From: an uncultured delta proteobacterium
Lineage (GTDB): Bacteria > Desulfobacterota > RBG-13-43-22
Assembly (NCBI GenBank): GCA_963746605.1
Contig: CAVVCH010000061.1
Coordinates: forward strand, 134,441-198,440
Direction: 5' to 3'
Length of the DNA stretch: 64,000 bases
Shown here: positions 1 through 64,000 of the stretch, in pieces
Layout: each line of letters begins with the position of its first letter
How positions within the stretch are numbered: position 1 is the first letter of the stretch
Made by a program: the position numbers and the translations under genes
Notes under the pieces: generated by a model
What the model was told of the DNA's origin: nothing
Seen by the model: only the letters and a program-made list of their open reading frames with translations
Database searches by the model: none

Positions 1-1
1 A

Positions 2-175
2 ATTGACCCGGGATCGGGGATCGATTATGCCAATATCGGGTCGAATCTGCGGGAGTTGGGACATATTCAGGAGGCCCTCCACTGTTACCGGATCGCCCTG
101 GAACTGGACCCGACCATTGATTTTGCCCGAACGAATATTGAACGGCTATCGGCCCAATTGGAGAAGCAAAACTGA
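2..175 (+). CDS. TPR-repeat protein, C-terminal fragment (5' end outside the window). The real frame is +2; the 3..203 ORF in the track is the wrong frame.
   Basis: Frame-2 translation IDPGSGIDYANIGSNLRELGHIQEALHCYRIALELDPTIDFARTNIERL... has TPR-like A/L/Y spacing and ends at TGA 173-175. Confidence 0.45.
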   Translation: MDPGSGIDYANIGSNLRELGHIQEALHCYRIALELDPTIDFARTNIERLSAQLEKQN

Positions 176-358
176 CGGACTCGCAAAGAGTCCGTCGAGA
201 TAGCCCGAGCGCGATCTATAGCGCCGGGCTGGGGTGGGGGTGGCGCGATTTGAATTCACTTCAAATGGCGGGGAGGCGAAGCGCTCCCCGCCGAGCAGAA
301 AGTCGTTACTTCGACTTTTTGCGAGGTTATCAAAACTGACTCAGGAGCTCTCAAAGGT

Positions 359-1048
359 ATGTTTGATTATCTATCGGTCTTTGAAAAATATGAATCCCTG
401 GTTCAGGAGGTGGACAGGGCCGTCGGCCGGGTTCAAGAGGCCCATTCGGATCGGATCCGCTGCCGCCAAGGTTGCTCGGACTGCTGTTCCGCAGTATTCG
501 ACCTGACCCTGGTCGAAGCCTTTTATTTAAACGCCCATTTTCACTGGGAATTATCCGAGGAAGGGCGTCTTTCCATCACCACGCGGGCGGAGACGGCCGA
601 CCGGCAGTTTTATCAAATCAAACACCGGCTGCACCGGATGCGGCTGCGGGAGGGAAAAACAGATCAAGAATTGCTTTGGTACCTGGCGGAACAACGGGTC
701 CGCTGCCCTCTGCTGAACGCCTCGGAAGGCTGTGATCTCTATGCCTTCCGGCCGATCACCTGCCGGGTATATGGGATTCCCACGGCCATCCAGGGGGAAC
801 CCCACATTTGCGAGTTGTCAGGGTTTGAATCCGGCCGGGCTTATCCTACGGTCCATCTGGACCGGATCAACGACCGGCTTTTTTCACTCTCCCGTTTTTT
901 GTTGGGAGAAGCCGGGATTGCCGACCCCGACCAGAAATTGAACGGGCTGGTGGTTCCGGTTTCCGAGGCCTTGATGACCGAATATCATGACGACTATTTT
1001 CGTCTTTTAGCTAAAAGGAGTCTGCAGGATGCCATTGTTAACTCTTGA
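359..1048 (+). CDS. YkgJ-family (UPF0153) putative Fe-S/zinc-chelating protein
   Basis: CRQGCSDCC (CxxCxxCC) motif at the N-terminus and a second Cys pair (CPLLNASEGCDLY...C) are typical of the PF03692 family. 229-aa ORF. Confidence 0.6.
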   Translation: MFDYLSVFEKYESLVQEVDRAVGRVQEAHSDRIRCRQGCSDCCSAVFDLTLVEAFYLNAHFHWELSEEGRLSITTRAETADRQFYQIKHRLHRMRLREGKTDQELLWYLAEQRVRCPLLNASEGCDLYAFRPITCRVYGIPTAIQGEPHICELSGFESGRAYPTVHLDRINDRLFSLSRFLLGEAGIADPDQKLNGLVVPVSEALMTEYHDDYFRLLAKRSLQDAIVNS

Positions 1049-1373
1049 ATTGGAGGCAAGGAAGAAAGCCATTTTCGATCAGATGTCGCCCCGCCAGCAA
1101 AAATGGGTTTTGAAGAAGGGTTATGAATGCTGGGATCCTTTTGTCGAACCCAACGATCCCATCGACCTGCGCAAGGGTAAAATGAACGCCACGGCCACGG
1201 AGTTGACCAAGGCTTTTTTAGTCACCTGTCCGCAGGGGGGGTATAGCAATTCTTTCGGCCAGGGGGTTTGGGAGATCTGTTTGGGGTTGGTCAATGACGA
1301 TGAAAAGTACCGCGGGATGTTCGAGTTTTCCGCCTGGTATGCGCAGCAATTAAAGTCCCGGGACTTAAAATGA
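1029..1373 (+). CDS. hypothetical protein
   Basis: 114-aa ORF with coding-like composition, overlapping the upstream gene by 20 nt. No recognisable motif. Confidence 0.4.
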   Translation: MPLLTLELEARKKAIFDQMSPRQQKWVLKKGYECWDPFVEPNDPIDLRKGKMNATATELTKAFLVTCPQGGYSNSFGQGVWEICLGLVNDDEKYRGMFEFSAWYAQQLKSRDLK

Positions 1374-1478
1374 ACGCGCCGAAGGATCGTCCCCGGGACG
1401 AGGGGGAGTAATGCCTGGCCCAGCCCAGGCGGGATGCCTCGTTGAAAGCCGCTTTTAGACTTTTGACGGGGATAGCCC

Positions 1479-1838
1479 TTAGAGGAGTTTGATAAAAATA
1501 TAGGCCCCCCGCCCGGTCTTATAGGTCCATTTCCCGCCCAGGACCCGATGCTCGAAAGGGTTATAGCCTTCAAGGTGCTTGATCAAATAGTCTTGGTCCG
1601 CTTCCAGGGACAGGGCTTTGTCCCAGTCGTCCCGGCTGGCTAAGACCAGGCCCTCCATCAGGGCCTCGCCCAGATTGCTCCCCGTAGCATCATAAACCCC
1701 GATGGCTTCACAGGAGCAGGTCCATTTAAAAAAGTCGCCCTCATTCCTGGATAGTTTGGCCGGTGGACGACCGAAGGCTCGCTGACAGAAAGGACATCGG
1801 GGAATCTCGGATTCCCGACGCCTGAATTGTTGAATCAT
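1479..1838 (-). CDS. hypothetical protein with a Cys-rich N-terminus (CPFC...CSC)
   Basis: ORF 1479..1877 read from the internal Met MIQQFRRRESEIPRCPFCQ. Possible zinc-ribbon-like start; no family assigned. Confidence 0.4.
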   Translation of the reverse strand: MIQQFRRRESEIPRCPFCQRAFGRPPAKLSRNEGDFFKWTCSCEAIGVYDATGSNLGEALMEGLVLASRDDWDKALSLEADQDYLIKHLEGYNPFEHRVLGGKWTYKTGRGAYIFIKLL

Positions 1839-1934
1839 TGTTTTCCTTCTTTGTGTTTTTCGCTTATATTGGTACAATAAGAACCGGCTCCGGTCTTGTC
1901 AATCCGCTCCGGAGGCCACAGAAAGGATAGCATT

Positions 1935-2579
1935 ATGAACAAACCCCTGGTCCTGACCCGGACCCAAAACACGGATGAATATATCGAGGAACTCAAGCTC
2001 GCCCTGGCCAAGAATATGGACTGTGGAACCACCCATTACAACCTGGCGGTGGCCCTGGTCAGCAAAGGTTTGTGGGAGGAAGCCAAGGGAGAATTCCTGG
2101 CCGCCATTCAAAGCAGCCCCTCCCTGGCCGAGGCCTACGTGGATCTAGGTGGTCTTTATTTCCAACGGGGCGACGTGGAGAACTGCATCCGCCTTAATCT
2201 CGAAGCCATCAAGGTTCGGCCCAAGTTTTCTGTTCCCTACGGAAACCTGGGCTTCGCCTACCTGCAACAAGGGGACATCGATGCGGCCATCGATATCCTG
2301 GAAAAAGCGGTGGAAATCAACTCCCAATTTGTCCAGGCCCTGACCACCCTGGCCAGCGCTTACTTCATGAAAGGGCGGGTGGACGACAGCATCGCCACCT
2401 CTTTGAAGGCCCTGGAACTGGCGCCCCTTTTTGGGGTCGCCCATAACAACTTGGCCTTGGGCTACCTGGAAAAGGGGGAACACCGGAAAGCCATCCAGCA
2501 CCTCGACCAGGCGGCGGCCAATGGGTTCGCCGTGGATCCCGAGTTCCTCCGGGAGTTGGAACCGTATCGGGAACCCTAA
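1935..2579 (+). CDS. tetratricopeptide (TPR) repeat protein
   Basis: Repeated ~34-aa units with conserved A/Y/L/G pattern (AEAYVDLGGLYFQRGD, YGNLGFAYLQQGD, AHNNLALGYLEKGE). Start taken at MNKPLVL. Confidence 0.7.
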   Translation: MNKPLVLTRTQNTDEYIEELKLALAKNMDCGTTHYNLAVALVSKGLWEEAKGEFLAAIQSSPSLAEAYVDLGGLYFQRGDVENCIRLNLEAIKVRPKFSVPYGNLGFAYLQQGDIDAAIDILEKAVEINSQFVQALTTLASAYFMKGRVDDSIATSLKALELAPLFGVAHNNLALGYLEKGEHRKAIQHLDQAAANGFAVDPEFLRELEPYREP

Positions 2580-2690
2580 TACGAAAATATCCTCATGTCA
2601 TCCCGTTAATAATTAATAATTAGCAATTGATTATTGATTATTATTAATTAGTTGCCTTTTCGTAAGCTGAAGGCATTAAACTCAGCCCGG

Positions 2691-2716
2691 TGTAGGGGAG
2701 GGGTTTATCCCCTCCG
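2691..2716 (+). terminator. GC-rich hairpin (GGAGGGG-TTTAT-CCCCTCC) downstream of the TPR gene. No U-tract follows, so it may be only a structural element.
   Basis: 7-bp perfect G/C stem read directly from the sequence. Confidence 0.25.
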
Positions 2717-2860
2717 CACCCAGACTGGAATAACACGAAATCAGAATAGCTTCTTGTTCAGCCTGGAGTTTTGTTCTTGATTCGAGCTGGGCGTCCAATG
2801 TTCGACGTTCATTTTCAAGCATCAAGGGCACTTCGTGACGCGCAGAGGAACTGACTGCAT

Positions 2861-4039
2861 TTGCCTTATTCTCCTCCCATCCGCTTTCTCAGGTCATCCT
2901 TATTAGGAGAACATCCGTTCTCGGAACTTGATCCGGCGGCGACCATCCCTCTGGAGCGCCAGGGAGCCGAAAGGGGCCCGGGATTCCCCTTAGTGGCCTA
3001 TTTTCAGGCTATTCAGCAGGTTATCGAAAAAGAAGGCTATAAGAACCTGCTGGCCGCCCTCCAAATCCGGCTGGACCGCTCGGTCAGCCTGGATGAAATC
3101 AGAAAAATCAATGTTTTTTCCGAAAAGCACGGCAGCGACTATCACCCGGCCAAGATCGAGGTTTGGCTCCCCGACCGAGTCATTCCCTTTGCCGCGAATG
3201 TGGCCCTCACCGACAGGGGCAGGTTCGTTGTGTCACATGAATTTAGTCTATTAAGTGATCTCAATCATAAAGTTGGCCCCACCTATCTCCCCCAAGCCTA
3301 TTTTCTGGAACAATTGGAACCTGATTCCAACGGTTGGTCAAGTTCCCCCTTGCTGATGTACCTGGCGGATTGGCTGGAAGGGTTTTATGAATTTCATCTT
3401 TCCGTCGATCCGGCCGATGGCCGGCAAAGAATCGTTCTGTGGGACAATCCCCTCCATGACCACTACCTGGCGGAGGCCATGGTACCCCCCATTTATAAAG
3501 AAATAGCCAGAATTTTAACCGGTTATTACGACCTGGCGACCTTTGCCCAAATCCATCCCTGGCATCTGGGAGCCGGAGATTTTATCACCCGCATCGAAAA
3601 TGACCGGGTAGCGGTCCGCCTGGTGGCCGTCCGGCAGTACGGGCCATTAATCGGCCCTGAAGACCTGCCCTGGGAGGAGGCCCTGCTCTTTTTTTTGTTG
3701 AATCTGACGCTGCGGATCCGGTTGGATCGGCTGGACGGGATAGGGGAGATCGCCTGGGCGGATGAGCGGTGTCTACGTTCTGCTATGGAGGGTTTTTCCC
3801 TGGCCCTGCAGGAAAAAGCAGAAGTCTATGAATTCGCGGGGGATTATCCCCAGCGTTTCCGGAAGTTCTTGTGGTCATTGTCCTTAGAGGACCTGAAAGA
3901 GCGGTTCGCCGCCATCGTGGGGGCCTATGATCCGTCGGCCCCGGATTTGCCGATTATCGAAAAAAATCTCGACCAGCACCTCGAAGCTGTTTTCAGCCAG
4001 GAGTTCTTCCAGAAAACAAGGATCCCCTCCACCCGCTAA
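2861..4039 (+). CDS. hypothetical protein (start uncertain) immediately upstream of dsrAB
   Basis: 392-aa ORF with uniform coding signal and no recognisable motifs. The true start may be the GTG near 2993. Confidence 0.5.
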   Translation: MPYSPPIRFLRSSLLGEHPFSELDPAATIPLERQGAERGPGFPLVAYFQAIQQVIEKEGYKNLLAALQIRLDRSVSLDEIRKINVFSEKHGSDYHPAKIEVWLPDRVIPFAANVALTDRGRFVVSHEFSLLSDLNHKVGPTYLPQAYFLEQLEPDSNGWSSSPLLMYLADWLEGFYEFHLSVDPADGRQRIVLWDNPLHDHYLAEAMVPPIYKEIARILTGYYDLATFAQIHPWHLGAGDFITRIENDRVAVRLVAVRQYGPLIGPEDLPWEEALLFFLLNLTLRIRLDRLDGIGEIAWADERCLRSAMEGFSLALQEKAEVYEFAGDYPQRFRKFLWSLSLEDLKERFAAIVGAYDPSAPDLPIIEKNLDQHLEAVFSQEFFQKTRIPSTR

Positions 4040-4102
4040 AATCCCGCCCTTTTCCGGTTCTCGTCAAATCGGGAAACTCGCCCTTTTGGGCCAGTTTTTT
4101 TG

Positions 4103-4132
4103 TTGACAAAAAGGAAGATATCGGACTATAGA
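4103..4132 (+). promoter_or_regulatory. putative sigma70-like promoter for dsrAB (TTGACA, 17-18 nt spacer, TATAGA), followed by a ~230-nt AT-rich leader
   Basis: TTGACA at 4103-4108 and TATAGA at 4127-4132. A long 5'UTR is typical for dsrAB. Confidence 0.3.
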
Positions 4133-4369
4133 AGGCAGTTATATTTAAATGGCTAAATTCTTTTTCTTTTTTTGTTCCCCTTTTTCCGAATAGCAGTCGC
4201 TGGTGATTCTATATGTTTTGGATATCATGTGAAAAAGAAGACAAACTCGTCAAGGGAACAAGCAAAAATTCCGAGAGGAGGTGAACGGTTTTCTTTTCCA
4301 TCTAAAAGGTAAGACAGTCTTTCCTTCATATAAAATTGAAATAAAACCAAAAAAAGGGAGGTTTAACGA

Positions 4370-5681
4370 ATGAAACACAAAACACCCCTGCTGGATCAGT
4401 TAGAAAGCGGGCCCTGGCCAAGCTTTGTTTCGGACATCAAGCGGGAGGCCGAATCGCGGGCCAAGAACGAAAAAGGTGTGGATTTCCAGATCCCGGTCGA
4501 GGTTTGTGATGACATTCTGGGGGTGATGGAACTGACCTATGAACAAAAACGGACCCATTGGAAACACGGCGGAATCGTGGGTGTTTTCGGGTACGGCGGC
4601 GGGGTCATCGGCCGTTATTGCGACCAGCCGGAAATGTTTCCCGGCGTGGCCCATTTCCACACCATCCGGGTCAATCAACCGGGCGGGAAATATTATACCA
4701 CCGAATTCCTGAAGAAATTGTGTGATCTTTGGGATAAAAGGGGCAGCGGGCTGACCAACATGCACGGCTCCACCGGTGACATCATCCTCTTAGGGACCTA
4801 TACGCCACCAACTGGAAGAGGTTTTTTATGAGTTGACCCATGACTTCAACCAGGACCTGGGCGGGTCGGGCTCCAACCTGCGGACGCCTGCGGATTGCTT
4901 AGGCATGTCCCGCTGCGAATATGCCTGCTACGATACCATGGCCTTATGTTATGATCTGACCAATGAATACCAGGACTTCCTCCATCGGCCGGCCTTCCCT
5001 TACAAATTCAAATTCAAATTCGACGGCTGCCCCAACTGCTGTGTGGCTTCCATCGCTCGATCCGACATGTCTTTTATAGGAACGTGGCGGGATGACATCA
5101 AGGTCGACCAGGAAGCTGTCAAGGCCTATGTGGGCGGGGAGATTCCGGCCAATGCGGGGGCCTTCAAGGGAAGGGACTGGGGGGCTTTCGATATCAACGC
5201 CGAGGTCATCGACCTCTGCCCCACCAAATGCATGTCCTGGGACGGGAAGAAGCTGGGGATCTATACCCCGGAATGCACCCGCTGCATGCACTGCATCAAC
5301 GTCATGCCCAAGGCCCTGCGGGTGGGTGACGACCGCGGCGTGTCCATCCTGTTGGGCGCTAAAGCCCCTATTCTCGATGGCGCCCAGATGGGTTCCCTGG
5401 TGGTTCCTTTCATGAAAGTGGAGCCGCCCTATACGGAAATAAAAGAATTTATTGAGAAGGTCTGGGATTACTGGATGGAAGAAGGGAAAAACCGGGAACG
5501 CCTGGGCGAACTGATGAAACGTCAGGGTTTCCAGAAACTCTTGGAAGCCACCGGTCTGGAACCGATTCCGCAAATGGTCAAGGAACCCCGGACCAATCCC
5601 TATATTTTCTGGCGGGCGGATGAAGTTCCCGGCGGATTTGAACGCGACATCAAAGAATATCGCAAGCACCATCTGCGTTAG
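4370..5681 (+). pseudogene. dsrA: dissimilatory sulfite reductase alpha subunit DsrA, split by an apparent +1 frameshift near 4806-4811 into ORFs 4370..4831 and 4833..5681. This may be a sequencing artefact.
   Basis: N-terminus [56 protein letters not shown] and siroheme/Fe-S Cys motifs are hallmark DsrA. The 153+282 aa total equals normal DsrA length. Removing one C from ccaccaact restores ...[20 protein letters not shown]... Confidence 0.85.
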
Positions 5682-5694
5682 GAGGTGAGCACTC

Positions 5695-6837
5695 ATGCCA
5701 TACGATCCAAAAGAACCTTTAAAAGACAGAATCACCGACCTGGGACCGAGACATTACGAGGAGTTTCTTCCTCCGGTCATTAAAAACAACTACGGAAAAT
5801 GGGCCTACCATGAAATTCTGGAGCCCGGTATACTGGTGCACGTGGCTGAAAACGGTGACAAGGTTTTCACCGTTCGCGTCGGCGGTGCCCGGCTGATGAG
5901 CATCTCCCATATCCGGGAGCTCTGCGAAGTAGCCGACATACACTGCGACGGCCATCTGCGCTTCACCACCCGGAACAACATCGAGTTCATGGTGGATGAC
6001 CTGGCCAAGGTCGAACCCCTGAAGAAAGACCTGCTCGGTCGCAAACAGGCCGGCGGGGGCTTCAAGTTCCCTATCGGCGGGACTGGCGCCGGGATCACCA
6101 ATATCGTTCACACCCAGGGCTGGATCCATTGCCACACTCCGGCTACCGACGCCTCCGGCGTCGTCAAGGCGGTCATGGACGAATTGTTCGACGAATTCAC
6201 CAGCATGCGCATGCCGGCCCAGGTGCGGATTTCCCTGGCCTGCTGTCTCAATATGTGCGGCGCCGTGCACTGCTCGGACATCGCTATTTTGGGCTATCAT
6301 CGCAAACCGCCCATGGTCGATTGGGAAGTAATCGACAAGGTCTGTGAGATTCCTTTGGCCATCGCCGCCTGTCCGACGGCCGCCATTAAACCGGGCAAGT
6401 ACACCCGGGATGACGGGACCACGGCCCAGGGCGTCCAGGTGAATGCGGACCGCTGCATGTTTTGCGGCAACTGCTACACCATGTGCCCGGCCCTGCCCCT
6501 GGCCGACGACGTGGGCGACGGCATCGTGATCATGGCCGGCGGCAAAGTCTCCAACCGGATCAACCCGCCCAAGTTCTCCAAGGTGGTGGTGGCCTTTTTG
6601 CCCAATACCCCGCCCCGCTGGAAAGAAACCTCCGATTGCGTCAAGAACCTGGTGGAAGTATACGCCAAGGACGCCCGGAAATACGAGCGGGTGGGCGATT
6701 GGGCCGAGCGGATCGGGTGGGAGCGCTTCTTCGAGAAGACCGGCCTGCCTTTTACGCATCACCTGATCGACGACTTCCGTGATCCGGCCTATTATACGTG
6801 GCGACAGACCACGCAATATCGTTTTACTAATTCCTAA
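5695..6837 (+). CDS. dsrB: dissimilatory sulfite reductase beta subunit DsrB
   Basis: 380 aa with Cys clusters ([29 protein letters not shown]) typical of DsrB. Strong RBS GGAGGTG. Position directly after dsrA. Confidence 0.95.
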
Positions 6838-6856
6838 ACCAACCCCTTACCTATTT

Positions 6857-6899
6857 TCCCCTCCTCCTTCCCCCCGCCGGGGAATGGAGGAGGAGGGGA
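6857..6899 (+). terminator. strong GC hairpin (TCCCCTCCTCCTTCC...GGAGGAGGGGA) between dsrB and dsrD; no U-tract, so possibly an mRNA-stabilising or attenuating stem
   Basis: 11-bp perfect inverted repeat with an extension, read directly from the sequence. Confidence 0.3.
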
Positions 6900-6962
6900 A
6901 AGACAGCCATCGGAGAGCGCGTCTCATTCCATAGGGCTGAACACCAAGAAACGAGGGAAATC

Positions 6963-7199
6963 ATGGACGACGCCGAAGCCAAGAAATTTATCGTGGCGGA
7001 ACTGGAGAAAAAGAAGGGCAAGTCGAAATTCTATCTGAAGGATTTTTATGCTATGGTGCCCGACCGAAAAGCCAGGGAGGTGAACAAACTGGTCAACAAT
7101 ATGGTGCAGGAAGGGATTCTGGAGTACTGGTCCAGCGGCAGCACCACCATGTATGGGATCAAGGGCGCCGGCAAACAGCAGTCCGCCGAAGGGGAGTAA
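6963..7199 (+). CDS. dsrD: DsrD, the small winged-helix protein of dsr operons
   Basis: 78 aa, SKFYLKDFYAMVPDRKAREVNKLVNNMVQEGILEYWSSGSTTMYGIKG matches the conserved DsrD core. It sits after dsrB. Confidence 0.85.
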   Translation: MDDAEAKKFIVAELEKKKGKSKFYLKDFYAMVPDRKAREVNKLVNNMVQEGILEYWSSGSTTMYGIKGAGKQQSAEGE

Positions 7200-7255
7200 T
7201 CGGCTCTTTCTGAATACCTGGAATCCGTTGATCGGTTTTTTTTGCAGTTAACGCA

Positions 7256-8662
7256 ATGAATTCGCCCCGATTGGTGATGGCCGCCCTCCGCGGTGGAGCC
7301 GGGAAGACCGTGCTTACCATGGGCCTCCTGGCCGCCTGGCACGATCGGGGGATTAAGGTGGTACCCTTTAAGAAGGGTCCGGATTATATCGACGCCGGAT
7401 GGCTGGCCAAAGCGGCCGGACACCCCTGCTATAATCTGGACCCTTTTTTAATGGGGAAAAAGACCCTGCTGTCATCGTTCAAGAAAAGGTTCCTTGAGGG
7501 GGACCTGGCCTTGATTGAGGGCAACCGGGGAATCTTTGATGGGATCGATGCCCAGGGGACCTACAGCACCGCCCAGTTGGCCAAGTGGCTCCGGGTTCCG
7601 GTGGTCCTGATCCTCGACTGCACCAAGGCCACCCGGACCGTGGCGGCTATGGTTCTAGGTTGCCTGGCCTTTGATCCCGACCTGCCCCTAAAGGGGCTGA
7701 TTCTAAACCACATCGTTCGCAGTCGTCACGAGGCGGTTATCCGAAAGACCATCGAGCAGACCTGTGACCTGCCCATCCTGGGGGTGATTCCTCGGATGGG
7801 CGCCGGGCGTCTGCCCGAACGGCATCTGGGTCTGGTGCCTTTTCAGGAGCACCCCGAAGTGGAGCAAACCGTCCGCTTCACCCGGGAGATGGCTGAAAAG
7901 TACCTGGATTTGGCCGGACTCCAGGCCCTGGCCGGCCAGGCCCCGCCGCTGCCGGGGGGGGTGCCCCTTCCGACCGCTAAGGATAAGGGGAGGACGAAAA
8001 GACGTCCCCGGGTTGGAGTGATCCAGGATACGGCGTTTCAGTTCTATTACCCGGAGAACCTGGAAGCTCTGGAAGCCGCCGGGGCCGAGCTGGTTTTTCT
8101 GAATGCCCTTTCCGGGCAATTCCCCGGGAACCTGGAGGCCCTGTACATCGGCGGCGGTTTTCCGGAAACCCAGGCCGCCGACCTTTCCCAAAACAAGGGT
8201 TTTCGAAAAGGCCTGGCCGAGGCCATTGAGGCCGGTCTTCCGGTTTATGCCGAGTGCGGCGGTTTGATGTACCTGGGAAAAACCCTGATTTACCGGGGTG
8301 ACGCCTACCCCATGGTGGGCGTTTTTCCGTTTACCTTTTCACTGGAAAGGAAACCGCAAGGGCACGGCTACACCCGGATCAAGGTGGTCGAAGCCAATCC
8401 CTACTTCCCGCTGGGGACTGTCTTAAAGGGGCATGAATTCCACTATTCCCGGGTGATCGAGGGTGATTTGGAGGTCTGGAAAATGGCTTTTCAGATGAAC
8501 AAGGGGGAAGGATTGGATGGCCGGCGGGATGGCTTGATCTACAAAAATACCCTGGCCACCTATACCCATCTTCATGCCCTGGGAAGCCCGGAATGGGCTC
8601 GGGGTCTGGTTGCCAGGGCCGGGGGGCGCCCGGTTGGAAAAAGTCCTGCGGCCCTGGAATAA
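7256..8662 (+). CDS. dsrN: DsrN, a cobyrinic acid a,c-diamide synthase (CbiA/CobB) family amidase (siroheme amidation)
   Basis: N-terminal P-loop AAxxGAGKT, a CobQ/CbiA-type glutamine amidotransferase domain at the C-terminus (YAECGGLMYLG), and position after dsrD. Confidence 0.8.
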   Translation: MNSPRLVMAALRGGAGKTVLTMGLLAAWHDRGIKVVPFKKGPDYIDAGWLAKAAGHPCYNLDPFLMGKKTLLSSFKKRFLEGDLALIEGNRGIFDGIDAQGTYSTAQLAKWLRVPVVLILDCTKATRTVAAMVLGCLAFDPDLPLKGLILNHIVRSRHEAVIRKTIEQTCDLPILGVIPRMGAGRLPERHLGLVPFQEHPEVEQTVRFTREMAEKYLDLAGLQALAGQAPPLPGGVPLPTAKDKGRTKRRPRVGVIQDTAFQFYYPENLEALEAAGAELVFLNALSGQFPGNLEALYIGGGFPETQAADLSQNKGFRKGLAEAIEAGLPVYAECGGLMYLGKTLIYRGDAYPMVGVFPFTFSLERKPQGHGYTRIKVVEANPYFPLGTVLKGHEFHYSRVIEGDLEVWKMAFQMNKGEGLDGRRDGLIYKNTLATYTHLHALGSPEWARGLVARAGGRPVGKSPAALE

Positions 8663-8774
8663 GCATAAAATTCCTTGAAAAATTGTGGATTTTCCCTTGA
8701 CATTTTATTTAAAATAAGTCATGTATGGGCCACAAAACTTATTAACCATTAACATTATTGAGGAGGATGAAGGC

Positions 8775-9092
8775 ATGGCAACAATTGCATTTAAAGGACA
8801 TGACTTTAGTGTAGATGAAGACGGATTCATCGACGATTTCAATAGCTGGAACCGTGACTGGGTGGATTATGTAAAGGAATCCGAGGGGATCAAAGAACTG
8901 ACCGAAGAACACTGGAAGATCATCAATATCCTCCAGGATTATTACAAGAAAAATGGGATCGCCCCCATGGTTCGAATCCTTTCCAAGGTGACCGGATTCA
9001 AACTGAAATACATCTATGAACTGTTTCCTTCCGGACCGGGCAAAGGGGCCTGTAAGATGGCGGGGCTGCCCAAGCCTACCGGTTGCGTTTAA
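8775..9092 (+). CDS. dsrC: DsrC (TusE-like sulfur-transfer protein)
   Basis: C-terminal CKMAGLPKPTGCV penultimate-Cys arm is diagnostic of DsrC. Strong RBS GAGGAGGATGAAGGC before ATG 8775. 105 aa. Confidence 0.9.
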   Translation: MATIAFKGHDFSVDEDGFIDDFNSWNRDWVDYVKESEGIKELTEEHWKIINILQDYYKKNGIAPMVRILSKVTGFKLKYIYELFPSGPGKGACKMAGLPKPTGCV

Positions 9093-9104
9093 ACATTAGA
9101 ATCA

Positions 9105-9169
9105 CGGGGCAGGTGACGAGTAGCGGTTATCATACAAGGCTTTGAATTTCTGCCCCGGTACTCGTCACC
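9105..9169 (+). promoter_or_regulatory. structured dsrC-dsrT intergenic element with two crossing inverted repeats (CGGGGCAG/CTGCCCCG and GGTGACGAGTA/TACTCGTCACC)
   Basis: Segments A-B ... A'-B' are read directly. The two possible stems are mutually exclusive, which would suit an attenuator or processing site. Confidence 0.3.
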
Positions 9170-9175
9170 CCGCCC

Positions 9176-9718
9176 ATGGATCTGAACACATTTTTTAAAG
9201 AAAAAAAGTCTGCTTTCCTAAAACGGTGGTTCAACCTCATCGTGGAAACCTACCCCGATGAGACCACGCGGTTTCTGAAATACCAAAAAGATCGCTTTGC
9301 CAATCCGGTCGGTTATGCCTTGACGCAATCCCTCGACCGGTTATATGAAGAGGTTGTTTCCGGAGTGGACCCCGAGCGGGCCGCTCCGGCCTTGGATCAG
9401 ATTATACGGATTCGAGCCATACAAAACTTTTCCCCCTCCCAGGCGGTCGCCTTCGTCTTTTTTTTGAAAACCGTCATCCGCGATGCCCTGGAGGAGGAGA
9501 TTAGACAATCCGGGATCAAGGAAGAACTGCTGATCATCGAGACCCGCATCGACCAGTTGGCGCTGTTGGCCTTTGATCAGTACATGGCTTGCCGGGAAAA
9601 GCTCTATGACCTCAAGGCCAACGAACTTCGCCGGCAGACCCATCGACTGTTGCAGCGGGCCAAAATTATCGGGGAGCCCCCCGCCTCCGACCTGAACTCC
9701 GAAGAAGGTAACGTTTGA
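9176..9718 (+). CDS. dsrT: DsrT-like protein (RsbRD-N-like conserved protein preceding dsrMKJOP); assignment tentative
   Basis: 180-aa soluble ORF in the position dsrT occupies in dsrTMKJOP clusters of Desulfobacterota and Chlorobi. Called from context and size, not from a motif. Confidence 0.45.
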   Translation: MDLNTFFKEKKSAFLKRWFNLIVETYPDETTRFLKYQKDRFANPVGYALTQSLDRLYEEVVSGVDPERAAPALDQIIRIRAIQNFSPSQAVAFVFFLKTVIRDALEEEIRQSGIKEELLIIETRIDQLALLAFDQYMACREKLYDLKANELRRQTHRLLQRAKIIGEPPASDLNSEEGNV

Positions 9719-9748
9719 ACGGTTTAAAATAAAGGAGAGGGTAGGTCC

Positions 9749-10777
9749 ATGAATTTCATACTCAGTTTAATCATAGCGCTTGTGGTTGTTAACGTCCTGG
9801 TTATGATCCCCCTGGTAGGAATACTGGCGGCCAATATGCAATTTCTGTTCGGGGTGATCCTTCCCTACGCGGCGGTGCTGATTTTCCTGATCGGAATGAT
9901 CTGGCGGGTCACCACCTGGGCCAAGGCCCCGGTTCCCTTCCGGATCCCTACCACGGCGGGACAGCAAAAGACACTGCCCTGGATCAAGGACAGTAAATTG
10001 GACAACCCCACCACCACCGCCGGCGTCGTGGGGCGCATGCTCCTGGAAGTCCTGCTCTTTCGGTCGCTCTTCCGGAATACCAAAATGGAATACCGCGAAG
10101 GCCCCCGGGTCACCTATGAATGGGAAAAATGGTTGTGGCTGTTTGCGCTCGTTTTTCATTATGCCTTCCTGGTGGTTTTGATCCGGCATCTTCGTTTTTT
10201 TACCGAGCCCGTGCCGGTCTTCGTTCAAATCCTGGAATCGCTGGACGGTTTTGTCCAGATGGGGATCGCCCCCTTAAACGGACTGGGACTGCCGGTGATG
10301 CTGCTCAGCGGAGTGGTCCTCCCGGCGGCCGTTACCTTTCTGTTGCTTCGTCGCCTGCTGGTTCCCAGTGTCCGTTATATTTCCCTTCCGGCCGATTACT
10401 TTCCCCTGCTTCTGATCCTCGGCATTGCCACCACCGGAATTCTGATGCGGTACCTCCTTAAATTGGACGTGGTCGGCGTCAAACAGTTGATGATCGGTCT
10501 GGTGACCTTCAAGCCCGTGGTGCCCCAGGGGATCGGGGTCCTTTTTTATATCCATCTATTTATGATCTGCACCCTTTTTGCCTATTTTCCCTTCAGCAAG
10601 CTGGTCCATCTGGGCGGCATCTTTCTCAGCCCGACCCGTAACCTGGCCAACAACAACCGGATGGTCCGCCACGTGAACCCCTGGTGGTATCCGGTCAAGG
10701 TGCACACCTATGAACATTACGAGGATGAATTCCGAGAAAAAATGATTGAGGCTGGAATCCCAGTGGAAAAGGAGTAA
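9749..10777 (+). CDS. dsrM: DsrM, membrane di-haem b subunit (NarI-like)
   Basis: 342 aa, multiple TM helices with conserved His, good RBS AAAGGAGAGGG, followed directly by dsrK. Confidence 0.85.
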   Translation: MNFILSLIIALVVVNVLVMIPLVGILAANMQFLFGVILPYAAVLIFLIGMIWRVTTWAKAPVPFRIPTTAGQQKTLPWIKDSKLDNPTTTAGVVGRMLLEVLLFRSLFRNTKMEYREGPRVTYEWEKWLWLFALVFHYAFLVVLIRHLRFFTEPVPVFVQILESLDGFVQMGIAPLNGLGLPVMLLSGVVLPAAVTFLLLRRLLVPSVRYISLPADYFPLLLILGIATTGILMRYLLKLDVVGVKQLMIGLVTFKPVVPQGIGVLFYIHLFMICTLFAYFPFSKLVHLGGIFLSPTRNLANNNRMVRHVNPWWYPVKVHTYEHYEDEFREKMIEAGIPVEKE

Positions 10778-10779
10778 TC

Positions 10780-12417
10780 ATGGCCTTCAAGAATATTCCC
10801 AAGCCCAATGAATTAGCCCAGATCGGCCATAATCCCCCCTCGATGAAGGGCTGGATGGATGTCCCAGCGGATATCCGGCCGGGGATGTTTTGTTACGCCG
10901 GTCAGCCTAAGAATTTGGAGGCGGTGGGCCTGCCCAATCCGCGGAAATGGGCTCCGACCGATGACGACTGGCAACTGCCCGACAACTGGAAAGAGATATT
11001 CCTGGAGGGCATGCGGGAACGGTTGAAGAAGTATCGCACCTTCCAGATCTTCATGGACATCTGCGTCCGCTGCGGGGCCTGCGCGGACAAGTGCCATTTT
11101 TTCATCGGCTCCGGGGATCCTAAAAACATGCCGGTCCTGCGGGCCGAGCTGTTGCGCTCTATCTACCGGCGGGAGTTCACCGTCGCCGGAAAGCTGCTGG
11201 GAAAGATGGCCGGTGCCCGGGAGCTGACTCCCGAGGTATTGAAGGAAATCTGGCATTACATGTTCCAGTGTACGGAGTGCCGCCGCTGTTCCCTCTTCTG
11301 CCCCTACGGCATCGACACCGCTGAAATCACGATTATCGGCCGGGAATTGCTCAACCTGCTGGGGTTGAACATCGACTGGATCGCCGGGCCCGTGGCCAAC
11401 TGTTACCGGAAAGGAAATCACCTGGGCATCGAGCCCCATGCCTTTAAAGACATGATCGAGTTTTTCCTCGATGAGGTCGAGGGCGTTTGTGGGATCCGGC
11501 CGGAGCCGACCTTTAACCGCAAAGGGGCTGAAATCCTGTTCGTCACCCCTTCGGGTGACGTCTTTGCCGACCCCGGGACTTATACCGCCATGGGCTACCT
11601 GATGCTCTTCCATCAATTGGGACTGGATTACACCTGGAGCACCTATGCCTCCGAAGGCGGGAACTTCGGGTTTTTCACCTCCAATGAAATGGCCCAGCGG
11701 TTGAATTATAAGATCTACGCCGAGGCCAAACGCCTGGGGGTCAAATGGATCCTGGGCGGCGAGTGCGGCCACATGTGGCGCCTGATCCATCAATACATGG
11801 ACACCTGGAACGGGCCGGCGGATTTCCTGGAGGAACCGGTGTCGCCCATCACCGGGACTAAATTTGAAAATGCCAAGGCCACCAAGATGGTCCATTTGGT
11901 GGAGTTCACCGCCGACCTGATCCGGAACGGCAAATTGAAGCTGGATCCCAGCCGCAACGACAACCTGCGGGTCACGTTTCATGACTCCTGCAACACCGCC
12001 CGAGGCATGGGATTTTTCGAAGAGCCTCGATATGTCATCAAACACGTCTGTAATAATTTTTTTGAAATGCCGGAAAACACGATCCGGGAGCAGACCTTCT
12101 GCTGCGGCAGCGGCTCCGGGCTGAACGCCGGTGAGGATATGGAGCTGCGGATGCGGGGCGGGTTTCCCCGGGCCAATGCCGTCCGCTTCGTTCACGATAG
12201 GTTTGGGGTCAATATGCTGGCTAATATCTGCGCCATCGACCGGGCAGCCTTATCCACTTCCATGGAATATTGGGTTCCGGAGGTAGGGGTCACCGGGGTT
12301 CACGAGATGGTGGCCAATGCCCTGATCATGGACGGCGAAGGGGAGCGGACCACCGATCTGCGCGGGGAACCCCTGCCTGGATTCGAGGAAAAGGAGGAGG
12401 GCGAAGAAGATGTATGA
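10780..12417 (+). CDS. dsrK: DsrK, HdrD-like Fe-S catalytic subunit with CCG domains
   Basis: 545 aa with CVRCGACADKC, CTECRRCSLFCP and C-terminal CCG-type Cys motifs (TFHDSCNTARG, TFCCGSGSG). Confidence 0.9.
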   Translation: MAFKNIPKPNELAQIGHNPPSMKGWMDVPADIRPGMFCYAGQPKNLEAVGLPNPRKWAPTDDDWQLPDNWKEIFLEGMRERLKKYRTFQIFMDICVRCGACADKCHFFIGSGDPKNMPVLRAELLRSIYRREFTVAGKLLGKMAGARELTPEVLKEIWHYMFQCTECRRCSLFCPYGIDTAEITIIGRELLNLLGLNIDWIAGPVANCYRKGNHLGIEPHAFKDMIEFFLDEVEGVCGIRPEPTFNRKGAEILFVTPSGDVFADPGTYTAMGYLMLFHQLGLDYTWSTYASEGGNFGFFTSNEMAQRLNYKIYAEAKRLGVKWILGGECGHMWRLIHQYMDTWNGPADFLEEPVSPITGTKFENAKATKMVHLVEFTADLIRNGKLKLDPSRNDNLRVTFHDSCNTARGMGFFEEPRYVIKHVCNNFFEMPENTIREQTFCCGSGSGLNAGEDMELRMRGGFPRANAVRFVHDRFGVNMLANICAIDRAALSTSMEYWVPEVGVTGVHEMVANALIMDGEGERTTDLRGEPLPGFEEKEEGEEDV

Positions 12418-12806
12418 CAGCGGCAAGATCATCACGGGGATAGTCATTTTCGTCATTCTGGTGACTTTTCCGATCTGGTACAATCTGGGTCGGGCCACGC
12501 CGCCACCGGATCCCAAAATTGATACCCCGGTCATTCAGGCGCTGGCGGAAAAGAAGTGTATCGAACCGAAAAGCCAGATGAAATACACCCATATGAAGAT
12601 TCTGGATGAATGGCGCCATACGGTCGTGCGGACCCAGGAGCGGATTTATACGGCCGCCGACGGGAAGACAGTATGATATGAGCCTTCAGAATACCTGTAT
12701 GAAATGCCATTCCAACAAAAGCCAGTTCTGCGATCAGTGCCATAATTATTTGCAGGTCAAACCCTATTGCTGGGATTGCCACATCGCGCCAAAGGAGAAA
12801 AAGTAA
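12410..12806 (+). pseudogene. dsrJ: DsrJ tri-haem cytochrome c, interrupted by an apparent +1 frameshift near 12670-12676 (ORFs 12410..12676 and 12606..12806); possibly a sequencing artefact
   Basis: The N-terminal TM anchor plus ...TAADGKTV are in frame 2. Three CxxCH motifs (CMKCH, CDQCH, CWDCH) follow in frame 0. Combined length ~132 aa fits DsrJ. Confidence 0.8.
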
Positions 12807-13582
12807 TGGGCCTCAATCGAAGAGATTTCCTGAAAATAGCCGGGATTTCCAGCCTCATGGGGCTGGGAGGGAAGGCGGCGCTGGAGGTCCTCCGGCCGGG
12901 GGAGTTGGAGGCGTCCCTGCCCCTCGCCCCTCCGATCGCAGCCAAGCACTGGGCCATGGTCATCGATACCCGGAAGCTTAAAACCGAAGAAGATTTTCAG
13001 CGGTGTATCGATGCCTGCCACCGGACGCACAATGTGCCCAAAATTCCCAGTGCCAAGGAAGAAATCAAGTGGATTTGGACGGAGGCCTATAAAAACGCCT
13101 TTCCCGACGATGAACACGAATACGTAGCCGAAGCGGTGGAGCATAAAAAGTTTTTAACCTTCTGCAACCACTGCACCAATCCCCCTTGTGTCCGGGTTTG
13201 TCCCACCAAGGCCACTTTTAAACGGGCCGACGGGATCGTCATGATGGACTTTCACCGGTGCATCGGCTGCCGGTTCTGTATGGCCGGCTGTCCCTACGGT
13301 TCCCGGAGTTTCAACTGGGGGGACCCGCGCCGTTACCTCAAGGAACCCACCAATCCGGCTTTTCCAACGCGCGCCAAGGGGGTGGTGGAGAAATGTAATT
13401 TCTGTGAGGATCGTTTGGCCAAGGGACAAAATCCGGCCTGTGTGGAGGCCTCCAACGGGGCCCTGGTGTTCGGCGATTTAGCCAATCCGAATTCCGAGGT
13501 CAGGAAGCTGCTGAAAGAGAATTATTCGATTCGCCGTAAACCCGGTCTGGGAACGTATCCCAACCTTTTCTATTTGGTATGA
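12806..13582 (+). CDS. dsrO: DsrO, periplasmic Fe-S subunit with a Tat signal
   Basis: MGLNRRDFLKIAG twin-arginine signal and four-Cys ferredoxin motifs (CNHCTNPPCVRVCP, CIGCRFCMAGCP, CNFCEDR). The start overlaps the dsrJ stop (TAATG). Confidence 0.85.
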   Translation: MGLNRRDFLKIAGISSLMGLGGKAALEVLRPGELEASLPLAPPIAAKHWAMVIDTRKLKTEEDFQRCIDACHRTHNVPKIPSAKEEIKWIWTEAYKNAFPDDEHEYVAEAVEHKKFLTFCNHCTNPPCVRVCPTKATFKRADGIVMMDFHRCIGCRFCMAGCPYGSRSFNWGDPRRYLKEPTNPAFPTRAKGVVEKCNFCEDRLAKGQNPACVEASNGALVFGDLANPNSEVRKLLKENYSIRRKPGLGTYPNLFYLV

Positions 13583-13589
13583 GGTGGTT

Positions 13590-14759
13590 ATGTTCGAGAA
13601 AGCGCTTACAGGAAGCAAGGGATATTATACATGGTTGGCCTTCTTGGGGATTTTTATCGCCACCGGAGTGGCCTGCTACCTCTATCAATTTAACGAGGGC
13701 CTGCGCATCACCGGATTGAGCCGGGATGTCTCCTGGGGTTTCTATATCGCCCAATTTACCTTTCTGGTCGGGGTGGCGGCGTCGGCGGTCATGCTGGTGT
13801 TGCCCTATTACCTGCATGACGTCAAGGTTTTTGGCAAGATTACCATCCTGGGTGAATTCCTGGCCATCGCTTCGGTGACCATGTGTCTGCTTTTTATCTT
13901 TGTGGACCTCGGCAACCCCGTGCGGATCTTGAACGTCATCCTCTACCCGACGCCCAATTCCATCCTCTTCTGGGATATGATCGTGCTGAACGTGTATTTG
14001 ATCCTCAATATCCTGATCGGCTGGAATGTCCTGGCTGCGGAACGCAAGGCCGTGGCCCCGCCCCGATGGGTCACCCCCCTGATCTACCTTTCCATCCCCT
14101 GGGCCGTCAGCATTCACACGGTCACGGCGTTCCTCTACGCCGGCCTTCCGGGGCGCCATTTCTGGCTCAGCGCCATTATGGCGGTCCGCTTTCTGGGGTC
14201 GGCCTTTGCCGCCGGCCCGGCCCTGCTGGTGCTCCTGGCCCTGATCGTCCGCCGGGCCACCGGGTTTGATGCCGGCAACGAGGCCCTGAAAAAATTGATC
14301 AACATCATCACCTACGCCATGCTGGCCAGTATCTTCTTCGTCATCCTGGAGCTATTCACCGCCTTCTACAGCCAGATCCCGGGTCATATGCATGCCTTCC
14401 AATATCTCTTCTGGGGATTGGAAGGCCATAACAAATACACCACCTGGACCTGGATTTCCGTGTGCATGGGGCTGACCTCGGCCCTGCTGCTGGTCATCCC
14501 CTGGACCCGGAACAAGATGGGTATTGCCGCCATAGCCTGCTTCGGCGTGTTTGGTTCCTTGTGGATTGAAAAGGGGCTCACCCTGGTGGTCACCGGCTTT
14601 ATCCCCAACCCGCTGGAAAAGGTGGTCGAATATGCCCCCACCGCCCCGGAGATTTTCATCGCCTTGGGGGTCTGGGCCACCGGTTTTCTGGTGTTGACCC
14701 TCTTGTATAAGATTGCCATCTCCGTAAAGCTGGATCCCAACAGCGCTTCTGTACATTAA
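13590..14759 (+). CDS. dsrP: DsrP, NrfD/PsrC-like integral membrane subunit
   Basis: ~390 aa, about ten predicted TM helices, last gene of dsrMKJOP. ATG 13590 preferred over GTG 13584 because of SD spacing. Confidence 0.85.
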   Translation: MFEKALTGSKGYYTWLAFLGIFIATGVACYLYQFNEGLRITGLSRDVSWGFYIAQFTFLVGVAASAVMLVLPYYLHDVKVFGKITILGEFLAIASVTMCLLFIFVDLGNPVRILNVILYPTPNSILFWDMIVLNVYLILNILIGWNVLAAERKAVAPPRWVTPLIYLSIPWAVSIHTVTAFLYAGLPGRHFWLSAIMAVRFLGSAFAAGPALLVLLALIVRRATGFDAGNEALKKLINIITYAMLASIFFVILELFTAFYSQIPGHMHAFQYLFWGLEGHNKYTTWTWISVCMGLTSALLLVIPWTRNKMGIAAIACFGVFGSLWIEKGLTLVVTGFIPNPLEKVVEYAPTAPEIFIALGVWATGFLVLTLLYKIAISVKLDPNSASVH

Positions 14760-14774
14760 TACATCTGCTTGAAA

Positions 14775-14813
14775 CAAAAAAGGCCCATCCGGTATTCGGA
14801 TGGGCCTTTTTTG
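14775..14813. terminator. bidirectional rho-independent terminator (AAAAAA-GGCCCATCCG-GTATT-CGGATGGGCC-TTTTTT) shared by dsrP (+) and the convergent VOC gene (-)
   Basis: Perfect 10-bp GC-rich stem, 5-nt loop, flanked by an A6 and a T6 run. Confidence 0.8.
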
Positions 14814-14829
14814 TCCTGCTCGCTTCCCT

Positions 14830-15420
14830 TTATGGGTCTTTTCTTATCCCGTGAAACAGCTCGCTTCCCACGCCGGGATAGATCTTTCTTCTTTCAGGCG
14901 GGGTGGGATTAACTACCGGAGGCCAGGCATCCCGGTGAGGCTCGGATCCTTCCCGAGAGACGGCCGAGGGGGCCGTATCCTTCAAGGAAGGCCGGAGACG
15001 CAGCTCGATTCCTTCCACGTCATGACTGAATTCGATGGGGATCCCGTTGGGGTCATAGGTGTAAATGGAGTGGATGAAGCCATGGTTGATAACCTCCGAG
15101 ACCTCGAAGCCCCCGGCCTCCAATTTATCCTTCAGCTCCCAGAGGTGCTCTTCCTGTTCGACGCCGAAGGAAACATGATCGAAGATGAAAGGGCCTTTGA
15201 CCGGGTAGCCATGCTCCTTCTCCTCTACCGGTTCCACATCCGGCCATTCAAAAAAGGCGATCAGGTCCTGGGGGGAGATTTCCAGGAAATAGTGGCGGTA
15301 GCCGGGATGGCCCAGGCCGGCCACCAGCCGCATTCCCAGGAGATCACGCCAAAAGCGGATAGTCCTATCCATATCGCCGGTAGCCATGGCCAAATGATTA
15401 ATTCCCGTATAATGGATCAT
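14830..15420 (-). CDS. VOC/glyoxalase-family protein (lactoylglutathione lyase-like)
   Basis: MIHYTGINHLAMATGDMDRTIRFWRDLLGM... HGFIHSIYTYDPNGIPIEF is the typical VOC beta-alpha-beta-beta-beta module. RBS AGGAGGG upstream of ATG (complement of 15418-15420). Confidence 0.7.
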   Translation of the reverse strand: MIHYTGINHLAMATGDMDRTIRFWRDLLGMRLVAGLGHPGYRHYFLEISPQDLIAFFEWPDVEPVEEKEHGYPVKGPFIFDHVSFGVEQEEHLWELKDKLEAGGFEVSEVINHGFIHSIYTYDPNGIPIEFSHDVEGIELRLRPSLKDTAPSAVSREGSEPHRDAWPPVVNPTPPERRKIYPGVGSELFHGIRKDP

Positions 15421-15583
15421 TGATCCCTCCTGGAAAAGGTGATATTCTTTGGCTTTGCGCCCTTTTTTTGGGTGAGTGGCGGCTCTCGCGGAGAAAAAGG
15501 TTCCCAACCAAAAAGGGGAAACACCCTTTCTATTTTAAGGCCAAAATAGAAATCGTCAACCCCGTCCGAATTCTGTTAGAAAC

Positions 15584-15612
15584 TTGACAGGAGGGAAAAT
15601 TTTTATTAGATT
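15584..15612 (+). promoter_or_regulatory. putative sigma70 promoter of the liv-type ABC operon (TTGACA, 17 nt, TAGATT)
   Basis: TTGACA 15584-15589 and TAGATT 15607-15612, about 30 nt upstream of the RBS GAAGGAGG. Confidence 0.35.
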
Positions 15613-15644
15613 GCCTGATCACCTTTTCTAGAGAAGGAGGACCT

Positions 15645-16943
15645 ATGAAGAAGCGCATGGTGTCTTGGCTGGTTTTTTCCCTGATGGTTTTGCTGGCCGT
15701 GGGACTGGCCTCGGCCGCTACCATCAAAATCGGGGTCATCTACCCCTTGACGGGCGGGGCGGCCGCCGAGGGACGGGAACTGCGGGCCGGCGCTGAACTG
15801 GCGGCGGAGATCGCCAATAGCGCCAACGCGGCCATGGCCATGAGTATGGCCAGAAATGCCGGGATCAAAAGTCTGGGCGGCGCCAAGATCGAGTTGATTT
15901 TCAAGGATCACGAAGGTAATCCAACCCTGGGGGCCGACTTGGCAAAAAAACTTATCCTGGACGACAAGGTGGTGGGAATCCTGGGCTGCTATCATAGCGC
16001 CGTCACCAAAACCGTCAGCGCCGTGGCTGAGCAGTACGGCATCCCCATGATCAATGACTCCTCCACCTCTCCAGATCTGACCAAACGGGGCTTCAAGTGG
16101 TTCTGGCGCACCACCCCCCATGACGGCACCTTCACGCGGGACCTTTTTGAGTTTATGAAAGGGCTGACCCAGGGGAAGGCGAAGGGGATCAAGGCCGTCC
16201 CCAAGGCGGATATCAATGATCTGGCTTCGGCCTGTGAAAAAACGGAGTGGGGCTCCCATGTCTCCCAGTTGATCGAGGTCTACGGCAAGGAATATGGGTT
16301 TAACGTCAAGAAGTCGATTCTCTATGCCGCCAAATCGGCCGACCTGTCGAGCGAGGTGGGATCTTTGAAAGCGGTCAAACCGGATGTGATGCTCTTCGCC
16401 TCCTACGCCTCCGACGCCATTTTAATGATGAAAACCTTGAAGGCCCAGAAGGCCCAACCGAAGATCCTTTGGGGACAGGATGCCGGTTTTGAGGCCCCCG
16501 AGTTTCGGACTTCAATGGGAGATGACGTGGTGGGCATCCTGACCCGAACTGTTTTTTCGCCCAAGATCGCCGAGGTGAAGAAAGTGGCCGGGCAGGTCAA
16601 CGACCTCTACAAGAAAAAACACAACCGTGATTTGAGCGGAGCCTCGGCCCGGGCCTTTACCGGGGTCCAGGCCTGGGTGGAGGTGCTGGAAAAAGCGGGA
16701 TCCACCAAACCGGCCGACATCCAGAAGGCCGCCAATGCCATCAATATCCCAGGGGATCAATTGATTGTGCCCTGGGCCGGGATCAAGTTCGCTACCAGCG
16801 GAGACGACCTGGGCCAGAACGTTCTGGGTTCGGGCATGATCGGCCAGTATCAGAAAGGAAAAGACGGCCAGATCGTTCTGGAAATCGCCTATCCCTTTGA
16901 CGTAGCCACGGCCAATCTGGTGTATCCGTTTAAAGGTTTTTAG
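15645..16943 (+). CDS. ABC transporter substrate-binding protein, branched-chain amino acid (LivK/LivJ) family
   Basis: Signal peptide followed by IKIGVIYPLTGGAAAEGRELRAGAELA and GILGCYHSAVT, as in type-I periplasmic Leu/Ile/Val-binding proteins. Confidence 0.85.
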   Translation: MKKRMVSWLVFSLMVLLAVGLASAATIKIGVIYPLTGGAAAEGRELRAGAELAAEIANSANAAMAMSMARNAGIKSLGGAKIELIFKDHEGNPTLGADLAKKLILDDKVVGILGCYHSAVTKTVSAVAEQYGIPMINDSSTSPDLTKRGFKWFWRTTPHDGTFTRDLFEFMKGLTQGKAKGIKAVPKADINDLASACEKTEWGSHVSQLIEVYGKEYGFNVKKSILYAAKSADLSSEVGSLKAVKPDVMLFASYASDAILMMKTLKAQKAQPKILWGQDAGFEAPEFRTSMGDDVVGILTRTVFSPKIAEVKKVAGQVNDLYKKKHNRDLSGASARAFTGVQAWVEVLEKAGSTKPADIQKAANAINIPGDQLIVPWAGIKFATSGDDLGQNVLGSGMIGQYQKGKDGQIVLEIAYPFDVATANLVYPFKGF

Positions 16944-17058
16944 ACAAGACCATTCGGCGTCGGGCCTGTGCGTTCGACGACGGATGAACTGGATGGGTTA
17001 AATGGGGGAGGGCCGGGCGGGTCGCTCCCCCATTTTCAATGATTCAAACGCGATCCTT

Positions 17059-17973
17059 ATGGAAATATTACTCAGCGCGCTGGTCTCCGGATTGATGCTC
17101 GGCCTGGTCCTGGCCATCATGGCCCTGGGGTTGACCATCATCTTCGGCGTGATGGATATGGTCAATTTCGCCCACGGCGAATTTCTGATGATCGGCATGT
17201 ATGCCGGACTGCTGACCGCCCAGATCACCGGGGCCGACCCCTTGTTCGGCCTACCCGTGGCGGCCGCCATTGGCTTCCTCCTGGGGGTACTCTGTTATTA
17301 CGGCCTGGCCAGATACCTGCTTCGCGGCCCCATGGTGGCCCAGCTTTTAGGCACTTTCGGACTGATGCTCTTCCTGCGCAACCTGGCACTTCTGATTATG
17401 GGTTCGGAAGACCGGGCTCTGCACGAGGGGCTTCTGGTCGGCAAAAGTCTGGAAATCGGGTTGGGGGTTATCATTCCGGCCACCAAGCTGGCCGCCGCCG
17501 TCTTCGCGATCATGGCTTTTGGGGCCGTCTGGTTGCTGATGAATAAAACCAGGGTCGGCCAGGCGCTGACGGCCACCTCGCTGAACGCCGAGGGAGCCCG
17601 CTACATGGGCATTCACACGGAAAAGATGAACGCCCTGGCTTGGGGATTAGGAGCGGCTACGGCCACCCTCGCCGGAGCACTGTTGGTAAATTTCTGGTCG
17701 GTCAACCCTTTCGTGGGCCTGCTTTTTACCATGATCGCTTTTACGGTGGTGGCCCTGGGGGGATTCGGCAGCGTTCCCGGGGCCTTTTTTGCCGGCCTGG
17801 TAGTGGGGGTGATCACCGAACTGCCCGGGATCTGGGACTTCTTCACCTACACTTTTCATTTTCAATGGATGCAAAAAGTCCCCATGACTTCCTTTAAATA
17901 CACCTTCGTTTATCTGGCCTACTTCCTGATCATGGTTTTTCGGCCTCGGGGGCTCTTCGGATGGAAGCCGTAA
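17059..17973 (+). CDS. livH: branched-chain amino acid ABC transporter permease (LivH-like)
   Basis: Multi-TM protein with MDMVNFAHGEFLMIGMY matching the conserved LivH motif. Start taken at MEILLSAL. Confidence 0.8.
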   Translation: MEILLSALVSGLMLGLVLAIMALGLTIIFGVMDMVNFAHGEFLMIGMYAGLLTAQITGADPLFGLPVAAAIGFLLGVLCYYGLARYLLRGPMVAQLLGTFGLMLFLRNLALLIMGSEDRALHEGLLVGKSLEIGLGVIIPATKLAAAVFAIMAFGAVWLLMNKTRVGQALTATSLNAEGARYMGIHTEKMNALAWGLGAATATLAGALLVNFWSVNPFVGLLFTMIAFTVVALGGFGSVPGAFFAGLVVGVITELPGIWDFFTYTFHFQWMQKVPMTSFKYTFVYLAYFLIMVFRPRGLFGWKP

Positions 17974-18974
17974 AGAGCGCCGTCGACTTTTCAGATTTCC
18001 CGCGCCTGGATCGGATGGTGGCTGCGCTGGGAGCCGTCTTCCTTCTTTTTTTCCCCTGGATACCCCATTCCTCTTTCGCCATGACCACCATGATCCAGTT
18101 TCTGATGTTCAGCACCTACGGGATGGGCTGGAATACTATCGGCGGCTACGGCGGGCAGGTGGATCTGGGGAAAGCCCAATACGTGGGCATCGGGGCCTAT
18201 ACCACCGCGGTGATGCTGATCCGCTGGGATGTCCCCTTTTGGGTCTCCATGCCCATCGGGTTGGGTCTTTCGGTGGGCTGGTCGTTTCTGATCGGGTATC
18301 CCCTGTTTCGGTTGAAGGGGCATTATTTCGCCATCGCCACCATTGCCACCTCTCTGGTTCTGAAGGACGTTTTCGAGGTCTGGAATTTTTTGGGCGCCTC
18401 CCGGGGGCTGGAGATTTCCCCCATCAAGTACCAACCCCCCGACTTCCTGCGGCTGATTTTCCGGAGCGACGTTCCCTACTATTATATTATGCTGGGCATC
18501 TTTTTCCTCGGGCTCCTGATCATCAACTGGTTCAGAAAATCGCGTTTAGGTTTTCAACTGCGGTCGATCAAAGATAATGAGGATATCGCCCGTTCGCTGG
18601 GCATCGATGTCCATTGGGCCAAGATCAAGACCTATGCCGTGGCTACGGCTTTCGTCAGCGTGGTCGGTTCGTTTCATGCCTGTTACATCAAAAACATCGA
18701 ACCGGAAGATACGATGAGTCTGGATATCTCGGTGCTCATCGCCTTGATGGCCATGCTGGGCGGAGCCGGTTCTCTCTGGGGTCCGGTTATCGGGGCGGCC
18801 ATTCTGATCCCCATGAAAAGCTACTTCAAGGAATGGCTCGGTGCCCAGGCCGGACTGGTTGGATTGGACCTGATCCTTTATAGTGCTATTATCATGCTGG
18901 TAGCCGCCGTGGAGCCCCGGGGCATCTGGGGGTTCGTGGAAAAGGCCCGGAGAAAAAAAAGAAGCCAACCATGA
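17961..18974 (+). CDS. livM: branched-chain amino acid ABC transporter permease (LivM-like)
   Basis: Multi-TM permease that overlaps the livH end and precedes the ATPase genes. Confidence 0.8.
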   Translation: MEAVKSAVDFSDFPRLDRMVAALGAVFLLFFPWIPHSSFAMTTMIQFLMFSTYGMGWNTIGGYGGQVDLGKAQYVGIGAYTTAVMLIRWDVPFWVSMPIGLGLSVGWSFLIGYPLFRLKGHYFAIATIATSLVLKDVFEVWNFLGASRGLEISPIKYQPPDFLRLIFRSDVPYYYIMLGIFFLGLLIINWFRKSRLGFQLRSIKDNEDIARSLGIDVHWAKIKTYAVATAFVSVVGSFHACYIKNIEPEDTMSLDISVLIALMAMLGGAGSLWGPVIGAAILIPMKSYFKEWLGAQAGLVGLDLILYSAIIMLVAAVEPRGIWGFVEKARRKKRSQP

Positions 18975-19720
18975 GTCTGTTGGAAGTCAAAGAGGTCACC
19001 AAGGATTTCGGCGGACTGCGGGCCAATGACCGCGTTTCTTTCCGGGTGGAAAGCGGAGAAGTCATGGGTCTGATCGGCCCCAACGGGGCTGGAAAGACCA
19101 CCCTGTTCAACTGCATTGCCGGTTTTCACAGCCCGAGCGAAGGAACTATTTTTTTTGACGGCCGGGACATTACCCGGCTGAAGGATTTTGAGGTAGCCCG
19201 TCTGGGACTGGCCCGCACCTTCCAGGTCTACACCGCCGCCGGGGATCTGAATGTGCTGGAAAACATCATGATCGGCGTTTTTCTGAAGACCCGGTCCAGG
19301 AATGAGGCCCTCCGCAAGAGCCGGGAGATCATGGCTTTCATGGGCATCGAGGCCCAGGGGAAGAGCCTGATGGCCGAACTGCCGGTGGCCGCCCAGAAAA
19401 GAGTGACCCTGGCCACCACCCTGGCCGCGGATCCCAAAATGATCCTGCTCGACGAAGTGGCCGCCGGTCTCAACCCCTCCGAGATCGAAGAATTTATCGG
19501 CCTGCTGGAAGATATCAACCGGAAAAGGGGGATCACCCTGCTGCTCACCGAACATGTGATGGAGTTGGTCATGCGCCTGAGCCATCGGGTCGTCGTTCTG
19601 GAGAGCGGCCGGAAGATCGCGGAAGGGGAACCCGGGGAAGTGGTCAAAAGCGAGGCCGTGATCAAGGCCTACCTGGGGGAAAGCTACGTCAATAGAAAGA
19701 CGCAGAGCGCGGGGCGCTGA
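18971..19720 (+). CDS. livG: ABC transporter ATP-binding protein (LivG-like)
   Basis: Walker A GPNGAGKTT, an ABC signature region and Walker B ILLDEVAAG. Confidence 0.85.
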   Translation: MSLLEVKEVTKDFGGLRANDRVSFRVESGEVMGLIGPNGAGKTTLFNCIAGFHSPSEGTIFFDGRDITRLKDFEVARLGLARTFQVYTAAGDLNVLENIMIGVFLKTRSRNEALRKSREIMAFMGIEAQGKSLMAELPVAAQKRVTLATTLAADPKMILLDEVAAGLNPSEIEEFIGLLEDINRKRGITLLLTEHVMELVMRLSHRVVVLESGRKIAEGEPGEVVKSEAVIKAYLGESYVNRKTQSAGR

Positions 19721-19862
19721 GCGCTGGAAAAGATGGAAGAGGGAAGATGGAAGAGGGAAGAAAAAACCGACCCCTGACGCGGGTCGAAGTTCAGTTGGTA
19801 ACGGTTAACGGGTTATTGGCGCTACGCGATCTGCGCTCTGTGCATTACGCTCTGCCGATATT

Positions 19863-20567
19863 ATGCTGGAAGTACAAAACATAGAGGTCCGCTATTCCGG
19901 TCTGCCGGTGATCCAGGATATTTCCCTGAACGTCAGGGAAGGGGAGCTGGTTTCCGTGGTGGGGGGAAATGGGGCCGGCAAATCCACTCTGTTCAAGGCC
20001 ATTATGGGGGTCTTGAGGCCCACTCGGGGAGAGATCACCTTCCGGGGCGAGACGGTGTCCGGGAAGACCACGGCGGAAATAGTTCGTCGAGGGGTCGTCT
20101 GTATCCCGGAGGACCGGAAACTTTTCCGTCCCCTTTCGGTGGAAGAAAACCTGCACCTGGGTGCTTATATTCTCAAGGATCGGCATCAGCACCTGACCTT
20201 GATGGAGGAAGTCTTCGCCCTTTTCCCCCGCCTGAAGGAACGGCGCCGTCAGCCGGCGGCCACCCTGTCCGGCGGGGAACAGCAGATGCTGGCCATCGGG
20301 CGGGGACTCATGGCCGATCCGAAACTTCTGCTCCTGGATGAACCTTCCCTGGGGCTGGCCCCTTTATTGGTGGACGAGGTCTTCAAAGTGGTTAAGAAAC
20401 TGAAGGAGCGGGGCATGACCATTCTGCTGGTGGAACAAAATGTCCGGGAGGCCCTGGAGATATGCAGCCGGGGTTATATCCTGCAAACCGGGAGGATCGT
20501 TCAGGAAGGGACCGGAACCGAACTTCTTCAAAGCAACGCCGTCCGGAAGGCTTTTCTGGGGTTATAG
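19863..20567 (+). CDS. livF: ABC transporter ATP-binding protein (LivF-like)
   Basis: Walker A GGNGAGKST, signature LSGGEQQMLAIGRGL and Walker B LLLLDEPS. Confidence 0.85.
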   Translation: MLEVQNIEVRYSGLPVIQDISLNVREGELVSVVGGNGAGKSTLFKAIMGVLRPTRGEITFRGETVSGKTTAEIVRRGVVCIPEDRKLFRPLSVEENLHLGAYILKDRHQHLTLMEEVFALFPRLKERRRQPAATLSGGEQQMLAIGRGLMADPKLLLLDEPSLGLAPLLVDEVFKVVKKLKERGMTILLVEQNVREALEICSRGYILQTGRIVQEGTGTELLQSNAVRKAFLGL

Positions 20568-20577
20568 GGGGCGGGGT

Positions 20578-21258
20578 TTGGAATACGAGGCCCCTAAAAT
20601 CCTTCTCTGCGGCGACCAGGCTGTGAGCGTTGAATTCGGGGACAGCATCGACCCGAAAATAAACCGCAAGGTTCTTCAGTTTTTTGAACGGCTCCGCTCC
20701 CGACCTGTCCCCGGGATCAAGGATCTGATACCCAGTTATCGATCCCTCCTGGTTCAGTATGACCCGCTGAATCTCTCCGCCGAGACGTTGGTGAAGAGCC
20801 TCAGGAAGGAGCTGGCCGGCATAGGGCCGGCGATTTCCGAAACGGGACGGACGATCACGATTCCGGTTTACTACGGCGGATCCTTCGGACCGGACCTGGC
20901 GGAGGTGGCCGAGTACCATGGAATGACCCCGGCGGAAGTCATCGCCCTTCATGCGGCAGTCACGTATCGGGTCTACATGATCGGGTTCAGTCCGGGCTTT
21001 CCTTTTCTAGGGGGGTTGGATCCCCGCCTGTATACGCCCAGAAAAAAAACTCCCCGGGAAAAAGTGCCGGCCGGCAGTGTGGGTATTGCCAATCAGCAAA
21101 CCGGCATCTATTCTCTGGACAGTCCCGGAGGCTGGCGATTGATCGGCCGGACACCGATAAAACTCTTCGATCTTTCCAGGGAAGAACCGTTGCTCCTCGG
21201 GGTCGGCGACCGGGTTCTTTTCCAACCGATTACGGAAAAAGAATTTGACGACGATTAG
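20578..21258 (+). CDS. pxpB: 5-oxoprolinase subunit B (PxpB / KipI / allophanate hydrolase subunit 1 family)
   Basis: KILLCGDQAVSVEFGDSIDP... IPVYYGG...GFSPGFPFLGGLD is characteristic of PxpB. Probable TTG start at 20578 just after livF. Confidence 0.7.
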   Translation: MEYEAPKILLCGDQAVSVEFGDSIDPKINRKVLQFFERLRSRPVPGIKDLIPSYRSLLVQYDPLNLSAETLVKSLRKELAGIGPAISETGRTITIPVYYGGSFGPDLAEVAEYHGMTPAEVIALHAAVTYRVYMIGFSPGFPFLGGLDPRLYTPRKKTPREKVPAGSVGIANQQTGIYSLDSPGGWRLIGRTPIKLFDLSREEPLLLGVGDRVLFQPITEKEFDDD

Positions 21259-22186
21259 GATCATCAAGCCCGGTCCCTTGACGACCGTCCAGGATTTAGG
21301 CCGGGTGGGATACCAGGATCGGGGCGTGCCGGTCTCCGGGGCCGTCGATTCATACGCCCTGCGGCTGGGTAATCTGATCGTCGGCAACCGGGAAGGCGAG
21401 GCGGCTCTGGAAATTACCCTGGGGGGATTTGAGGTTGAATTTGTTCAGGAGGTTGCTTTTGCCTTGACCGGGGCTGAATCCGCCGCCCGGTTAAACGGGG
21501 AGGACGTTTCCTTCTGGAGAAGGATTGCCGCTTCCAAGGGAGACCGGTTATTCATCGACCACAGCCGGACCGGGGCCCGGGTCTACCTGGCTCTGGCCGG
21601 AGGGATCGCTGTTCCTTTGGTCATGGGCAGCAAATCGACCTACCTTCGCGGTGGGTTCGGAGGATACCAGGGGAGGGCTTTGCGGAAGGGAGATCGCTTG
21701 CATTGCGGACCGGCACGGGAGGCCTTCATTCGTGAAATTCCTCTCGGATTAAGGCCGGCACCCTCAGGCCACCCTACCTTGCGCGTGGTGCTGGGACCCC
21801 AGGACGAAGAAATTACGGACGAAGGACTTTTGACGTTCCGGTCTTCCCCCTATGTCCTGACCAGGCAGATGGATCGCATGGGTTGCCGGCTTGAAGGTCC
21901 AAGGATAACCCATCGGAGAGGCGCGGATATCATTTCCGACGGTACCAGCTTCGGCTCCATCCAGATCCCTGGAGACGGTCAGCCCATCATTCTCTTAGCC
22001 GACCGCCAGACCACGGGGGGCTACGTGAAGATTGGCTCGGTCATCGCCGCGGACTGGCCTCTGATCGCCCAGGCCTTGCCCGGCCGGGTCGTTCGTTTTC
22101 AGACCGTCGGGCTGGAAGAAGCCCAGGAAAGCTATTTTCAAAGAGAATCTGCCCTGACCCGCTTTCTAACGTCATTAGGTGATTGA
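21245..22186 (+). CDS. pxpC: 5-oxoprolinase subunit C (PxpC / KipA / allophanate hydrolase subunit 2 family)
   Basis: IKPGPLTTVQDLGRVGYQDRGVPVSGAVD and DRQTTGGYVKIGSVIAADW motifs. Overlaps the pxpB end. Confidence 0.75.
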   Translation: MTTIRIIKPGPLTTVQDLGRVGYQDRGVPVSGAVDSYALRLGNLIVGNREGEAALEITLGGFEVEFVQEVAFALTGAESAARLNGEDVSFWRRIAASKGDRLFIDHSRTGARVYLALAGGIAVPLVMGSKSTYLRGGFGGYQGRALRKGDRLHCGPAREAFIREIPLGLRPAPSGHPTLRVVLGPQDEEITDEGLLTFRSSPYVLTRQMDRMGCRLEGPRITHRRGADIISDGTSFGSIQIPGDGQPIILLADRQTTGGYVKIGSVIAADWPLIAQALPGRVVRFQTVGLEEAQESYFQRESALTRFLTSLGD

Positions 22187-22279
22187 CCTTTGATCGGTTT
22201 GAGGGCATATTAGGGAATATTGGCCCGAGGTTCAGGGCCGGCTATTCTTTACGAAAGAACAGGAGTGAGAGAAACGGCG

Positions 22280-22489
22280 ATGGTGGATATCAAATTGCTT
22301 GAAAAAGTCTTGAAGGAGTTTGAGCAGGAGAATGAAGAGGATCCGATCGAGGATCCCGAATACATCAAAGGGATTAATTTTATTGCCGATGAAATGCGGA
22401 CCCTGGACGAAAACTATTTCGCCAAGGGAATCATTGATTTCATTCGCGAGTATGACCGACGAAGGAAAAAAAAGATGGGAAAGTCTTGA
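22280..22489 (+). CDS. small acidic hypothetical protein (70 aa)
   Basis: MVDIKLLEKVLKEFEQENEEDP... with RBS AGGAGTGAG. Heads a tightly spaced four-gene group. Confidence 0.4.
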   Translation: MVDIKLLEKVLKEFEQENEEDPIEDPEYIKGINFIADEMRTLDENYFAKGIIDFIREYDRRRKKKMGKS

Positions 22490-22527
22490 TTGCAATTTCC
22501 AAATAATACATAAAAAGGAGTTTTGAA

Positions 22528-22908
22528 ATGAGAATAGCTTTTCCGGTAACGGAAGATCGAGGAATGGAAAGTCCGGTCTATGGGCATTTTGGTTCAGCCC
22601 CCCTCTTTATGGTAGTCGACAGCGCCAATGGCACACTCGAACCCATCGGAAATACGGATGCCCATCATGCCCACGGGCAATGCCAGCCGATCAAGGCCTT
22701 GGGGGGGACCCCCGTGGACCTGGTCGTGGTGGGTGGAATCGGCGGCGGAGCCCTGATGAAGCTCCAGGGATTGGGAATAAAGGTTTTCAGGGCCGTGGAA
22801 GGCAGCGTGATGGAAAACCTGGAACTGCTCAAATCCGGCCAATTGCCCGAGTTCGCTGTGAATATGACCTGTGCCGGACACCAGGGCGGCCAGGGCTGCC
22901 ATCACTAA
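22528..22908 (+). CDS. NifX/NifB-like protein (dinitrogenase FeMo-cofactor biosynthesis domain, PF02579)
   Basis: 126 aa, MRIAFPVTEDRG...VYGHFGSAPLFMVVD...VDLVVVGGIGGGALMKL is the canonical fold signature. Confidence 0.65.
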   Translation: MRIAFPVTEDRGMESPVYGHFGSAPLFMVVDSANGTLEPIGNTDAHHAHGQCQPIKALGGTPVDLVVVGGIGGGALMKLQGLGIKVFRAVEGSVMENLELLKSGQLPEFAVNMTCAGHQGGQGCHH

Positions 22909-22922
22909 AAGGGAGGGGCGCC

Positions 22923-23351
22923 ATGGAGCAGGAGGAGATGACCCCTCCGCTTGATTTATCAAGCATTCGGGAAATGTTGCGTAGCTCGGGGTATGCTGAA
23001 AGAGCGATTGATTATTACCTGACCAAGCCCAATCAGGGTCCCCTGGAGGACGCCGACCAGATTTCCGAATTGACCGGTCCTTGCGGGGACACCATGAAAT
23101 GCTATCTGAAAGTGGATCAGGGAATCATCCGGGAAGCCAGGTTTCAGGTTTTGGGTTGCCCGGGGGCGATTTCCGCGGCCATGGCCTTGGCCGACCTGGT
23201 CAAAGGGAAAGCCTTCAAAAAAGCCCTGGAGGTCAAAGACGGGGACGTCTTCAGGGAGTTGGTCCAGATTCCCGACCAGAAACAGCATTGCATCCGCTTG
23301 GCGGTCAAAACTCTGGAAAAGGCCATTACGGAATTTAACGATAAGCAATAA
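22923..23351 (+). CDS. NifU/IscU-like Fe-S cluster assembly scaffold domain protein
   Basis: Three conserved scaffold Cys (GPCGDTM, LGCPGAISAAM, QKQHCIRLAVKTLEKA). ATG at 22923 begins MEQEEMT. Confidence 0.6.
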   Translation: MEQEEMTPPLDLSSIREMLRSSGYAERAIDYYLTKPNQGPLEDADQISELTGPCGDTMKCYLKVDQGIIREARFQVLGCPGAISAAMALADLVKGKAFKKALEVKDGDVFRELVQIPDQKQHCIRLAVKTLEKAITEFNDKQ

Positions 23352-23362
23352 GGAGAAAAACC

Positions 23363-23617
23363 ATGCCCTTGTTTGATTTCCTCTGTCTGGATTGCGGGAG
23401 GGTCCATGAAATGCTGGTGATCGGTTCCAGCGAAGAACCGGGGTGCCCTGAATGCGGGAGCAAACACCTGAAGCGGATGCTTTCCGCCCCCTCCTCCTTA
23501 TCCGGGGTTGCCCAGCACGGCCTGCCTGGGTCAAAGGATACGGCTTGCTGTGGATCGGCCCCTGGCCAGGGAGCGGGCTGTGCCGGCCCAGGGAGCTGTT
23601 GCGGCCACGGTCACTAA
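23363..23617 (+). CDS. FmdB-family zinc-ribbon protein with a Cys/Gly-rich C-terminal tail
   Basis: N-terminal CLDCG...CPECG zinc ribbon. Tail is DTACCGSAPGQGAGCAGPGSCCGHGH. Confidence 0.65.
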   Translation: MPLFDFLCLDCGRVHEMLVIGSSEEPGCPECGSKHLKRMLSAPSSLSGVAQHGLPGSKDTACCGSAPGQGAGCAGPGSCCGHGH

Positions 23618-23654
23618 GGGGACTCCTCTCTAATCCGGCAATCTCTATTCAGGA

Positions 23655-23683
23655 TTGACGGGAACCAGCGCCTTGAAAATAAT
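23655..23683 (+). promoter_or_regulatory. putative sigma70 promoter for yebC (TTGACG, 17 nt, AATAAT)
   Basis: TTGACG 23655-23660 and AATAAT 23678-23683, followed by RBS GGAGGTGG. Confidence 0.3.
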
Positions 23684-23696
23684 GTAGGAGGTGGCT

Positions 23697-24443
23697 ATGT
23701 CTGGGCACTCTAAGTGGAGTACGATTAAACGGAAAAAAGGCGCCGCCGATGCCAAGCGGGGAAAGGTATTTTCCAAACTGATCAAGGAAATTACCGTGTC
23801 GGCTCGCATGGGGGGTGGAGACCAGAGTGGGAATCCTCGCCTGCGGGCAGCCATTCTGGCCGCCAAGGCGGAAAACATGCCCAAGGATAATATCGACCGG
23901 GCCATAAAGAAAGGCACCGGAGATTTGGAGGGGGCGGCTTACGAAGAAACCGTCTATGAGGGCTATGGGCCGGGTGGGGTGGCGATTTTGGTTCAAGTAT
24001 TGACCGACAATAAAAATCGTACGGTTTCCGATGTGAGACATATTTTTACTAAAAACGGGGGCAATATGGGCGAGGCCGGCTCCGTGGCCTGGCTTTTCGA
24101 TAAGAAGGGCTTCGTGGTCTTCGACAAGGGAAAGGTGGATGAAGAGGCCTTAATGGAATGGGCCCTGGAGGCCGGAGTGGAGGATGTGCGGGAACAGGAA
24201 AACGAGTGGGAAGTGATCACGTCGCCGGAAATTTTTGAACAGGTGCGCACGGCTATGGAAGAAAAAAAGTGGATCCCGCAAGTTGCCGAAGTAACCATGC
24301 TGCCCAAGAATACCATTACCCTGGAGGCCAAACAGGCGGAGCAGATGCTGCGCATGATGGAGGCCCTGGAAGATCACGAAGATGTTCAAAATGTGTACGC
24401 CAATTTTGATATCCCCGATCAGGTCATGGAGGCCCTAGGCTGA
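23697..24443 (+). CDS. yebC: YebC/PmpR-family transcriptional regulatory protein
   Basis: [32 protein letters not shown] is the invariant YebC N-terminus. Confidence 0.9.
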
Positions 24444-24446
24444 TTC

Positions 24447-24938
24447 ATGGGCGTTCGGCAACCGGGGCGGACCTTGGGGATCGACCCGGGATCACAAGTC
24501 ACCGGGGTGGGGATTCTGGAAAGAGACGGATCTCGGTTTCGGCATATTTACAGCGACGCCATCCGCCTTACGCCCTTGCCGACCCTGGTCCTGCGGTTGG
24601 AAAAAATACATCACCGGCTGAAGGAAATTATCGGGGAATTCCGACCCACCGAGATGGCGGTGGAAAAAGTATTCTTATCCAAAAACGTGCATAGCGCCCT
24701 GATCCTCGGGCATGTCCGCGGGGTGGCCCTGCTTTCAGCCGTGGAAGCGGGACTGGAACTTTTTGAATATAGCGCCCTGGAGATCAAGAAGGCGGTCACC
24801 GGCTATGGCCGGGCGGAAAAAACGCAAGTCCACTCCATGGTCGGAAATTTATTGGGACTGACGCTTCCTCGAAACCGGGACATCTCCGATGCCCTGGCCG
24901 TGGCCATCTGCCATCTGAATTGGTTCCGACCCCTCTGA
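24447..24938 (+). CDS. ruvC: Holliday junction resolvase RuvC
   Basis: LGIDPGSQVTGVGI...EMAVEKVFLSKNVHSALILGHVRG...DALAVAICH carry the catalytic Asp/Glu/His residues. Confidence 0.85.
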   Translation: MGVRQPGRTLGIDPGSQVTGVGILERDGSRFRHIYSDAIRLTPLPTLVLRLEKIHHRLKEIIGEFRPTEMAVEKVFLSKNVHSALILGHVRGVALLSAVEAGLELFEYSALEIKKAVTGYGRAEKTQVHSMVGNLLGLTLPRNRDISDALAVAICHLNWFRPL

Positions 24939-24954
24939 CACCGGAGCCTATCGA

Positions 24955-25554
24955 ATGATTGCCTTTCTGACCGGCCAATTGCGGTTCAAATCCCCTGAAT
25001 ACAGCATCATCGATGTGCAGGGCGTCGGCTATCAAGTGGTCTTGCCGTTATCTTCTTTTTATGAATTGCCCCCTTTGAAAGAAGAAATTCAGTTGCACAT
25101 CTATACCCACGTTCGGGAAGATGCGCTTAGCCTGTTCGGCTTTTTGACTCTTTTGGAAAAAAAGCTATTTCTATTGCTTCTGGAAGTGACCGGGGTCGGC
25201 GCCAAAGTGGCCTTGAATATCCTCTCCGGCATTTCGGCGCCGGAGCTTTATCAGGCCTTGGCGACGGCCGACAGCCAACGGGTCCAGCGTGTTCCCGGCG
25301 TGGGCAAAAAAACGTCCGAACGGATCATCCTGGAGCTGAAGGACCGGGTCAAAAAGATTGAAATAGCGGCCCCACCGCCGCCCGAGAAGGGAACGTGGGA
25401 CCGGACTTGGGAAGATGCCCTTTCGGCCTTGCTCAACCTGGGCTATGGTCGTCCCCTGGCCGAAAAGGCCCTCGAATCCATCCGCCGGGATTCGGACCCT
25501 GGAATGACCCTGGAAGAACTGCTGCGCCGAAGTTTACGGTCTTTGTCGCAATGA
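24955..25554 (+). CDS. ruvA: Holliday junction DNA helicase subunit RuvA
   Basis: MIAFLTGQL...[10 protein letters not shown] and a helix-hairpin-helix region ([18 protein letters not shown]). Confidence 0.85.
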
Positions 25555-26606
25555 CGACTCCTCGCCTGCTGGATCTCGAGAACCTGGAAGGGGAAATGCA
25601 GCTCGAAGTCGGGTTGCGGCCCCGGAGCCTGGACGAGTTTATCGGGCAGAGCACGGTAAAAGAAAATCTGCGGATTTTCATCGAAGCCGCCAAGGCCCGC
25701 TCCGAGGCGCTGGATCACGTCTTGGTCCACGGTTTTCCGGGGTTGGGCAAGACAACCTTGGCCTATATTATTTCCCAGGAATTGCAGGTCAACCTGAAGA
25801 CCACCTCCGGTCCGGTTATCGAGCGGCCGGGCGACCTGGCGGCCCTGCTGACCAATCTGCAACCCAAGGAAGTCTTATTTATCGACGAAATCCATCGGCT
25901 CAACCACGTGGTCGAAGAGATTTTGTATCCGGCCATGGAAGATTTTCAATTGGATCTCCTGATCGGGCAAGGACCCAGCGCCCGGTCCGTCAAACTGGAC
26001 CTGCCCAAGTTCACCCTGGTGGGGGCCACCACCAGGGCCGGTCTGTTGACCCCGCCGCTGCGCGATCGTTTTGGGGTCATCCTGCGGGTGGATTTTTATT
26101 CGCCGGAAGAATTGCGGATTATCCTGACCCGCTCGGCGGCCATCATGAAGATCGCCGCGGACGACGAAGGGCTGTTGGAGATCGCCCGACGCTCCCGAGG
26201 GACGCCGCGGGTGGCGAATCGCTTGCTGCGGCGGGTCCGGGATTTTGCCCAGGTCAGGGCGGACGGCCGCATCTCGCTGCCCGTGGCCCAGGAGGCCCTG
26301 CAGATGCTGGAAGTGGATCGTTTGGGGCTGGACCGAATGGATCGGAAGATTTTGTTGACCATCATGGAGAAATTCAGCGGCGGTCCGGTGGGGGTAGACG
26401 CCCTTTCCGTGGGCCTGTCTGAAGAAAGGGATACCTTGGAGGACGTGTACGAACCCTTCCTCATTCAACTGGGTTTTTTGAACCGGACCCCCCGAGGCCG
26501 CATGGCCACCCCTTTAGCCTATAGACATTTTGGGAAAAAGGCGCCCGCGGAGATTCAGGGACTTCTGTTTGAGCCCGAGGAGGAAGAGCGTTCCGTGACG
26601 TTCTAG
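25551..26606 (+). CDS. ruvB: Holliday junction DNA helicase RuvB
   Basis: AAA+ Walker [12 protein letters not shown] and Walker [10 protein letters not shown], plus the conserved RuvB C-terminus. Start MTTPRLL overlaps the ruvA stop. Confidence 0.9.
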
Positions 26607-26644
26607 AAAACGGCAGAAACGATGACGGTACAGGGAGAAGGCTT

Positions 26645-27442
26645 ATGCGTTCGCTGGCGGTGTTCAGTTTAAAAGGAGGGACCGGAAAGACTACCTTAAG
26701 CAGTTCCCTAGGCTGGATTTTAGCCGAAGAGGGGCTCCGGGTGCTGTTGGTCGATCTGGACCCTCAGGGACATCTGACGCATTATCTAAAAGCCGGGCCC
26801 GCTAAAAACCAGCCGACCCTTTTTCAGGCGTTGATTCATGACCAACCGCTCAGCGGGGCCGTGGTCTCCACGGAGCATCCGGGGTTGCACCTGCTGCCGG
26901 CCAGTGAAGAAAACCTGTATTTAAACGAGGCCCTGTTTTCCAGACCCTGGAAGGAATGGAAATTAAAGGATGCCCTGGAAGCCGCTCAGCCCTTTCCTTA
27001 TGATTTGGTCCTGATGGACGTGGGGGGCAATTTGAACCTGATTACCTACAATGCCCTGATGGCGGCCAACGCCCTGGTGATCCCCGTGTTGCCCGACCTG
27101 TTTTCCTACCTGAGTCTGAAGACCCTGTTTGCCTTCCTGAAAAAAACCGGTGACCAGTACCAGGTTGCTTTTCAAATGATCTGGGTCCTGATCAATAAAA
27201 TCAACAACCACCGTCCCCTGGACCGGGAAAACCGGGACGCTTTACAGAAATATTACGGCAAGTTTTTAATGCCCGAAATGGTTCGAGAGGACCCTAAATT
27301 GGTTCAGGCCCTGCGCCTTCAGGAGCCGATTACCCGATACGCCCCCGAGTCCATTGCGGCCCGGGACTTAAAGAAGGTGGCGCGATTCATTCAAAAAGCC
27401 TTTCTGGGCGTCGGTTCGCAACAAGACAATGAGACGGATTGA
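26645..27442 (+). CDS. ParA/MinD-family P-loop ATPase (orphan; no ParB seen)
   Basis: Deviant Walker A KGGTGKTT and a ParA-like length of 265 aa. Confidence 0.75.
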   Translation: MRSLAVFSLKGGTGKTTLSSSLGWILAEEGLRVLLVDLDPQGHLTHYLKAGPAKNQPTLFQALIHDQPLSGAVVSTEHPGLHLLPASEENLYLNEALFSRPWKEWKLKDALEAAQPFPYDLVLMDVGGNLNLITYNALMAANALVIPVLPDLFSYLSLKTLFAFLKKTGDQYQVAFQMIWVLINKINNHRPLDRENRDALQKYYGKFLMPEMVREDPKLVQALRLQEPITRYAPESIAARDLKKVARFIQKAFLGVGSQQDNETD

Positions 27443-27515
27443 GCCTAAAGGACTTTATTCCGGATTCCAATTCCAGAATTCCAACCCTACACTATCTTGA
27501 TAAGGAGGACCTTTC

Positions 27516-27810
27516 ATGGACGATGTGTATAAAAACAATGCCCCCCGGGAATTCCCAACCCTCAAGCCCAACCGGAAATCAAGGAGAAAAAAGCCGTCAG
27601 GCTGGAGACGATGAAAGTCTCCGAGCTTAAGGAAACAGTGTCCCGCTGGAAGAAGGATATCCTGGACCGTATTCAGTTTCTGAAGGAGAATTATGACCAG
27701 GCTCTACAGGACAAGGGAGCGTTGACTTGGAGGTGGATAAGTGGAAGGCCGAACTGACCGCTTCGGAATTCCGGGTCCAGGAACTGGAAAGACAATCGTG
27801 GCCGAGGTGA
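27516..27810 (+). pseudogene. decayed coiled-coil ORF readable only across three frames (…EIKEKKAVRLETMKVSELKETVSRWKKDILDRIQFLKENYDQALQDKGALT / LEVDKWKAELTASEFRVQELERQSWPR)
   Basis: A protein-like heptad sequence is split by at least two frameshifts. No intact ORF longer than 50 aa. Confidence 0.3.
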
Positions 27811-27939
27811 TGGAAGACCTATAAAGTAATTTACTCAAGGGAGGTAACGCCGGCGCCTTGCTTCAAGGAAGTAGTACCGGCGCTTTGCAGAGATTACGAT
27901 TGCAGGCGGCGTTCCAGAATGGGGTGCAGGATTATCGAT

Positions 27940-28040
27940 TCTTACACCCTCCGTCCAGCGCCGAATTCGGTGATGTCAGGGACGACCACGTCGCTGTGCA
28001 GGGAGCGGCTAATCCGCTATGGTTGGTCTTGGTCGATTCC
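27940..28040 (-). pseudogene. acyl-CoA dehydrogenase gene fragment (~35 codons), paralogous to the N-terminal region of the ACAD at 29219..30361, with an internal frameshift
   Basis: ~80% nucleotide identity to 30061-30130. Encodes ...TKTNHSGLAAP then, in another frame, LHSDVVVPDITEFG, against ACAD TKTNHSGLAAPLHSDVVVPYLTEFG. Confidence 0.5.
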
Positions 28041-28554
28041 GGTGGATGGAAAGCCAGGGGTAAGGGGAGGTTGAAAATGGAATGTTTATCCTGATACTTA
28101 AGGTGGTTCGTCTGGCAATATAAGCCCCCATCAATATTATTGTGGTGCCGACGGCTGAGCCAACCAGGCCATTGGACCGCGATGGTGCGCACATGGGCCT
28201 TGGCCCGGCACGCTCGGGCCATGGTCAACCGATTGACGTCTCGTCCAAAGACAGAGGAGGTGCGGATGATTACCGTATTACAGGATACTGCAAAGCCAAA
28301 CTCGGACGAAGGCAGATCTATGAGCACCGCGAAGAAGACGAGGTACAGGATTGGCTCGGAAGACGCGGCTTCAAGACGGGACCAGTAGATTGGCACTGGA
28401 AGATACAGCTGAATGGATTCAAGAGTTCAGCGATCTATGGAACCGAGAATCAGGGGCTAGGTCCTGAAAGAGGAGCGCAATGGCAACAAGCCAATCCGGC
28501 CGACTCCGACCAATATTGATGATTTTCTCGTTGGATTTCAGAAAGAATGAACCG

Positions 28555-28897
28555 ATGAAGATTATCTCAAACCGTGCCGCCATCATCGTCAGGGCGAAAG
28601 CTCCTTTTGTTGAGTGGGTTCAAAGCGCCGATGCCGACAGCTCCCATATCACTACCGAGGAAGTCAACGAAGACCCTAACGTATACTTGATCTACGATCC
28701 AAAGAAGGAAGGCGAGATCGACATCGATTGATCGCGAAGAACTATCGTGAGATTTTCGAAGAGGAATTGAATAGCTGGTTCACAGACGAGTCCTGTGGCC
28801 AGAAGAGGGACCTTAAAACATTCCGGCAATGGTTTCAGGTTGATTTCCATGGCATGGTGGTAGATCTCAGCGAAGAAGACTTCTACACCGAAGAATG
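28555..28897 (+). pseudogene. hypothetical ~113-aa ORF interrupted by a frameshift/stop near 28728-28735 (MKIISNRAAIIVRAKAPFVEW...GEIDID | IAKNYREIFEEELNSWFTDESCGQ...)
   Basis: Two consecutive protein-like segments in different frames. No family recognised. Confidence 0.3.
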
Positions 28898-28930
28898 AAA
28901 AAATCGAGCCGCTTGACTACCTTCGCCATA

Positions 28931-29213
28931 TCAAGGTGGAGGTAGAGTCGGCGCCCTGCCTTGACTACCTAAAAATTTTCCTGTGTCTTTAAAAAAGTCG
29001 CTGATATAGGAGATTTTTCCCTCCTCGAACTCCATCAGGGTCACCCCCTCATTCTCGTAGGGTTCCCCGCGTCGGTTTTTCCCTCGATTGCTCCAATGGA
29101 CCGCTCCCCGGTTCCCCTGAACAATGGTCCGGTGAACGGTGAAGACCAACTCCGGGTATTGGCGGAAGAGGATCTGGAGTGAAAAAGTCAGAAATGAGTT
29201 TTTCGGCATTCAC
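28931..29213 (-). pseudogene. SnoaL-like/NTF2-fold protein remnant whose N-terminal segment (GTG start, NAEKLISDFFTPD) is in a different frame from the body; short and likely disrupted
   Basis: C-terminal ...GEPYENEGVTLMEFEEGKISYISDFFKDTG matches the SnoaL-like C-terminus. A frame change near 29170. Starts 5 nt after the ACAD stop. Confidence 0.35.
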
Positions 29214-29218
29214 AGCGG

Positions 29219-30361
29219 CTACAATCCCATCATCTTGGCCACGATGGTCTTCATGATCTCGTTGGTGCCGGCAAAGATGGACATGACCCGCACGTCCCGC
29301 CAGGCGCGGGCAATGGGGTATTCCTCGCAGTAGCCGTAACCGCCGTGGAGCTGGAGGCATTCGTCGGCTACGCGTCGGGCCATTTCGGTGGTCCAATATT
29401 TGGCCATGGAGACCTCGGTGACCACATTTTTTCCCTCCAGATGGTCGGCGATCAGTTTGTCCAGGAAGGTGCGCCCCAGCTTGACCTCGGTGGCCATCTC
29501 CACGATCTTGAACTGGTTGACCTGAAACTTGGAGATCGGTCTGCCGAAGGCGGTGCGTTCCTTCGTATACTTGATGGTTAAATCCAACATATGTTCCGCC
29601 CCGGCGACGGCGGCGATGGCGCACATCAGCCGTTCCTGCTGGAGCTTCTGCATCAGCATGATAAAGCCGGTCCCCTTAAGGCCCAATCGATTGCCTTTGG
29701 GGATGCGACAGTCGGTGAAATAGAGCTCGGCCGTATCCTGGCTGTGCCAGCCGATTTTTTTTATTTTTTTGCCTTTTTCAAAACCGGGGGTCCCGGCCTC
29801 CACCAGGAAGAGGTCGATGGCCTGGTAGGGTTCGCTGACCTCGGGGTCCCGGGCGGCCAGAACCAGCAGGTCGCAGTTGATTCCGTTGCTGATAAAGGTT
29901 TTCTGGCCGTTGAGGATCAATTCGTCCCCCGCTTCCACCGCCGTGGTCCGGATGGCCGCCAGATCGCTTCCCGTGTTGGGCTCGGTCATGGCGATGGCGG
30001 TGATGAGGTCCCCGGAACAGCAGCCGGGCAGGTATTTCCTTTTCATTTCTTCCGTGCCGAATTCGGTAAGGTAAGGGACGACCACATCACTGTGCAAGGG
30101 GGCGGCCAAGCCACTGTGGTTGGTCTTGGTCAATTCCTCACAGACGATCACGGAATAGAGAAAGTCGGCCCCGGACCCGCCGTATTCCTCCGGGACCATG
30201 GGGCAGAGAAAACCCTGGTCGCCCATCTTCTTCCAGGCGCTTCGGGGGACGATCCCCGCTTCTTCCCATTCGTCAATATAGGGAATCACCTCTTTTTCAA
30301 AAAACTTCCGTAAGGCGTCGCGAAAGATGCGGTGTTCTTCGGTATAGTGTAAAATGTCCAT
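29219..30361 (-). CDS. acyl-CoA dehydrogenase
   Basis: 380 aa with ...TEPNTGSDLAAIRTTA..., ...ISNG... and a C-terminal ...HGGYGYCEEYPIARAWRDVRVMSIFAGTNEIM (catalytic Glu in the YGY..E context). Confidence 0.85.
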   Translation of the reverse strand: MDILHYTEEHRIFRDALRKFFEKEVIPYIDEWEEAGIVPRSAWKKMGDQGFLCPMVPEEYGGSGADFLYSVIVCEELTKTNHSGLAAPLHSDVVVPYLTEFGTEEMKRKYLPGCCSGDLITAIAMTEPNTGSDLAAIRTTAVEAGDELILNGQKTFISNGINCDLLVLAARDPEVSEPYQAIDLFLVEAGTPGFEKGKKIKKIGWHSQDTAELYFTDCRIPKGNRLGLKGTGFIMLMQKLQQERLMCAIAAVAGAEHMLDLTIKYTKERTAFGRPISKFQVNQFKIVEMATEVKLGRTFLDKLIADHLEGKNVVTEVSMAKYWTTEMARRVADECLQLHGGYGYCEEYPIARAWRDVRVMSIFAGTNEIMKTIVAKMMGL

Positions 30362-30513
30362 AGTCCATTTTCCTTTTTGTATTTACGGGTAATTTCTCGT
30401 CATCCCCGAAGGTCTTTATCGGGGATCCACTGTTCCTTAAGAAAAGCCTGGATTCCCGCTCAGAAGCGTTGCGGGAATGACGCTTTATGAGGTGGTATCT
30501 ATTGTGAAACCAT

Positions 30514-30867
30514 TTATAAAATCGGGACCGGATAGCGGTTCCCGTCCCGGTCATAAAAAATCACTCTCCCGGTTCTTTTCCAGAGGGTTTCGTCCATGAA
30601 ACAATAGAAGGCCTTGATTTCCCCCGGTTCGATGCGCAGGTCTCCCGAGGGCACGAGGTGGTCAAACCTCCGGATCCCTCCGGAAGTTTCCAGGTCGAAA
30701 TGGCTGGGCACAACCAATCGGGGCCAGAGCCCTGGTTGGTAAGATGGATTTCCAGGTTCTGGTCGAACATCTTCAGCCCGCAGCAGGTTTTGAAGCTCAA
30801 GATGTCTTCGGCCGAAGAGTTCATGATGAAACGGATTTCGAGCATGTGGTATTTTTCTCAGCAGCAA
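30514..30867 (-). pseudogene. DUF35 (zinc-ribbon/OB-fold, BbsA/ChsH2-C-like) thiolase-partner protein, N- and C-terminal parts in different frames (ATG 30845 frame, then the 30867..30514 frame)
   Basis: C-terminal LVVPSHFDLETSGGIRRFDHLVPSGDLRIEPGEIKAFY resembles the DUF35 OB-fold. ...SFKTCCGLKMFDQ sits in the other frame. A terminator-like hairpin (30522-30548) and T-rich tract overlap the stop. Confidence 0.45.
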
Positions 30868-30869
30868 TT

Positions 30870-32078
30870 TTACTGTATCTTTCCCACAATGGCGATGCTG
30901 CAGACGTTCATGAAGGGCACCCCGCCCAGATTGTGGGTCAGGCCGAAGCGGGGATTTTCGATTTGCCTTTCTCCGGCCCTTCCATGAAGCTGGAGATACA
31001 TTTCATAGAGCATGCGCAGGCCCGAGGCCCCGATGGGATGGCCGAAGCATTTCAGCCCACCATCCACCTGACAGGGAATCCCTCCCCCGTCCCGATTGTA
31101 GAAACCGTCCAAGGAATCCCGCACGGCCCGGCCCCGTTCCGAAATATGCAGGTCCTCGTAGGTGACCAGTTCGGTGATGGAGAAGCAGTCGTGGAGTTCC
31201 ATCATGCTGATCTCCCGGCGTGGGTCGGTGATCCCGGCTTCCTGATAGGCCCGCCGGCTGCAGACGTCGGTGGTCACAAAGTGGTCCCCGTCCCATTGAT
31301 TAAAGCCCATTTCGGCCCCGCCGCTTAAGGCCAGTTGCAGGGCCTTGACGGTGACAAAATCCTTTCGTCCCATCTCCTTGGCCTTTTCCACGGTGGTGAC
31401 GATGGCGCAGGCCGCTCCGTCGCTCACCCCGCAACAGTCGAACAGCCCCAGAGGATGGGCGATGATCGGGGCGGCCATGATCTGTTCCACGGTCACGGCC
31501 TTACGCAAGTGGGCCTTAGGGTTGAGGACTCCGTTGGCGTGGCTCTTGGCCGAAACCTGGGCCAGCGCGCGTTTGAGTTCCTGGTCCGGAATGCGGTATT
31601 TGGCCGCGTAAGCGCTGGCCAGTTGGGCAAAGGCCCCGGGGGCAGAGATGTTGGGGAACCAGAGCCAGTTCAAAGAGCCCAGCCCGGAACCCGGATTGGG
31701 CAGCCCGCCGTAGCCCGTGTCCTTGAGCTTCTCCACACCCATGGCCAGACAGATATCGTAGGCCCCGGAGGCCACGGCATAGACCGCCCCCCGAAAAGAC
31801 TCGGTTCCGCTGGCACAAAAGTTTTCTGTCCGGGTGGCAGGTATCAAGGGCAGGCGGAGGGTCATGGTAAGGGGAAGGGCGCTTTTGCCCACGTTGATCT
31901 CCTCCATGCAGGTGCCCAGCCAGGCGGCCTCGATATCATCGGGCACGATTCCGGAATCCTCCAGACACTCGGCGAAAGCCTCCACCATCAGTTCTTCGGC
32001 CCCCACATCCCAGCGCTCGCCAAAGCGGGTGCAGCCCATGCCGAGGATGGCGACTTTATCTTTGATACCGGTAGCCAT
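30870..32078 (-). CDS. thiolase, SCP-x/nonspecific lipid-transfer-protein type (acetyl-CoA C-acyltransferase)
   Basis: 402 aa with nucleophile context ENFCASGTESF and C-terminal CFGHPIGASGLRM with catalytic His. No second C-terminal Cys, as in SCP-x-type thiolases. Confidence 0.85.
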   Translation of the reverse strand: MATGIKDKVAILGMGCTRFGERWDVGAEELMVEAFAECLEDSGIVPDDIEAAWLGTCMEEINVGKSALPLTMTLRLPLIPATRTENFCASGTESFRGAVYAVASGAYDICLAMGVEKLKDTGYGGLPNPGSGLGSLNWLWFPNISAPGAFAQLASAYAAKYRIPDQELKRALAQVSAKSHANGVLNPKAHLRKAVTVEQIMAAPIIAHPLGLFDCCGVSDGAACAIVTTVEKAKEMGRKDFVTVKALQLALSGGAEMGFNQWDGDHFVTTDVCSRRAYQEAGITDPRREISMMELHDCFSITELVTYEDLHISERGRAVRDSLDGFYNRDGGGIPCQVDGGLKCFGHPIGASGLRMLYEMYLQLHGRAGERQIENPRFGLTHNLGGVPFMNVCSIAIVGKIQ

Positions 32079-32089
32079 ACAGCTCTCCT

Positions 32090-33430
32090 TTAGAATTTAA
32101 ACAGCTTTTCTATCAGTTGGGATTTCATCAGATCCCCTTCGATTTTCAGTTTTCCGCTAGTGAAGGCCTGCATGGCCGGCAATTGACCGGTGATCAGCCC
32201 CAGAAAGTCGGCATCGGCCATGTGGATGGTGGTGGTCGGCTTTGCATGAAGCCCCGGGCCTACGGTGCAGGAGGCCTCTTTGATCACCGCCTGCCAATCC
32301 CCGCCCTCGGGCCCGGAGATCCGGAACTGGAAGACCACGTCCACCCCGGCCGCTTTTTCGGCCTGAAAGGCCTCCGGCATCCGCTCGAACACGGACCGAA
32401 CCGTAGGTCCGGAGGGTGAGGATTTGGCCGCCTCCGGCTCCCTTTGCCCGCCGGTCAGCATTTCTCCCAGGGCCGCGGTGGCATTGTAAAATTCCTTTCC
32501 TCCTACGAGGGTGTTGATGGCCGTCCAATTTTGGTGAACCTCTTCCGGGGTAGGGACATTCCCTCCTTCACCGATCAGGATTCCCGGCCCGGAAACGATC
32601 GCCGCCTTGTTGAAATACCCCGCCCCGGCGTTGAAGACCTGGCCGGTCTCGGCGCAGGCGGCGGAGCAGAGATAGATGACCAAGGGGGCCGACGAATTCG
32701 GGTTTAAGTCTTTCAAAGAGATCGGGGGGCAGGATGTCTTCGGTCAGGCGAGTGGCGGCGATAGGGGCCACGGTGTTGACCTTGATGTTGTATTTCTCGC
32801 CCTCCAGTTTCAAGGTGTTCATCAAGCCCACCAACCCCAGTTTGGCTGCCGAATAGTTGGCCTGTCCGAAATTGCCGAACAAACCGGCGGCCGAGGTGGT
32901 CAGGACGATTCGGCCGTATTGCTGTTCCCGCATCTGCCGGAGCGCCGGCCGGGTGACATAATAGGCCCCATCCAGATGGACGGAGAGGACCTGATTCCAA
33001 TCCTCGGAGTCCATCTTGAGCAGGGTCTTGTCCCGGAGGATTCCGGCGTTGTTGATCAGGATATCCACGCGGCCAAAGGTCTCCAGGGCTTTCTCGACAA
33101 TGGCTTCGCCGCCTGCGGGAGTGGATACGGAATCGTAACTGACCACGGCTTCGCCGCCCAGGGCCTTGATTTCTTCAACCACCCTGTCAGCCGGACCGGT
33201 AGAACCAGTGCCGGAACCGTCCCGGGAGCCGCCCAGATCGTTCACCACCACTTTCGCTCCGCGCTTGGCCAAGTCCAGGGCATAGGTCCGACCCAGACCG
33301 GCCCCGGCCCCGGTGACGATCGCCACCTGACCGTCAAATCGGATTTCGGCCTTTTTTTCCTCTGTTGTCGGCGGCTTGACCGGCAGAGGCACGGCTTTCC
33401 AGAAGTAGCCGGAGAACCCGCGGTCCTTAT
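32090..33430 (-). repeat. paralogous SDR+SCP2 module; partner at ~34926..36210 in the adjacent gene (~85-90% amino-acid identity)
   Basis: Near-identical stretches, e.g. RVDILINNAGILRDKTLLKM...GRIVLTTSAAGLFGNFGQANYSAAKLGLVGLMNTLKLEGEKYNIKVN.VAPIAATRLTEDILPPDLF.RLKPE, occur in both proteins. Confidence 0.6.
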
Positions 33431-34826
33431 CGGTGTACCGCTTCCGGAAAGAGAGCCTGACCGGCTGGCCGACCCAGACTTCGGCCAGTTCGCAATCGGT
33501 AAAATCGGCCATGAACCGCCCCCCGTCATCAAATTGGATCATGCCGTAGACTGCCGGCGGGTCGACAGAAACCGTCAACAGGTCTCCGGTAAAGGTCTTG
33601 ATAAAGGCCGATTTTTCGGCAAACTCGTACTCTTCCTGGGTATGGAATTTCCGGCAGTCCGGGTTGACGCAGATATCCATTTTTGGAAACTGAGGGGTGC
33701 CGCAGGCCGTACAGCGGCCGCCCACCAGGCCGAGGATCATCTGCCGTTTCCGATAGAGGACGGTCATGGCCGTCTGCGTGGGGGCCTCGGCCCTGATCCC
33801 CATCTCGGTCTGGATCAGGTCTCGGAACTTGAGGAATTTGGGATATTGGTCGATCGTCTTTTTGTTCTTCAGAGACCCTTCAATCCCCACCCGAGGGGCT
33901 AGATTTAGGATATGCTCGGTCACCCGGAAATACAGCGCGTCGCAGCCCTGTCCGAAACCGGCCAGCAGGATCCGATCTCCAGGCTTGGCCTGCTCCAGGG
34001 CTTGGGTAAACAGGACCAGGGGATGGGCGGCGCCGGTTTCCCCGCAGACCTCGTGGAGGTTGTCCTGAACTTTTTCCGGAGCAGCCCCCAGTTTCTTGGC
34101 GATGTTGCGGTGTTCGGCCTTGAAGAAGCAGGGGAAAACAAGCTTATCCACGTCGTCCATGGTGATGGACAGTTTTTCAGGAGACCGTTTACCGCCGCGG
34201 GGATGATCTTGGCCATATCCTTCATCCCGGACCCAGCGCTCTTCCCACATGTAATCGTATTTGTTTTGGGAGCCGCGGTAGTGATCGATAAAATCCAGAG
34301 AGAGGCTATAAGAACCCAGGAATTCAGCAATTACGCTGCTATTGCCGACCAGGAGTGAGGCGGCCCCGTCGCCGAACCACATCTCATAAAAATAGGCGGC
34401 CTTGGTCTCCCGCTTGTCGGCCGCGGTGACCAGGATGCTTTGGGGGACGCCTTCCCGAAGGGAGTTCAAGGCGGTGATCAGCGCGCTGGTGCCGGAACGA
34501 AGGGAGGCGGTAACGTCCTGGGTCAGCAGGTCATCCCGAAGGTTCAGGGCCGTTTTGACAATAGCGGCGTTGAGGCGGTCGGCAAAGGGCAGCGTGGTGG
34601 AGCACAGGTAGAGGGCCTCCATCGCCGATTTATCCGCTCCCTTCAGGCAGTCCTGCGAGGCGGCAACGGCCATGGTCAGGCTGTCTTCATCCCAGTTGCA
34701 GAAAGAACGCTCACCCTGGGCGACCATGACGATGGCCGGGGCAAACCAGCCCATTTCCTGAAAGATGCTCATGCGGTTTAGACGGAGCCGGGGAAGGTAG
34801 CCGCCGTAGGATACGATGCCGATCAT
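32090..34826 (-). pseudogene. four-domain fusion (HMG-CoA-synthase-like + DUF35 + short-chain dehydrogenase + SCP2 sterol-carrier), interrupted by a +1 frameshift at the G5 run 32683-32687 (ORFs 32568..34826 and 32090..32716)
   Basis: N-terminal MIGIVSYGGYLPRLRL is the HMGCS start. CTACGT...NPDCRKF...VWVGQPVRLSFRK is DUF35. TGAGAGLG...YSAAK is SDR. The C-terminus continues in the other frame as PLVIYLCSAACAETG...GKLKIEGDLMKSQLIEKLFKF (SCP2). Deleting one G restores EFVGPLVIYLC, matching the paralog RLKPEYVTPLVLYLC. Confidence 0.75.
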
Positions 34827-34925
34827 GGGACCTCCTTAAAATTCAAATCCGAAATTCGACGCACGAAACTCGAAACAAAAAACAATATTCAAAATTCAAA
34901 TGACCGAAACAACTTCACCTCCCGA

Positions 34926-37032
34926 TCAGAACTTAAAAAGTTTTTCTATGAGCTGGGATTTCATCAGGTCGCCTTCAATTTTCAGTTTGCCCGAGGTGTA
35001 GGCCTGCATGGCCGGCAGTTTTCCGGCCATCAAATCCAGGAAATCTTCGATCCGACATTTTAATGAGGGTCGTCGGTTTTTCGTGGAGCCCCGGGGTGGT
35101 AGTACAGGTCGCGTCTTTGATGGCGGTAAACCAATCTCCCCCGCCCGCTCCGGAAATCCGGAATTGAAAAACCACGTCCACCCCGGCGGCCTTGTCGGCC
35201 TGAAAGGCCCGGGGCATCTCATCAAAAACCGACCGAACGGTGGCCCCGGGGGCCTCGACCGGCGCCGCCTCGGTTGGGGAGGGGGGGCCGGTCAATAGGA
35301 CGCCCAAGGCCTCGGTGGCATTGTAAAATTCCCGGGCCCCGGTCATCCGGAGAATGTCCGGCAGGCGGGCGGAAAGGCTCTCGGGAGAAGGGATCTGGTG
35401 CCCGTCGCTGAGCATTACCCCGGGACCGGAAAGTACGGCGGCCCGATTGAAAAAACCCATCCCGGCATTATAGACCGCGCCGCTCACCGGGCATTGTTCG
35501 GCGCAGAGGTAGAGGACCAGCGGGGTTACGTATTCGGGTTTGAGCCGGGCGAAAAGATCGGGGGGCAGGATGTCCTCGGTCAGACGGGTGGCGGCGATGG
35601 GGGCCACGGCGTTGACCTTGATGTTGTATTTTTCGCCCTCCAGTTTCAACGTGTTCATCAAGCCCACTAACCCCAGCTTGGCCGCCGAATAGTTGGCCTG
35701 CCCGAAATTGCCGAACAGACCGGCCGCCGAGGTGGTCAGGACAATTCTTCCGTACCCCTGTTCCCTCATCCTTTGGAAGGCTGCCCGGGTTACGTAGAAG
35801 GCCCCGTCCAGATGAACGGCCCGGACCTGTTCCCAATCCGCTTTCTCCATTTTAAGCAGGGTCTTGTCGCGCAGGATGCCGGCATTATTGATCAGGATAT
35901 CCACGCGGCCAAAGGCTTCGACGGCCCGCCGGGTGATGGCTTCCCCGCCTTCCGGGGTCGATACGGAATCGTAGCTGGCCACGGCCTCACCGCCCAGGGC
36001 CATAATTTCCGCAACCACCCGGTCCGCCGGACCGGCCGATCCGGTCCCGGATCCATCCCGAGCGCCGCCCAGGTCATTGACCACCACCCGTGCGCCTCGC
36101 CGGGCCAGTTCCAGGGCGTAGGCCCGGCCTAACCCGGCCCCGGCGCCGGTGACGATGGCCACCCGGCCGTCCAGGCGAATCTCCATCTTTGGGGTCTCCC
36201 CATATTCGAAGATTCCCTGGTCAATGACCACCTCGCCTGTCTCGGCGTTGATGACCCGCCAGAGGGCCTTCCCTTCGTCCACCCGCCAGATCTGGGTTTT
36301 GATGGCGTTCCCGGGATAAAGCGGGCTGCGGAAACGATTGGCCATCCGTCGTACCTTCTCCGGGGCGCCCGGGACCAGTTGCCGGATCAAGGCCCGGGAA
36401 GCATAGCCGTGGGTGCAAAGGCCGTGCATGATGGGTCGGGTAAAACCGGCCGTCTTGGCAAATTCCAAATCCACGTGCAGGGGGAAGATGTCCCCGGAAA
36501 GACGGTAAATCAGCGGCTGATCGACCGGGGGGGTAGCCGGCACCTCAAAATCCGGAGGTCGTTCCGGGAACGAAATGGCATTCTTAGGGGCATCTTCCCC
36601 GCCAAAGCCCCCGTCCAAACGTGCCAAGACGGTAACGATGCTGGTGAAAAGTTTTCGGCCGCCTTCATTCCGGGTGTCAAACTCGGCCACGATCAGCGCT
36701 CCCTTGTCGGGGCCTTTGTCGTAATAATGGGTGATGGCCCCCTCGGTTATCAGTTTTCCCTCCGAAGGGATGGGCTGGTGAAAGATCAACTCCTGCCCGG
36801 CGTGAAGAATTCCCGCCAGGTTGACATTGCTGATGGAGGCCAACTCCGGCATGAAATCGTACAGCGTCACAATGCCAAAGCTCGGCAAGACCCTGAGGTC
36901 CTTTTCGTAACAGTAGTCTAGATCGGAAAAACCCGCACCCACGCCCAGGGCATAGAGGACCGTGTCCTTCCAGGTATAGTCCTTGGAAAAGGGGCCGATC
37001 TTTTTTCCAATGCTGTCCAAGTTAAGGGCCAT
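34926..37032 (-). pseudogene. MFE-2-like fusion (2x MaoC hot-dog hydratase + SDR + SCP2), C-terminal SCP2 end displaced by a 1-nt insertion near 35058 (ORFs 34975..37032 and 34926..35225)
   Basis: N-terminal YTWKDTVLYALGVGA is the hydratase-2 N-domain, then TGAGAGLG...YSAAK (SDR). The tail ...TLIKMSD then shifts to EDFLDLMAGKLPAMQAYTSGKLKIEGDLMKSQLIEKLFKF, identical in sequence to the paralog's C-terminus. Confidence 0.75.
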
Positions 37033-37077
37033 CTTTTTTCCTCCCGGTTCAAATTGTGCTGTTGGGTATCGCGCTGG

Positions 37078-37725
37078 TTAGGGGCTGTCGGCCCGGTTTT
37101 CTCCCCCTCTGTCGAAGGCCGGGATCAAGATATATTTCAAGGTCTCTTTGGCCAGCGCCATGTATTCCGGACGTTCGATCTTAAGGAGCGACCGAAAAAA
37201 GGTTTCCCCGGAAATAAAATTATGAATGGCATTCATGATGACCAGGACCTGCATTTTAACGGAAACGGAGACGCTTTCCTTGTCCCGGCTGAGACCCATG
37301 GAGCGGGCGATATCGGAAATGAATTCCGGAACCCTGAAATCCAGGCTGGTTTCAGGGCGGGTCTTTCCGAAATATCGAAAAAGGACCAGGTTGGATATTT
37401 CCGGGTGTTGGAAGAGAAAGGCCACAATCCGGTCGATGGAAATGTCCATTCTCTGGGCCAGGGGCCGCCCGTGGATTATTTTTTCCACGGCCACCAGTTG
37501 CTGGCGCAAGTCCTCGTTGATATCCAGGACCACGGCCTCGTAGAGGTCCCCTTTTTCGCCCCAATGGTAATACAGCGTGGAAATGTCAATACCCACCCGT
37601 TGGGCGATCATGCGGGTGGTCGTTCCATGATAGCCGTATTCACCAAAAAGCTGCCGGGCTATCTTGAGGATCCGGGCCTTCATGGATTCCGGATCCCGCC
37701 GGGCTTTTTCCAAAGGGGTGCTCAC
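37078..37725 (-). CDS. TetR/AcrR-family transcriptional regulator
   Basis: N-terminal HTH ARILKIARQLFGEYGYHGTTTRMIAQRVGIDISTLYYHW. It is the first gene of the minus-strand cluster. Confidence 0.8.
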   Translation of the reverse strand: MSTPLEKARRDPESMKARILKIARQLFGEYGYHGTTTRMIAQRVGIDISTLYYHWGEKGDLYEAVVLDINEDLRQQLVAVEKIIHGRPLAQRMDISIDRIVAFLFQHPEISNLVLFRYFGKTRPETSLDFRVPEFISDIARSMGLSRDKESVSVSVKMQVLVIMNAIHNFISGETFFRSLLKIERPEYMALAKETLKYILIPAFDRGGENRADSP

Positions 37726-38046
37726 AACCGGTCTCCAAAAAATGTTTCCATCAAATGATGGAGAAACCCTAGCATGATGGGGGACAAAGTCAAGAGAAAA
37801 TTTTGTGGAAAGTGCATTTCCAAAGAATTGCGCAGCAACTACTCAAAAAATCCACGAATACCGAATTCGCAAACCGGGGAGGGTGTTCGACCCGAGGCAG
37901 GCTGACCGGGTTTTTAGTAACGAAATCGTAAAGGTGAATAGGTAACCCGGCGGAAAGGTCCCCTGACTCGAAAGGCCCACGGCCGGCTACCCCATGTTGG
38001 CCTCAGTCTTGCTGATCAACCGGTCAGGTGAACGGGTATGGTTCTC

Positions 38047-38448
38047 ATGAAAAAAGGTGTCAATTCAAATTCAGCCTCAAAAACGGGTGGCTTTACGCTG
38101 TTGGAAACGGTGATCGCCTTGGGCCTTTTTAGCCTGGTCCTTTTATTTTCCACCCACACCTTGGTAACCATCATCAAGACCAACGCCTTCAGCCAAAATC
38201 GAACCGGTGCCTTGGCCCTGGCCCAGGGGAAGCTGGAGTCTCTGAAGTCGCAGCCGGGGTTGGTCCTCACAGGGGAAACGGAGGCGCAGGTTACCAATGG
38301 AAACCTGCCGGTGGTTTACCGCCGAGAAACCTCCATTTCTCCGGGGACGCCAGTGGGCTGTGCCTTGGTGACCGTGAAAGTCACCTGGCCCTCGGAAACG
38401 GCCTCCAAACCGCACCAGGTGGAACTGGCCACCCTGATTGCCGAGTAA
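38047..38448 (+). CDS. prepilin-type N-terminal cleavage/methylation domain protein (type IV pilin or pseudopilin-like)
   Basis: Class-III signal G|FTLLETVIALGLFSL followed by a hydrophobic helix. 133 aa. Confidence 0.65.
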   Translation: MKKGVNSNSASKTGGFTLLETVIALGLFSLVLLFSTHTLVTIIKTNAFSQNRTGALALAQGKLESLKSQPGLVLTGETEAQVTNGNLPVVYRRETSISPGTPVGCALVTVKVTWPSETASKPHQVELATLIAE

Positions 38449-38492
38449 GAAAGGCGGCCGCCCCTATCAAACACCAGTTGCTTGGCGCGCGA

Positions 38493-40288
38493 TGGAGTCG
38501 GAGGGAGCACCTGAAAAAGACGAACGTCGAACATCGAACGTTCAACATCGAACATCGAATTTTCGAAAGCATTTGACACCGCGAGGAGATTTCTGGAGAA
38601 TACCGTTTACTGGGGAGGGCATTCTATTGAGAGAGAAAAAAACAAAGCCGCGTTCTTCCAAGTCCGCCATAAAACCAAAAGGGAACGGGGAATCCACCGT
38701 GGTTCTCCGGAAAGGTGCGCCCAGCCATCAGGGAGTCCTTCGCCAACTCCAGGCAGCCGAGGAAAAACTGCGAAGGACCGAGCACCGCTACCAGACACTG
38801 ATCGAGAGTATACCGGATATCATTTACACGCTCGATTTGGACGGGTCCCTGAGCTATATCAGCCCCCGCTGGGAAACAATCCTCGGTCACAACGAATCCG
38901 AAGTGTTAGGCAGATTTTTTATTGAATTTGCCCCGCCGGAAGATCACCCTTTTTTAGTTCGAGTATTTAAGGACGTCCGGAACCATAAAAAAAATGTGGA
39001 GAACGTCCATTGGCATTATTTAAGGAAGGATGGAGCTCGTCGGTTTTTCTTAGGCAGTGCGGCCCCGCTCTATGATGAAGAAGGCCGGGTGACCGGTATG
39101 ATCGGCATGGCCCGGGATGTGACCGACCACAAACGGCTGGAGGAACAGCTCCTGCAATCGCAAAAAATGGAATCCATCGGCAACCTGGCCGGAGGGATTG
39201 CCCATGATTTCAACAACCTCCTGGGGGGTATTTTAGGCTATGCGACCTTTGTGAAGAGAAAACTTTCGACCCGGGACAAAATCTATCAGTCGATCGAGGC
39301 GATTGAGCGATCGGCCCAAAGAGCGGCGGAATTAACCAAGCAGTTGTTGGGGTTCGCCCGGCGGGGGAAATTCCAGGTCAGGCCCATCGACTGTAACGCC
39401 TTGATCGGGGAGATCGTGCTCATCCTTCAGCGAACCATTGATCCCCGGATTGCCATTGAGGTGGACCCTGACCCGCGACTATCCCTTATTGAGGGCGACG
39501 AAGCCCAAGTCCAGCAGGCCCTGATGAATATTTGTCTAAATGCCCGAGATGCCATGCCCCAAGGGGGGACTTTAAAGATTGCCAGCCGAAATCAGCGGAT
39601 GGTTCCGGATCAGGCTTCCCGCCAACGGGGAATGAAGGAAGGAAATTATATCCGTCTGACCCTGGCGGATACCGGCACCGGCATGAGCCCAGAGGTTCGG
39701 GACCGGATTTTTGAGCCCTTTTTCACCACCAAGGCCAAAGGCCAGGGTACCGGACTGGGCCTGTCCATGGTCTACGGAATCATTCAGAACCATGGGGGGA
39801 TGATCGAAATGCAAAGTCACGCCGGGAGAGGCAGTACCTTTTCGGTATTCCTTCCGGCCATAGACTCCGCCGCTCTGAACGGCGAAGAGCTGCCCCCGGT
39901 CCTGGATATCCATCAGGGGCAGGAAACTATTCTCTTAGTCGATGATGAGGAAATTATCCGCGGGTTGGGCGTCGATATTTTGGAAGACCGCGGGTATCGG
40001 GTCTTTTCGGCCTCTGAGGGAAGGGAGGCCATCAGGATTTACCGGGAACGTATTCGCGAAATCGATTTGGTCATTCTCGACGTGATGATGCCCGGCATTG
40101 GGGGAAAGGAAACCTATCGGCAGTTAAGGGCGATAAACCCGCAGGTTAAAGTGCTGCTTTCTTCCGGCTACAGTACCAATGGTGAAGTGGGCGAAATCCT
40201 TAAACAGGGTGTGTCCGGTTTCGTTCAAAAGCCCTATCGAGAAGAGGAACTGGCCGCCAAGGTGCGGGAAGTATTAGACATTCTATAA
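38493..40288 (+). CDS. hybrid sensor histidine kinase (PAS + HisKA + HATPase_c + C-terminal receiver domain); start uncertain (ATG 38493, TTG 38627 or GTG 38698)
   Basis: PAS domain [19 protein letters not shown]-box [11 protein letters not shown] boxes ...[11 protein letters not shown]...DTGTGM...[11 protein letters not shown], and a receiver ILLVDDEE...[11 protein letters not shown]...K. Confidence 0.75.
38497..38578 (+). repeat. cluster of short palindromic/direct repeats (CGAACGTCGAACATCGAACGTTCAACATCGAACATCGAATTTTCGAAA) upstream of or at the 5' end of the histidine kinase
   Basis: TCGAACA repeated four times, with GAACGTTC and TTCGAA palindromes embedded. Confidence 0.4.
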
Positions 40289-40343
40289 ATTCCTTGATTA
40301 TCCTCCGGTATTGCGTTACATATTTTTGATGTTAATCGAAGCC

Positions 40344-41051
40344 ATGACCATGACGGAGTTTGACCAGCGGCTCCGCACGAACCGGACGGTCTTGATCCCG
40401 GTGGGTTCCGTGGAAGAACACGGCGATCATCTGCCCCTGGGCACAGATACAATTCACGCCTTTGAGGTCTGCCGCCTGGCCGGCGAACGAACCGGGGCTT
40501 TTGTCGCTCCGTCCGTCTTTTACGGGGTTTGTCGCAGCACCAGCCAGCATCCCGGAACCCTGACGATCTCCGGAAATACCTTGCGGGCCTTGATTGAGGA
40601 TATCGGATCGGCCCTCTACCGGCAGGGGCTGCGCAATATGATCATCCTTTCAGGCCATGCCGGGGGGACCCACACCGCGGCTTTGGTCGAAGCGGGGGAA
40701 GCTCTGTTGGAAAAGCTTCCAGAGGCCCGAATCGCTGCCTTGAACATCTTGGATTTGGGGGCGGCGGTTTGGGAGCCGATCGTTGAAACCAAAGGGGACG
40801 CCCACGCCGGGGAGCTGGAGACATCGGTCATGATGGCTTTAAGGCCGGACTGGGTCAAGGGAAGCAGTCCGGAAGAGTATCCCCGTTTTCCAAAGGCCGT
40901 TCTGGTCCGGAATAAAAGAAAATTCTGGCCGGGAGGGGTTTGGGGTGATCCGGCCAAGGCCTCGTTGGAAAAAGGTGCGGCCCTTCTGGAAGCGACCACC
41001 GGGGCTCTGGTGCAATTGATCAATGTCCTGGAGAGCGGAGAGAGTCTATAG
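40344..41051 (+). CDS. creatininase-family protein (creatinine amidohydrolase/ArfB/MftE-like)
   Basis: VLIPVGSVEEHGDHLPLGTDT...ILSGHAGG...ELETS metal-ligand pattern of PF02633. Confidence 0.65.
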   Translation: MTMTEFDQRLRTNRTVLIPVGSVEEHGDHLPLGTDTIHAFEVCRLAGERTGAFVAPSVFYGVCRSTSQHPGTLTISGNTLRALIEDIGSALYRQGLRNMIILSGHAGGTHTAALVEAGEALLEKLPEARIAALNILDLGAAVWEPIVETKGDAHAGELETSVMMALRPDWVKGSSPEEYPRFPKAVLVRNKRKFWPGGVWGDPAKASLEKGAALLEATTGALVQLINVLESGESL

Positions 41052-41054
41052 CTT

Positions 41055-41564
41055 ATGAAATCAAATAAAAAAAAATTATTCCTGGTCCCTTTTATTCTTT
41101 TGATCCTTTGGTGGGCCCTACCCTGGGAACAAGCGCCCTTAGGGGCTCAAGGGGTGAGGGTGGCGCCTGATTTCATCCTCAAGGATCTCAGTCAAAAGAA
41201 AGTGAAATTATCCGACTATAAGGGCAAAGTGGTTATTTTGAATTTTTTTGCCACCTGGTGCCCCCCCTGCCGGGCGGAAATTCCCGATCTGATTAAATTA
41301 TATCGTCTGAATAAAGAGAAGGGGTTGGTGGTCCTGGGGGTCTCCCTGGATATGGACGTGTCTCCCCAGGGCCTGGTGACCTTCGTAAAGAACATGAAAA
41401 TCTCCTACCCGATCTTGATGGGAACCGCGGACCTGGCGGAAAAGTACCAAGTCAACGGGGTGCCGACCACTATCCTGATCAACCGGGAGGGGAAAGTGCA
41501 CACTCGCTATGACGGTCTGGTGTCCGCCAGTCGTTTTGAAAAAGATTTTGGTAGTTTGCTGTAA
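41055..41564 (+). CDS. TlpA-like periplasmic thiol:disulfide oxidoreductase (thioredoxin fold)
   Basis: Signal peptide/TM, FFATWCPPCRAEIP active site, ...VLGVSLD...YQVNGVPTTILIN. Confidence 0.8.
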   Translation: MKSNKKKLFLVPFILLILWWALPWEQAPLGAQGVRVAPDFILKDLSQKKVKLSDYKGKVVILNFFATWCPPCRAEIPDLIKLYRLNKEKGLVVLGVSLDMDVSPQGLVTFVKNMKISYPILMGTADLAEKYQVNGVPTTILINREGKVHTRYDGLVSASRFEKDFGSLL

Positions 41565-41609
41565 TCTTGATTTTATGTAATCAGGAACCCGCCAAAGGTA
41601 CGCCGTTCT

Positions 41610-42068
41610 TCAAAGCAGCCTTTCCCGTCGGAGGATTTGTTCCACCTTTTTCTTAACATCAAAGGGCCGCTCCAACCCAAACCACCAAAGATCCGCTGAT
41701 CCGGCAGTCGCGGGCTGGAATTGCAGATGGCCTATCCCGATCAAACGATGTACCACGCCCCGACGGACGACAACGGAACCAATTTCATCCAGAGGCATCT
41801 TTTTCACCTGAAGAAGACCCCCCCGCCCAAATTCCCGGCTAAAAATGCCGGAGGCGTATTTATAGGAAGAGTATTTTCTAATCAGGACTATAAAGGCGAC
41901 CAAAACGGCGGCGATGAGCAACCCGGCCTCCGGGCTGAAGGGGGCTTCCGGGTTTATGACCGGCCCGACACCGAAGATAAGAATGGCCGCGTAGAAAATG
42001 AAATAGCTTTTCCATGACGGCTTCAGACATAATTCTTCCCGGGAGGGATTGGCGGATGCTGGTTTCAT
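41610..42068 (-). CDS. membrane protein with a bacterial PH (YdbS/DUF304-like) domain
   Basis: Two N-terminal TM helices followed by a ~80-aa segment (YKYASGIFSREFGRGGLLQVKKMPLDEIGSVVVRRGV). Confidence 0.45.
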   Translation of the reverse strand: MKPASANPSREELCLKPSWKSYFIFYAAILIFGVGPVINPEAPFSPEAGLLIAAVLVAFIVLIRKYSSYKYASGIFSREFGRGGLLQVKKMPLDEIGSVVVRRGVVHRLIGIGHLQFQPATAGSADLWWFGLERPFDVKKKVEQILRRERLL

Positions 42069-42310
42069 GGCGGGCAGTGCTCCTTTACTGAAAACATTAT
42101 CAAAACGGAGCCTTGGCGCAATAAGGCTTCTGTCGTAGTCCTTCGGGAGGCCGGCTCCAGTGTACCGTACTTACTCAGATCTAGGGCATATAAACATAAC
42201 CCTCGGAATTAAGCAATTTGAAAATGCCCGGGAGCAATGCCAGTGCAGGGGCGCTCCGAGTGCTAATGCCGGATCTTCGCCTAGGCGCTTGAACTTTTTT
42301 TATTTTTTTA

Positions 42311-42339
42311 TTGATTTTTTAAAAATATATTATTATAAT
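42311..42339 (+). promoter_or_regulatory. near-consensus sigma70 promoter (TTGATT, 17 nt, TATAAT) for the tRNA-tuf operon, in an AT-rich UP-like region
   Basis: TTGATT 42311-42316 and TATAAT 42334-42339, about 70 nt upstream of the first tRNA. Confidence 0.5.
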
Positions 42340-42410
42340 TTATGTTTTACATGCCCCGGAATAACAGGGGAGATGAACAAATTGTTTGTAAATAGAAGGG
42401 GTTAAAAAAA

Positions 42411-42486
42411 GCCAGCGTAGCTCAGCAGGTAGAGCGACTGATTTGTAATCAGTTGGTCGGGGGTTCGAATCCCTTCGCTGGCTCCA
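42411..42486 (+). tRNA. tRNA-Thr (anticodon TGT)
   Basis: Cloverleaf: acceptor GCCAGCG/CGCTGGC, anticodon loop TTTGTAA, TPsiC GGTTCGAATCC, CCA end. Confidence 0.85.
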
Positions 42487-42557
42487 GGTAACGGGGCGGC
42501 AGTAGAGATTTCCTGCTGGCAATTACCGCGCTTTGTTAGTGTAAGTCCCTAATTTTA

Positions 42558-42642
42558 GGAGGGGTTCCCGAGCGGCCAAAGGGAACAGACTGTAAATCTG
42601 TCGGCCATGCCTTCGGAGGTTCGAATCCTCCCCCCTCCACCA
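42558..42642 (+). tRNA. tRNA-Tyr (anticodon GTA), long variable arm
   Basis: Acceptor GGAGGGG/CCCCTCC, anticodon loop CTGTAAA, extra arm, GGTTCGAATCC, CCA. Confidence 0.85.
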
Positions 42643-42773
42643 TCCTGTTAGAATATGGTTTCCATTGGCGGATTGTCCCGGCCAATGAAAGATGTAGGAG
42701 ATTAGGTTCGTTTTACCAAATTGGTTTGACTACAGCCATAAAATCCAGTTCTACGAATTTTTTCCAAAATGAC

Positions 42774-42850
42774 GCGGGAGTAGCTCAGTTGGCTAGAGCG
42801 TCAGCCTTCCAAGCTGAGGGTCGCGGGTTCGAATCCCGTTTCCCGCTCCA
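42774..42850 (+). tRNA. tRNA-Gly (anticodon TCC)
   Basis: Anticodon stem TCAGC/GCTGA with loop CTTCCAA, GGTTCGAATCC, CCA. Confidence 0.85.
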
Positions 42851-42914
42851 TTAATCAGCGCCGCCGGCCTGGATTTTTCCGGGCGGCCTTAGGCGAATCA
42901 AATATAAGGAAAAA

Positions 42915-42990
<76 letters not shown>

Positions 42991-43056
42991 TAAGGTATGA
43001 ATCTTTCAACTCTTGATCAATTTAACTAACGTAACATCCAGATTGAAAATTTAACG

Positions 43057-44272
43057 AAGGGGGACGAGACTGATGGGCAAGAAGAAATTTGAACGGACGA
43101 AGCCACATGTGAATGTGGGGACGATCGGGCATATTGATCATGGGAAGACGACCTTGACGGCGGCGATCACGCTCTGTTTATCGAAGAGCGGATTTGCGAA
43201 TTTCATACCCTTTGACGAGATCGACAAGGCGCCGGAAGAGAAGGAGCGGGGGATCACGATCGCGACGGCCCACGTGGAATACGAGACCAAGAAGCGGCAT
43301 TATGCGCACGTGGACTGTCCGGGGCACGCGGACTATATCAAGAACATGATCACCGGAGCGGCTCAGATGGACGGAGCGATTCTGGTGGTTGGAGCGGATG
43401 ACGGGCCGATGCCGCAGACGCGGGAGCATATATTGCTGGGACGTCAGGTCGGAGTGCCGTATATAGTAGTTTTTTTAAACAAGGTGGACATGGTCGACGA
43501 TCCGGAGCTGATCGAGCTGGTGGAACTGGAGCTGCGGGAGCTGTTGAGCAAGTATGAGTATCCCGGGGACGATATACCGATCATCAAGGGATCGGCGCTG
43601 AAGGCCTTGGAGTGCGGCTGCGGGAAAGGGGACTGTCCTGCCTGCCAGCCGATATTGGAGCTGATGGACGCGATCGACAACTATGTACCGGAGCCGGTGC
43701 GGGATATAGAGAAGCCGTTTTTGATGCCGGTGGAGGACGTCTTCAGTATTTCGGGCCGGGGGACGGTCGTCACGGGCCGGGTGGAACGGGGGATGATCAA
43801 GGTTGGTGAGGAAGTGGAGATCGTGGGGATTCGCCCGACGATCAAGACGATCTGCACCGGGGTGGAGATGTTCCGGAAGACCCTGGACCAGGGCCAGGCG
43901 GGAGACAACGTGGGGTTGCTGCTGCGGGGGACCAAGCGGGACGATGTGGAGCGGGGCCAGGTCGTGGCCAAGACGGGATCGATCACGCCGCACACCAAGT
44001 TCAAGGCGGAATCGTATATTCTGTCGAAAGAGGAAGGCGGGCGGCACACGCCGTTTTTCAACGGCTATCGGCCGCAGTTTTATTTTCGGACGACGGACGT
44101 GACCGGGGTGGTGACCTTGCCGGAAGGGGTGGAGATGGTGATGCCGGGCGACAACGTGTCGATGACGGTGTCCTTGATCATGCCCATCGCCATGGAGAAG
44201 GAACTGCGGTTTGCCATTCGGGAGGGGGGCCGGACCGTAGGCGCCGGCGTGATCTCCGAAATCTTGGAATAA
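43057..44272 (+). repeat. ~1.2-kb near-identical direct repeat (tuf copy 1); partner at 59708..60923
   Basis: Identity begins 16 nt upstream of the ATG (AAGGGGGACGAGACTG) and ends at the stop codon. At least three synonymous substitutions. Confidence 0.9.
43073..44272 (+). CDS. tuf: elongation factor Tu (copy 1, tufB-like position after the tRNA operon)
   Basis: [28 protein letters not shown]-domain motifs. 399 aa. Confidence 0.97.
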
Positions 44273-44320
44273 CAGCCAGGACGAGAAGGAAACCTCGCCT
44301 GTCGGGATCAGGGAACGAAT

Positions 44321-44470
44321 ATGCGCGATATTATCAATTTGTCTTGTACGACCTGTAAACAGAAAAATTATACCACCACCAAAAACAAGCGGAAGACCCC
44401 GGATAAACTGGAATTTAAGAAATATTGCCGCTTCTGTCAGACCCACACGGTCCACAAGGAAACCAAATAG
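44321..44470 (+). CDS. rpmG: 50S ribosomal protein L33
   Basis: [49 protein letters not shown], 49 aa, classic L33. Confidence 0.85.
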
Positions 44471-44502
44471 CGGAACGTCGTTATTCGCCGGAGTTAATCC
44501 GC

Positions 44503-44579
44503 AGGCCAGTAGCTCCAACGGTTAGAGCACCGGACTCCAAATCCGGGTGTTGGGGGTTCGAATCCCTCCTGGCCTGCCA
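44503..44579 (+). tRNA. tRNA-Trp (anticodon CCA)
   Basis: Anticodon stem CCGGA/TCCGG with loop CTCCAAA, GGTTCGAATCC, CCA end. Usual position before secE. Confidence 0.85.
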
Positions 44580-44612
44580 AATTCATTCAAAGGGACTGGG
44601 AACCCGGGGGAG

Positions 44613-44987
44613 ATGAAGAAACTTAAACCGAAAAAAAAGGGTGGGGCGGGCGACATTGAAAAGACGGTCGAGGAAAAGCCATCCAAAGACCCCCAATCCG
44701 CTTTGGCTCCTAAGGAAACCAAAACCAGCCTAAAAAAAACGTCCTCGGACGAAGGCGTTTCCGAGGGACTGGTTGCCGAGTGGACAAAAAAACTGAAATT
44801 CGTGGGCCTGACCAAGACTTTTTTCAGGGAAGTTCGGATGGAACTGAAAAAGGTCACCTGGCCGACCCGCAAAGAGACCTTGGCCGCCACCGTCATGGTC
44901 ATTATTCTTTCGGTGGTTGTAGCCTTTTTTTTGGGGATCTTGGATGTGGCCTTAGCCAAATTGGTTGGTTCCATTATGGGTCGCTGA
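44613..44987 (+). CDS. secE: preprotein translocase subunit SecE (with a long Lys/Glu-rich N-terminal extension)
   Basis: C-terminal FFREVRMELKKVTWPTRKETLAATVMVIILSVVVAFFLGILD is the conserved SecE TM region. Position before nusG. Confidence 0.8.
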   Translation: MKKLKPKKKGGAGDIEKTVEEKPSKDPQSALAPKETKTSLKKTSSDEGVSEGLVAEWTKKLKFVGLTKTFFREVRMELKKVTWPTRKETLAATVMVIILSVVVAFFLGILDVALAKLVGSIMGR

Positions 44988-45059
44988 GCGGCTTCCTTCT
45001 GGGGAGCGGCGGCGGAAGGATTTATCGATTTACCCAAGAAGGGATAACGGGGTTGGGCC

Positions 45060-45590
45060 ATGGCGCATAAATGGTATATCGTACACACCTATTCGGGATT
45101 TGAGCACAAGGTCAAGCTGGCCTTGGATGAGCAGATAAAGTCCCAGGGCCTGGAAGGTCTTTTTTCGCAAGTCTTGGTCCCTACCGAACAAGTTGTGGAA
45201 CTGGTCAAAGGCGAAAGGAAGACATCCTCCCGCAAGTTTTATCCGGGATACGTGCTGATTAAGATGGAGTTGAATGACGATACCTGGCACCTGGTTAAAG
45301 ATACCCCCAAGGTGACCGGGTTTATCGGGGAAAAGAACAAGCCGGCGCCGATCCCGGACGAGGAAGCTGAGAAGGTCATCGAACAAATGGCCGAAGGGGC
45401 CATTCGTCCGAAGCCCAAATTTTACTTTGAGGAAGGGGATGAAGTTCAGGTGATCGACGGCCCTTTCTCCAACTTTAACGGGGTGGTGGATGAAGTCAAA
45501 CCGGAAAAGAGCAAGCTTAAAGTGCTGATTAGTATTTTTGGCCGCTCAACGCCGGTGGAATTGGATTTTGTCCAGGTGGCCAAGTCATAG
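45060..45590 (+). CDS. nusG: transcription termination/antitermination factor NusG
   Basis: WYIVHTYSGFEHKV (NGN domain) and C-terminal KOW (FEEGDEVQVIDGPFSNFNGVV). Confidence 0.9.
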   Translation: MAHKWYIVHTYSGFEHKVKLALDEQIKSQGLEGLFSQVLVPTEQVVELVKGERKTSSRKFYPGYVLIKMELNDDTWHLVKDTPKVTGFIGEKNKPAPIPDEEAEKVIEQMAEGAIRPKPKFYFEEGDEVQVIDGPFSNFNGVVDEVKPEKSKLKVLISIFGRSTPVELDFVQVAKS

Positions 45591-45735
45591 CCGGAGCCTG
45601 ATAAAGGCCCACGGGTTGATCGGCCGGCGACAAGTCATCAGCCGATTCCCGGAAAGTTTGGAAGGTCCCCTCGGCAATTCGAAGGATTGTTTTTCGAAGG
45701 GGAAAGGCTTTTAATGAAGAAGGAGAATCGTTGAG

Positions 45736-46158
45736 ATGGCTAAAAAAATCATTGCCTATATAAAACTGCAGGTGCCGGCGGGACAGGCCAATCCTTCACC
45801 CCCTATCGGACCGGCGCTCGGCCAGCACGGCGTCAATATCATGGAATTCTGCAAAGCCTTCAATGCCCGCACGCAGGGTCAGGAAGGGATGATCATCCCC
45901 GTGGTGCTGACCGTTTTTGCCGATCGTTCCTTCACGTTTATAACCAAGACTCCGCCGGCCTCGGTGCTTTTGAAGAAGGCGGCCCAGATTGCTAAAGGAT
46001 CCAGTGTGCCGAATCGGGATAAGGTGGGACGGGTTTCACCGTCCCAGGTGGAGGAGATCGCCAAGTTAAAAATGCCGGATTTAAATGCCGCCAGTTTAGA
46101 CGCTGCGATTAAGATCATCGAAGGCACGGCGCGCAGTATGGGCATTGACATCGGCTGA
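45736..46158 (+). CDS. rplK: 50S ribosomal protein L11
   Basis: [44 protein letters not shown]. Confidence 0.95.
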
Positions 46159-46192
46159 GTTAACTATCAGGAAAAGAGGTAGGAAATAAGCT

Positions 46193-46897
46193 ATGCCAAA
46201 GAATGGGAAGAACTATAATCAGGCTCGTGAGCAAGTGGATCGAACCAAGCGGTATCCCTTGGAAGAAGGCGTTCAGTTGGCCGTTAAATCCTCCTATGTC
46301 AAATTTGACGAGACGGTGGATATGGCGGTCCGACTGGGGGTGGACCCCCGGCATGCCGATCAGATGGTTCGGGGGGCCGTTGTCCTCCCCAACGGTACGG
46401 GAAAGACCACCCGGGTGCTGGTGTTTGCCAAAGGGGAAAAGGAAAAGGAAGCTCTGGATTCAGGCGCCGATGTAGTGGGTTCGGAAGAATTGATTGAGAA
46501 GATCAAAGGCGGTTGGCTGGAATTCGATAAGGCCGTCGCCACCCCCGACCTGATGGGCCAAGTGGGCAAAATCGGAAAGATTTTAGGGCCTCGGGGGCTG
46601 ATGCCCAACGCCAAGACCGGCACCGTAACCTTTGACGTGGCCAAGGCCATTCGTGAGATCAAGGCCGGCAAGATCGAATTCCGCGTAGAAAAAAACGGCA
46701 TCGTCCATGCCCCGATGGGACGGGTTTCCTTCGGGCTGGATAAACTGATCCCCAATATCTTATCTTTTTTCGATACAATCCTGCGTCTTAAACCATCCAG
46801 CGCCAAAGGAACTTATCTTAAAAGCATAACTATTTCGACTACCATGGGTCCAGGGATCAAAATCGACCCTTCTTTTATCAAAGAAATCGGTAAATAG
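46193..46897 (+). CDS. rplA: 50S ribosomal protein L1
   Basis: ...[20 protein letters not shown]...GPRGLMPN... Confidence 0.95.
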
Positions 46898-47190
46898 ACA
46901 GCCAGGTCACCTTTTTGAGCCCCTCAAGGAATTTTTTCTGCGAGGCGCTGATGCAAAAAGGGACTCTCGGGCCTTCCCGGGAGGCCCGGCGAACCGATCG
47001 ATTTGTTCCGCGGATTATTAATGATCAACCAAAACCAACCGTTCCGCGAGTTAAAGACCGTAGGTGCCTGCCAGGCTTTAAATGATTTTTTTCAGCCTAC
47101 CGAGACTCGGAAATTTCCGACTGAACTCAGCTGTCGGCCCCACGGATTTGACCTCCGAAGAACGAATGGTAAGAAAGGAGGGATGCATTC
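46898..47190 (+). promoter_or_regulatory. rplJ-rplL leader region (probable L10(L12)4 autoregulatory leader)
   Basis: ~290-nt non-coding gap before rplJ, as conserved in bacteria. Structure not verified. Confidence 0.3.
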
Positions 47191-47712
47191 TTGAAAAAGA
47201 CGGATAAGGAAAAGATCGTGGCCGATCTTCACCAGCGTCTGGCCCGCTCTCAGGCCGTTTTTGTTACCGATTTTACAGGGTTGAATGTCGAATCGATCAA
47301 CAAGTTACGCCGGGATCTGAAACAGCGGGGAGACGAGTACCAGGTTGTGAAGAAGACCTTGCTGCGGCGGGCCTCTCAGGAGACTCCGGTGGCGGCGATC
47401 GAGGACATTCTGGTAGGTCCCTGCGGGATTACCATCAGTTATGGGGATCCGGTGGCTTCGGCCAAACTGCTGGCGGACTTCGCCAAGGACCGGGAGAAAT
47501 TTGCTTTTAAAGGCGGGATTCTCCAGGGAAGGTCGATTTCGGCAGAGGATGTGGGACAATTGGCCAAGATGCCGTCCCGGGAGATTCTCCTGGGGCAGTT
47601 GTTGTCCGCCTTGGTGGCCGTGCCGACCGGATTGGTTTCGACCCTGTCCGCTATCATTCAGAAATTTTTGTTAACCTTAAAAGCCGTGGAAGACCAAAAA
47701 GCCCAGGCTTAA
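47191..47712 (+). CDS. rplJ: 50S ribosomal protein L10 (TTG start)
   Basis: KEKIVADLHQRLARSQAVFVTDFTGLNVESINKLRRDL. Confidence 0.9.
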   Translation: MKKTDKEKIVADLHQRLARSQAVFVTDFTGLNVESINKLRRDLKQRGDEYQVVKKTLLRRASQETPVAAIEDILVGPCGITISYGDPVASAKLLADFAKDREKFAFKGGILQGRSISAEDVGQLAKMPSREILLGQLLSALVAVPTGLVSTLSAIIQKFLLTLKAVEDQKAQA

Positions 47713-47739
47713 GAATCATTATGAGGAGGAAACCTAACG

Positions 47740-48129
47740 ATGGCTGAGAAAATCACTAAAGAAGAGGTAATCGAGTTCATTTCCAATATGACCGTTTTGG
47801 AGCTTTCGGAATTGGTCAAGGAGTTAGAGGATAAATTCGGCGTTAAGGCCTCGGCCCCGGTTATGGCCATGGCGGGCCCGATGCCGGGGGCCGGAGAAGC
47901 GGCGGTTCAGGAAGAGCAAACCGAGTTCGCCGTTATCCTGACCGGCGTAGGAGACAAAAAGATTCAAGTGATCAAAGAAGTCCGGGCCATTACCAACTTA
48001 GGACTGAAGGAGGCCAAGGACGCCGTGGAAACCCTGCCCAGTACCATTAAAGAAGGCATCCCGAAAGAGGAAGCGGAAAATGTGAAAAAGCAGCTGGAAG
48101 GCGCTGGGGCTACGGTAGAGATTAAGTAG
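47740..48129 (+). CDS. rplL: 50S ribosomal protein L7/L12
   Basis: [35 protein letters not shown]...EIK C-terminus. Confidence 0.95.
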
Positions 48130-48192
48130 TCCGGCGGCCGATGAGACAATCGGCCCCGCTGTAATGAAAGCTTGTCACGTAAAGGAGACGGG

Positions 48193-51100
48193 ATGAAAGA
48201 TCGTTCTTTCCTCAACGTTCGTTTTCGAAAGAATTTCGGACACATCGAAAAAATTATCGACATTCCCAATTTGATGGATATGCAGAAGCAATCCTACGAA
48301 CGGTTTCTGCAATACCATGGGAATCCCGATAAACGGGAAAATACCGGCCTGCAGGGGGTCTTTAAAAGTGTTTTTCCTATTCGGGATTTTAGCGGATTAT
48401 CCTCTCTGGAGTTTGTTCGATACAGTTTCGGTGAGGTAAAATACGATGAGGCGGAATGCCTGCAAAGAGGCATGACTTATGACGTGCCGATGAAGATCAC
48501 CGTCCGCCTCATCGTCAACGATCTGGACAAGGATACCGGGAGCCAGACGATTCGGGATATCAAGGAGCAGGACATTTATTTCGGGACGATACCCTTGATG
48601 ACCGATAAGGGTACGTTCATCATCAACGGTACCGAGCGGGTGGTGGTCAGTCAATTGCATCGGTCGCCGGGGGTGTTCTTTGCCCATGACAAGGGGAAGA
48701 CCCACAGCAGCGGGCGTCTTTTGTATTCGGCGCGGGTCATTCCCTTGCGCGGTTCCTGGATTGATCTGGAGTTTGATCCGAAAAATATCCTTTTTGTGCG
48801 CATTGACCGTCGGAGAAAATTTCCGGTAACCATCCTGTTGAAGGCACTCGGGTATTCCAATCAGGAATTACTGAACTATTTTTACGAGCGGGAGCGGATC
48901 AACCTGGAAGACGGGAAGATCCGCCGGGAAGTCAACCCGGATTTCCTTTTGGGCAAAAAGGCTCCTCGGGACATTGTGAATCCCCTGACGGGAGAAGTGA
49001 TCGTCCGCAAAAACCGCAAGATCAATAAACGAATTATCAAATCGCTGCAGGACGCGGAAATTCGATCGCTTCCGGCCAGGGCCGAGGACATCGAAGGGTA
49101 TTTTCTGGCGCAGGAAGTGGTGGATCCCGAAACCGGAGAGGTCCTGATCGAAAGCAACGAGGAATTGACCCGGGAAAAGCTGAACCTCCTGCTGCAGAAA
49201 AAAACGCCTTTTGTGGATTTGTTGTTCATCGACGGGGTCAATGTCAGTTCTTCCCTGCGGGATACCTTGATTATGGACAAGGTGCCGGGCAGCAACGAGG
49301 CCATCCTGGAGATTTACAAGAAATTGCGCCCCAGCAACCCGCCGACTCTGGAAGTGGCCACCAACTTTTTTTACAACCTTTTTTTCAATCCGGACAATTA
49401 CGATCTCTCCTCGGTGGGTCGGCTCAAGCTGAATCATCGCTTGGGTCTGGAGGTTCCTCTGGAGGAGCGGACCCTGCGCAAAGAGGATATCCTGCTGACG
49501 GTGAAGAAGCTGATCGAGCTGAAGGATACCAACGGTGCCGTGGATGATATCGATCATTTGGGCAACCGTCGGGTCCGGGCGGTGGGCGAGCTTCTGGAAA
49601 ACCAGTATCGTATCGGTCTGGTGCGGATGGAACGAGCGATCAAGGAGCGCATGACGCTGCAGGAGATCGAGACCCTGATGCCCCATGACCTGATCAATCC
49701 CAAACCGGTGGCCGCCGTGGTGAAGGAATTTTTCGGGACCAGCCAGCTTTCCCAATTCATGGATCAGACCAATCCGCTCTCCGAGATTACCCACAAAAGG
49801 CGGTTGAGCGCCTTGGGTCCGGGAGGCCTTACCCGGGAGCGGGCCGGGTTTGAGGTCCGGGACGTGCATCCCACCCATTACGGGCGGATCTGTCCGATTG
49901 AAACGCCGGAAGGCCCCAATATCGGCCTCATTGTTTCCTTGAGTACCTATGCCCGGGTGAATGAATTCGGTTTTATCGAGACCCCTTACCGGGTGGTCCG
50001 GGAGGGCACGGCTACCCCGGAAGTGAAATTTTTGAGCGCTTTGGATGAGCAAGGGTTCAATATCGCCCAGGCCAATATCCCCTTGGACCGGGCCGGTCGT
50101 CTGGTCGACCCCATGGTTTCAGCCAGAAAGGACGGGGAATTTGTGATGGTCAATAGGGAGGAAGAATCCATTGACCTGATGGACGTTTCTCCCAACCAGT
50201 TGGTCAGCGTGGCCGCCTCTCTAATTCCTTTCCTAGAAAATGATGACGCCAACCGGGCCTTGATGGGTTCCAACATGCAGCGGCAGGCCGTGCCCTTACT
50301 CTCCTGCCGCGCTCCGATCATCGGCACCGGGATTGAAGAGGTGGTGGCCCGGGACTCCGGAGTAACCGTGGTGGCTAAAAATAACGGCGTGGTGGAAGAC
50401 GTGGACGCCGACCGGATCGTGGTCCGGTATATCACGGAGGAAACGAAAGACCGTCCTTTGGGGGCGGGGGTGGAACTGTATAAATTGAATAAGTTTCAGC
50501 GGTCCAACCAGAATACCTGCTTCAGCCAAAAACCGATCGTTCGCAAAGGGGACCCGATTCAAAAAGGACAGGTCATCGCCGACGGCCCCTCCACCGAAAA
50601 AGGGGAACTGGCCTTGGGACGCAATGTGCTGGTGGCCTTCATGTCCTGGGGCGGTTATAATTTCGAAGACTCCATCCTGGTGGGGGAGCATCTGGTTAAA
50701 GACGATGTCTTCACCTCGATCCATATTGAAGAATTCGAGCTGGTGGCCCGGGATACCAAACTGGGCCGGGAAGAAATTACCCGGGATATACCCAACTTGG
50801 GCGATGAATCCTTAAAAAATCTGGATGAAAGCGGCATCATTCGCATCGGAGCGGAAGTGAAGGCCGGCGACATTTTAGTCGGTAAGGTTACCCCGAAAGG
50901 GGAGACCCAGCTGTCGCCGGAGGAGAAACTACTCCGAGCGATCTTCGGGGAAAAGGCCGGAGACGTGAAGGACTCTTCCCTCCGGGTTCCGCCGGGAATC
51001 GAGGGCGTCGTTATCGAGGCCAAGGTCTTTTCCCGTAAAGGGGTGGAGCGGGATGCCCGGTCCAAGGCCATTGAGGAGGAAGAAGTAGCCCGGATCATGA

Positions 51101-52338
51101 AGGATCAAAACGACGAGATCCAGATTCTTCACCGAGAGGCCCTACAGCGCTTGAAGGCCCTGGTGGTGGGAAAACTATCGAGCAATACCATCAAAGAAGA
51201 TCGCGGCGACAAGGTCCTGATCGCCCGGGGAGAAAAGATTTCGCTGGAAAAATTGACCAAACTTCCGGTCAAAAAATGGAAAGATTTGGCCGTTTCCAAA
51301 GGGAAGGACCTGAAGGAAGAGTTGGAAGGGATTATCCGGGATTATCAAGAAAAGGTGGCCATGATCAAAGGGACCTTTGAGGGAAAGGTAGCCAAGTTGA
51401 AAAAAGGGGATGAACTGCCCCCCGGAGTGGTCAAGATGGTCAAAATCTACCTGGCCGTTAAGCGCAAGCTGGCCGTGGGAGATAAGATGGCCGGACGGCA
51501 CGGGAACAAGGGCGTGGTTTCCCGGATTCTTCCCAGGGAGGACATGCCTTATTTTGCCGACGGCACCTCGGTGGATATTGTCCTCAATCCTTTGGGAGTT
51601 CCCTCGCGCATGAATGTGGGGCAGGTGTTGGAGACCCACTTGGGCTGGGCCTCCCGAGAGTTGGGCAAGAAGGTTGCCGATTTGGTCGACGACTTCCAGC
51701 GAACCGCCGAAGCCCGGAAGCTGCTCAAGAAAATCTACGAATCGAAAAAAATAGAAGGCTATTTCGAGGCCATTCCGGATGAGGGGCTGCCCCTCTTAGG
51801 CGATCAGTTTCGGGAGGGTATTCACATGGCCACGCCGGTCTTCGATGGGGCCGATGAGGCGGATATCCAGCGACTGCTGAAACTGGCCGGGATTTCTGAA
51901 ACCGGAAAGGCCGTCCTCTTCGACGGCCGGACCGGCGAAGCTTTTGACCGCCCGGTGACCGTGGGGGTCATGTATATGCTCAAGCTGCATCATTTGGTGG
52001 ATGACAAGATCCATGCCCGGTCCATCGGCCCGTATTCGCTGGTGACCCAGCAACCCCTGGGCGGAAAGGCGCAATTCGGCGGGCAGCGTTTGGGAGAGAT
52101 GGAAGTCTGGGCCATGGAGGCTTACGGAGCCGCTTATACACTTCAGGAATTCCTGACCGTCAAATCCGACGATGTGGCCGGCCGGACTCGCATGTACGAG
52201 AAAATCGTCAAGGGGGACAACGTGCTGGAAGCCGGTCTGCCGGAATCCTTCAACGTGTTGATGAAAGAATTGCAGAGTCTGGGATTGAATATCGAGCTCT
52301 TGGAGGGTGGGTCGCCGGACTCGTCGCCGAACGCCTAA
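48193..52338 (+). CDS. rpoB: DNA-directed RNA polymerase beta subunit
   Basis: ATG 48193 after [31 protein letters not shown] at the N-terminus, and ...NMQRQAVPL..., ...[15 protein letters not shown]... invariant motifs. Confidence 0.95.
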
Positions 52339-52368
52339 GCCCGAAGCCTTTTTTAGAGGAGTGTTGCC

Positions 52369-55300
52369 GTGGAAGACTTATTCAGTTATTTCGCTAAGCC
52401 GAAAGATCCGCTGAACTATTACGCCGTCAGGATTTCCCTGGCTTCCCCGCAAAAGATCCGGGAGTGGTCATTTGGGGAGGTTAAGAAGCCGGAGACGATC
52501 AACTATCGGACCTTTAAGCCCGAACGGGAAGGTCTTTTCTGCGCCAAAATCTTTGGACCGACCAAGGATTACGAATGTAACTGCGGGAAATACAAGCGGA
52601 TGAAACACCGCGGGGTGGTCTGCGAGAAATGCGGGGTGGAAGTCATCCAGTCCAAGGTCCGGCGGGAAAGGATGGGGCACATCGAGCTGGCCACTCCGGT
52701 GGCGCACATCTGGTTTTTGAAAAGCCTGCCCAGCAAGATCGGTAATCTGCTCGACCTGACCCTTAAAGAACTGGAAAAGATACTTTATTTTGAGTCCTAC
52801 ATCGTCCTGGAATCCGAGGAGGCCTCGTTGCCTCCAAAAACCCTGCTTCCGGAGGAGCGGTACCGCCAGGCCCGGGAGGAATTCGGGGATAAGTTTAAGG
52901 CCGGTATCGGCGCCGAGGCCATCCAAGTCCTGCTTCAGGCCCAGGACCTGGAAGGGGAATCCAAAACCTTGCGGGAGGAGGTTCACACCACCCATTCGGA
53001 GGCCAAAAAGAAAAAATACATCAAACGCCTGAAGGTCATCGAGGCCTTCAAGGATTCCGGAAACCGTCCCGAGTGGATGGTCATGGACGTGATCCCGGTG
53101 CTGCCCCCGGATTTGCGGCCCTTGGTGCCGCTGGATGGGGGACGGTTCGCCACTTCGGATCTTAACGATCTTTACCGCCGGGTGATCAACCGCAACAATC
53201 GCCTTAAAAGGCTTCTGGAACTCAACGCCCCGGATATCATCATTCGCAATGAGAAACGGATGCTTCAGGAGGCCGTGGACGTTTTGTTCGACAATGGCCG
53301 GAGAGGTAAGGTCATCACCGGTACCAATAAACGTCCCCTGAAATCCCTGAGCGATATGCTCAAGGGAAAACAGGGCCGGTTTCGCCAAAATCTATTGGGC
53401 AAAAGGGTGGACTATTCCGGTCGTACCGTGATCGTGATCGGACCCAATCTCCGTTTACACCAATGCGGTCTGCCTAAAAAGATGGCCTTGGAGCTTTTTA
53501 AACCCTTCATCTATAACAAATTGGAAGAAAAAGGATTCGTCAGCACCATCAAGACCGCCAAACGGATGGTAGAAAAAGAGACCCCCGAGGTCTGGGATAC
53601 CCTGGATGAAGTGGTTCGGGAATATCCTATCCTGCTCAACCGGGCGCCCACCCTGCACCGTTTGGGGATCCAGGCCTTTGAACCCATTTTGGTCGAAGGG
53701 AAGGCCATTCAGCTTCACCCGCTGGTCTGCGCGGCCTTTAACGCCGACTTTGACGGGGACCAGATGGCCGTCCATGTCCCCCTTTCCATCCAAGCCCAGA
53801 TCGAGGCCCGGGTGCTGATGATGTCCACCAACAACATCCTTTCTCCAGCGAACGGGGAACCGATTATCGTGCCTTCCCAGGATATCGTGCTGGGGCTGTA
53901 TTACCTGACTCGGGACCGTCTCTTTAAAAAAGGGGAGGGGAGAACTTTTTCCGGGCCGGAGGAAGTCCGCCGGGCCTATGACGCCAAGGAAGCGGACCTT
54001 CATGCCCGCATCCGGATGCGCCTGAACGGCCAGATAGTAGATACTACGGTAGGACGGGTTTTGCTGTTCGAAGTGATCCCGCCCATGATCCCCTTCGAGC
54101 GAGTCAACCGGGTCATGACCAAGAAGGAAATCCGTAAGCTGATCGACGATTGTTACCGAAAAGCCGGCATCAAAGAGACGGTCATTCTAGCCGACCGGTT
54201 GAAGGATGTGGGTTTTCACTTTGCCACCTTATCGGGGATCTCGATTTCGGTGGCCGACATGAAGGTCCCCCCCCAGAAAAAAGAGATATTGCGGAAGGCC
54301 GAAGATGAAGTCCGGCGGGTGGAGAAACAGTATGTCGACGGTTTGATCACCGACGGAGAAAAATATAACAAGCTGGTGGATATCTGGGCCAAAGCCAGTG
54401 AGGATGTGGCCCAGGAGATGATGGAAGTAATGGGCACCGAAATGGTGGCCGGCCCGCAAAATAAACAGGTGATGGTGCCCAGTTTCAACCCCATTTTTAT
54501 GATGTCCGATTCCGGATCCCGGGGCAGCAAAGACCAGATGCGTCAGTTGGCCGGCATGCGGGGACTGATGGCCAAACCCTCTGGAGAAATTATCGAGACG
54601 CCGATCCGGGCCAATTTTCGAGAAGGTCTGAGCGTGCTGGAATATTTCATTTCCACCCACGGAGCCCGGAAAGGGCTCGCCGATACGGCCTTGAAGACCG
54701 CGAATTCCGGCTATTTGACCCGGCGCCTGGTGGATGTCTCCCAGGATATGATCATCCACGAAGAAGACTGCGGCACGATCGACGGGATTATCGTCGAGGC
54801 CCTGCGGGAAGCCGGAGAGGTGATCCAGCCCATCGGGGAACGGGTGTTGGGACGGGTAGCCCTGACCGATATCAAAGACCCCTACAGCGAGGAGGTGCTC
54901 GTCCAGGCCAATACCGAGATCGACGAGTCGGCGGTGGAACGGCTGGAGGAGGCGGGCATCGAACGGGTCTCCATCCGCTCGGTGCTGACCTGCCAGAGTG
55001 CTCGCGGGGTTTGCGCCCGCTGCTACGGCCGTGATTTGGCTTACGGGAAACCGGTGAATATTGGTGAGGCCATCGGTATCATTGCCGCCCAATCCATTGG
55101 CGAACCGGGAACCCAGCTCACCATGCGGACCTTTCATATCGGTGGCGTGGCCAAACAACGCAGCGAACAATCGACCCTTCATGCCCGAACCGACGGGCGG
55201 GTCCGATTCGTTCAATTGAATACGGTCGAGAACCGCGACGGCGATTTGGTGGTCATGAACCGAAACGGCCAGATGGCCATCGAGGACGATAAAGGCCGGG

Positions 55301-56466
55301 AACGGGAGCGCTATCCCCTGATTTACGGAACCCAGTTGAAAATTAAGGAAGGACACCCGGTGAAGGCCGGGGACTTGCTGGCCAATTGGGACCCCTTCAC
55401 CATTCCCATTATTACCGCGGTTTCCGGGAAGGTAAAATTTGGTGATGTCAACGAAGGGATGACCATGGAAGAGCGGCGGGATGTGGTGACCGGAAAATCC
55501 AGCAAAGTGATCGTGGAATACCGGGATGCGGAAATGCGTCCTCGGATTTCCATTAAGGATGAGCAGGGCCGCACAGCCAAGTTGCCCCAGTCCAACGCCT
55601 GGGCCCGGTATTTGCTGCCATTGGGGGCCATTATCCTGGTCACCGAGGGGGACGCTATTTTGGCCGGCGACGTCATAGCCAAGATCCCTCGGGAAACCAC
55701 CAAGACCAAAGACATTACCGGCGGTCTGCCGCGGGTGGCCGAGTTATTTGAAGTCCGCAAACCCAAAGAACACGCCGTGATCACCGAAATCGACGGCATG
55801 GTGACTTTTGGAAAGCACAGCAAGGGAAAACGAAAGGTAGTGGTCACCCCGGAGGTGGGCGAGCCCCGGGAGTACCTCATTCCCAAAGGGAAGCACGTGA
55901 GCGTCCAGGAGGGGGACGTCATCCTGGCCGGCGAAGCCCTGATGGACGGGTCGGCCAACCCCCACGACATCCTGAGTGTCAGCGGGATCAAGGAGTTAGC
56001 CAAATACCTGGTCAATGAAGTCCAGGAAGTCTACCGCCTCCAGGGGGTGAAAATCAACGACAAGCACATCGAGGTCATCGTCCGGCAGATGCTCCGCAAA
56101 GTTAAGATCAAGGATCCCGGAGACAGCGATTACTTGGTGGGTGATCAGGTGGAGTGGCAGCTTTTCACTCAGAAGAACCAGGAAATCCTGGCCCAGGGAG
56201 GAAGACCGGCCCAGGCCGAGCCGCTCCTCCAGGGGATTACCAAGGCTTCCCTCTCCACCGACAGTTTCATTTCGGCGGCTTCCTTCCAGGAGACGACCAA
56301 GGTCCTGACTGATGCCAGCATCGGCGGGGAAAAAGATTATTTACGGGGATTAAAAGAAAACGTCATTCTGGGGCGGATCATTCCGGCCGGTACCGGGATG
56401 GCCGTGTATCGGAATATTATTTTGCCGCAACCGGGCAAAGGTGCGGTGGAACGGATTGAACCGTAA
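52369..56466 (+). CDS. rpoC: DNA-directed RNA polymerase beta' subunit (GTG start)
   Basis: Zinc-binding [23 protein letters not shown] and [14 protein letters not shown] catalytic Mg-binding motif. 1365 aa. Confidence 0.95.
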
Positions 56467-56492
56467 TTCCGGGAAACAAGGCCAAAAAAAAG

Positions 56493-56521
56493 TTGACAAC
56501 CTCAAAAAAATAATATAATAA
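56493..56521 (+). promoter_or_regulatory. putative sigma70 promoter of the str operon (TTGACA plus an AT-rich -10 region, TAATAA/TATAAT)
   Basis: TTGACA 56493-56498. Several overlapping -10 candidates follow 15-17 nt downstream, ~90 nt before rpsL. Confidence 0.3.
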
Positions 56522-56609
56522 TATAAATTTTTTAAAAATAGTCAAATATTTGCGGCCGACAGCCTTCAGGGAAGATCGGCCAACGGGATGTTCTAAAAAA
56601 AGGAGCGGT

Positions 56610-56981
56610 ATGGCCACCATCAATCAATTGATCCGTCAGGGCAGAACCAAGATGAAAGGGAAAGTATCCACTCCGGCCTTAAAGGCCTGCCCTCAGAAAC
56701 GGGGTGTCTGCATCCGGGTTTATACCTCAACGCCCAAGAAGCCTAATTCTGCCTTGCGGAAGGTCGCCCGGGTTCGGTTGACGAACGGTATGGAGGTGAC
56801 CACCTATATCCCGGGGGTCGGGCATAACCTCCAGGAACATTCCGTGGTCCTGATCCGGGGGGGGCGGGTGAAAGATTTGCCCGGGGTTCGTTACCATATC
56901 ATCCGCGGTACCTTGGACTCCATCGGGGTAGCCGATCGTAAAAAGAGTCGGTCCAAATACGGGGCCAAAAGGCCTAAGTAG
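56610..56981 (+). CDS. rpsL: 30S ribosomal protein S12
   Basis: [12 protein letters not shown]...[11 protein letters not shown]... Confidence 0.95.
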
Positions 56982-57064
56982 CCCGGGTCCGAAAAAAGCG
57001 GGGTGCACCAGAGACTGCGCTCCCAGTCCGAATTAATAAAACGTCACTCACATAGAGGTCAAAC

Positions 57065-57535
57065 ATGCCGCGCAAAAGAGAAGTTCAAAAAAGGGAGATC
57101 CTGCCCGATCCTAAATATCATAGCCCTTTGGCGGCCAAATTTGTCAACAGCCTGATGGGCCGCGGGAAAAAAAGCACCGCCGAGTCCATCCTCTATCGGG
57201 CCCTGGAGATTATTGGAAAGAAAAGCGAAGAGGAACCGCTGAAGGTTTTTGAGAAGGCCTTGGACAACGTGAAACCGGTCATCGAAGTGAAGTCCCGGCG
57301 GGTCGGCGGGTCCACCTATCAGGTCCCGGTGGAGGTTCGGGCCAATCGCCGGCTTTCGCTCAGTATCCGCTGGCTGATTGCCTATGCCCAGGCCCGTTCG
57401 GAAAAAACCATGGAGGCCAAACTGGCCGGTGAGTTCCTGGATGCCGCCAATAACCGCGGGGCGGCCATCAAGAAAAAAGAGGATACCCATAAAATGGCGG
57501 AGGCTAACAAGGCCTTTGCCCATTACCGCTGGTAG
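57065..57535 (+). CDS. rpsG: 30S ribosomal protein S7
   Basis: [18 protein letters not shown]... Confidence 0.95.
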
Positions 57536-57576
57536 TCGGAGCAGGCCGGGCCAGAAGTCGATGCGACAGGGAGAAT

Positions 57577-59661
57577 TTGAATTTGTCCGAAAAACAAGCG
57601 CTTTCACGAATCCGGAACATTGGTATTATGGCCCATATCGATGCCGGGAAGACTACGACTACCGAACGCATCCTCTATTATACCGGGGTATCCTACAAAA
57701 TGGGTGAGGTTCACGAAGGTTCAGCGGTCATGGATTGGATGGAACAGGAACAGGAAAGAGGCATCACCATCACCTCGGCCGCAACCACTTGCTACTGGCA
57801 GGATCACCGGATCAATATCATCGATACCCCCGGGCATGTGGATTTTACCATGGAAGTGGAGCGGGCCTTGAGGGTCCTGGATGGGGCGATAGCCGTCTTC
57901 GACGCCGTGGCCGGCGTGGAACCGCAGTCAGAAACGGTTTGGCGACAGGCCGACCGCTACGGGATCCCGCGGTTGGCGTTTATCAACAAGATGGACCGTG
58001 TGGGGGCCGATCCGGAGCGCTGCCTGCGGATGATGGAAGAACGATTGGGAGCCAAACCGGTTTTTATCCAATGGCCAATAGGACGTGAAGAAAAATTTAG
58101 CGGGCTGATTGACTTGATCCGGGAAGAAGCGGTGCTCTTTGATGAAGCCTCCCTGGGAAGGCAGTTGGTTCGCGAGCCCGTGCCGGAAGCCTTGCGCCCT
58201 TCAGCCCTCGAACAGCGACAGCGACTGATCGAGACCTTGGCCGAACACGACGACAATCTGATGGAAAAATATGTCGAGGGGCAGCCCGTCACCTTGGAGG
58301 AGATCCAAGGGGCTTTGCGCCGGGCCACCTTGAGCCAGGCCGTAGTCCCCGTCCTGTGCGGCTCGGCCTTTAAGAACAAGGGAATCCAGCCTTTATTGGA
58401 CGCCATCGTGGACTACCTGCCTTCGCCCACCGATGTGCCGCCGATCACCGGGCTCAATCCCAAGGGAGAGGTCGAACCCCGCCCGGCCGATGAAAAGGGC
58501 CCGTTTACAGCCTTGGCTTTTAAAATCATGTCCGATCCCTATGTGGGGCACCTGACCTTCCTGCGGGTCTACTCGGGCCGGGTCACTTCCGGGGGGACCG
58601 TGGTCAATGTCAATAAAGGGAAAAAGGAGAAGATCGGACGTCTGCTGAAAATGCATGCCAACCAACGGGAAGATATTAAGGAAATCCAGGCAGGGGATAT
58701 CGTGGCGGTGGTGGGTCTGAAGAACACCACCACCGGCGACAGCCTCTGTTCTCCCGAAGCGCCTCTCCTGTTGGAGTCGCTGCAGGTTCCTTTCCCGGTC
58801 ATTTCCATTGCCGTGGAGCCTCGGACCAAGGCCGATATGGACAAATTGGGCCTCTCCCTGCAGCGGATCGTGGCCGAAGACCCATCCTTCCTGGTTCATA
58901 CCGATGAGGAAACCGGACAAACGCTGCTATCGGGGATGGGAGAACTTCATTTAGAGATTATCGTTGATCGTTTGACTCGGGAATTCAAGGTGGATGCCAA
59001 TATCGGTCAACCCCAGGTGGCCTATAAGGAAACGATCACCCAGGTAGTGAAGCAGGAAGGAAAGTATATTCGGCAGAGCGGGGGCCGAGGGCAATACGGC
59101 CATGTGGTACTGGAGATCTCCCCCCGGGAAGCCGGCGGCGGGTTCCTGTTTGAAAATAAGATTTTCGGCGGCGTAGTGCCCAAGGAATATATCCCGGCTA
59201 TCGAAAAGGGGGTCCGGGAGGCCATGGCCGGAGGCGTTCTGGCCGGATACCCCCTGATTGATTTGGGGGTCCGGTTGCTGGACGGTTCGTATCATGAAGT
59301 GGATTCTTCGGAGCGAGCTTTCCATTTTGCCGCTTCCATCGCCCTCAAGGAAGCGGTGGGGAAGGCGCGACCGGTCTTGCTGGAGCCGGTTATGGGGTTG
59401 GAGATCGTCACCCCGGAGGAGTTTGTCGGCGATGTCATGGGAGACATTACCGGTCGCCGGGGTAAAATCCTGGGGCTGGAGGCTCGGGGCCAGGCCCGCA
59501 TCATTGAAGCCCAGGCCCCCATGGCGGAAATGTTTGGTTATTCCACCTCCATTCGGTCGTCGACCCAGGGCCGGGCAACGTTTACCCTGCAATTCTCCCA
59601 TTATGAAAAAGTACCACAGTCCATATTGGAAGCCCTGTTAGCTGGCCGGAAAAAGAAATAA
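57577..59661 (+). CDS. fusA: elongation factor G (TTG start; exact start ±6 nt)
   Basis: [39 protein letters not shown]. 694 aa. Confidence 0.95.
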
Positions 59662-59723
59662 TCGTCTTCGGACTGCAACCAAAAAAGGGATTGGACCACA
59701 TTTAACCAAGGGGGACGAGACTG

Positions 59724-60923
59724 ATGGGCAAGAAGAAATTTGAACGGACGAAGCCACATGTGAATGTGGGGACGATCGGGCATATTGATCATGGGAAGAC
59801 GACCTTGACGGCGGCGATCACGCTCTGTTTATCGAAGAGCGGATTTGCGAATTTCATACCCTTTGACGAGATCGACAAGGCGCCGGAAGAGAAGGAGCGG
59901 GGGATCACGATCGCGACGGCCCACGTGGAATACGAGACCAAGAAGCGGCATTATGCGCACGTGGACTGTCCGGGGCACGCGGACTATATCAAGAACATGA
60001 TCACCGGAGCGGCTCAGATGGACGGAGCGATTCTGGTGGTTGGAGCGGATGACGGGCCGATGCCGCAGACGCGGGAGCATATATTGCTGGGACGTCAGGT
60101 CGGAGTGCCGTATATAGTAGTTTTTTTAAACAAGGTGGACATGGTCGACGATCCGGAGCTGATCGAGCTGGTGGAACTGGAGCTGCGGGAGCTGTTGAGC
60201 AAGTATGAGTATCCCGGGGACGATATACCGATCATCAAGGGATCGGCGCTGAAGGCCTTGGAGTGCGGCTGCGGGAAAGGGGACTGTCCTGCTTGCCAGC
60301 CGATTTTGGAGCTGATGGACGCGATCGACAACTATGTACCGGAGCCGGTGCGGGATATAGAGAAGCCGTTTTTGATGCCGGTGGAGGACGTCTTCAGTAT
60401 TTCGGGCCGGGGGACGGTCGTCACGGGCCGGGTGGAACGGGGGATGATCAAGGTTGGTGAGGAAGTGGAGATCGTGGGGATTCGCCCGACGATCAAGACG
60501 ATCTGCACCGGGGTGGAGATGTTCCGGAAGACCCTGGACCAGGGCCAGGCGGGAGACAACGTGGGGTTGCTGCTGCGGGGGACCAAGCGGGACGATGTGG
60601 AGCGGGGCCAGGTCGTGGCCAAGACGGGATCGATCACGCCGCACACCAAGTTCAAGGCGGAATCGTATATTCTGTCGAAAGAGGAAGGCGGGCGGCACAC
60701 GCCGTTTTTCAACGGCTATCGGCCGCAGTTTTATTTTCGGACGACGGACGTGACCGGGGTGGTGACCTTGCCGGAAGGGGTGGAGATGGTGATGCCGGGC
60801 GACAACGTGTCGATGACGGTGTCCTTGATCATGCCCATCGCCATGGAGAAGGAACTGCGGTTTGCCATTCGGGAGGGGGGCCGGACCGTAGGTGCCGGCG
60901 TGATCTCCGAAATCTTGGAATAA
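59724..60923 (+). CDS. tuf: elongation factor Tu (copy 2, tufA-like position after fusA)
   Basis: Protein identical to copy 1. Nucleotide differences seen are synonymous (e.g. gcc/gct, ata/att, ggc/ggt). Confidence 0.97.
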
Positions 60924-60946
60924 TGGAATACCCAAAGGACTAGATT

Positions 60947-61258
60947 ATGATGACCAGTCAGAAGATCCGAATTCAACTCAGGGCCTTTGATCATAGACTC
61001 CTGGACCAGTCGGCGGCCGAAATCGTGGAGACGGCCAAACGGACCGGGGCACGAATCGCCGGACCGATACCTTTACCGACCAAGATCAAGAAGTTTTGCG
61101 TCCTTCGGTCCCCTCACGTGGACAAGAAATCACGGGAGCAGTTTGAAATTCGGACGCACAAACGGGTACTGGATATCCTGGAACCTACCCAAGCCACGGT
61201 GGATGCCTTGATGAAGTTAGACCTTTCCGCCGGTGTGGATGTGGAGATAAAATTGTAA
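60947..61258 (+). CDS. rpsJ: 30S ribosomal protein S10
   Basis: [18 protein letters not shown]... Confidence 0.95.
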
Positions 61259-61282
61259 GGGGCATGGAAGGGACGTGAGCAG

Positions 61283-61903
61283 ATGGTACATGGAATACTA
61301 GGGAAAAAAATAGGGATGACCCGCCTGTTTGTCGAAGAAGGAAGGTCTGTGCCCGTCACGCTGATCGAGGTCGGGCCCTGCCAGGTGGTTCAAGTCAAGC
61401 CGGAATCGACCACCCAGCGGATCGCCCTGCAGTTAGGCTATCAGCCGAGTAAAAAAAAGGCGGTCACCAAACCGCAGGCCGGCTATTTTAAAAAGCAGGG
61501 GCTGGAACCCTTCGTCCATTTGAAGGAATTTTCAGCCGATCCCGAGCCGCCCTATCAGATCGGCGACGAAATCAGGGTCGATATTTTTGAGGTTGGAGAA
61601 CGGGTCAAAATCCGGGGAGTATCCAAGGGCAAGGGATTTGCCGGGGTGGTCAAGCGCTGGGGGTTTGCCGGCGGGAAAGCCACCCATGGCTGTACCTCTC
61701 ACGCGGTCCCTGGTTCCATCGGTTCCAGTGCCTATCCGTCCCGGGTAATCAAAGGAAAGAAAATGCCCGGTCATTTAGGCCATCGCCAAGTCACTGTGAA
61801 AAACCTGTCGGTGGTGGATATCCGACCGGAATTGAATTTGATTATAATCAAAGGGGCCGTCCCCGGGGCTCGCAACTCCATGGTCGCCGTGTACAAACAG
61901 TAG
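61283..61903 (+). CDS. rplC: 50S ribosomal protein L3
   Basis: GILGKKIGMTRLFVEEG... Confidence 0.9.
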   Translation: MVHGILGKKIGMTRLFVEEGRSVPVTLIEVGPCQVVQVKPESTTQRIALQLGYQPSKKKAVTKPQAGYFKKQGLEPFVHLKEFSADPEPPYQIGDEIRVDIFEVGERVKIRGVSKGKGFAGVVKRWGFAGGKATHGCTSHAVPGSIGSSAYPSRVIKGKKMPGHLGHRQVTVKNLSVVDIRPELNLIIIKGAVPGARNSMVAVYKQ

Positions 61904-61970
61904 GCGGATAGCTGCCGGGGTCGGAACGGACCGATCCCCTTGGGACCTCAGGAAAGACAAGGAATTCGTT

Positions 61971-62594
61971 ATGCCAACGGTTAGTGTATATAATATAAGC
62001 AAGGAAAAAGTGGGAGAGCTGACCCTCAACGAAGCCATTTTTGATCGCCCGGTCGATCCGCATCTGCTCCACCGGGTGGTGACCATGCAGTTGACCAACC
62101 GCCGGTCCGGCACTTCGGCAACCAAAGGCCGTTCCGACGTCAGGGGGGGCGGTAAAAAGCCCTTTCGCCAGAAGGGCGGCGGTCGGGCTAGGGCCGGGTC
62201 GATAACTTCACCTCTGATGCGCAAGGGCGGGGTGGTTTTCGGACCTCAACCCCGGGTGTATCAGGTGAGAGTTCCCAAAAAGATGAAGAAATTAGCTTTG
62301 CGGATGGCCCTTTCCTCCAAGTGGCAGAGTGATCGCCTTCTGGTTCTGGAGGATTTCAATCTGGACGAAATAAAAACCAAGAAATTCTGCCAACTGTTAG
62401 ATCGCTTTGACCTAAAAAAGACCCTCTTTGTGATGGATCAGGACCATTTGAATTTTGAAAAGTCCGCGCATAACTTGCCCTTCGTCAAGACCTTGCGGGT
62501 CGAAGGCCTCAACGTCTACGATATCCTGAAATTCGAACATTTGGTGCTGAACCAACCCAGCGTGTTGCGTCTTGAGGAGACCTTAAGCCAATGA
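61971..62594 (+). CDS. rplD: 50S ribosomal protein L4
   Basis: ...KPFRQKGGGRARAGS... Confidence 0.9.
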   Translation: MPTVSVYNISKEKVGELTLNEAIFDRPVDPHLLHRVVTMQLTNRRSGTSATKGRSDVRGGGKKPFRQKGGGRARAGSITSPLMRKGGVVFGPQPRVYQVRVPKKMKKLALRMALSSKWQSDRLLVLEDFNLDEIKTKKFCQLLDRFDLKKTLFVMDQDHLNFEKSAHNLPFVKTLRVEGLNVYDILKFEHLVLNQPSVLRLEETLSQ

Positions 62595-62872
62595 AAGATA
62601 TCTATCAAGTCATCAAGCGCCCTTTGGTCACAGAGAAAAACACCCGGCAAAAGGAAGCGTTCAACCAGCTTTCCTTTGAAGTCGACCGGCGGGCCAATCG
62701 GTCCGAGGTGAAACAGGCCATTGAAAAATTATTTAAAGTCAAGGTGCTGCGGGTCAACCTGATGCAGATGGAGGGCAAGAAGAAAAAAGTGGGACGTTTC
62801 CAGGGCCAGAAGGCCGATTGGAAAAAAGCCCTGGTCCGCTTGGCGCCGGGGGAAATGATTGAAAACTTATAG
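62591..62872 (+). CDS. rplW: 50S ribosomal protein L23
   Basis: [18 protein letters not shown]... Confidence 0.9.
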
Positions 62873-62910
62873 GCTGGGATCGTTACCGATCCTTTAAGCA
62901 GGAGAAAAAT

Positions 62911-63735
62911 ATGGCCATCAAAACCTGTACCCCTACCTCCGCCGGACGTCGGTGGCAAACCTTCGATACGTTTGAAGGAATCAGCACCGAACGACCGGTA
63001 CGCGGATTGGTGGAACCGCTGCACAAGACCGGTGGTCGAAACGCCTATGGGCGGATTACCAGCCGGCATCGCGGTGGGGGACACAAACGTCTGTATCGCC
63101 TGATCGACTTTAAACGGGATAAAGTAGACATTCCCGCCCGTGTAGCCCGGATCGAGTACGATCCCAACCGGACCACCCGCATTGCCTTGTTGACGTATGC
63201 CGACGGGGAGAAAAGATACATTCTGGCTCCGGCCAAGCTCAAGGTTGGTGATCTCGTTCTCAGCAGTTCCCACGCGGACATCAAGCCGGGAAACACCTTG
63301 CCCCTGGCCAACATCCCCATGGGAACCCAGGTACATAACCTCGAACTTCAGCCTGGCAAGGGGGGGCAAATGGTCCGCAGCGCCGGTACCTATGCCCAGT
63401 TGATGGCCAAGGAAGGGAAATACGCCCAGATCAAAATGCCTTCCGGGGAAGTGCGCAAGGTTCTTTTGACTTGTAGGGCCACTATCGGACAGAACGGCAA
63501 TTTGGAGCAGGAAAATATCACCATCGGCAAGGCTGGCCGGAGCCGGTGGCTGGGAAAACGGCCTCAGTCCCGGGGGGTGGCCATGAATCCGGTGGACCAT
63601 CCGCACGGCGGCGGGGAGGGAAAGAGTTCGGGGGGACGCCATCCGGTAACTCCCTGGGGGGTCCCGACCAAGGGGTATCGTACTCGTAAAAACAAGGCCA
63701 GTGATCGGCTGATTGTCAAACGCCGGAAATCTTAG
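62911..63735 (+). CDS. rplB: 50S ribosomal protein L2
   Basis: ...[15 protein letters not shown]...[11 protein letters not shown]... Confidence 0.95.
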
Positions 63736-63757
63736 AGGGGAAGGATAGGGGGAAGAC

Positions 63758-64000
63758 GTGGCGCGTTCAATAAAAAAAGGACCCTTTGTCGATGGTCATC
63801 TTGTTCGAAAAGTGCAAGAGGCCCAGGATAACAAAAGTCGGAAAGTCATAAAAACATGGTCTCGCCGTTCAACGATCCTTCCCGAATTCGTCGGCGCCAC
63901 CTTTGCCGTGCATAACGGGAAAAAATTCATTCCGGTTTTCGTCAGCGAGAACATGGTCGGCCATAAATTAGGAGAATTTGCCCCGACCCGTATTTTTTAT
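63758..64000 (+). CDS. rpsS: 30S ribosomal protein S19 (GTG start; 3' end beyond the window)
   Basis: [18 protein letters not shown]...[26 protein letters not shown]. Confidence 0.85.

Follow-up and report, generated by a model that had tools for sequence, protein, structure and literature searches.

A surplus base that splits dsrA in an uncultured Desulfobacterota contig: a probable consensus error

Introduction

The gene dsrA encodes the catalytic alpha subunit of dissimilatory sulfite reductase. In the window analyzed here, a 64,000-nucleotide stretch of a contig from an uncultured delta proteobacterium, this gene does not read through in one frame. Read literally, the sequence would mark the organism as one that cannot respire sulfate or sulfite and would encourage accounts of a switch to syntrophy or fermentation. 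Has the organism lost the enzyme, or has the assembly misrepresented the gene? A sequence-only reading of the window had offered both options, a base-calling or assembly indel and a very recent inactivation. Indels found across the contig and in sister assemblies favor the former, and little was found to support the latter.

Results

dsrA is split by exactly one surplus base

Translation, together with a four-way alignment of the window with three relatives (L090, L086, and L001; the alignment spans positions 4333 to 14760), revealed that exactly one surplus base separates the two parts of dsrA. The deposited window sequence contains no single uninterrupted dsrA frame because of the extra base at 4804 (Table 1). 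The initial claim that the frame is broken by a single extra base was borne out by the translation, by the Pfam pieces, and by the alignment column at 4804 that only the window occupies. By tblastn, residues 1 to 146 of the L001 DsrA match window positions 4367 to 4804; past approximately Thr145, frame A continues as out-of-frame junk (PPTGRGFL). Frame B is open from 4794 to a stop codon at 5679 to 5681 and shares 38 nt (4794 to 4831) with frame A. Frame B holds the Cys motifs CLGMSRC...CPNCC and CPTKC...CTRCMHC, and the same Cys columns are found in 2xsj_A. In DsrAB structures, these motifs are assigned to the siroheme-coupled [4Fe-4S] cluster and the ferredoxin-type cluster. Once repaired, DsrA is 436 aa long and aligns to 2xsj_A over residues 2 to 436 without a gap (E = 1.6e-241); 2v4j_A matches it over residues 2 to 436 as well.

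The split is also seen in the gene calls. A 282-aa protein from a 331,705-bp contig (P0133; NCBI and ENA) begins at the TTG codon at 4833 and is the product of window ORF 4833 to 5681 except for the start residue. Just upstream of the dsrA ribosome-binding site, the window has one A more in an A-run (position 4349) than L001, L086, and L090. This intergenic extra A could be natural length variation or a further consensus error.

Table 1. Features of the window discussed in the text, with the lesions located in them
Feature	Position	Strand	Description
dsrA, 5' part	4370..4831	+	Frame A; 153 codons, then UGA; NIR_SIR_ferr (Pfam)
dsrA, extra base	4804	+	G4804 most parsimonious; context AC[G]CC; deletion gives TATACCCACCAACTGG
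dsrA, 3' part	4805..5681	+	Frame B (+1); NIR_SIR (Pfam)
dsrB	5695..6837	+	Intact, 380 aa
dsrD	6963-7199	+	Intact
dsrN-like CobB/CobQ-type amidase	7256-8662	+	Intact
dsrC	8775-9092	+	Intact; both C-terminal cysteines present
RsbRD_N-domain gene	9176-9718	+	Intact, 180 aa; between dsrC and dsrM
dsrM	9749-10777	+	Intact
dsrK	10780-12417	+	Intact
dsrJ	12410..12806	+	Broken; extra A at 12668, GGGAAG[A]CAGTATG
dsrO	from 12806	+	Intact; start taken at TAATG overlap with dsrJ
dsrP	13584-14759	+	Intact in the window; broken in L086
Gene Y, thiolase-like/OB-fold-SDR-SCP2	32090..34826	-	Three single-base indels
Gene X, hydratase-SDR-SCP2 (MFE-2-like)	34929..37032	-	+1 near 35046, CGA[A]GAT
TetR-family gene	37078..37725	-	Last ~16 codons shifted; -1 near 37108, beside C5 run

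The dsr cluster around dsrA

The dsr cluster in the window is a canonical reductive one, with dsrB, dsrD, dsrC, and dsrMKJOP near dsrA. As the sequence-only reading had noted, dsrJ is also broken, by the extra A at 12668, and the remaining dsr genes (dsrB, D, N, C, and MKOP) are whole. At the dsrJ site, L001, L086, and L090 read GGGAAG-C and lack the extra A. Once repaired, dsrJ encodes 131 aa, as it does in L086, and its three CxxCH heme motifs are all downstream of the break. The RsbRD_N-domain gene occupies the same dsrC/dsrM interval in L001, L081, L086, and L090; it may correspond to dsrT.

Relatives carry dsrA in one frame

Scanning a genome collection with the intact DsrB gave 80 loci. 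In tblastn searches, the repaired DsrA matched in one frame at every locus with a full-length dsrA (approximately 70). The comparison with the dsrA of relatives, to which the first reading had pointed, was thus clear: about 70 genomes or contigs have a single frame, and only the window has the extra base. Among the closest relatives, the DsrB of L001 is 95% identical to that of the window, and the DsrA proteins of L086 (P0001) and L087 are 97% and 98% identical, respectively, to the repaired window DsrA. Three further relatives, L088 to L090, are JGI metagenome contigs.

We also searched for a second copy of the locus from the same strain. Exact-protein look-ups with the window DsrB, the 153-aa DsrA fragment, and P0133 matched no record. 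Exact look-ups with DsrC and DsrD led to five contigs of 1 to 2 kb from other metagenomes (L081 to L085; 91 to 98.5% nucleotide identity), none of which reaches 4804. A metagenome pattern scan that tolerated 0 to 2 extra bases at the break yielded three contigs, none of them with the extra base. These are only 84 to 91% identical to the window and so do not belong to the same strain. Neither the protein look-ups nor the pattern scan found a same-strain contig covering 4804.

Identity of the extra base

At the break, the window reads TATACGCCACCAACTGG, and its closest relatives read TATAC-CCACCAACTGG (GTYTHQLEE). All seven relatives whose DNA was read at the site (L001, L003, L086, L087, L088, L089, and L090; 84 to 93% nucleotide identity to the window) have TATACCCACCAACTGG, and position 4804 is the sole window-only column there in the four-way alignment. 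At the protein level, eight sequences of the 90% DsrA cluster extend over the site, and all eight have GTYT-H-QLEE. Since the close relatives uniformly carry TATACCCACCAACTGG, G4804 is the most parsimonious extra base. Equivalently, C4805 or C4806 could be removed, which would leave a synonymous ACG codon, an allele seen in none of the close relatives compared. Without the extra base, positions 4799 to 4809 would read TATACCCACC (or TATACGCACC). The sequence-only reading had dropped one C to obtain TPQLEE. That correction does restore the frame, but the choice of base and the resulting Pro do not stand, as the relatives point to G4804 and to His. Pro at the restored position is common in more distant DsrA proteins; the close relatives have His.

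The junction also bears on the idea that full-length DsrA is made from the split gene by programmed +1 ribosomal frameshifting or transcriptional slippage. A +1 shift within the 38-nt overlap would in principle give the full-length product, and a T6 run is present at 4821 to 4826. Homology, however, changes frame at ACG/CCA (4802 to 4807), which places the required +1 shift between approximately 4800 and 4808. At this junction, UAU ACG CCA CCA, no P-site tRNA could re-pair in the +1 frame (UAU-A, ACG-C, CCA-C), and frame A does not reach its stop until 24 nt downstream. If slippage occurred on the T6 run, the conserved HQLEEV would be swapped for PPTGRG; all 12 relatives displayed have QLEE. 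Moreover, the split is found in 0 of approximately 70 relatives and is therefore not conserved, and the six other indels in the contig (see below) would each need a special explanation. We consider recoding of this kind extremely unlikely.

Selection on dsrA

The dN/dS of the repaired dsrA was 0.029 in comparison with L086, 0.031 with L087, and 0.055 with L001. These values are no higher than those among the intact dsrA genes of the relatives themselves (0.044 to 0.062). We counted 23 substitutions unique to the window dsrA; 21 are silent, and the other two change an amino acid (A29S and I245V). No second lesion was found in dsrA. With a dN/dS of approximately 0.03, the repaired gene shows strong purifying selection, and no sign of relaxed selection or decay was found. 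The suggestion of a syntrophic or fermentative lifestyle receives no support from a dN/dS near 0.03 and a gene in which only 2 of 23 lineage-specific substitutions are nonsilent.

These figures also concern the possibility of a genuine, very recent frameshift, with dsrA a nascent pseudogene in the strain or in a sub-population. A gene that had just been inactivated would show a low dN/dS too, and the insertion does stand in the deposited sequence. If the break in dsrJ were real as well, the organism would be left without dissimilatory sulfite reduction. Nevertheless, the rest of the dsr cluster (dsrB, dsrD, dsrN, dsrC, and dsrMKOP) is whole, purifying selection on the terminal branch of dsrA is strong, and no relative shares the lesion.

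Further single-base indels in the window

Over the approximately 33 kb of the window that could be compared with relatives, we detected at least 7 coding indels in five unrelated genes. dsrA aside, at least 6 single-base indels fall in four other genes: dsrJ, two adjacent paralogous genes encoding SDR and SCP2 domains (genes X and Y), and a TetR-family gene. The breaks in X and Y were flagged by a codon-usage frame plot and by Pfam, which placed the SCP2 and SDR domains in different frames. Their indels were located by comparing the two paralogues with each other and with a syntenic relative, L091 (contig_93717, 189,580 bp).

In gene X, the SCP2 domain is divided between two frames. The repaired product has 701 aa, and so does each of the nine closest intact homologues (P0136 to P0144). 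The SCP2 domain is present in these nine and in nearly all other X homologues among the matches listed. An inserted C creating GATC, which the Y paralogue had suggested, was rejected because the L091 orthologue shows an extra A instead. The truncated gene X product of the window corresponds to P0135 (685 aa), from the 331,705-bp contig. Since P0133 and P0135 are both truncated products on that contig, the frameshifts are part of the deposited sequence.

Gene Y contains an extra base at approximately 32692, or in the G-run at 32684 to 32688, that throws the SCP2 part into another frame. Farther upstream in the gene, a +1 at approximately 34213 and a -1 at approximately 34177, 36 nt apart, put 12 codons out of frame. 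Over these codons the alternative frame reads AKIIPAAVNGLLK, and L091 reads AKIIPQAVNGLFQK; the differences are at third codon positions. After repair, gene Y encodes 911 aa, as does its L091 orthologue. Genes X and Y share a closely similar SDR-linker-SCP2 module (34929 to 35640 and 32093 to 32800, respectively, both on the minus strand). The two proteins end in the same 21 residues, a hint of recent duplication or gene conversion. In the TetR-family gene, the frame of the C terminus was judged against the L091 orthologue.

Insertions make up five of the seven indels, and several of the seven are not in homopolymers. Such mainly inserted, partly nonhomopolymeric indels differ from the error profile classically seen with nanopore data. 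Suspected frameshifts at 19.8 to 21.3, 22.5 to 23.3, and 24.9 to 26.6 kb were rejected, as Pfam shows complete separate genes there: the overlapping ORF pairs are, in that order, ABC ATPase/PxpB, FeMo-cofactor-like protein/NifU, and RuvA/RuvB. By ORF length, Pfam coverage, and frame plot, no broken ORF was found in the 15- to 27-kb and 47- to 64-kb regions. The 21-kb part with ribosomal protein genes and rpoBC has 0 broken ORFs by ORF length, where the rate in the other parts would predict approximately 2 to 4.

Decay confined to the dsr pathway was rejected, since the frame plot and the comparisons with paralogues and orthologues show breaks in unrelated genes. The dsr cluster takes two of the seven indels, which would fit a genuine inactivation, but the other five fall in unrelated genes (the two SDR-SCP2 genes and the TetR gene), and the closely spaced +1/-1 pair in gene Y resembles sequence noise. 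Were every break genuine, very recent disruption would have struck about 5 of about 60 genes, without other decay.

The pattern of insertion is also relevant to a variant of the artifact in which strain heterogeneity is the source, the assembler or polisher having kept both alleles of a synonymous single nucleotide polymorphism (SNP) side by side. We regard this variant as unlikely, and the same holds for the SNP doublets that it would imply, ACC/ACG (Thr) in dsrA and AAG/AAA (Lys) in dsrJ. In both dsr genes, the inserted base adjoins a third codon position, and deletion of either base gives a synonymous codon. By our rough estimate, though, a random insertion fits this pattern about 1 time in 3. 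With the orthologues as a guide, the lesions in X (CGA[A]GAT) and Y (G[T]CG or C4 to C5) fit it poorly, and the close relatives have no ACG allele.

Indels in sister assemblies

Lesions of the same kind are found in related assemblies. In L001 (MFD05442.bin.2.211), a nanopore-only metagenome-assembled genome (MAG) of the Microflora Danica collection, a CxxCxxCC gene contains the insertion CCT[A]TCC, outside any homopolymer, at approximately 1150 (window position 746); this gene is unbroken in both the window and L086. L086 (contig_6166) has an additional C in the tail of dsrN (CC to CCC; window position 8612) and lacks a C in dsrP (CC to C; window position 14050), which is called as two ORFs of 154 and 226 aa. 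Other ENA contigs yielded DsrA fragments that are truncated (P0134 and P0132), as well as truncated homologues of gene X (P0158, P0160, and P0197). No coding indels were found in L087, L088, L089, and L090 within the regions that they share with the window. Assembly type was taken from contig names, which are Flye-style (contig_N) for L086 and short-read-style for L087 and L088 to L090. The sister contigs with Flye-style names carry indels of their own in different genes, and those with short-read-style names have none in the shared regions.

The sequence-only reading was right that the AC[G]CC context of the dsrA insertion is not a homopolymer. As an argument against an error, and hence for a genuine frameshift, this context has little force because nanopore-only L001 shows the same type of insertion. 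Like lesions in the sister long-read MAGs also fall in different genes, and we consider a genuine frameshift in dsrA improbable. The Microflora Danica MAGs are nanopore-only assemblies made with Flye and one round of Medaka (PMC12313526). Bins from R10.4 data with less than approximately 40-fold coverage still require short-read polishing, and residual indels produce frameshifted gene calls (Sereika et al. 2022, PMC9262707).

Other observations in the window

Comparison with L091 revealed further differences. A SnoaL-like ORF at 28931 to 29209 (minus strand; 92 aa) matches only positions 46 to 101 of the SnoaL_2 model. The corresponding gene in L091 encodes 118 aa. Relative to it, 113 + 35 nt are absent at the 5' end in the window, perhaps because of a real deletion or because the gene is truncated. 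The adjacent stretch of approximately 1.5 kb (27458 to 28930) has no convincing ORF and no Pfam match. At the syntenic place, L091 has a BrnT/BrnA-type toxin-antitoxin pair and a methyltransferase gene, and the stretch looks like a variable island between the parA-like and acyl-CoA dehydrogenase genes. At 30361 to 30870, a 144-aa ORF that L091 has between its thiolase and acyl-CoA dehydrogenase genes is absent (gaps of 442 and 172 nt), and a 117-aa ORF without a Pfam match remains.

The window contains two copies of tuf (EF-Tu), at 43073 to 44272 and 59724 to 60923, which differ at 3 of 1,200 nt. One copy follows a tRNA cluster (Thr, Tyr, Gly, and Thr), and the other follows fusA, the usual tufA/tufB arrangement.

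Discussion

The extra base in dsrA is, with a probability of about 0.88, an indel error in the consensus of a long-read metagenome assembly. It is one of at least 7 scattered single-base errors, which argues for a consensus artifact and against a biological loss of sulfate respiration. The source of the contig in a long-read MAG is suggested by its size of 331,705 bp, by the databases that hold it (NCBI and ENA), and by the nature of its closest relatives. We propose that the wrong base arose in consensus calling, during base-calling or polishing, and that the contig comes from an unpolished nanopore-type assembly, probably of modest coverage, as its closest relatives do. Most likely, dsrA is intact and functional in the organism itself.

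The other outcome would be of greater biological consequence. We think it highly improbable that the insertion is real and that dsrA, dsrJ, and the two beta-oxidation-type SDR-SCP2 genes were inactivated very recently in the population. If this were true, a Desulfobacterota lineage would have been caught just as it begins to lose dissimilatory sulfite reduction, with the rest of its dsr cluster not yet decayed.

With a consensus error as the preferred reading, the break in dsrA is most likely an ordinary finding and not a real biological feature, and its value is that of a warning. The contig has about one gene-breaking indel per 5 to 10 kb. Frameshift-aware annotation or polishing is needed wherever metabolism is inferred or pseudogenes are counted from this contig and from the sister long-read MAGs, and dsrA, dsrJ, and both SDR-SCP2 genes are to be treated as intact.

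Three known systems can be set beside this locus. Full-length DsrA could be made from the window only by a +1 shift, as is the case for prfB, which encodes RF2. Unlike prfB (CUU-UGA-C), the window has neither a slippery codon nor a stop codon in frame where the shift would occur, and it lacks both an upstream Shine-Dalgarno-like stimulator and conservation in relatives. Like nanopore-only MAGs with frameshifted gene calls, the window has isolated indels that split conserved, unrelated genes (PMC9262707 and PMC12313526). The literature on such MAGs stresses homopolymer indels, whereas several of the window lesions are insertions outside homopolymers. Finally, the solved DsrA structures (2v4j_A, from Desulfovibrio vulgaris, and 2xsj_A) show what the repaired gene would encode. 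As deposited, the window gene amounts to a 153-aa ORF and a called 282-aa fragment, whereas the repaired protein is colinear with the solved DsrA and has the same domain architecture, and its gene lies in the canonical context, a dsrABD-N-C-(RsbRD_N)-MKJOP cluster.

Follow-up and report, generated by a model that had tools for sequence, protein, structure and literature searches.

The one- and two-base indels that disrupt reading frames in the stretch of DNA analysed here (64,000 nt, hereafter the window) are very probably consensus errors of a long-read-only metagenome-assembled contig, rather than mutations. Judging from comparisons with related sequences, the organism almost certainly carries intact dsrA, dsrJ, two large beta-oxidation fusion genes (genes A and B) and several affected small genes. 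If the lesions are assembly consensus errors, dsrA, dsrJ and both large genes are to be read as intact. An earlier note on this DNA had offered assembly artefact as one of two readings, and for the small indels this reading is supported: they are specific to this assembly, one edit suffices to repair each, the genes show no relaxed selection, and related long-read contigs carry other frameshifts.

Extent and distribution of the frame disruptions

Between 4.8 and 35.1 kb of the window, 8 genes carry at least 14 small indels among them, so that the earlier count of at least six disruptions is borne out and proves to be an undercount. With 8 of ~60 genes broken, the window lies well above the few per cent expected for a finished free-living genome. 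The features concerned are as follows.

4370..5681, plus strand: dsrA, with an extra G at 4804; split into ORFs of 153 and 282 aa
12410..12805, plus strand: dsrJ, with an extra G at 12667 (AAA read as AAGA); truncated at 88 aa
27513..27861, plus strand: 115-aa coiled-coil hypothetical gene; -1 (27556), -1 (27728), +2 (27798) and a nonsense codon near 27822
27862..28971, no strand: 1.1-kb variable island, missing from contigs L170, L171 and L174
27960-28040, inside the 1.1-kb variable island: ACAD fragment of 81 nt
28555..28898, plus strand: 114-aa conserved hypothetical gene; +2 (AT at 28723-28724), then -1 and -2 some 80 nt on
28931..29212, minus strand: SnoaL-like gene; 113 nt (~38 codons) missing from the N-terminal half
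30519..30845, minus strand: small gene of 109-113 aa; +2 near 30712-30716
30858..30878, minus strand: junction lacking the 152-aa SnoaL_3-like gene of L170, with the thiolase C-terminus altered by 2 nt
32090..34826, minus strand: gene A; +1 at 32692, -1 near 34172 and +1 near 34213
34926..37032, minus strand: gene B (MFE-2 hydratase/MaoC, SDR and SCP2 domains); +1 at 35048
37054..64000, no strand: clean block with TetR, histidine kinase, tRNAs, two tuf copies, secE-nusG, rplKAJL, rpoBC, rpsLG, fusA and the start of the S10 operon

The lesions are unevenly spread, with 14 in ~33 kb versus none in ~27 kb (P ~2e-4 under a uniform rate). The earlier figure of roughly one indel per 10 kb, which tacitly presumes an even spread, is therefore off: the rate is ~1 per 2.3 kb across 4.3-37 kb and zero across 37-64 kb, and as many as ~7 errors are packed into 1.4 kb against 0 in 27 kb. 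Frame-breaking indels are also lacking from 15.5-27.4 kb, a 12-kb clean block of transport, housekeeping and other non-core genes. As previously described, rpoB, rpoC, fusA and both tuf copies are intact. Contig L081 matches the 37-64 kb block at 99.77% identity over 14,277 bp without gaps, and contig L170 is collinear with the window over 37-41.7 kb. Differences from same-species contigs amount to 0.4-1.0% at three lesion-bearing loci versus 0-3 per kb at 45-64 kb.

Most indel sites lie outside long homopolymers; for R10.4 data of good coverage this is unusual and, as such, it counts against an artefact. Inspection by eye revealed no shared sequence motif around the sites. A pair of 2-nt gaps at 3332 and 3349, in a 392-aa hypothetical gene, was discarded as an alignment artefact, the protein being in one frame relative to contigs L001 and L088.

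Comparison with same-species and sister-species contigs

Three same-species contigs served as comparators, namely L085 (99.0% identity) and L086 (99.6%) from JGI and L169 (99.0% over 5.7 kb) from ENA. Five single-base lesions were tested against them (gene A, three; dsrJ and gene B, one each), and all five were absent. For genes A and B and for the 27.5-31 kb locus the sister-species contig L170 was used in addition, while dsrA was compared with sister-species contigs L001, L084, L088 and L173 (the last from JGI) and with L003 (82% identity), none of them above 93% nucleotide identity. The matches listed in the genome-contig scan and in the metagenome-contig scan came from sister species only (up to 95% and 96% amino acid identity, respectively). 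The ParA-like sequence P0072 was dropped as a same-species comparator, being only 91% identical.

The dsr locus

The reported disruptions of dsrA and dsrJ are real features of the assembled sequence, each consisting of one extra G. The G at 4804 is absent from all five dsrA comparators, and removing it yields a protein of 436 aa that matches TIGR02064 over positions 1-402 of 402 (613 bits, cutoff 393). In the dsrJ region, the only indel between the window and either L085 or L086 is the G at 12667. Its removal restores 131 aa matching NF038038 over positions 1-121 of 121 (184 bits, cutoff 100), with a sequence identical to that of P0007. The inserted G corresponds to the sister-species allele (AAG) placed beside the same-species allele (AAA). 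The genes dsrB, D, N, C, T, M, K, O and P are intact and score above their family cutoffs.

Genes A and B

Gene A combines, according to Pfam, a KAS-III/HMGS-like domain with a ChsH2 zinc ribbon and OB fold, an SDR domain and SCP2. Minimal edits, three in gene A and one in gene B, give ORFs of 911 and 701 aa; as in dsrA and dsrJ, these are full-length and without other defect, and the C-terminal 80 residues of gene B match P0020. The earlier note had recognized both genes as disrupted, which holds, with single extra bases at 32692 and 35048. It had placed the gene A indel in a G5 run, which it is not: the extra base is an A at 32692, four bases outside the run (32684-32688), and the run is of equal length in the window, L169, L170 and L089. 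Overlooked until now was the +1/-1 pair near 34213 and 34172, which leaves 13 codons out of frame.

L169 and the window are separated by four indels (three in gene A, one in gene B), and in 4/4 the frame is broken in the window, in 0/4 in L169; L170 likewise has neither the gene A lesions nor the extra base of gene B. At the gene B site, contig L087 also has an extra base at the same position. Its recurrence in two assemblies would also be compatible with a real allele, or with basecalling that errs systematically, and to this extent counts against a consensus artefact.

Relative to L169, gene A shows 28 synonymous and 13 nonsynonymous differences besides its 3 indels. The dN/dS values against this same-species contig are 0.15 for gene A and 0.17 for gene B, and those against the sister-species L170 are 0.16 and 0.15, respectively. 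Since the short-term dN/dS equals the long-term value, selection on these genes does not appear to be relaxed.

The variable locus at 27.5-31 kb

The zone at 27.5-28.9 kb, earlier described as multi-frame decay, is indeed disrupted, but it is composed of two small conserved genes with several lesions each and the 81-nt ACAD fragment; an Rfam scan of the window returned five tRNAs only and nothing in this zone. Lesions in the 115-aa gene were judged against its intact counterpart in L170 and L171. The 114-aa gene has an intact JGI homologue, P0268, from which the corrected window protein differs by one residue outside the shifted patches, that is, 3 indel events versus one residue substitution. 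In natural decay the ratio is usually the opposite, with substitutions outnumbering indels.

The SnoaL-like gene had been taken to carry a one-base indel at 29.17 kb. Alignment to L170 and L174 revealed instead a 113-nt internal deletion, and of the 102 positions of PF12680 the window protein matches no more than 46-101 (41.9 bits), compared with 3-101 in the L170 homologue. In contigs L090-L093, a SnoaL gene downstream of ACAD was not found, synteny ending there; L170 and L174 resolved the point. The deletion is structural and probably real. It and the nonsense substitution of the 115-aa gene look more like genuine lesions, which counts against the artefact reading for these two.

The gene at 30.5-30.9 kb is disrupted as stated before, but the DUF35 label did not hold, given that the corrected protein has no Pfam match (PF01796 and PF12172 included) and that the DUF35/ChsH2 domains lie inside gene A. 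Its lesion is a 2-nt insertion rather than the deletion previously proposed, with the same effect on the frame, and intact homologues of 112-115 aa occur in L089, L170-L172 and L174. Of the 152-aa gene at the nearby junction, L170 has an intact copy, L174 one that is half deleted, and the window none. Beyond the one- and two-base indels, the only structural lesions are the 113-nt deletion in the SnoaL-like gene, the loss of the 152-aa gene and the 81-nt ACAD relic, all three of which probably represent ordinary, genuine gene loss at a variable locus.

Related long-read contigs and the likely source of the errors

In related long-read contigs, which bear 'contig_N' names (ENA ERZ25039459, ERZ25039487 and ERZ25039488), the breaks fall in other genes. 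In L082, rpoC is in 4 pieces and rplD in 2, while rplB, rplV and rpsC are shortened; in L087, tuf and genes A and B are broken; L088 has dsrA in 3 pieces and broken dsrM and dsrO; and L084 has four 1-nt deletions in kipI/kipA. The closest relative is L001, a MAG of the Microflora Danica catalogue, which is Nanopore-only and was built with Flye (min_read_cov_cutoff 8) and one round of Medaka (PMC12313526). According to its authors, low-coverage MAGs of this catalogue have reduced coding density (PMC12313526). For a near-finished consensus from Nanopore R10.4, ~40-fold coverage is needed (PMC9262707). By its relatives and its pattern of deposition (NCBI plus ENA), the contig analysed here probably also comes from Nanopore reads assembled with Flye and polished with Medaka.

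The window resembles Nanopore-only assemblies and MAGs with indel frameshifts (the problem addressed by the IDEEL test; PMC9262707, PMC12313526) in that isolated 1-2 base indels split otherwise perfect ORFs, are missing from independent assemblies and are matched by different breaks in related long-read contigs. Unlike in those cases, however, its sites are strongly clustered and mostly outside long homopolymers, a pattern indicative of local strain heterogeneity, of paralogues or of low coverage and not of classic homopolymer error. The errors appear to sit where the assembled population is heterogeneous, namely in a strain-divergent patch of gene A, at the gene A/B paralogues and in the 1.1-kb island. 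At such places, the consensus may have been drawn from mixed or few reads, and at some SNPs it seems to output both alleles, as an insertion. The clustering of lesions at strain differences, paralogues and a variable island thus suggests a mixed-strain or low-coverage consensus. In ERZ25039488, two contigs (contig_55330 and contig_82423) cover the gene A/B locus.

A haploid polisher run on mixed haplotypes can produce consensus artefacts at heterozygous or polymorphic sites. Similarly, several insertions in the window are compatible with both alleles of a SNP having been written out, or with an out-of-register join of haplotypes, as in dsrJ (AAA/AAG giving AAGA), in gene A (34213 and 34172) and in gene B (C/G giving CG, in two assemblies). 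The +1/-1 pair of gene A falls in a SNP-dense patch, where the window is L169-like on one side and of the L170 type on the other, the two being joined out of register. At 35048, both the window and the divergent L087 read 'CG', whereas C is found in L169 and G would be expected for the L087 haplotype. Yet this signature differs from the known artefact in its strength: under a strict test, the inserted base equals the neighbouring allele in relatives at 2/5 sites (P = 0.07, not significant), so the allele-mixing mechanism is only suggestive.

Weighing of alternative explanations

Genuine recent pseudogenisation, in which the strain would be losing sulfite reduction and a beta-oxidation-like pathway while its core genes stay under selection, seems unlikely to us. 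The sparing of rpoBC, fusA, tuf and the ribosomal protein genes would agree with it, as would the real-looking lesions at 27.5-29.2 kb (the 113-nt deletion, the nonsense codon and the ACAD relic) and the differing states of the 152-aa gene among the contigs, which speak for real erosion at that locus. However, all five tested lesions are missing from 99.0-99.6% identical contigs, and hence not fixed or shared in the lineage; dN/dS is not raised (0.15-0.17 within the species versus 0.15-0.16 against the sister species); most broken genes have one or few lesions and are otherwise perfect; and the remaining dsr genes are intact. The +1 and -1 of gene A, 40 nt apart, would be improbable as successive real events, and the genes broken in related long-read contigs are different ones, rpoC and tuf included. 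The earlier proposal that accessory and energy-metabolism genes decay while core genes are kept is likewise unsupported: the block at 15.5-27.4 kb, non-core genes included, is untouched, yet dsrA and dsrJ, needed for sulfite reduction, are hit. Reductive genome evolution with pseudogene accumulation is known from Mycobacterium leprae and recently host-restricted symbionts, among others. The window is like these genomes in having many disrupted genes in a short stretch and core information-processing genes spared, but its lesions are not common to 99% identical contigs, dN/dS has not changed, indels are numerous in relation to substitutions, and the breaks extend to the catalytic subunit of a respiratory enzyme whose operon partners are intact.

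Systematic basecalling errors at modified (methylated) motifs, instead of strain mixture or low coverage, are still less probable. In their favour, a second assembly (L087) has an extra base at the gene B site too, and in both the window and L169 this site coincides with a GATC, but L169 has the GATC and no error, the inferred true L087 sequence at this site (GATGAC) lacks it, and, by eye, the sites have no motif in common. Slightly less credible again is that the dsrA and dsrJ frameshifts, or the gene B base found in two assemblies, are real alleles of a natural subpopulation losing sulfite reduction and lipid/steroid-type beta-oxidation. Programmed recoding, by which ribosomal frameshifting or transcriptional slippage would keep the shifted genes functional, we regard as scarcely credible: each shift is small and the downstream frame is open and conserved, but neither slippery heptamers nor long runs were seen by eye at the sites, and homologues, same-species contigs included, encode the proteins in a single frame.

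Implications

The value of consensus error as an explanation is mainly cautionary. Errors in such MAGs are non-uniform, being concentrated in loci that vary between strains, in paralogues and in variable islands. Error-free ribosomal and rpo genes are therefore a poor guide to how reliable the accessory genes next to them are, and selective decay can be mimicked where core genes are intact and accessory genes broken. The two large beta-oxidation fusion genes would be mis-annotated as fragments, and likewise sulfate/sulfite respiration would be wrongly struck from the inferred metabolism of this organism if dsrA or dsrJ were called pseudogenes.

Inventory of frame disruptions

Alignment to four kinds of comparator showed that the frame disruptions listed in the earlier note are all present in the window, and six lines of evidence point to its small indels as artefacts; the observation is real in the sequence and biologically an artefact. 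The comparators comprised same-species contigs (L081, L085, L086 and L169; 99.0–99.8% identity), a Microflora Danica MAG of a sister species (L001; 86% nucleotide identity), a JGI contig in full synteny with the window (L170; 88–89% identity), and the further contigs L089 and L174. Against them, the window carries at least 14 small indel events in eight genes, all within 4.8–35.1 kb, and no small frame-breaking indels in 15.5–27.4 kb or 37–64 kb.

Small lesions in the window
4804, + strand: dsrA, extra G
12667, + strand: dsrJ, extra G
within 27.5–28.9 kb (the 'decay zone' of the earlier note): 115-aa coiled-coil gene, −1, −1, +2 and a nonsense codon
28555–28898, + strand, same zone: 114-aa conserved hypothetical gene, +2, −1, −2
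30519–30845, − strand: small gene of 113 aa, +2
32692, − strand: gene A (32090–34826), one extra base (A)
35048, − strand: gene B (34926–37032), one extra base

A second set of lesions in gene A, +1 near 34213 with −1 near 34172, had been overlooked; it shifts 13 codons, giving 'GQDHPRGGKRSPE' in the window versus 'AKIIPQAVNGLFQ' in relatives. Three earlier descriptions need correcting. No Pfam family matches the gene at 30.5–30.9 kb, which had been taken for DUF35; it is gene A that contains the zinc ribbon and OB domains of ChsH2/DUF35. The gene A indel assigned to a G5 homopolymer is the A at 32692, outside the run (32684–32688), which has equal length in the window, L169, L170 and L089. 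The supposed one-base indel in SnoaL is a 113-nt internal deletion (~38 codons lost), and the window protein spans only positions 46–101 of 102 in PF12680.

The window has a GC content of 55%, and its host is a sulfate-reducing member of the Desulfobacterota.

Gene blocks of the window
reductive dsr locus: dsrA, B, D, N, C, T and dsrMKJOP, complete
after the dsr locus: liv-type ABC transporter, kipI/kipA, yebC, ruvCAB, ParA-like gene, then a short variable region
− strand, beta-oxidation-like cluster: SnoaL, ACAD, 113-aa unknown gene, PRK06157-type thiolase, gene A, gene B, TetR
last block: tRNAs, tuf, secE-nusG, rplKAJL, rpoBC, rpsLG, fusA, second tuf, start of the S10 operon

Two dsr genes were missing from the earlier list: an intact dsrD (78 aa, 6956–7192) after dsrB, and a dsrT-like gene with an RsbRD_N domain (9176–9718) that precedes dsrMKJOP. 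Upstream of dsrA lies a 392-aa conserved hypothetical gene (2861–4039, + strand), for which no Pfam match was found; L001 and the long-read contig L088 carry it intact and in synteny. The two tuf copies (43073–44272 and 59724–60923) differ at 3 of 1200 nt. The 114-aa gene belongs to a family of small conserved hypothetical proteins (114–116 aa, 22 database homologues) with invariant motifs that include PFVEWV and KRDLKTF, and no Pfam family was found for these proteins.

Artefact versus real mutation

The disrupted genes dsrA, dsrJ, A and B are otherwise perfect. One edit yields a DsrA of 436 aa that matches TIGR02064 over 1–402 of 402, and one edit a DsrJ of 131 aa that matches NF038038 over 1–121 of 121 and equals the database homologue P0007 in sequence; with these two bases removed, all genes of the dsr locus exceed their NCBIfam cutoffs. 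Gene B becomes a 701-aa ORF after one edit and gene A a 911-aa ORF after three. The lesions are confined to this assembly. The extra G of dsrA is missing in L001, L003, L084, L088 and the JGI contig L173, and the dsrJ G is the sole indel difference between the window and the JGI contigs L085 and L086 (99.0% and 99.6% identical). The ENA contig L169 (99.0% over 5.7 kb) shows four indel differences, all of which disrupt genes A/B in the window and none of which does so in L169.

The earlier note had left open whether the assembly carries indels or accessory and energy-metabolism genes are decaying. Selection on genes A and B is not relaxed, dN/dS against L169 (0.15 for gene A, 0.17 for gene B) matching that against L170 (0.16 and 0.15); between the window and L169, gene A has 28 synonymous and 13 nonsynonymous differences and three indels. 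The 114-aa gene differs from its homologue P0268 by three indel events versus one residue substitution, a ratio that is wrong for decay. Pseudogene formation by reductive evolution failed its tests, the lesions not being common to relatives and relaxed selection being absent, as did programmed frameshifting, since homologues encode their proteins in a single frame. Nor does the pattern separate core from accessory genes, because dsrA and dsrJ carry lesions and a 12-kb block of genes for transport and housekeeping carries none.

The finding corresponds to the well-described indel-truncated genes of Nanopore-only assemblies, but differs in that the indels are clustered and mostly outside homopolymers. 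Related long-read contigs with 'contig_N' names (ENA ERZ25039459, ERZ25039487 and ERZ25039488) carry frameshifts in other genes.

Broken genes in related long-read contigs
L082: rpoC in four pieces, rplD in two; rplB, rplV and rpsC shortened
L084: kipI/kipA, four 1-nt deletions
L087: tuf, gene A and gene B broken
L088: dsrA in three pieces; dsrM and dsrO broken

The nearest relative among the matches listed comes from the long-read catalogue of Microflora Danica, a Nanopore-only resource for which Flye (min_read_cov_cutoff 8) was the assembler and one round of Medaka the polishing step, and whose authors report that coding density is lowered in MAGs with low coverage (PMC12313526); a near-finished consensus from R10.4 data requires ~40-fold coverage (PMC9262707). 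Such a published pipeline would explain errors of this kind, and the window presumably comes from it or from a similar one.

Structural differences

Three differences are structural: SnoaL has its internal deletion, a 152-aa gene is absent, and a fragment of an ACAD gene is present. They are unlikely to be consensus slips and may be real, indicating a variable locus where small accessory genes undergo ordinary turnover. L170 has the 152-aa gene intact (11202–11660), flanked by the thiolase and the 113-aa gene and with a weak, below-cutoff match to SnoaL_3; L174 retains only the C-terminal half (2654–2881), and the window (30858–30868) and L089 lack the gene, which looks like a real stepwise loss within the genus. 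The 81-nt ACAD fragment (27960–28040) lies inside a 1.1-kb variable segment and has one internal indel; it shares 85–86% identity with the full-length ACAD of the window and 89% with that of L170, and was left behind by an old rearrangement. Because 27862–28971 is missing from L170, L171 and L174, it represents a variable island; indel density is highest around it.

The beta-oxidation-like cluster (29219–37725, − strand; 3996–13847 in L170) is conserved, with synteny in L170, L171, L174 and L089. Gene B encodes an MFE-2 hydratase/MaoC, SDR and SCP2 protein, and gene A a KAS-III/HMGS-like, ChsH2 zinc ribbon and OB fold, SDR and SCP2 protein (both − strand). The substrate of the cluster may be steroid or branched-chain-like.

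Clustering and a possible mixed-strain origin

A uniform error rate is rejected, because 14 events fall in ~33 kb versus none in ~27 kb (P ~2e-4 by our own arithmetic). Local heterogeneity and lesions coincide: same-species divergence is 0.4–1.0% at the dsrJ and gene A/B loci and 0–3 per kb in 45–64 kb, and two contigs cover the gene A/B locus in sample ERZ25039488. One of them, contig_55330 (L087 and L081), is 99.8% identical to the window, gap-free, over 45–64 kb. At gene B and in the first tuf/tRNA region, its mismatches reach 236 per kb and 1-nt insertions are numerous; both places have paralogues, and the change to divergent, indel-rich sequence falls exactly there. The contig resembles a strain- or paralogue-chimeric consensus.

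A mixed-strain or low-coverage consensus is the likely cause of the clustered indels. Several insertions resemble what would arise if two alleles were written adjacently: the dsrJ site reads AAGA in the window, AAA in the same species and AAG in sister species, and the gene A pair resembles an out-of-register junction from an L169-type to an L170-type haplotype. Position 35048 reads 'CG' in the window and likewise in the divergent L087; L169 has C, and G would be expected in the L087 haplotype, a pattern that fits a C/G SNP in a mixed-strain consensus. L087 has its extra base and frame switch (about 3971–3991) at precisely the gene B position affected in the window, whereas L169 of the same sample has neither, and the base may also be a real allele or a systematic error. 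Because a strict two-allele signature test was positive for only two of five insertions (P = 0.07), we infer this cause rather than assert it. In practice, the affected genes should be read as intact, and pseudogene calls in this MAG deserve distrust.

Follow-up and report, generated by a model that had tools for sequence, protein, structure and literature searches.

DsrJ is the membrane-anchored trihaem cytochrome c subunit of the DsrMKJOP complex (PMC10861901). In the 64,000-nucleotide stretch of DNA that was analysed (hereafter the window), its gene lies in two pieces in different reading frames, with the membrane anchor in one and the three haem-binding motifs in the other. This raises the question of whether the locus represents a novel split or recoded gene, a gene that was truly inactivated, or an intact gene that is misrepresented in the deposited sequence. 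The split was first noticed in a sequence-only reading of the window, all of whose coordinates, namely those of the 88-aa ORF, its TGA, the CxxCH motifs and the dsrO start, were borne out by our analysis. The features of the locus are these:

12410..12676, plus strand: 5' part of dsrJ, an ATG-initiated ORF of 88 aa (MYDSGKIITGIVIFVILVTFPIWYNLG...TAADGKTV) ending at TGA 12674-12676.
12667, plus strand: base inserted in dsrJ, a G inside the Lys86 codon AAA, in the context CGGGAA[G]ACAG.
12669..12806, plus strand: 3' part of dsrJ in the +1 frame, from Gln87 to TAA 12804-12806.
12696-12710, 12729-12743 and 12768-12782, plus strand: haem motifs CMKCH, CDQCH and CWDCH, respectively, in the 3' part of dsrJ.

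The 5' piece contains an N-terminal hydrophobic anchor spanning residues 7-24 and a sole cysteine, C50, which is invariant across 18 aligned DsrJ sequences and corresponds to the Cys50 proposed as a haem axial ligand of DsrJ (PMC10861901). Its final two codons (ACA GTA) and the TGA are out of frame and were created by the insertion, while at the other end of the gene the TAA at 12804-12806 is overlapped by the dsrO ATG at 12806-12808. We compared the pieces with NF038038, the NCBIfam DsrJ equivalog model, which has 121 positions and a cutoff of 100 bits. The 5' piece matched positions 1-84 with 95 bits and the 3' piece positions 87-121 with 61.9 bits, each alone falling below the cutoff, and the joined protein scored 178 bits with positions 1-121 of 121 covered. 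Given these complementary matches, the two pieces are one dsrJ broken near profile position 85-86, in agreement with what the sequence-only reading had proposed. That reading had also put the combined length at ~132 aa and judged it suitable for DsrJ; the corrected protein has 131 aa, the same as its closest orthologs.

The corrected product resembles the DsrJ family, known from Archaeoglobus fulgidus, Desulfovibrio desulfuricans and Allochromatium vinosum (see PMC10861901 for a review), in its full profile coverage, its anchor, the conserved Cys50 and the three CxxCH motifs, as well as in its location between dsrK and dsrO, where stop and start codons overlap, in a dsrM-dsrK-dsrJ-dsrO-dsrP context. 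It differs from the family in that the window ORF is broken after codon 86 by one added base; the single uninterrupted ORF typical of DsrJ is thus wanting in the window, where the gene is split at 12667, and is found in the two same-species contigs described below. A comparison of DsrJ with solved structures by sequence yielded no match.

Removal of G12667 from the window restores a 396-nt ORF, which is identical at 396 of 396 nucleotides to the dsrJ of two contigs, L011 (Ga0566175_0086881; 99.0% identity to the window over 2391 nt) and L012 (Ga0590173_0153592; 99.6% identity over 1658 nt). These were taken as the same species as the window and come from two further JGI metagenomes, whose assembly was independent of it. 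Both carry CGGGAAACAG at the site and encode an intact 131-aa DsrJ. G12667 is the sole gap in both alignments (2.39 kb for L011 and 1.66 kb for L012), and exact identity extends over 840-951 nt of the left flank and 183-456 nt of the right. At the same place five relatives with 85-91% DNA identity (L001, L002, L004, L005 and L010) have GGGAAG-CAG against GGGAAGACAG in the window, the extra G being absent from all seven related sequences at the dsrJ site. The added base lies within CGGGAAGACAG and, relative to the more distant relatives, can equivalently be taken as A12668. Thus, the +1-type disruption that had been claimed between the two pieces comes down to a single extra base. The region of the split had been recognized correctly but its exact spot had not, as the indel lies 4-13 nt upstream of GTATGATATG (12671-12680). 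The junction aligns with a conserved segment of DsrJ homologs of the form ...DGK-[Q/E/K..]-[Y/F]-x-[M/I/K]-SLQN....

We also scanned genome and metagenome contigs with the pattern GACGGGAAG-N{0,1}-CAG..., which is unable to match the same-species AAA allele, and recovered only relatives of ~90% identity, none of them with the insertion. The JGI contigs that span the site (L005, L011 and L012) and the k141-named ENA contig L001, probably a short-read assembly, have intact genes there. Furthermore, the corrected 131-aa DsrJ is present verbatim in JGI, Logan and ENA assemblies, and the truncated products (the 88-aa DsrJ and a 153-aa DsrA) are recorded only from a single 331,705-bp NCBI/ENA contig, evidently the source of the window. 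Judging from these comparisons, the dsrJ lesion is one G inserted into the AAA codon of Lys86 and private to the window's assembly.

The gene belongs to an operon that runs dsrA, dsrB, dsrD, dsrN (a CbiA-type amidase), dsrC, a gene for an RsbRD_N-domain protein, dsrM, dsrK, dsrJ, dsrO and dsrP, followed downstream by a glyoxalase gene and then a branched-chain amino-acid ABC transporter. Its members relevant here are:

4370..5681, plus strand: dsrA, split into ORFs of 153 aa and 282 aa by an insertion, G4804, in the context TATAC[G]CCACC; 436 aa when corrected.
9176..9718: RsbRD_N-domain protein, occupying the DsrT position.
9749..10777, plus strand: dsrM, 342 aa, intact.
10780..12417, plus strand: dsrK, 545 aa, intact and in one frame, with 94% amino acid identity to the L002 DsrK and an 8-nt overlap with the dsrJ start.
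12806..13582, plus strand: dsrO, 258 aa, intact, with the Tat-type N-terminus MGLNRRDFLK.
13584..14759, plus strand: dsrP, ~389 aa, NrfD family, intact.

This is an ordinary reductive-type dsrABDNCT-dsrMKJOP operon of an uncultured Thermodesulfobacteriota (deltaproteobacterial) population, and from dsrA to dsrP the window is syntenic with L002, a 181-kb MAG contig. When 20 proteins of L002 were searched against the window with tblastn, all but DsrJ and DsrA aligned in a single frame; the frame changed at 12663-12667 in DsrJ and at 4794-4804 in DsrA. Hence dsrJ is indeed the second gene of the module with a +1 lesion, as had been noted from the sequence, the other being dsrA, split at 4804. G4804 is missing in L005, L002 and L010, which are relatives and not same-species DNA. 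In the DsrA homolog cluster the closest member has 97.9% amino acid identity, with none nearer, and the contig anchored on DsrD ends before the dsrA site. The DsrJOP module is missing from many Gram-positive and archaeal sulfate reducers and is therefore not essential in every case; the core enzyme is DsrAB (PMC10861901). Accordingly, a real lesion in dsrA would outweigh one in dsrJ for the organism.

To look for gene decay, we aligned the window, L005, L004 and L002 and counted the codon changes found in one lineage only. Across dsrB to dsrO, with the mis-framed dsrA row excluded, the ratio of private non-synonymous to synonymous changes on the window branch is 34:168, compared with 19:63 in L005, 27:121 in L004 and 70:198 in L002. 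The window dsrJ has 11 private synonymous changes and no non-synonymous one, and does not differ by a single substitution from the same-species contigs. The part of the window dsrA 3' of its frameshift shows 8 non-synonymous and 40 synonymous changes. We found neither relaxed selection nor accumulating lesions on the window lineage, the ratios being like or below those of the relatives and the lesions confined to dsrA and dsrJ. These counts show normal purifying selection on the window branch, and the lack of a decay signal means that any inactivation is either extremely recent or not real.

We consider it probable that the dsrJ split is an assembly or consensus error and not a new gene architecture. 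The organism's real dsrJ would then be intact, a normal 131-aa gene for a membrane-anchored trihaem cytochrome c. The added G12667 shifts the frame inside the Lys86 codon, so that TGA 12674-12676 is reached two codons on and the three haem-binding motifs are stranded in the +1 frame. The extra G most likely arose as an error when the consensus of a long-read metagenome assembly was built or polished, and G4804 in dsrA most likely had the same origin. The window's contig was probably assembled from Nanopore reads, going by the platform of its relatives: the long contigs nearest to it belong to Microflora Danica MAGs, which bear the label 'uncultured delta proteobacterium' and were assembled with Flye from Nanopore reads alone and polished once with Medaka (PMC12313526).

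Several of the related assemblies contain breaks of their own in the same operon. In L004 a private deletion removes 1 nt of dsrN at a G/A run (aligned to window position 7455). L010 has another such deletion in a G run of dsrO (10396-10494; window position 12868), which cuts the called gene to 225 aa, and in L013 (10001-19242) dsrA is in three pieces and both dsrM and dsrO are split. These private breaks in related Nanopore assemblies favour a technical source. The bases themselves bear on the matter as well, both insertions being a G placed between two non-G bases within a homotrimer (AA[G]A in dsrJ and C[G]CC in dsrA, by comparison with relatives). Replication slippage usually yields a duplication of the neighbouring base, and a non-duplicative insertion of G is atypical of it; the form of the two insertions thus argues against spontaneous slippage. 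From these observations we infer a technical origin rather than a real mutation, and by our estimate data of this kind could plausibly retain two indel errors per 64 kb.

In being isolated one-base indels that are private to an assembly and break a conserved ORF, with sister assemblies showing differing private breaks in the same operon, the window lesions are like the residual indel errors of Nanopore-only MAGs (MFD-LR, Flye and Medaka; PMC12313526). They differ from them in context, which is a 3-nt run in the window (GGGAAA and ACCC) and not a long homopolymer. The position of the insertions outside long homopolymers, the classical context of Nanopore errors, speaks against an error, as does the fact that both frame-breaking indels fall in the dsr cluster, ~10 kb out of 64 kb, for which the probability under uniformly random errors is ~3%. 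Two lesions in one pathway are rather what would be expected of a real pathway inactivation.

Such an inactivation would mean that the insertions in dsrA and dsrJ are true, and that the window represents a very recent, strain-specific null allele in which dissimilatory sulfite reduction has just been lost, the first inactivated gene having rendered the second lesion neutral. We regard this as unlikely, while noting that it accounts directly for both lesions sharing one pathway when the other genes tested (among them rpoB, rpoC, fusA and the two tuf copies) are intact, and that the lesion does stand in the deposited sequence, from which truncated products were annotated. However, the window dsrJ is otherwise identical in nucleotide sequence to intact same-species alleles, and non-synonymous changes are as few in proportion to synonymous ones as in the relatives, even downstream of both frameshifts. 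The non-duplicative nature of the G insertions and the occurrence of similar private breaks at other positions in the related Nanopore assemblies likewise point away from it. It is more doubtful still that a population has just knocked out both its catalytic subunit (dsrA) and its periplasmic cytochrome (dsrJ) while siblings at 99-99.6% identity keep the intact gene. If the insertions were real, they would offer a snapshot of the first steps by which a free-living Thermodesulfobacteriota lineage of soil or sediment loses its ability to reduce sulfate or sulfite. Such a recent disappearance of dissimilatory sulfite reduction, in a species where the other members have retained the pathway, would be of moderate ecological interest.

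We also considered that the consensus had merged two alleles in tandem, with AAG and AAA giving AAGA in dsrJ, and ACG and ACC giving ACGC in dsrA. The dsrJ site fits such a merger, as AAA is found in the same-species sequences and AAG in other species.

Programmed +1 frameshifting of the prfB type at GUA UGA U, or a natural two-cistron arrangement with a stop at TGA 12674 and a restart at ATG 12678, is highly improbable, and we rejected both as there is no conservation, no codon that allows re-pairing and no stimulatory structure. The likeness to prfB is limited to a change into the +1 frame just before a UGA: the UGA is close 3' of the shift site, and a product of 131 aa would likewise result from a +1 shift at GUA-UGA. 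That product, however, would have Thr-Val in place of the conserved Gln and Tyr/Phe. Unlike prfB-type systems, the window has no conserved shift site and no slippery or re-pairing codon, as the Val-tRNA reading GUA cannot re-pair on UAU, nor the Lys-tRNA reading AAG on AGA. Moreover, shuffled sequence folds just as well as the RNA downstream of the site (z = +0.44). A restart could draw on the in-frame ATG at 12678, 1 nt past the stop, but the heme group of c-type cytochromes is attached on the periplasmic side in the course of cytochrome c maturation, and a separate C-terminal piece without the signal anchor could not reach the periplasm for this. Neither arrangement is conserved in orthologs or within the species. 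A natural stop/restart ortholog had been named in the sequence-only reading as one observation that would overturn its view of the split, and none came to light: the best 120 of 1524 DsrJ homologs are all single proteins of 131-153 aa, and the same-species and related loci are uninterrupted ORFs.

Whether artefact or real mutation, there is nothing mechanistically new at dsrJ, and the main value of the case is as a quality flag. Annotation at face value would score the genome as lacking functional DsrA and DsrJ, and a probable reducer of sulfate or sulfite would be misclassified. Public protein collections already contain the truncated products of 88 aa and 153 aa, and dsr annotations from related Nanopore MAG assemblies need careful reading.

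No further splits were seen among the genes tested across the 64 kb of the window, and rpoB (1388 aa), rpoC (1365 aa), fusA and two copies of tuf are uninterrupted ORFs. A codon-usage frame plot pointed to six other same-strand candidate junctions, with genes that include RuvC/RuvA/RuvB, Nitro_FeMo-Co and NifU_N, and a PAS histidine kinase. These were ruled out as frameshifts, since Pfam matches identified them as separate full-length genes. The tuf copies, at 43073-44272 and 59724-60923, are 1200 nt each and differ at 3 positions. One of them lies after a tRNA-Thr/Tyr/Gly/Thr cluster and the other after fusA, which is the usual tufA/tufB arrangement, homogenised by gene conversion.

Elsewhere in the window, a region of ~1.5 kb with low coding potential (27757-29219) extends from a ParA-like gene to an acyl-CoA dehydrogenase gene. 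It includes an 81-nt, frame-broken relic (27960-28040) that is ~85% identical to part of the acyl-CoA dehydrogenase gene (30056-30137), and, on the minus strand, a 92-aa ORF (28931-29209) that matches only the C-terminal half of the SnoaL_2 domain. The relic and the half-domain ORF look like remnants of an old rearrangement. A 25-nt inverted repeat with 88% complementarity (27789-27813 and 29227-29251), one arm of which falls within the acyl-CoA dehydrogenase gene at its 3' end, may be another paralog fragment in the opposite orientation. Finally, a 272-aa ORF with good coding potential is located on the plus strand at 20440-21258, just 5' of a CT_A_B gene (allophanate hydrolase subunit 2-like). 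At the corresponding place L002 has a 140-aa call on the minus strand (18047-18469), which may be spurious, or else L002 may itself be frameshifted there.

Follow-up and report, generated by a model that had tools for sequence, protein, structure and literature searches.

The window (the whole stretch of 64,000 nucleotides that was analysed) contains a 1.8-kb interval at 27443–29218, between a ParA-like gene and an acyl-CoA dehydrogenase (ACAD) gene, in which no ORF matches any full-length homologue. It lies between a plus-strand unit, yebC-ruvCAB-parA-cc115, and a minus-strand ACAD/thiolase cluster, and its GC content of 0.47–0.55 is only slightly lower than that of its flanks (0.55–0.60). 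The ORF list and Pfam scans agree with a preliminary description of this DNA in finding no supported intact ORF here, and all five elements which that description listed are present where it placed them (Table 1). Pfam and NCBIfam scans of every fragment ORF, and of every merged reconstruction, returned real matches only to SnoaL_2 and to the flanking ParA and ACAD genes.

Table 1 Features of the interval and its borders, in window coordinates.
Feature	Position	Strand	Basis
ParA/MinD-family ATPase, intact, chromosomal (context)	26645–27442	+	Pfam AAA_31/CbiA/BcsQ matches
cc115 pseudogene (conserved 115-aa coiled-coil protein)	27516–27897	+	84–88% nt identity to intact L001, L002 and L012 genes
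25-nt patch inside cc115, carrying a +2 frameshift	27789–27813	+	22/25 complementary to ACAD 3′ end, 29227–29251
Left direct repeat (cc115 3′-end sequence)	27840–27861	+	Repeat search (repeat family D1); blastn end points
Second tandem copy of cc115 3′ end (27-nt period)	27867–27888	+	D1, 77%
Decayed spacer, homologous to sequence 3′ of cc115 in L094	27898–27959		blastn, 27905–27983 = L094 7430–7500, 76%
ACAD fragment, 81 nt, codons 75–102	27960–28040	−	85% identical to window ACAD 30056–30137
Decayed sequence	28041–28231		28147–28229 resembles L094 7581–7671 (blastn, 78%)
Small-ORF remnant, 63–103-aa family (C-terminal part of AbiEii-like nucleotidyltransferases)	28232–28385	+	tblastn to L006 ORF, 47% over 30 aa
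44-aa ORF remnant, intact in L006	28386–28520	+	Broken by TAG at 28458–28460 and indels
Pseudogene, 114-aa accessory protein family	28555–28898	+	20 full-length homologues, 107–115 aa
SnoaL-like (NTF2-fold) pseudogene: 92-aa residual ORF (28931–29209) and out-of-frame N-terminal remnant	28931–29218	−	SnoaL_2 match
Right direct repeat	28938–28959	+	18/22 identical to 27840–27861
Acyl-CoA dehydrogenase, intact (context)	29219–30361	−	380-aa ORF, ACAD family matches; 59 members in 90% cluster

Damage to the genes on either side

In the related loci L001, L002 and L012–L016 the ParA-like gene is directly followed by an intact gene, cc115, for a 115-aa coiled-coil protein that falls in no Pfam or NCBIfam family. 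Homologues of cc115 form about 20 clusters that are intact at 113–116 aa, with a highly conserved stretch of 21 C-terminal residues, and dN/dS among relatives is 0.04–0.18. The gene is normally kept. The window copy has a disrupted frame. Single nucleotides are missing at 27557 (AAA to AA) and 27727 (TTT to TT), and the 3′ end holds insertions of two nucleotides at 27797, one at 27816 and two at 27825, with stops at 27808 and 27822, so that the last ~21 codons, those of the conserved C-terminus, are scrambled. The preliminary description had called this gene broken at least twice. Codons 1–94 display no relaxation of selection (dN/dS 0.07–0.14, five private substitutions) and resemble those of intact relatives in this respect. 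Because these codons are under purifying selection, the two single-nucleotide deletions must be either very recent or errors of the consensus.

Part of the damage at the 3′ end is concentrated in a 25-nt patch that is probably a templated (quasipalindrome) mutation. The patch resembles, in inverted orientation, the 3′ end of the resident ACAD gene, which is its sole match in the window with three or fewer mismatches; none of 100 shuffles gave such a match. The complementarity score of the patch to the ACAD 3′ end of the same genome is 19 in the window vs 6–8 in relatives, and all of the window-specific changes, the 2-nt insertion included, run toward the ACAD sequence. Such a cluster of changes, raising complementarity to a nearby inverted partner, is the pattern expected of a template switch. 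A search with 11-mers for other templates for 27780–28560 found matches at chance level only. Template-switch mutations associated with quasipalindromes have been studied in E. coli (PMC7202029, PMC6357072). As in those cases, clustered substitutions and a 2-nt insertion have made a weak inverted repeat almost perfect; its arms here are the 3′ region of cc115 and the 3′ end of ACAD. In contrast to the E. coli work, the event in this genome is read from comparative sequence alone. The two arms now lie 1.4 kb apart, and we estimate an ancestral spacing of roughly 85 bp or more.

On the other side of the interval, the residual SnoaL-like ORF matches the C-terminal half of SnoaL_2 proteins (PF12680) with 41.9 bits against a gathering threshold of 27, covering positions 46–101 of 102 and hence not a complete domain, whereas the 118-aa copy in L001 covers profile positions 3–100. 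Compared with L001, L016, L051 and L006, ~113 bp have been deleted at 29179/29180. A remnant of the N-terminus, GTG-NAEKLISDFF (29180–29213), persists in another frame, with ~6 nt between it and the stop of ACAD at 29219, and this deletion accounts for the out-of-frame N-terminus abutting the ACAD stop that had been described earlier. Since ~45 N-terminal profile positions are deleted, unlike in other SnoaL_2 proteins, a complete fold cannot form. At its other end, where it meets the block, the original stop codon has been replaced, which lengthens the ORF by 14 codons. The SnoaL-like gene is dispensable in this clade, as four relatives are without it and one has only a stub.

A strain-specific 1.1-kb block

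Sequence from 27862 to 28973 forms a 1.1-kb block that is missing at nine related loci sharing its flanks (among them L001, L002, L012–L016 and L051). The ParA-like gene and cc115 face the ACAD gene directly in L002, L012, L013 and L015; an intact SnoaL-like gene lies between cc115 and ACAD in L001, L016 and L051, and L014 has a SnoaL stub only. Relatives of type 1 and type 2 are homologous up to 27861 and no further. The block is confirmed as real by independent assemblies, its left end by L094, which is contig_44552 of ERZ25039554, and its right end by L006. L094 shares the junction of cc115 3′ end, spacer and a shorter version of the ACAD fragment; beyond it lies an island of at least 5 kb. 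L006 covers 28495–29179 at 98–99% identity, with an intact 114-aa gene and a SnoaL-like gene undeleted at the breakpoint. Identity to relatives is mosaic along the interval.

The block is flanked by imperfect direct repeats of 22 nt. The right repeat, also found in L006, is the only sequence in the window to match the left one at 18 or more of 22 positions, where 0.005 such matches per window would be expected by chance. A further copy at 27867–27888 is the one most like the true cc115 3′ end of relatives (local score 24.5 against a chance maximum of 14.5), and the L094 alignment opens a gap of ~30 nt there; this 27-nt tandem duplication is weak at 77% and received no TRF call. At the borders, where the preliminary description had proposed a check for a tRNA or att-like repeats, there are these direct repeats and no tRNA, the nearest in a tRNA scan lying at 42.4 kb.

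The contents of the block are fragmentary. The ACAD piece, described earlier as ~100 bp, ~80% identical and frameshifted, has sharp ends and loses its frame at 28001, where 1 nt is deleted. It is 88–89% identical to the ACAD genes of L001, L014 and L016 and retains ancestral states at positions where the resident ACAD has changed. By tblastn no ACAD sequence was found beyond these 27 codons (75–102), so that the full set of N-terminal, middle and C-terminal ACAD domains is not present. No protein-level match was found for 28041–28231 (tblastx, Pfam). The following small-ORF remnant belongs to a family linked to PF08843 (AbiEii) by protein P0091, and has just ~50–58% nucleotide identity to L006. 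A possible SnoaL 3′ stub to the left of the ACAD fragment was dropped, the match being too weak and ambiguous. Searches for further paralogous debris (tblastn of all window ORFs against the interval, tblastx of 28031–28560 against all loci) added nothing to the 81-nt ACAD piece and the matches to L006.

The 114-aa gene is a pseudogene by comparison both with its intact homologues and with a near-identical copy, P0001 of L006, which is intact and 98–99% identical at the nucleotide level. An insertion of AT at 28723–28724 shifts the frame into a TGA at 28729–28731, which explains the ~113-aa ORF cut by a stop in the preliminary description, and paired deletions of one and two nucleotides at ~28792/28801 remove the near-invariant W81 and P82. 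The family is accessory: elsewhere it occurs in variable contexts, beside an integrase, an IS481 transposase or a serine recombinase, and across loci the gene has no consistent upstream partner.

Genomic-island remnants and pseudogene clusters are found where conserved core genes border a chromosomal integration hotspot. The present site resembles them in being strain-variable, with conserved core-gene borders, short direct repeats and cargo that is being deleted, and in content that differs between close relatives, from nothing to a SnoaL-like gene, the 1.1-kb block, or the large island of L094. Unlike them, the block contains no integrase, transposase or tRNA, holds a piece of a neighbouring host gene, and did not spare the conserved gene that it entered, whose 3′ end it cut. 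ORF inspection and Pfam scans of the interval found no integrase, transposase or other mobility gene, and searches for mobile elements, including PADLOC on the L094 island and on the family proteins, gave nothing or only weak CHAT/AbiEii matches. Two marks of a genomic island, absence from relatives and flanking repeats, are present, and a mobility gene and a tRNA, phage or plasmid association are not.

We consider it likely, with a probability of about three in four, that the interval is non-functional DNA between two convergent conserved units: an insertion scar of an ordinary kind, at a site that varies between strains, in which a 1.1-kb insertion with short flanking repeats is decaying and both neighbouring genes are damaged. 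The earlier suggestion of a scar left by an old insertion, deletion or rearrangement is supported by the absence of the block from nine loci, the direct repeats, the block ends in L094 and L006, and the ~113-bp SnoaL deletion.

Sequencing error, mobile origin and residual function

The reading that best survives beside an insertion scar accepts the architecture as real and attributes the small frameshifts (−1 at 27557, −1 at 27727, +2 at 28723 and +1 at 32690) to errors in the consensus or its polishing, made where a metagenome assembly crosses a strain-variable spot, with the 114-aa gene and at least the first 94 codons of cc115 in frame in the organism. Two of these indels shorten short homopolymers (AAA and TTT), and codons 1–94 of cc115 remain under purifying selection. 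The small indels are seen in one assembly, and the broken ORFs are singletons in a collection of 15 billion proteins, present on the source contig only. That contig may come from a long-read metagenome bin, like L001 and L002, which are Nanopore-derived; both of these, as well as L094, have isolated frameshifts of their own, and the +1 at 32690 splits a gene of 911–912 aa in most relatives.

However, the lesions are unevenly placed. At least four frame-breaking small indels lie inside the 1.8-kb interval vs a single one, at 32690, elsewhere in the window; ~20 kb of the flanks were compared with relatives, and the remaining window is tiled by long intact ORFs. Because 32690 is the only other such indel in the compared flanks, lesions are far denser in the interval than in the background, and errors falling uniformly at about 1 per 60 kb could not produce such a cluster. 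An artefact would be marked by indels that are evenly spread over the contig and restricted to homopolymers. Here one indel lies in the ~62 kb outside the interval and at least four lie inside it; the AT insertion is not a homopolymer error, nor are the 113-bp deletion and the duplication. Even with all small indels repaired, cc115 would still be without its conserved C-terminus and stop at 27808 or 27822, the 114-aa gene would still be without W81 and P82, the SnoaL-like gene would be without 38 codons, and the ACAD piece and AbiEii-like remnant would remain fragments. The large lesions cannot be sequencing errors, and the single-base frameshifts might be. Alignment with relatives, which the preliminary description had named as capable of pointing to sequencing errors, does find intact versions of the genes; their sequence is not the same, so that this objection to a scar is only half triggered. 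On balance we regard error as an improbable account of the small frameshifts.

Far less probable still, and largely refuted, is the view that the segment derives from a plasmid or phage, is now degraded, and has the flanking ParA as its partition gene. A ParA-family ATPase does adjoin the tract, and the 114-aa family sometimes occurs near recombinases. The gene is not an orphan parA, as had been supposed: it is syntenic after ruvB in L001–L004, L012–L016 and L094, and the ParA-cc115 pair lies directly downstream of yebC-ruvC-ruvA-ruvB in every relative, including those whose ParA is as little as 69% identical and those without the insertion. Its scores fall under every NCBIfam curated cut-off (ParA_partition, 77 bits vs 180; BcsQ, 116 vs 158), and it has no ParB-type partner to complete a ParA-ParB-parS plasmid partition module. 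The block has no BLAST match among 72,556 plasmids and 50,697 phages, scanning IMG/VR with an alignment of the 114-aa family found no match, and no ParB-like gene, replication gene or integrase is present.

The least credible reading, that the interval yields short functional products (the 92-aa SnoaL remnant or ORFs of 48 and 56 aa) or a regulatory RNA, can draw on the fortuitous ATG and still open frame of the SnoaL remnant and on the frame-keeping paired deletions in the 114-aa gene, but it is contradicted by the loss of the first 45 SnoaL profile positions, by short ORFs with no homologue of their own length, by the lack of any Rfam match in the interval even at E = 1, and by promoter- and terminator-like sites no commoner than in shuffles.

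Proposed history and the ParA-cc115 pair

Returning to an insertion scar, we infer the following order of events. In the starting state, parA-cc115 would have faced the ACAD gene, with or without the small SnoaL-like gene in the gap. Accessory DNA of about 1.1 kb would then have entered the extreme 3′ end of cc115, duplicating ~22–27 nt and destroying the conserved C-terminus. Its cargo would have comprised host-derived debris (the ACAD piece), AbiEii-like small-ORF remnants and the 114-aa gene. With no mobility gene left, the block appears to be undergoing erasure by small indels, stops and deletions. One cluster of changes at the cc115 3′ end may have been copied from the inverted ACAD 3′ end by a template switch. 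Later, cc115 gained, or appears to have gained, two 1-nt deletions, and the SnoaL-like gene probably lost its ~113 bp. How the block integrated is guesswork, as it has neither an integrase or transposase nor a tRNA target.

The locus is a documented case of a small hotspot of strain variation lying between core genes that converge, and comparison of the 25-nt patch with relatives gives a clean example of a multi-base mutation that was apparently templated. For annotation hygiene, the four ORF-like stretches here should be labelled as pseudogenes or remnants and not as hypothetical proteins, and the ParA should not be taken as a plasmid marker.

ParA/MinD-family ATPases are known to pair with small adjacent partner proteins, for example McdA-McdB and ParA-ParG. 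The pair described here is similar in that a gene for a deviant Walker-type ATPase is directly followed by one for a small coiled-coil protein whose N-terminus is of low complexity, and the two are conserved together. It differs in that cc115 has no sequence relation to any named partner and in that the putative partner gene is broken in this genome. We tentatively suggest, with low confidence, that the ParA-like ATPase and cc115 may together act as a positioning system of two genes, as yet undescribed, that is fixed downstream of ruvCAB in a narrow bacterial clade related to sulfate reducers (Desulfobacterota-like); this genome would then be a natural partner knock-out, produced through a strain-variable hotspot and partly by templated mutation from the convergent neighbour. 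The pair, conserved in its clade, may deserve separate study.

Gene setting and the ParA partner gene

The interval is precisely the 1.8 kb that separates the stop codons of ParA and the acyl-CoA dehydrogenase (ACAD), which belong to two convergent units. The plus-strand unit comprises yebC, ruvC, ruvA, ruvB and ParA, a ParA/MinD-family ATPase of 265 aa; on the minus strand, ACAD is accompanied by a thiolase and by large genes that are SDR/SCP2 fusions. Loci with the same flanks were obtained by scanning genomes with the ParA protein and metagenomes with the ACAD protein. In every one returned, ParA is directly followed by an intact coiled-coil gene of 115 aa (cc115), and relatives with more distant ParA proteins (69–74% identity) still carry a cc115 homologue of similar length 3' of ParA. 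In L003, the sole distant relative with its downstream region examined, neighbours further downstream are unrelated. ParA is therefore not plasmid-like, nor is it the orphan named in the preliminary description, and its score falls below every curated partition-family cut-off. The partner, always 3' of the ATPase, is a protein of ~115 aa whose N-terminus is rich in proline and which contains a coiled coil; it is confined to a narrow clade (21 clusters) and matches no Pfam or NCBIfam family. The two proteins may represent an undescribed ATPase-partner pair.

Related loci differ in what follows cc115. ACAD comes directly after it in L002, L012 (9 bp), L013 and L015; an intact SnoaL-like gene (118 aa in L001) intervenes in L001, L016 and L051; L014 has only a SnoaL stub of ~90 bp; and in the contig L094 an accessory island follows that is at least 5 kb long. 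The 1.1-kb block of the window is absent from the first three classes, therefore the junction of the two convergent units is strain-variable and the block is lineage-specific. The L094 island contains a Ymh-family gene, a CHAT protease-like gene and several unknowns, with a ~30-nt ACAD fragment at its left edge. It occupies the same junction, with the ACAD cluster not within reach, and marks this junction as an insertion hotspot.

Coordinates of features in the window (plain) and in related loci
Feature	Coordinates	Remarks
yebC to ParA	23691-27442 (+)	
ParA-cc115 pair	26645-27897; L001 10001-11181; L003 6496-7982; L012 6153-7332	directly 3' of yebC-ruvCAB
Coiled-coil pieces	27516-27900	spread over three frames
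cc115 -1 deletions	27557; 27727	each within a 3-nt homopolymer
cc115 stops	27808; 27822	
Probable template-switch patch	27789-27813	22/25 identical to reverse complement of ACAD 3' end (29227-29251)
22-nt imperfect direct repeats	27840-27861 / 28938-28959	18/22; bracket the block
Third repeat copy	27867-27888	in tandem
Block	27862-28973	
ACAD fragment	27960-28040	81 nt; direct repeat of 30056-30137 (ACAD codons 75-102), one base missing
Remnant of 63-103-aa ORF family	28232-28385	
114-aa gene	28480-28731 + 28728-28898 (+)	two ORFs
+2 (AT) insertion	28723-28724	creates TGA
11-nt exact direct repeat, CTTGACTACCT	28912-28922 / 28960-28970	48 nt apart
SnoaL remnant	28931-29209 (-)	92-aa ORF; SnoaL_2 profile positions 46-101 of 102 only
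ACAD	29219-30361 (-)	
Split large gene	32090-34826 (-)	752-aa + 208-aa ORFs
Adjacent large genes	32089-34873; 34928-37847	
L094 island	L094 7430-12780	ENA ERZ25039554 contig_44552
Frameshifted ACAD	L001 11539-12744	
Frameshifted cc115	L094 7079-7427	

A mosaic, repeat-flanked block

The block is genuine, with a mosaic make-up and repeats at its flanks. The 22-nt pair is the sole such match in the window (chance expectation 0.005). The two copies of the 11-nt repeat lie on either side of the right-hand cc115 3'-end repeat and are also found in L006, a JGI contig of 1,037 bp. L006 matches window 28495-29179 at 98–99% identity, with an intact 114-aa gene and a SnoaL gene that runs on past the window's deletion point; identity falls abruptly to 50–58% left of ~28490. 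At the left end, L094 and the window have in common the order cc115 3' end, spacer, ACAD piece (shorter in L094) and a further 80-nt stretch. The preliminary reading of an old insertion, deletion or rearrangement scar is supported by the block's absence from three classes, its flanking repeats, and the sharing of its ends with L006 and L094.

Six-frame translation and self-comparison of the window recovered all fragments reported earlier (coiled coil, ACAD piece, stop-cut ORF and SnoaL remnant). The ACAD fragment has sharp ends, is slightly closer to relatives' ACADs (88–89%) than to the resident ACAD (85%), and retains ancestral bases at sites where the latter has changed; it is therefore old or from a related strain, not a recent local copy. 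The two plus-strand ORFs join into a 114-aa protein with 20 full-length homologues. The family lies in varied neighbourhoods, beside an integrase, an IS481 transposase, Mrr/SMC-like genes or a serine recombinase, and has no Pfam, NCBIfam or PADLOC family or PDB fold match. In one member of the 63–103-aa ORF family, P0091, the protein runs on into a nucleotidyltransferase domain of AbiEii type. These ORFs (L006 1-181; P0039-P0106) recur widely among bins of Syntrophobacteraceae, Smithella and Desulfobacterium and match only the C-terminal part of the AbiEii-like enzyme; they may represent either repeated truncation or a small protein that exists on its own.

A degraded plasmid or mobile segment, earlier suspected from the flanking ParA, is unsupported: the block has zero matches to plasmids, phages or IMG/VR contigs, and ruvCAB marks ParA as chromosomal. 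Scans of the interval returned neither a tRNA nor, even at E = 1, an Rfam family.

Gene decay and sequencing error

Besides its two single-base deletions, cc115 carries +2, +1, +2, -1 and +4 indels from 27789 on and a probable 27-nt duplication at its 3' end, which together with the stops wipe out the C-terminal 21 residues, among the best conserved of the family. The 114-aa gene has lost near-invariant W81 and P82 through a paired -1/-2 deletion, and the counterpart of a 44-aa ORF of L006 is broken by TAG and indels. The SnoaL-like gene lacks ~113 bp (38 codons), leaving its N-terminal remnant out of frame, and its stop codon is replaced at the block junction.

The match between the cc115 patch and the ACAD 3' end is the only one with at most three mismatches in the window (0 in 100 shuffles); the same segment in relatives resembles their own ACAD 3' ends weakly (score 6–8 versus 19). 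All window-specific changes in the patch, including a frame-shifting 2-nt insertion, go toward the ACAD sequence. Quasipalindrome template-switch mutations in E. coli bear the same signature (PMC7202029, PMC6357072), suggesting that the patch probably arose by template switch.

A pure sequencing-error reading of the frameshifts is doubtful. Some points do favour error for the smallest lesions: frame-corrected cc115 codons 1–94 show dN/dS of 0.07–0.14 and five private substitutions only, as in intact relatives, and the broken ORFs occur nowhere else; moreover, L001 and L002 are Nanopore-derived bins and, like L094, have sporadic frameshifts of their own. However, ~20 kb outside the interval comparable with two relatives holds one uncompensated indel (32690), and long intact ORFs, including rpoB, rpoC, fusA and tuf, tile the rest of the window, so that at least four frame-breaking small indels in 1.8 kb represent a roughly hundred-fold excess. 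Nor are the 113-bp deletion, gene fragments, duplication and AT insertion typical base-calling errors. The scar and large lesions are genuine, while consensus error at a site of strain heterogeneity, or else very recent mutation, accounts for the two -1 deletions in cc115 and perhaps for the +2 in the 114-aa gene. Beyond the frameshifted genes tabulated, related long-read bins show others at ~8100 (L001) and at ~8845 and ~15200 (L002); lone frameshifts in such assemblies are weak pseudogene evidence.

One extra nucleotide in a G/C run (~32690) splits a gene that in most relatives is a single 911–912-aa ORF with thiolase-like/DUF35, SDR and SCP2 domains; its C-terminal part is also much more diverged (67% versus 89% aa identity to L012). 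The two large neighbouring genes are partial paralogues, each having 74–81% nt identity to the other's counterpart in L001 and L002, and look like an old tandem duplication within the fatty-acid/sterol-type degradation cluster.

Proposed history of the junction

We infer the following as the most likely order of events. From parA-cc115 facing (SnoaL-)ACAD, accessory DNA already containing host debris from a related strain would have recombined into the cc115 3' end, duplicating 22–27 nt and removing the conserved C-terminus. The larger island was presumably kept in L094 and trimmed in the window's lineage, with the right half of the block recently common to the L006 lineage; small indels and the 113-bp deletion would have accumulated afterwards. 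Well documented as it is, this insertion scar and pseudogene tract at a strain-variable junction is an ordinary one.

Follow-up and report, generated by a model that had tools for sequence, protein, structure and literature searches.

In the ChsH1-ChsH2/Ltp2, Shy/Sal and BbsAB systems a DUF35 protein docks an enzyme of the thiolase fold in a beta-oxidation-like pathway. The steroid systems of this type (ChsH2/Ltp2 and Shy/Sal) join DUF35 and a MaoC hydratase in one protein and pair it with an aldolase of the thiolase fold; in the Bbs system the DUF35 is a separate protein of a pathway with a crotonase and a CoA-transferase. DUF35 is also part of the archaeal thiolase/HMGCS/DUF35 complex (6esq), in which HMGCS is active; that complex is anabolic and belongs to the mevalonate pathway. 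Biochemical work on Sulfolobus has demonstrated that DUF35 brings together a ketothiolase, an SDR and a MaoC protein (bioRxiv 10.1101/2024.07.05.601840). This fatty acid synthase complex of Sulfolobus acidocaldarius is made up of separate proteins, runs towards synthesis, for which it uses an NADPH enoyl reductase, and lacks HMGS-like and SCP2 domains. In the secondary metabolism systems PhlACB and MucABC, PhlB is a DUF35 protein and PhlC is thiolase-like, with PhlC and MucB having lost the HDxF motif and acylating small aromatic or tetramic acceptors. Finally, the PfACAT/HMGS-DUF35 complex of P. fluorescens, whose HMGS unit is inactive, was shown to catalyze thiolysis only: it cleaves acetoacetyl-CoA and does not condense. 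Its authors consider that no defined pathway has recruited it so far (Nat Commun 2026, PMC12960953).

Here we present an operon from an anaerobic bacterium, whose dsrAB and dsrMKJOP-like genes lie inside the window (the whole 64-kb stretch of DNA that was analyzed). We interpret it, with a probability of about 0.68, as a TetR-controlled, R-specific, peroxisome-type acyl-CoA beta-oxidation operon, in which the thiolase would dock on a fused scaffold of a dead HMGCS domain and DUF35. A literature search yielded no description of the fused proteins, and the operon is an uncharacterised variant of known machinery.

Domain architecture of the operon

Pfam searches confirmed a minus-strand cluster encoding a TetR protein, an MFE-2-like protein, an HMGCS/DUF35 fusion, a thiolase and an acyl-CoA dehydrogenase (ACAD). 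The features of the region are as follows:

37788..37793, minus strand: -35-like box TTGACT of the operon promoter, from the conserved CTTGAC in aligned upstream regions
37747..37762, minus strand: candidate TetR operator, palindrome TCCATCATTTGATGGA, from conservation upstream of TetR
37078..37725, minus strand: TetR-family regulator, 215 aa, GTG start, first gene of the operon (Pfam TetR_N, E 7e-16)
34926..37032, minus strand: MFE-2-like protein with hydratase-2 (two hot-dog halves), (3R)-hydroxyacyl-CoA dehydrogenase-type SDR and SCP2 (PDB matches; Pfam MFE-2_hydrat-2_N, MaoC_dehydratas and adh_short in ORF 34975-37032)
32090..34826, minus strand: fusion of a dead HMGCS/PhlA-like domain, DUF35 (zinc ribbon and OB fold), a second MFE-2-type SDR and SCP2 (PDB matches; Pfam ACP_syn_III/HMGCS-like, zf-ChsH2, OB_ChsH2_C and adh_short in ORF 32568-34826)
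30870..32078, minus strand: SCP2-type (DUF35-associated) thiolase, 402 aa, intact (Pfam Thiolase_N, Thiolase_C_1)
30514..30845, minus strand: homologue of a conserved protein of ~110 aa, s113, frameshifted (comparison with orthologues)
29219..30361, minus strand: acyl-CoA dehydrogenase, 380 aa, intact (Pfam, all three ACAD domains)
28931..29218, minus strand: remnant of a SnoaL-like gene with a ~150-nt 5' deletion relative to the syntenic locus L001 (SnoaL_2, tblastn, blastn)

This domain content and the dsr genes bear out the description of the region in the earlier note as a TetR-headed, beta-oxidation-like cluster of an anaerobe, assembled from MaoC, MFE-2-type SDR, SCP2, DUF35 and SCP2-type thiolase parts and distinct from a standard fad (fadBA) cluster.

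PDB matches of the MFE-2-like protein are 2et6 (1.5e-134), human HSD17B4 (1e-92) and human hydratase-2 (1s9c, 4e-49). Over 278 aa, C-terminal extension included, its SDR is 53% identical to the dehydrogenase of rat MFE-2, and it has the NAD-type Asp in the motif VVVNDLGG. All the family members listed retain the catalytic Asp and His of the hydratase (YRLSGDxFxLH motif). Intact orthologues are 701 aa long, with SCP2; in the window a 1-nt insertion near 35045, relative to L001, disrupts the frame, and the last 39 residues of the SCP2 sit in a separate frame (ORF 34926-35225).

The fusion protein matches PhlA (1e-36), the archaeal HMGCS 6esq_I (4e-28) and the DUF35 6esq_E (2.5e-10). Its AF2 model has a pLDDT of 88, and in Foldseek matches of this model the N-terminal domain aligns to 6esq_I with a TM score of 0.91 and the SDR is 49% identical to the rat MFE-2 dehydrogenase. 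The Glu, Cys, His and Asn catalytic positions of the HMGCS-like domain are occupied by Thr (STT), Ser (TAS), Pro (FPC) and Glu (GET), the same pattern as is reported for the HMGS of the P. fluorescens complex, which is inactive (PMC12960953). As the whole Glu-Cys-His-Asn tetrad is missing, this domain and the DUF35 most likely constitute a docking scaffold for the neighbouring thiolase, a role for which the archaeal thiolase/HMGCS/DUF35 complex, PhlACB and the P. fluorescens complex provide the precedents. Shorter relatives of ~480 aa, comprising the scaffold only, form the bulk of the family found and also adjoin ACADs, thiolases, a ligase and TetR. Variants with SCP2 only or SDR only exist too, as expected of a scaffold that picks up partner domains. 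Intact orthologues of the fusion are 911 aa long, SCP2 included; in the window a 1-nt insertion near 32690, relative to L001, disrupts the frame, and the SCP2 lies in a separate ORF (32090-32716; SCP2, E 3.5e-18). Thus both SCP2 domains noted earlier are indeed encoded, but neither is in frame with its protein in the window.

The thiolase passes the NCBIfam model NF004810 (672 bits against a cut-off of 403), and has as its best PDB matches 7yvy (2.5e-54), the archaeal complex thiolase 6esq_A (1.3e-50) and BbsB (1e-39). Across 58 loci CASG is found in 54, HDCF in all 58 and GHP in 57. With the Cys nucleophile, HDCF and GHP kept, the enzyme is a true thiolase and, judging by the Cys and HDCF, not an aldolase of the Ltp2/Sal type. 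Its score on the NCBI BbsB model is 139 bits, far below the cut-off of 750 bits, and the likeness to ChsH2-Ltp2 and BbsAB that had been claimed is not supported.

The small gene upstream of the ACAD (ORF 30514-30867) had been taken for a stand-alone DUF35 gene. It is a homologue of s113 with a 2-nt indel near 30715, and no Pfam match was obtained for it, even when the intact orthologue was scanned at E<1. The AlphaFold model of the orthologue is a predicted Ig-like beta-sandwich rather than a zinc ribbon plus OB fold, which together with the Pfam result rules out a DUF35. The suggested domain HMM scan recovers DUF35 in the fusion and SCP2 out of frame, and the small gene has no DUF35; the proposed hydratase/DUF35/thiolase trio fails in its stand-alone DUF35 member, the real DUF35 being fused to the dead HMGCS-like domain. 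The ACAD is 96% identical to its L001 orthologue, and its best NCBIfam matches are short/medium-chain types, all below their own cut-offs; such an ACAD is a poor match for SCP2 domains that serve bulky lipids. Next to the operon no ETF genes were seen. The SnoaL remnant covers only SnoaL_2 profile positions 46-101 (residues 50-118 in tblastn), and just a few related loci have the gene.

Conservation, regulatory region and reading frames

The scaffold occurs in 423 species genomes, and the operon recurs in many Desulfobacterota MAGs among these, with the same gene order in ~80 fetched loci; we take it to be a conserved operon of Desulfobacterota that reduce sulfate. The order TetR, MFE-2-like protein, fusion, thiolase, (s113) and ACAD is seen in nearly all loci of sufficient length; at least 40 loci have TetR ahead of the MFE-2-like gene, and 41 have the ACAD downstream of the thiolase. 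The clustering is far beyond chance.

In all 47 loci that hold the TetR start or N-terminus, the palindrome TCCATCAnnTGATGGA lies ~32 nt (-30 to -36) upstream of the TetR start, in 35 of them exactly and in 12 with 1-2 mismatches. Exact matches to TCCATC-N4-GATGGA occur in 37 loci, in 36 of these only once; by our own estimate fewer than 0.1 chance matches to the palindrome are expected in ~1.4 Mb. When the 47 upstream regions are aligned, nearly every one shows CTTGAC ~29 nt before the palindrome, and a consensus promoter scan did not flag the TTGACT site. The TetR, intact and 92% identical to its L001 orthologue, probably binds this palindrome just downstream of the promoter boxes; it would then autoregulate its operon and probably be released by a putative acyl-CoA or fatty-acid effector.

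At least four frameshifts were found in the 64 kb, three of them in the 8.5-kb cluster. These three small indels, the ~150-nt deletion in the SnoaL gene, the absence of the s144 gene and the full-length appearance of ~30 other genes scanned in the window, with rpoB and rpoC intact, could mean that the operon of this genome is a decaying pseudogene cluster with real mutations. We consider this rather unlikely. The dsrA gene elsewhere in the window, which a dsr-based sulfate/sulfite reducer would be expected to need, is also split by a frameshift, implying that the assembly has indel errors. In related loci from long-read 'MFD' MAGs the same genes are broken in a similar way, at other positions. 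Of the three indels, two fall within a ~0.9-kb internal repeat, where consensus polishing is error-prone, and the register of this repeat shifts from 2836 to 2837 nt at both 1-nt insertion sites. Further, the TetR, thiolase and ACAD are intact and 92-96% identical to orthologues, and most loci are without the s144 and SnoaL genes anyway. The frameshifts in the window are thus most likely assembly errors.

A candidate beta-oxidation cycle and its alternatives

The operon would encode one full turn of the acyl-CoA beta-oxidation cycle. The ACAD would generate a 2-enoyl-CoA, which the MaoC hydratase-2 domain would convert to (3R)-hydroxyacyl-CoA; this would be oxidized by the NAD-type MFE-2-like SDR domain to 3-ketoacyl-CoA, from which the SCP2-type thiolase would release acetyl-CoA, or propionyl-CoA if the substrate is 2-methyl-branched. 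By analogy with homologous systems we infer that a complex forms and channels intermediates; the SDR and SCP2 fused to the scaffold would keep the final two enzymes of the cycle close to each other and to the hydrophobic acyl tail. The substrates are most likely ordinary or methyl-branched medium- to long-chain fatty acyl-CoAs. The breadth of the family, in 423 species genomes, suggests a common substrate, and a long-chain-type acyl-CoA ligase, the kind of gene that the earlier note suggested looking for nearby, is the commonest accessory gene (19 of 82 loci surveyed), dienoyl-CoA-reductase-like protein and crotonase genes following in nine loci each.

The earlier note linked the cluster to steroid side chains and benzylsuccinate. 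Specialised beta-oxidation of these, or of alkylsuccinate-type or alicyclic intermediates, appears very unlikely, even though such pathways also use DUF35, SCP2-type thiolase, MaoC hydratase and SCP2, BbsB is a clear homologue of the thiolase, and some loci carry suggestive neighbours: HGD-D/BcrAD-type genes downstream in a Desulfomonile MAG (L002), an acyl-CoA carboxylase set at the locus L004, and a family III CoA-transferase in only 3 of the 82. Steroid-ring genes, fumarate-addition (bss/ass) genes, a crotonase-type BbsH or BbsEF set and a heteromeric ChsE-type ACAD pair are not recurrent in the 82 loci. No hydratase is fused to the DUF35, the catalytic Cys and HDCF of the thiolase are retained and its score falls far short of the BbsB cut-off, and the commonest accessory gene points to fatty acids.

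R-specific hydratases, reductases and thiolases also serve PHA synthesis and reverse beta-oxidation, so that the catabolic direction is not proven by these enzymes. In a biosynthetic operon the scaffolded thiolase would condense acyl-CoA with acetyl-CoA, an unfavourable reaction that the tethered SDR would pull by reducing the 3-ketoacyl-CoA, and MaoC would then dehydrate the product, much as in DUF35-dependent fatty acid synthesis of archaea or in the provision of PHA precursors. The Sulfolobus complex has this same set of parts (ketothiolase/DUF35, SDR, MaoC), the enzymes are all of R-specific types, and a partner enzyme pulls condensation in the archaeal thiolase/HMGCS/DUF35 complex (PMC12960953). 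We nevertheless regard this direction as very unlikely, as the SDR shares its NAD-type Asp with catabolic MFE-2, an ACAD is present rather than an enoyl reductase, the TetR repressor and the ligase, dienoyl-CoA-reductase-like and crotonase neighbours fit catabolism, no PHA synthase was seen nearby, and the only characterised bacterial complex of a dead HMGS and an HDxF thiolase performs thiolysis, not condensation (PMC12960953).

Comparison with known systems

Judging by the thiolase motifs, the BbsB score and the neighbours, the operon has its closest analogues in the thiolase/HMGCS/DUF35 complexes and in peroxisomal MFE-2/SCPx rather than in ChsH2-Ltp2 or BbsAB: the hydratase-fused DUF35 and aldolase partner of the steroid systems are absent here, as is the Bbs pattern. 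Among solved structures PhlA matches the N-terminal domain of the fusion best, and it too lacks the catalytic Cys; in contrast to PhlACB and MucABC, the thiolase of the operon has HDCF and sits in a beta-oxidation operon. The Sulfolobus complex has the same catalytic set in separate proteins. All three modules of the archaeal complex are homologous (1.3e-50, 4e-28 and 2.5e-10), but here the HMGCS-like domain is dead and fused to DUF35, and the context is catabolic.

With peroxisomal MFE-2 (HSD17B4, yeast Fox2) and SCPx the operon shares an MFE-2-type dehydrogenase, the hydratase-2 double hot-dog, SCP2 and an SCP2-type thiolase with the HDCF motif, and with yeast MFE-2 the presence of two dehydrogenase copies. 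It differs in being bacterial and TetR-regulated, in its domain order (hydratase-SDR-SCP2), in its hydratase motif (GDxF[AQP]LH as against GDxNPLH), in carrying the second SDR-SCP2 unit on the scaffold protein and in having SCP2 unfused to the thiolase. Like PfACAT/HMGS-DUF35 of P. fluorescens, it combines a fused HMGS-like and DUF35 protein devoid of the E-C-H-N tetrad with an adjoining thiolase bearing the Cys, HDxF and GHx motifs; its scaffold, however, adds an MFE-2-type SDR and SCP2 (911 aa) and sits in a complete operon with TetR, hydratase and ACAD.

Gene content and reading frames of the cluster

A Pfam domain scan recovered the genes that the earlier note had read on the minus strand between 29219 and 37725. 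These are arranged as follows:

37078-37725, minus strand: TetR-family regulator (TetR_N, E 7e-16)
34975-37032, minus strand: MFE-2-like protein (MFE-2_hydrat-2_N, MaoC and adh_short)
34926-35225, minus strand: ORF with the last 39 residues of the SCP2 domain of the MFE-2-like protein, out of frame with the main ORF
32568-34826, minus strand: fusion protein (ACP_syn_III, HMGCS-like; zf-ChsH2 and OB_ChsH2_C, DUF35; adh_short)
32090-32716, minus strand: separate overlapping ORF with the SCP2 domain of the fusion, out of frame with it
30870-32078, minus strand: thiolase (Thiolase_N and Thiolase_C_1)
30514-30845, minus strand: homologue of s113, an unannotated family of ~110-aa proteins with a conserved FKTCCGLKMFDQNLEI motif (found also at 14817-15158 of L001 and 10752-11078 of L088, two loci from other genomes)
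29219-30361, minus strand: three-domain acyl-CoA dehydrogenase (ACAD)

Both SCP2 domains that had been read as parts of fusions are present, but in the window neither is fused in frame, that of the fusion lying in another ORF and that of the MFE-2-like protein ending in one. The small gene taken for a stand-alone DUF35 protein (30514-30867) has no Pfam match, and its predicted fold is not the zinc ribbon plus OB combination (PF12172/PF01796); Pfam and the predicted fold also rule out a divergent DUF35. In NCBIfam, the fusion, the MFE-2-like protein, the ACAD and s113 are all without a specific name.

Intact versions of these genes are seen in L001, a syntenic metagenome contig with 88-93% DNA identity to the window and matching flanks. 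It encodes a TetR of 224 aa, an MFE-2-like protein of 701 aa and a fusion of 911 aa, both with SCP2, a thiolase of 403 aa, small proteins of 144 and 113 aa, an ACAD of 380 aa and a SnoaL protein of 118 aa. Relative to L001 the window carries these indels:

near 35045: 1-nt insertion, MFE-2-like gene
near 32690: 1-nt insertion, fusion gene
near 30715: 2-nt indel, 113-aa gene

Where the two 1-nt insertions lie, the copy spacing of an internal direct repeat shifts from 2836 to 2837 nt. The 144-aa gene is missing from the window; this weakly SnoaL_3-like gene lies between thiolase and s113 only in L001 (14378-14812) and one further locus, L008. In four loci the ACAD is followed by a SnoaL_2 gene, whose window copy (28931-29218, minus strand) has a deletion of ~150 nt at the 5' end relative to L001. 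The accessory NTF2/SnoaL-like genes differ between relatives. The window also holds two plus-strand EF-Tu (tuf) copies, at 43073-44272 ahead of the secE/nusG/rplK region and at 59706-60923 after fusA, both with 93-94% DNA identity to the single tuf held in L001.

The frameshifts in the window are quite likely to be assembly artefacts, because dsrA is also split and several relatives are broken elsewhere in the same genes. The dsrA frameshift lies near 4800-4812 (plus strand), with one ORF (4367-4828) corresponding to DsrA residues 3-149 and a second (4794-5678, plus strand) to residues 146-437; that dsrA is broken while dsrB and dsrMKJOP-like genes accompany it suggests that the window assembly contains indel errors. 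Long-read 'MFD' MAGs are the nearest relatives; several have these genes broken at positions other than those in the window, and most remaining MAG loci are free of such breaks. Real decay of the operon in this genome is a minority possibility: about 30 other window genes look full length, with rpoB and rpoC intact, but the split dsrA and the differing positions of the MFD breaks downgrade a decay specific to the cluster.

The dissimilatory sulfite reductase region as a whole (4367-14756, plus strand) includes dsrA, dsrB (5689-6834), a small ORF at the expected position of dsrD, a CobB/CobQ-type amidotransferase (7232-8659, plus strand) and DsrM-, K-, O- and P-like genes (9728-14756, plus strand). 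From this region, the host is a sulfate- or sulfite-reducing anaerobe of the Desulfobacterota type.

The probable HMGCS-like/DUF35 scaffold and the other enzymes of the operon

Among PDB matches, the N-terminal domain of the fusion is nearest to PhlA (1e-36) and the archaeal HMGCS of 6ESQ (4e-28), and for its DUF35 part the matches are PhlB and the 6ESQ DUF35 chain. In an AF2 monomer model of the fusion (pLDDT 88), the N-terminal domain superimposes on 6esq_I with a TM score of 0.91. In the alignment to this chain, the positions of the Glu-Cys-His-Asn tetrad read STT, TAS, FPC and GET, corresponding to the changes Glu to Thr, Cys to Ser, His to Pro and Asn to Glu. Since all four catalytic residues are replaced and the replacements are conserved across loci, the HMGCS-like domain is, as judged from its sequence, a pseudo-enzyme of the dead-HMGS subgroup that includes PhlA and PfHMGS-DUF35. 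The same replacements rule out the formation of a branched HMG-type product by this domain.

According to Pfam and PDB matches, the HMGCS-fold and DUF35 units are co-located with an SCP2/ACAT-type thiolase, which adjoins the fusion in 58 loci. The window thiolase carries the motifs NFCASG, HDCF and GHPIGASG, of which the Cys nucleophile motif is conserved in 54, HDCF in all and GHP in 57 of the 58 loci. It passes the PRK06157 model of NCBI, and its CxS, HDxF and GHx motifs identify it as a thiolase of the degradative/ACAT type. Among solved structures it is nearest to 7yvy as well as to the archaeal thiolase/HMGCS/DUF35 complex thiolase (1.3e-50), BbsB (1e-39) and type-1 SCP2-thiolases, while the Ltp2-like entry 6ok1 is matched at 3e-14 only.

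Both SDR domains of the operon are MFE-2-type (3R)-hydroxyacyl-CoA dehydrogenases, matching Candida MFE-2 (2et6) at 1.5e-134 and human HSD17B4 at 1e-92. Over 278 aa, including the MFE-2-specific C-terminal extension, the fusion SDR shares 53% identity with the rat enzyme (1gz6), and it has the NAD-type Asp in VVVNDLGG. Likewise, the hydratase is a double hot-dog of MFE-2_hydrat-2_N and MaoC that matches human hydratase-2 (1s9c) at 4e-49. In all family members listed, its motif YRLSGDxF[AQP]LH keeps the catalytic Asp and His, with N-P of SGDxNPLH swapped for F-[AQP]. The ACAD is similar to short/medium-chain enzymes.

Each of the two large proteins has an SDR(-SCP2) module, and together these modules make up a direct repeat of ~0.9 kb (32080-32982 and 34916-35818 in the window). 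The two SDR copies are more alike within a genome (median identity 81%, up to 100%) than are orthologues between genomes (75-77%, L001-L085), and in 14 of 55 loci the MFE-2-like SDR has no closer relative than the fusion SDR encoded in its own operon. The two modules thus evolve in concert, a pattern that indicates recurrent gene conversion between the repeat copies.

Conservation, candidate operator and the wider scaffold family

In a scan of one genome per species, scaffold relatives were found in 423 genomes. Among the best 80 loci of these, 78 are labelled as Desulfobacterota MAGs, with Desulfomonilaceae, Syntrophales, Desulfatiglandales and Desulfobacteraceae represented. The order TetR, MFE-2-like protein, fusion, thiolase, (s113), ACAD is kept in nearly all loci of sufficient length. 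The recurrent neighbours in the 82 clustered loci are an AMP-forming ligase nearest to long-chain fatty-acid-CoA ligases (19 loci), a dienoyl-CoA-reductase-like flavoprotein (9), a crotonase (9) and a metallo-beta-lactamase-fold protein (7). ETF, bss/ass, steroid-ring and BbsEF-type gene sets do not recur among these loci. Genes downstream of the module vary with lineage: in a Desulfomonile MAG (L002, 15859-22733) they encode an amidohydrolase, an alpha/beta-hydrolase, two HGD-D proteins, a ligase and a BcrAD/BadFG ATPase, and in another MAG (L004, 14804-21428) a dienoyl-CoA-reductase-like protein and a biotin-dependent acyl-CoA carboxylase set. The module may serve different feeder pathways.

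The promoter region of the regulator gene contains two conserved elements:

37788-37793, minus strand: CTTGAC box, conserved upstream of the palindrome
37747-37762, minus strand: palindrome TCCATCAnnTGATGGA, conserved in 47 of 47 loci

The palindrome lies ~32 nt (-30 to -36) ahead of the TetR start codon in every one of the 47 loci that include the TetR N-terminus, 35 copies being exact and 12 having one or two mismatches, and the CTTGAC box is found ~29 nt further upstream. The position of the palindrome just downstream of promoter boxes makes it a strong candidate for an autoregulatory operator; an N-terminal HTH and a conserved palindrome at the regulator's own promoter are features of an operon under a TetR-family repressor. 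A scan for consensus promoters and terminators was uninformative and missed the conserved promoter. Together with TetR, the candidate operator provides a direct experimental route to the substrate or effector. Divergent from TetR lies a gene (38038-38448, plus strand) for a 136-aa protein that, from its translation alone, has a type IV pilin-like N-terminus (...GGFTLLETVIALGLFSLVLL...).

When the 490-aa scaffold part was used as query in an exhaustive search (E<1e-30, clustering at 50% identity), 548 clusters were obtained, into just one of which the entire 911-aa architecture falls. Nearly all others are ~480-aa proteins with only the HMGS-like and DUF35 domains. Rare variants, drawn from loci L067, L082, L077 and L078 and proteins P0210 and P0220, have one additional SCP2 (~600-614 aa), two SCP2 (722 aa) or an SDR without SCP2 (800 aa); L067 and L082 have no MFE-2-like gene, and their surroundings are unrelated. 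The short relatives, too, have surroundings related to acyl-CoA metabolism, with the gene orders TetR, scaffold, thiolase; ACAD, ACAD, scaffold, thiolase, s113 homologue, thiolase; and ligase, scaffold. The s113 family has a predicted Ig-like sandwich fold and comes after the thiolase even in distant loci with 45% scaffold identity; thiolase and scaffold may have in it a partner that has so far gone unrecognised.

A proposed beta-oxidation cycle and its relation to known systems

Based on its predicted enzymes, the operon most likely specifies an R-specific beta-oxidation cycle formed by ACAD, hydratase-2, a dehydrogenase dependent on NAD, and thiolase. Four features suggest that it runs in the catabolic direction: the presence of an ACAD, an SDR of the NAD type, regulation by TetR and the set of accessory genes. 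By analogy, the thiolase would dock on the dead-HMGS/DUF35 scaffold, and the fused second dehydrogenase and SCP2 would hold both the hydrophobic tail and the step that yields 3-ketoacyl-CoA close to it. Complex formation, channelling, effector and substrate are what we infer for this operon; as substrates we favour ordinary or methyl-branched fatty acyl-CoAs, given the breadth of the operon and its neighbours. More tentatively, the 911-aa protein could be a natural covalent 'metabolon', in which dead HMGS and DUF35 clamp the thiolase, SDR and SCP2 pass on 3-ketoacyl-CoA while retaining the acyl tail, the final two steps are channelled, possibly around a shared CoA-binding site, and the Ig-like s113 is a further subunit. 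If so, thiolase docking in beta-oxidation would be a physiological role for ~1000 orphan bacterial HMGS/ACAT/DUF35 loci.

The earlier note had pointed to steroid side-chain or benzylsuccinate-type beta-oxidation, and the defining features of both were sought and not found. In ChsH1-ChsH2/Ltp2 (Shy/Sal), DUF35 is fused to a MaoC hydratase and the Ltp2/Sal partner is an aldolase without thiolase chemistry, whereas here DUF35 follows the HMGCS-like domain and the thiolase keeps all thiolase motifs; steroid-ring and side-chain genes are not recurrent in the 82 loci. The Bbs system has a stand-alone BbsA (DUF35), the BbsEF CoA-transferase and the BbsH crotonase, a set not found here. The thiolase scores 139 bits with the BbsB model against a cut-off of 750 bits, there is no stand-alone DUF35, a CoA-transferase occurs in 3 of the 82 loci and not in the window cluster, and fumarate-addition (bss/ass) genes are absent as recurrent neighbours across these loci.

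A DUF35 protein of Sulfolobus brings a ketothiolase together with SDR and MaoC enzymes (bioRxiv 10.1101/2024.07.05.601840). Thiolase, DUF35, SDR and MaoC are shared with the archaeal DUF35-mediated fatty acid synthase, but here the SDR has the NAD-type Asp and the fourth enzyme is an FAD-type ACAD in place of the enoyl reductase, which sets the operon apart from that synthase. Complexes of thiolase, HMGCS and DUF35 share the three units and the CxS/HDxF/GHx thiolase, but the tetrad is lost here, and hence this is not an HMG-CoA-forming complex. In the short-form complex of P. fluorescens, the HMGS unit is likewise dead and the thiolase has HDxF, and the complex catalyzes thiolysis without condensation (PMC12960953). 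The same 2026 study left open the role of the >1000 bacterial HMGS/ACAT/DUF35 loci outside secondary metabolism, counting 1001 such loci with the pathway unassigned (PMC12960953).

Searches of the accessible literature found no description of the fused architecture or of SCP2/MFE-2 systems in sulfate reducers, and a paper on long-chain fatty acids in Desulfomonile gives generic fad gene counts only. The architecture appears to be new and clade-restricted. It places one clade of HMGS/ACAT/DUF35 loci in a regulated beta-oxidation context and gives this orphan complex family a testable physiological role, although the chemistry itself is expected; it also presents a scaffold gaining pathway partners (SDR, SCP2) through fusion. 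Sulfate-reducing and syntrophic Desulfobacterota, in which the system is widespread, turn over fatty-acid and hydrocarbon-derived carbon, a process that matters in anoxic sediments.

Like peroxisomal MFE-2, the operon encodes an SDR with the C-terminal extension and a double hot-dog hydratase-2, but the order SDR, hydratase, SCP2 of MFE-2 is here hydratase, SDR, SCP2 (with the SCP2 tail out of frame in the window), and therefore it is not a canonical MFE-2. With a dehydrogenase 53% identical to the mammalian one, it represents the peroxisomal MFE-2/SCP2 system in bacteria, and it would operate as MFE-2/SCPx beta-oxidation does in peroxisomes, joined to a docking complex of the thiolase/HMGS/DUF35 kind.
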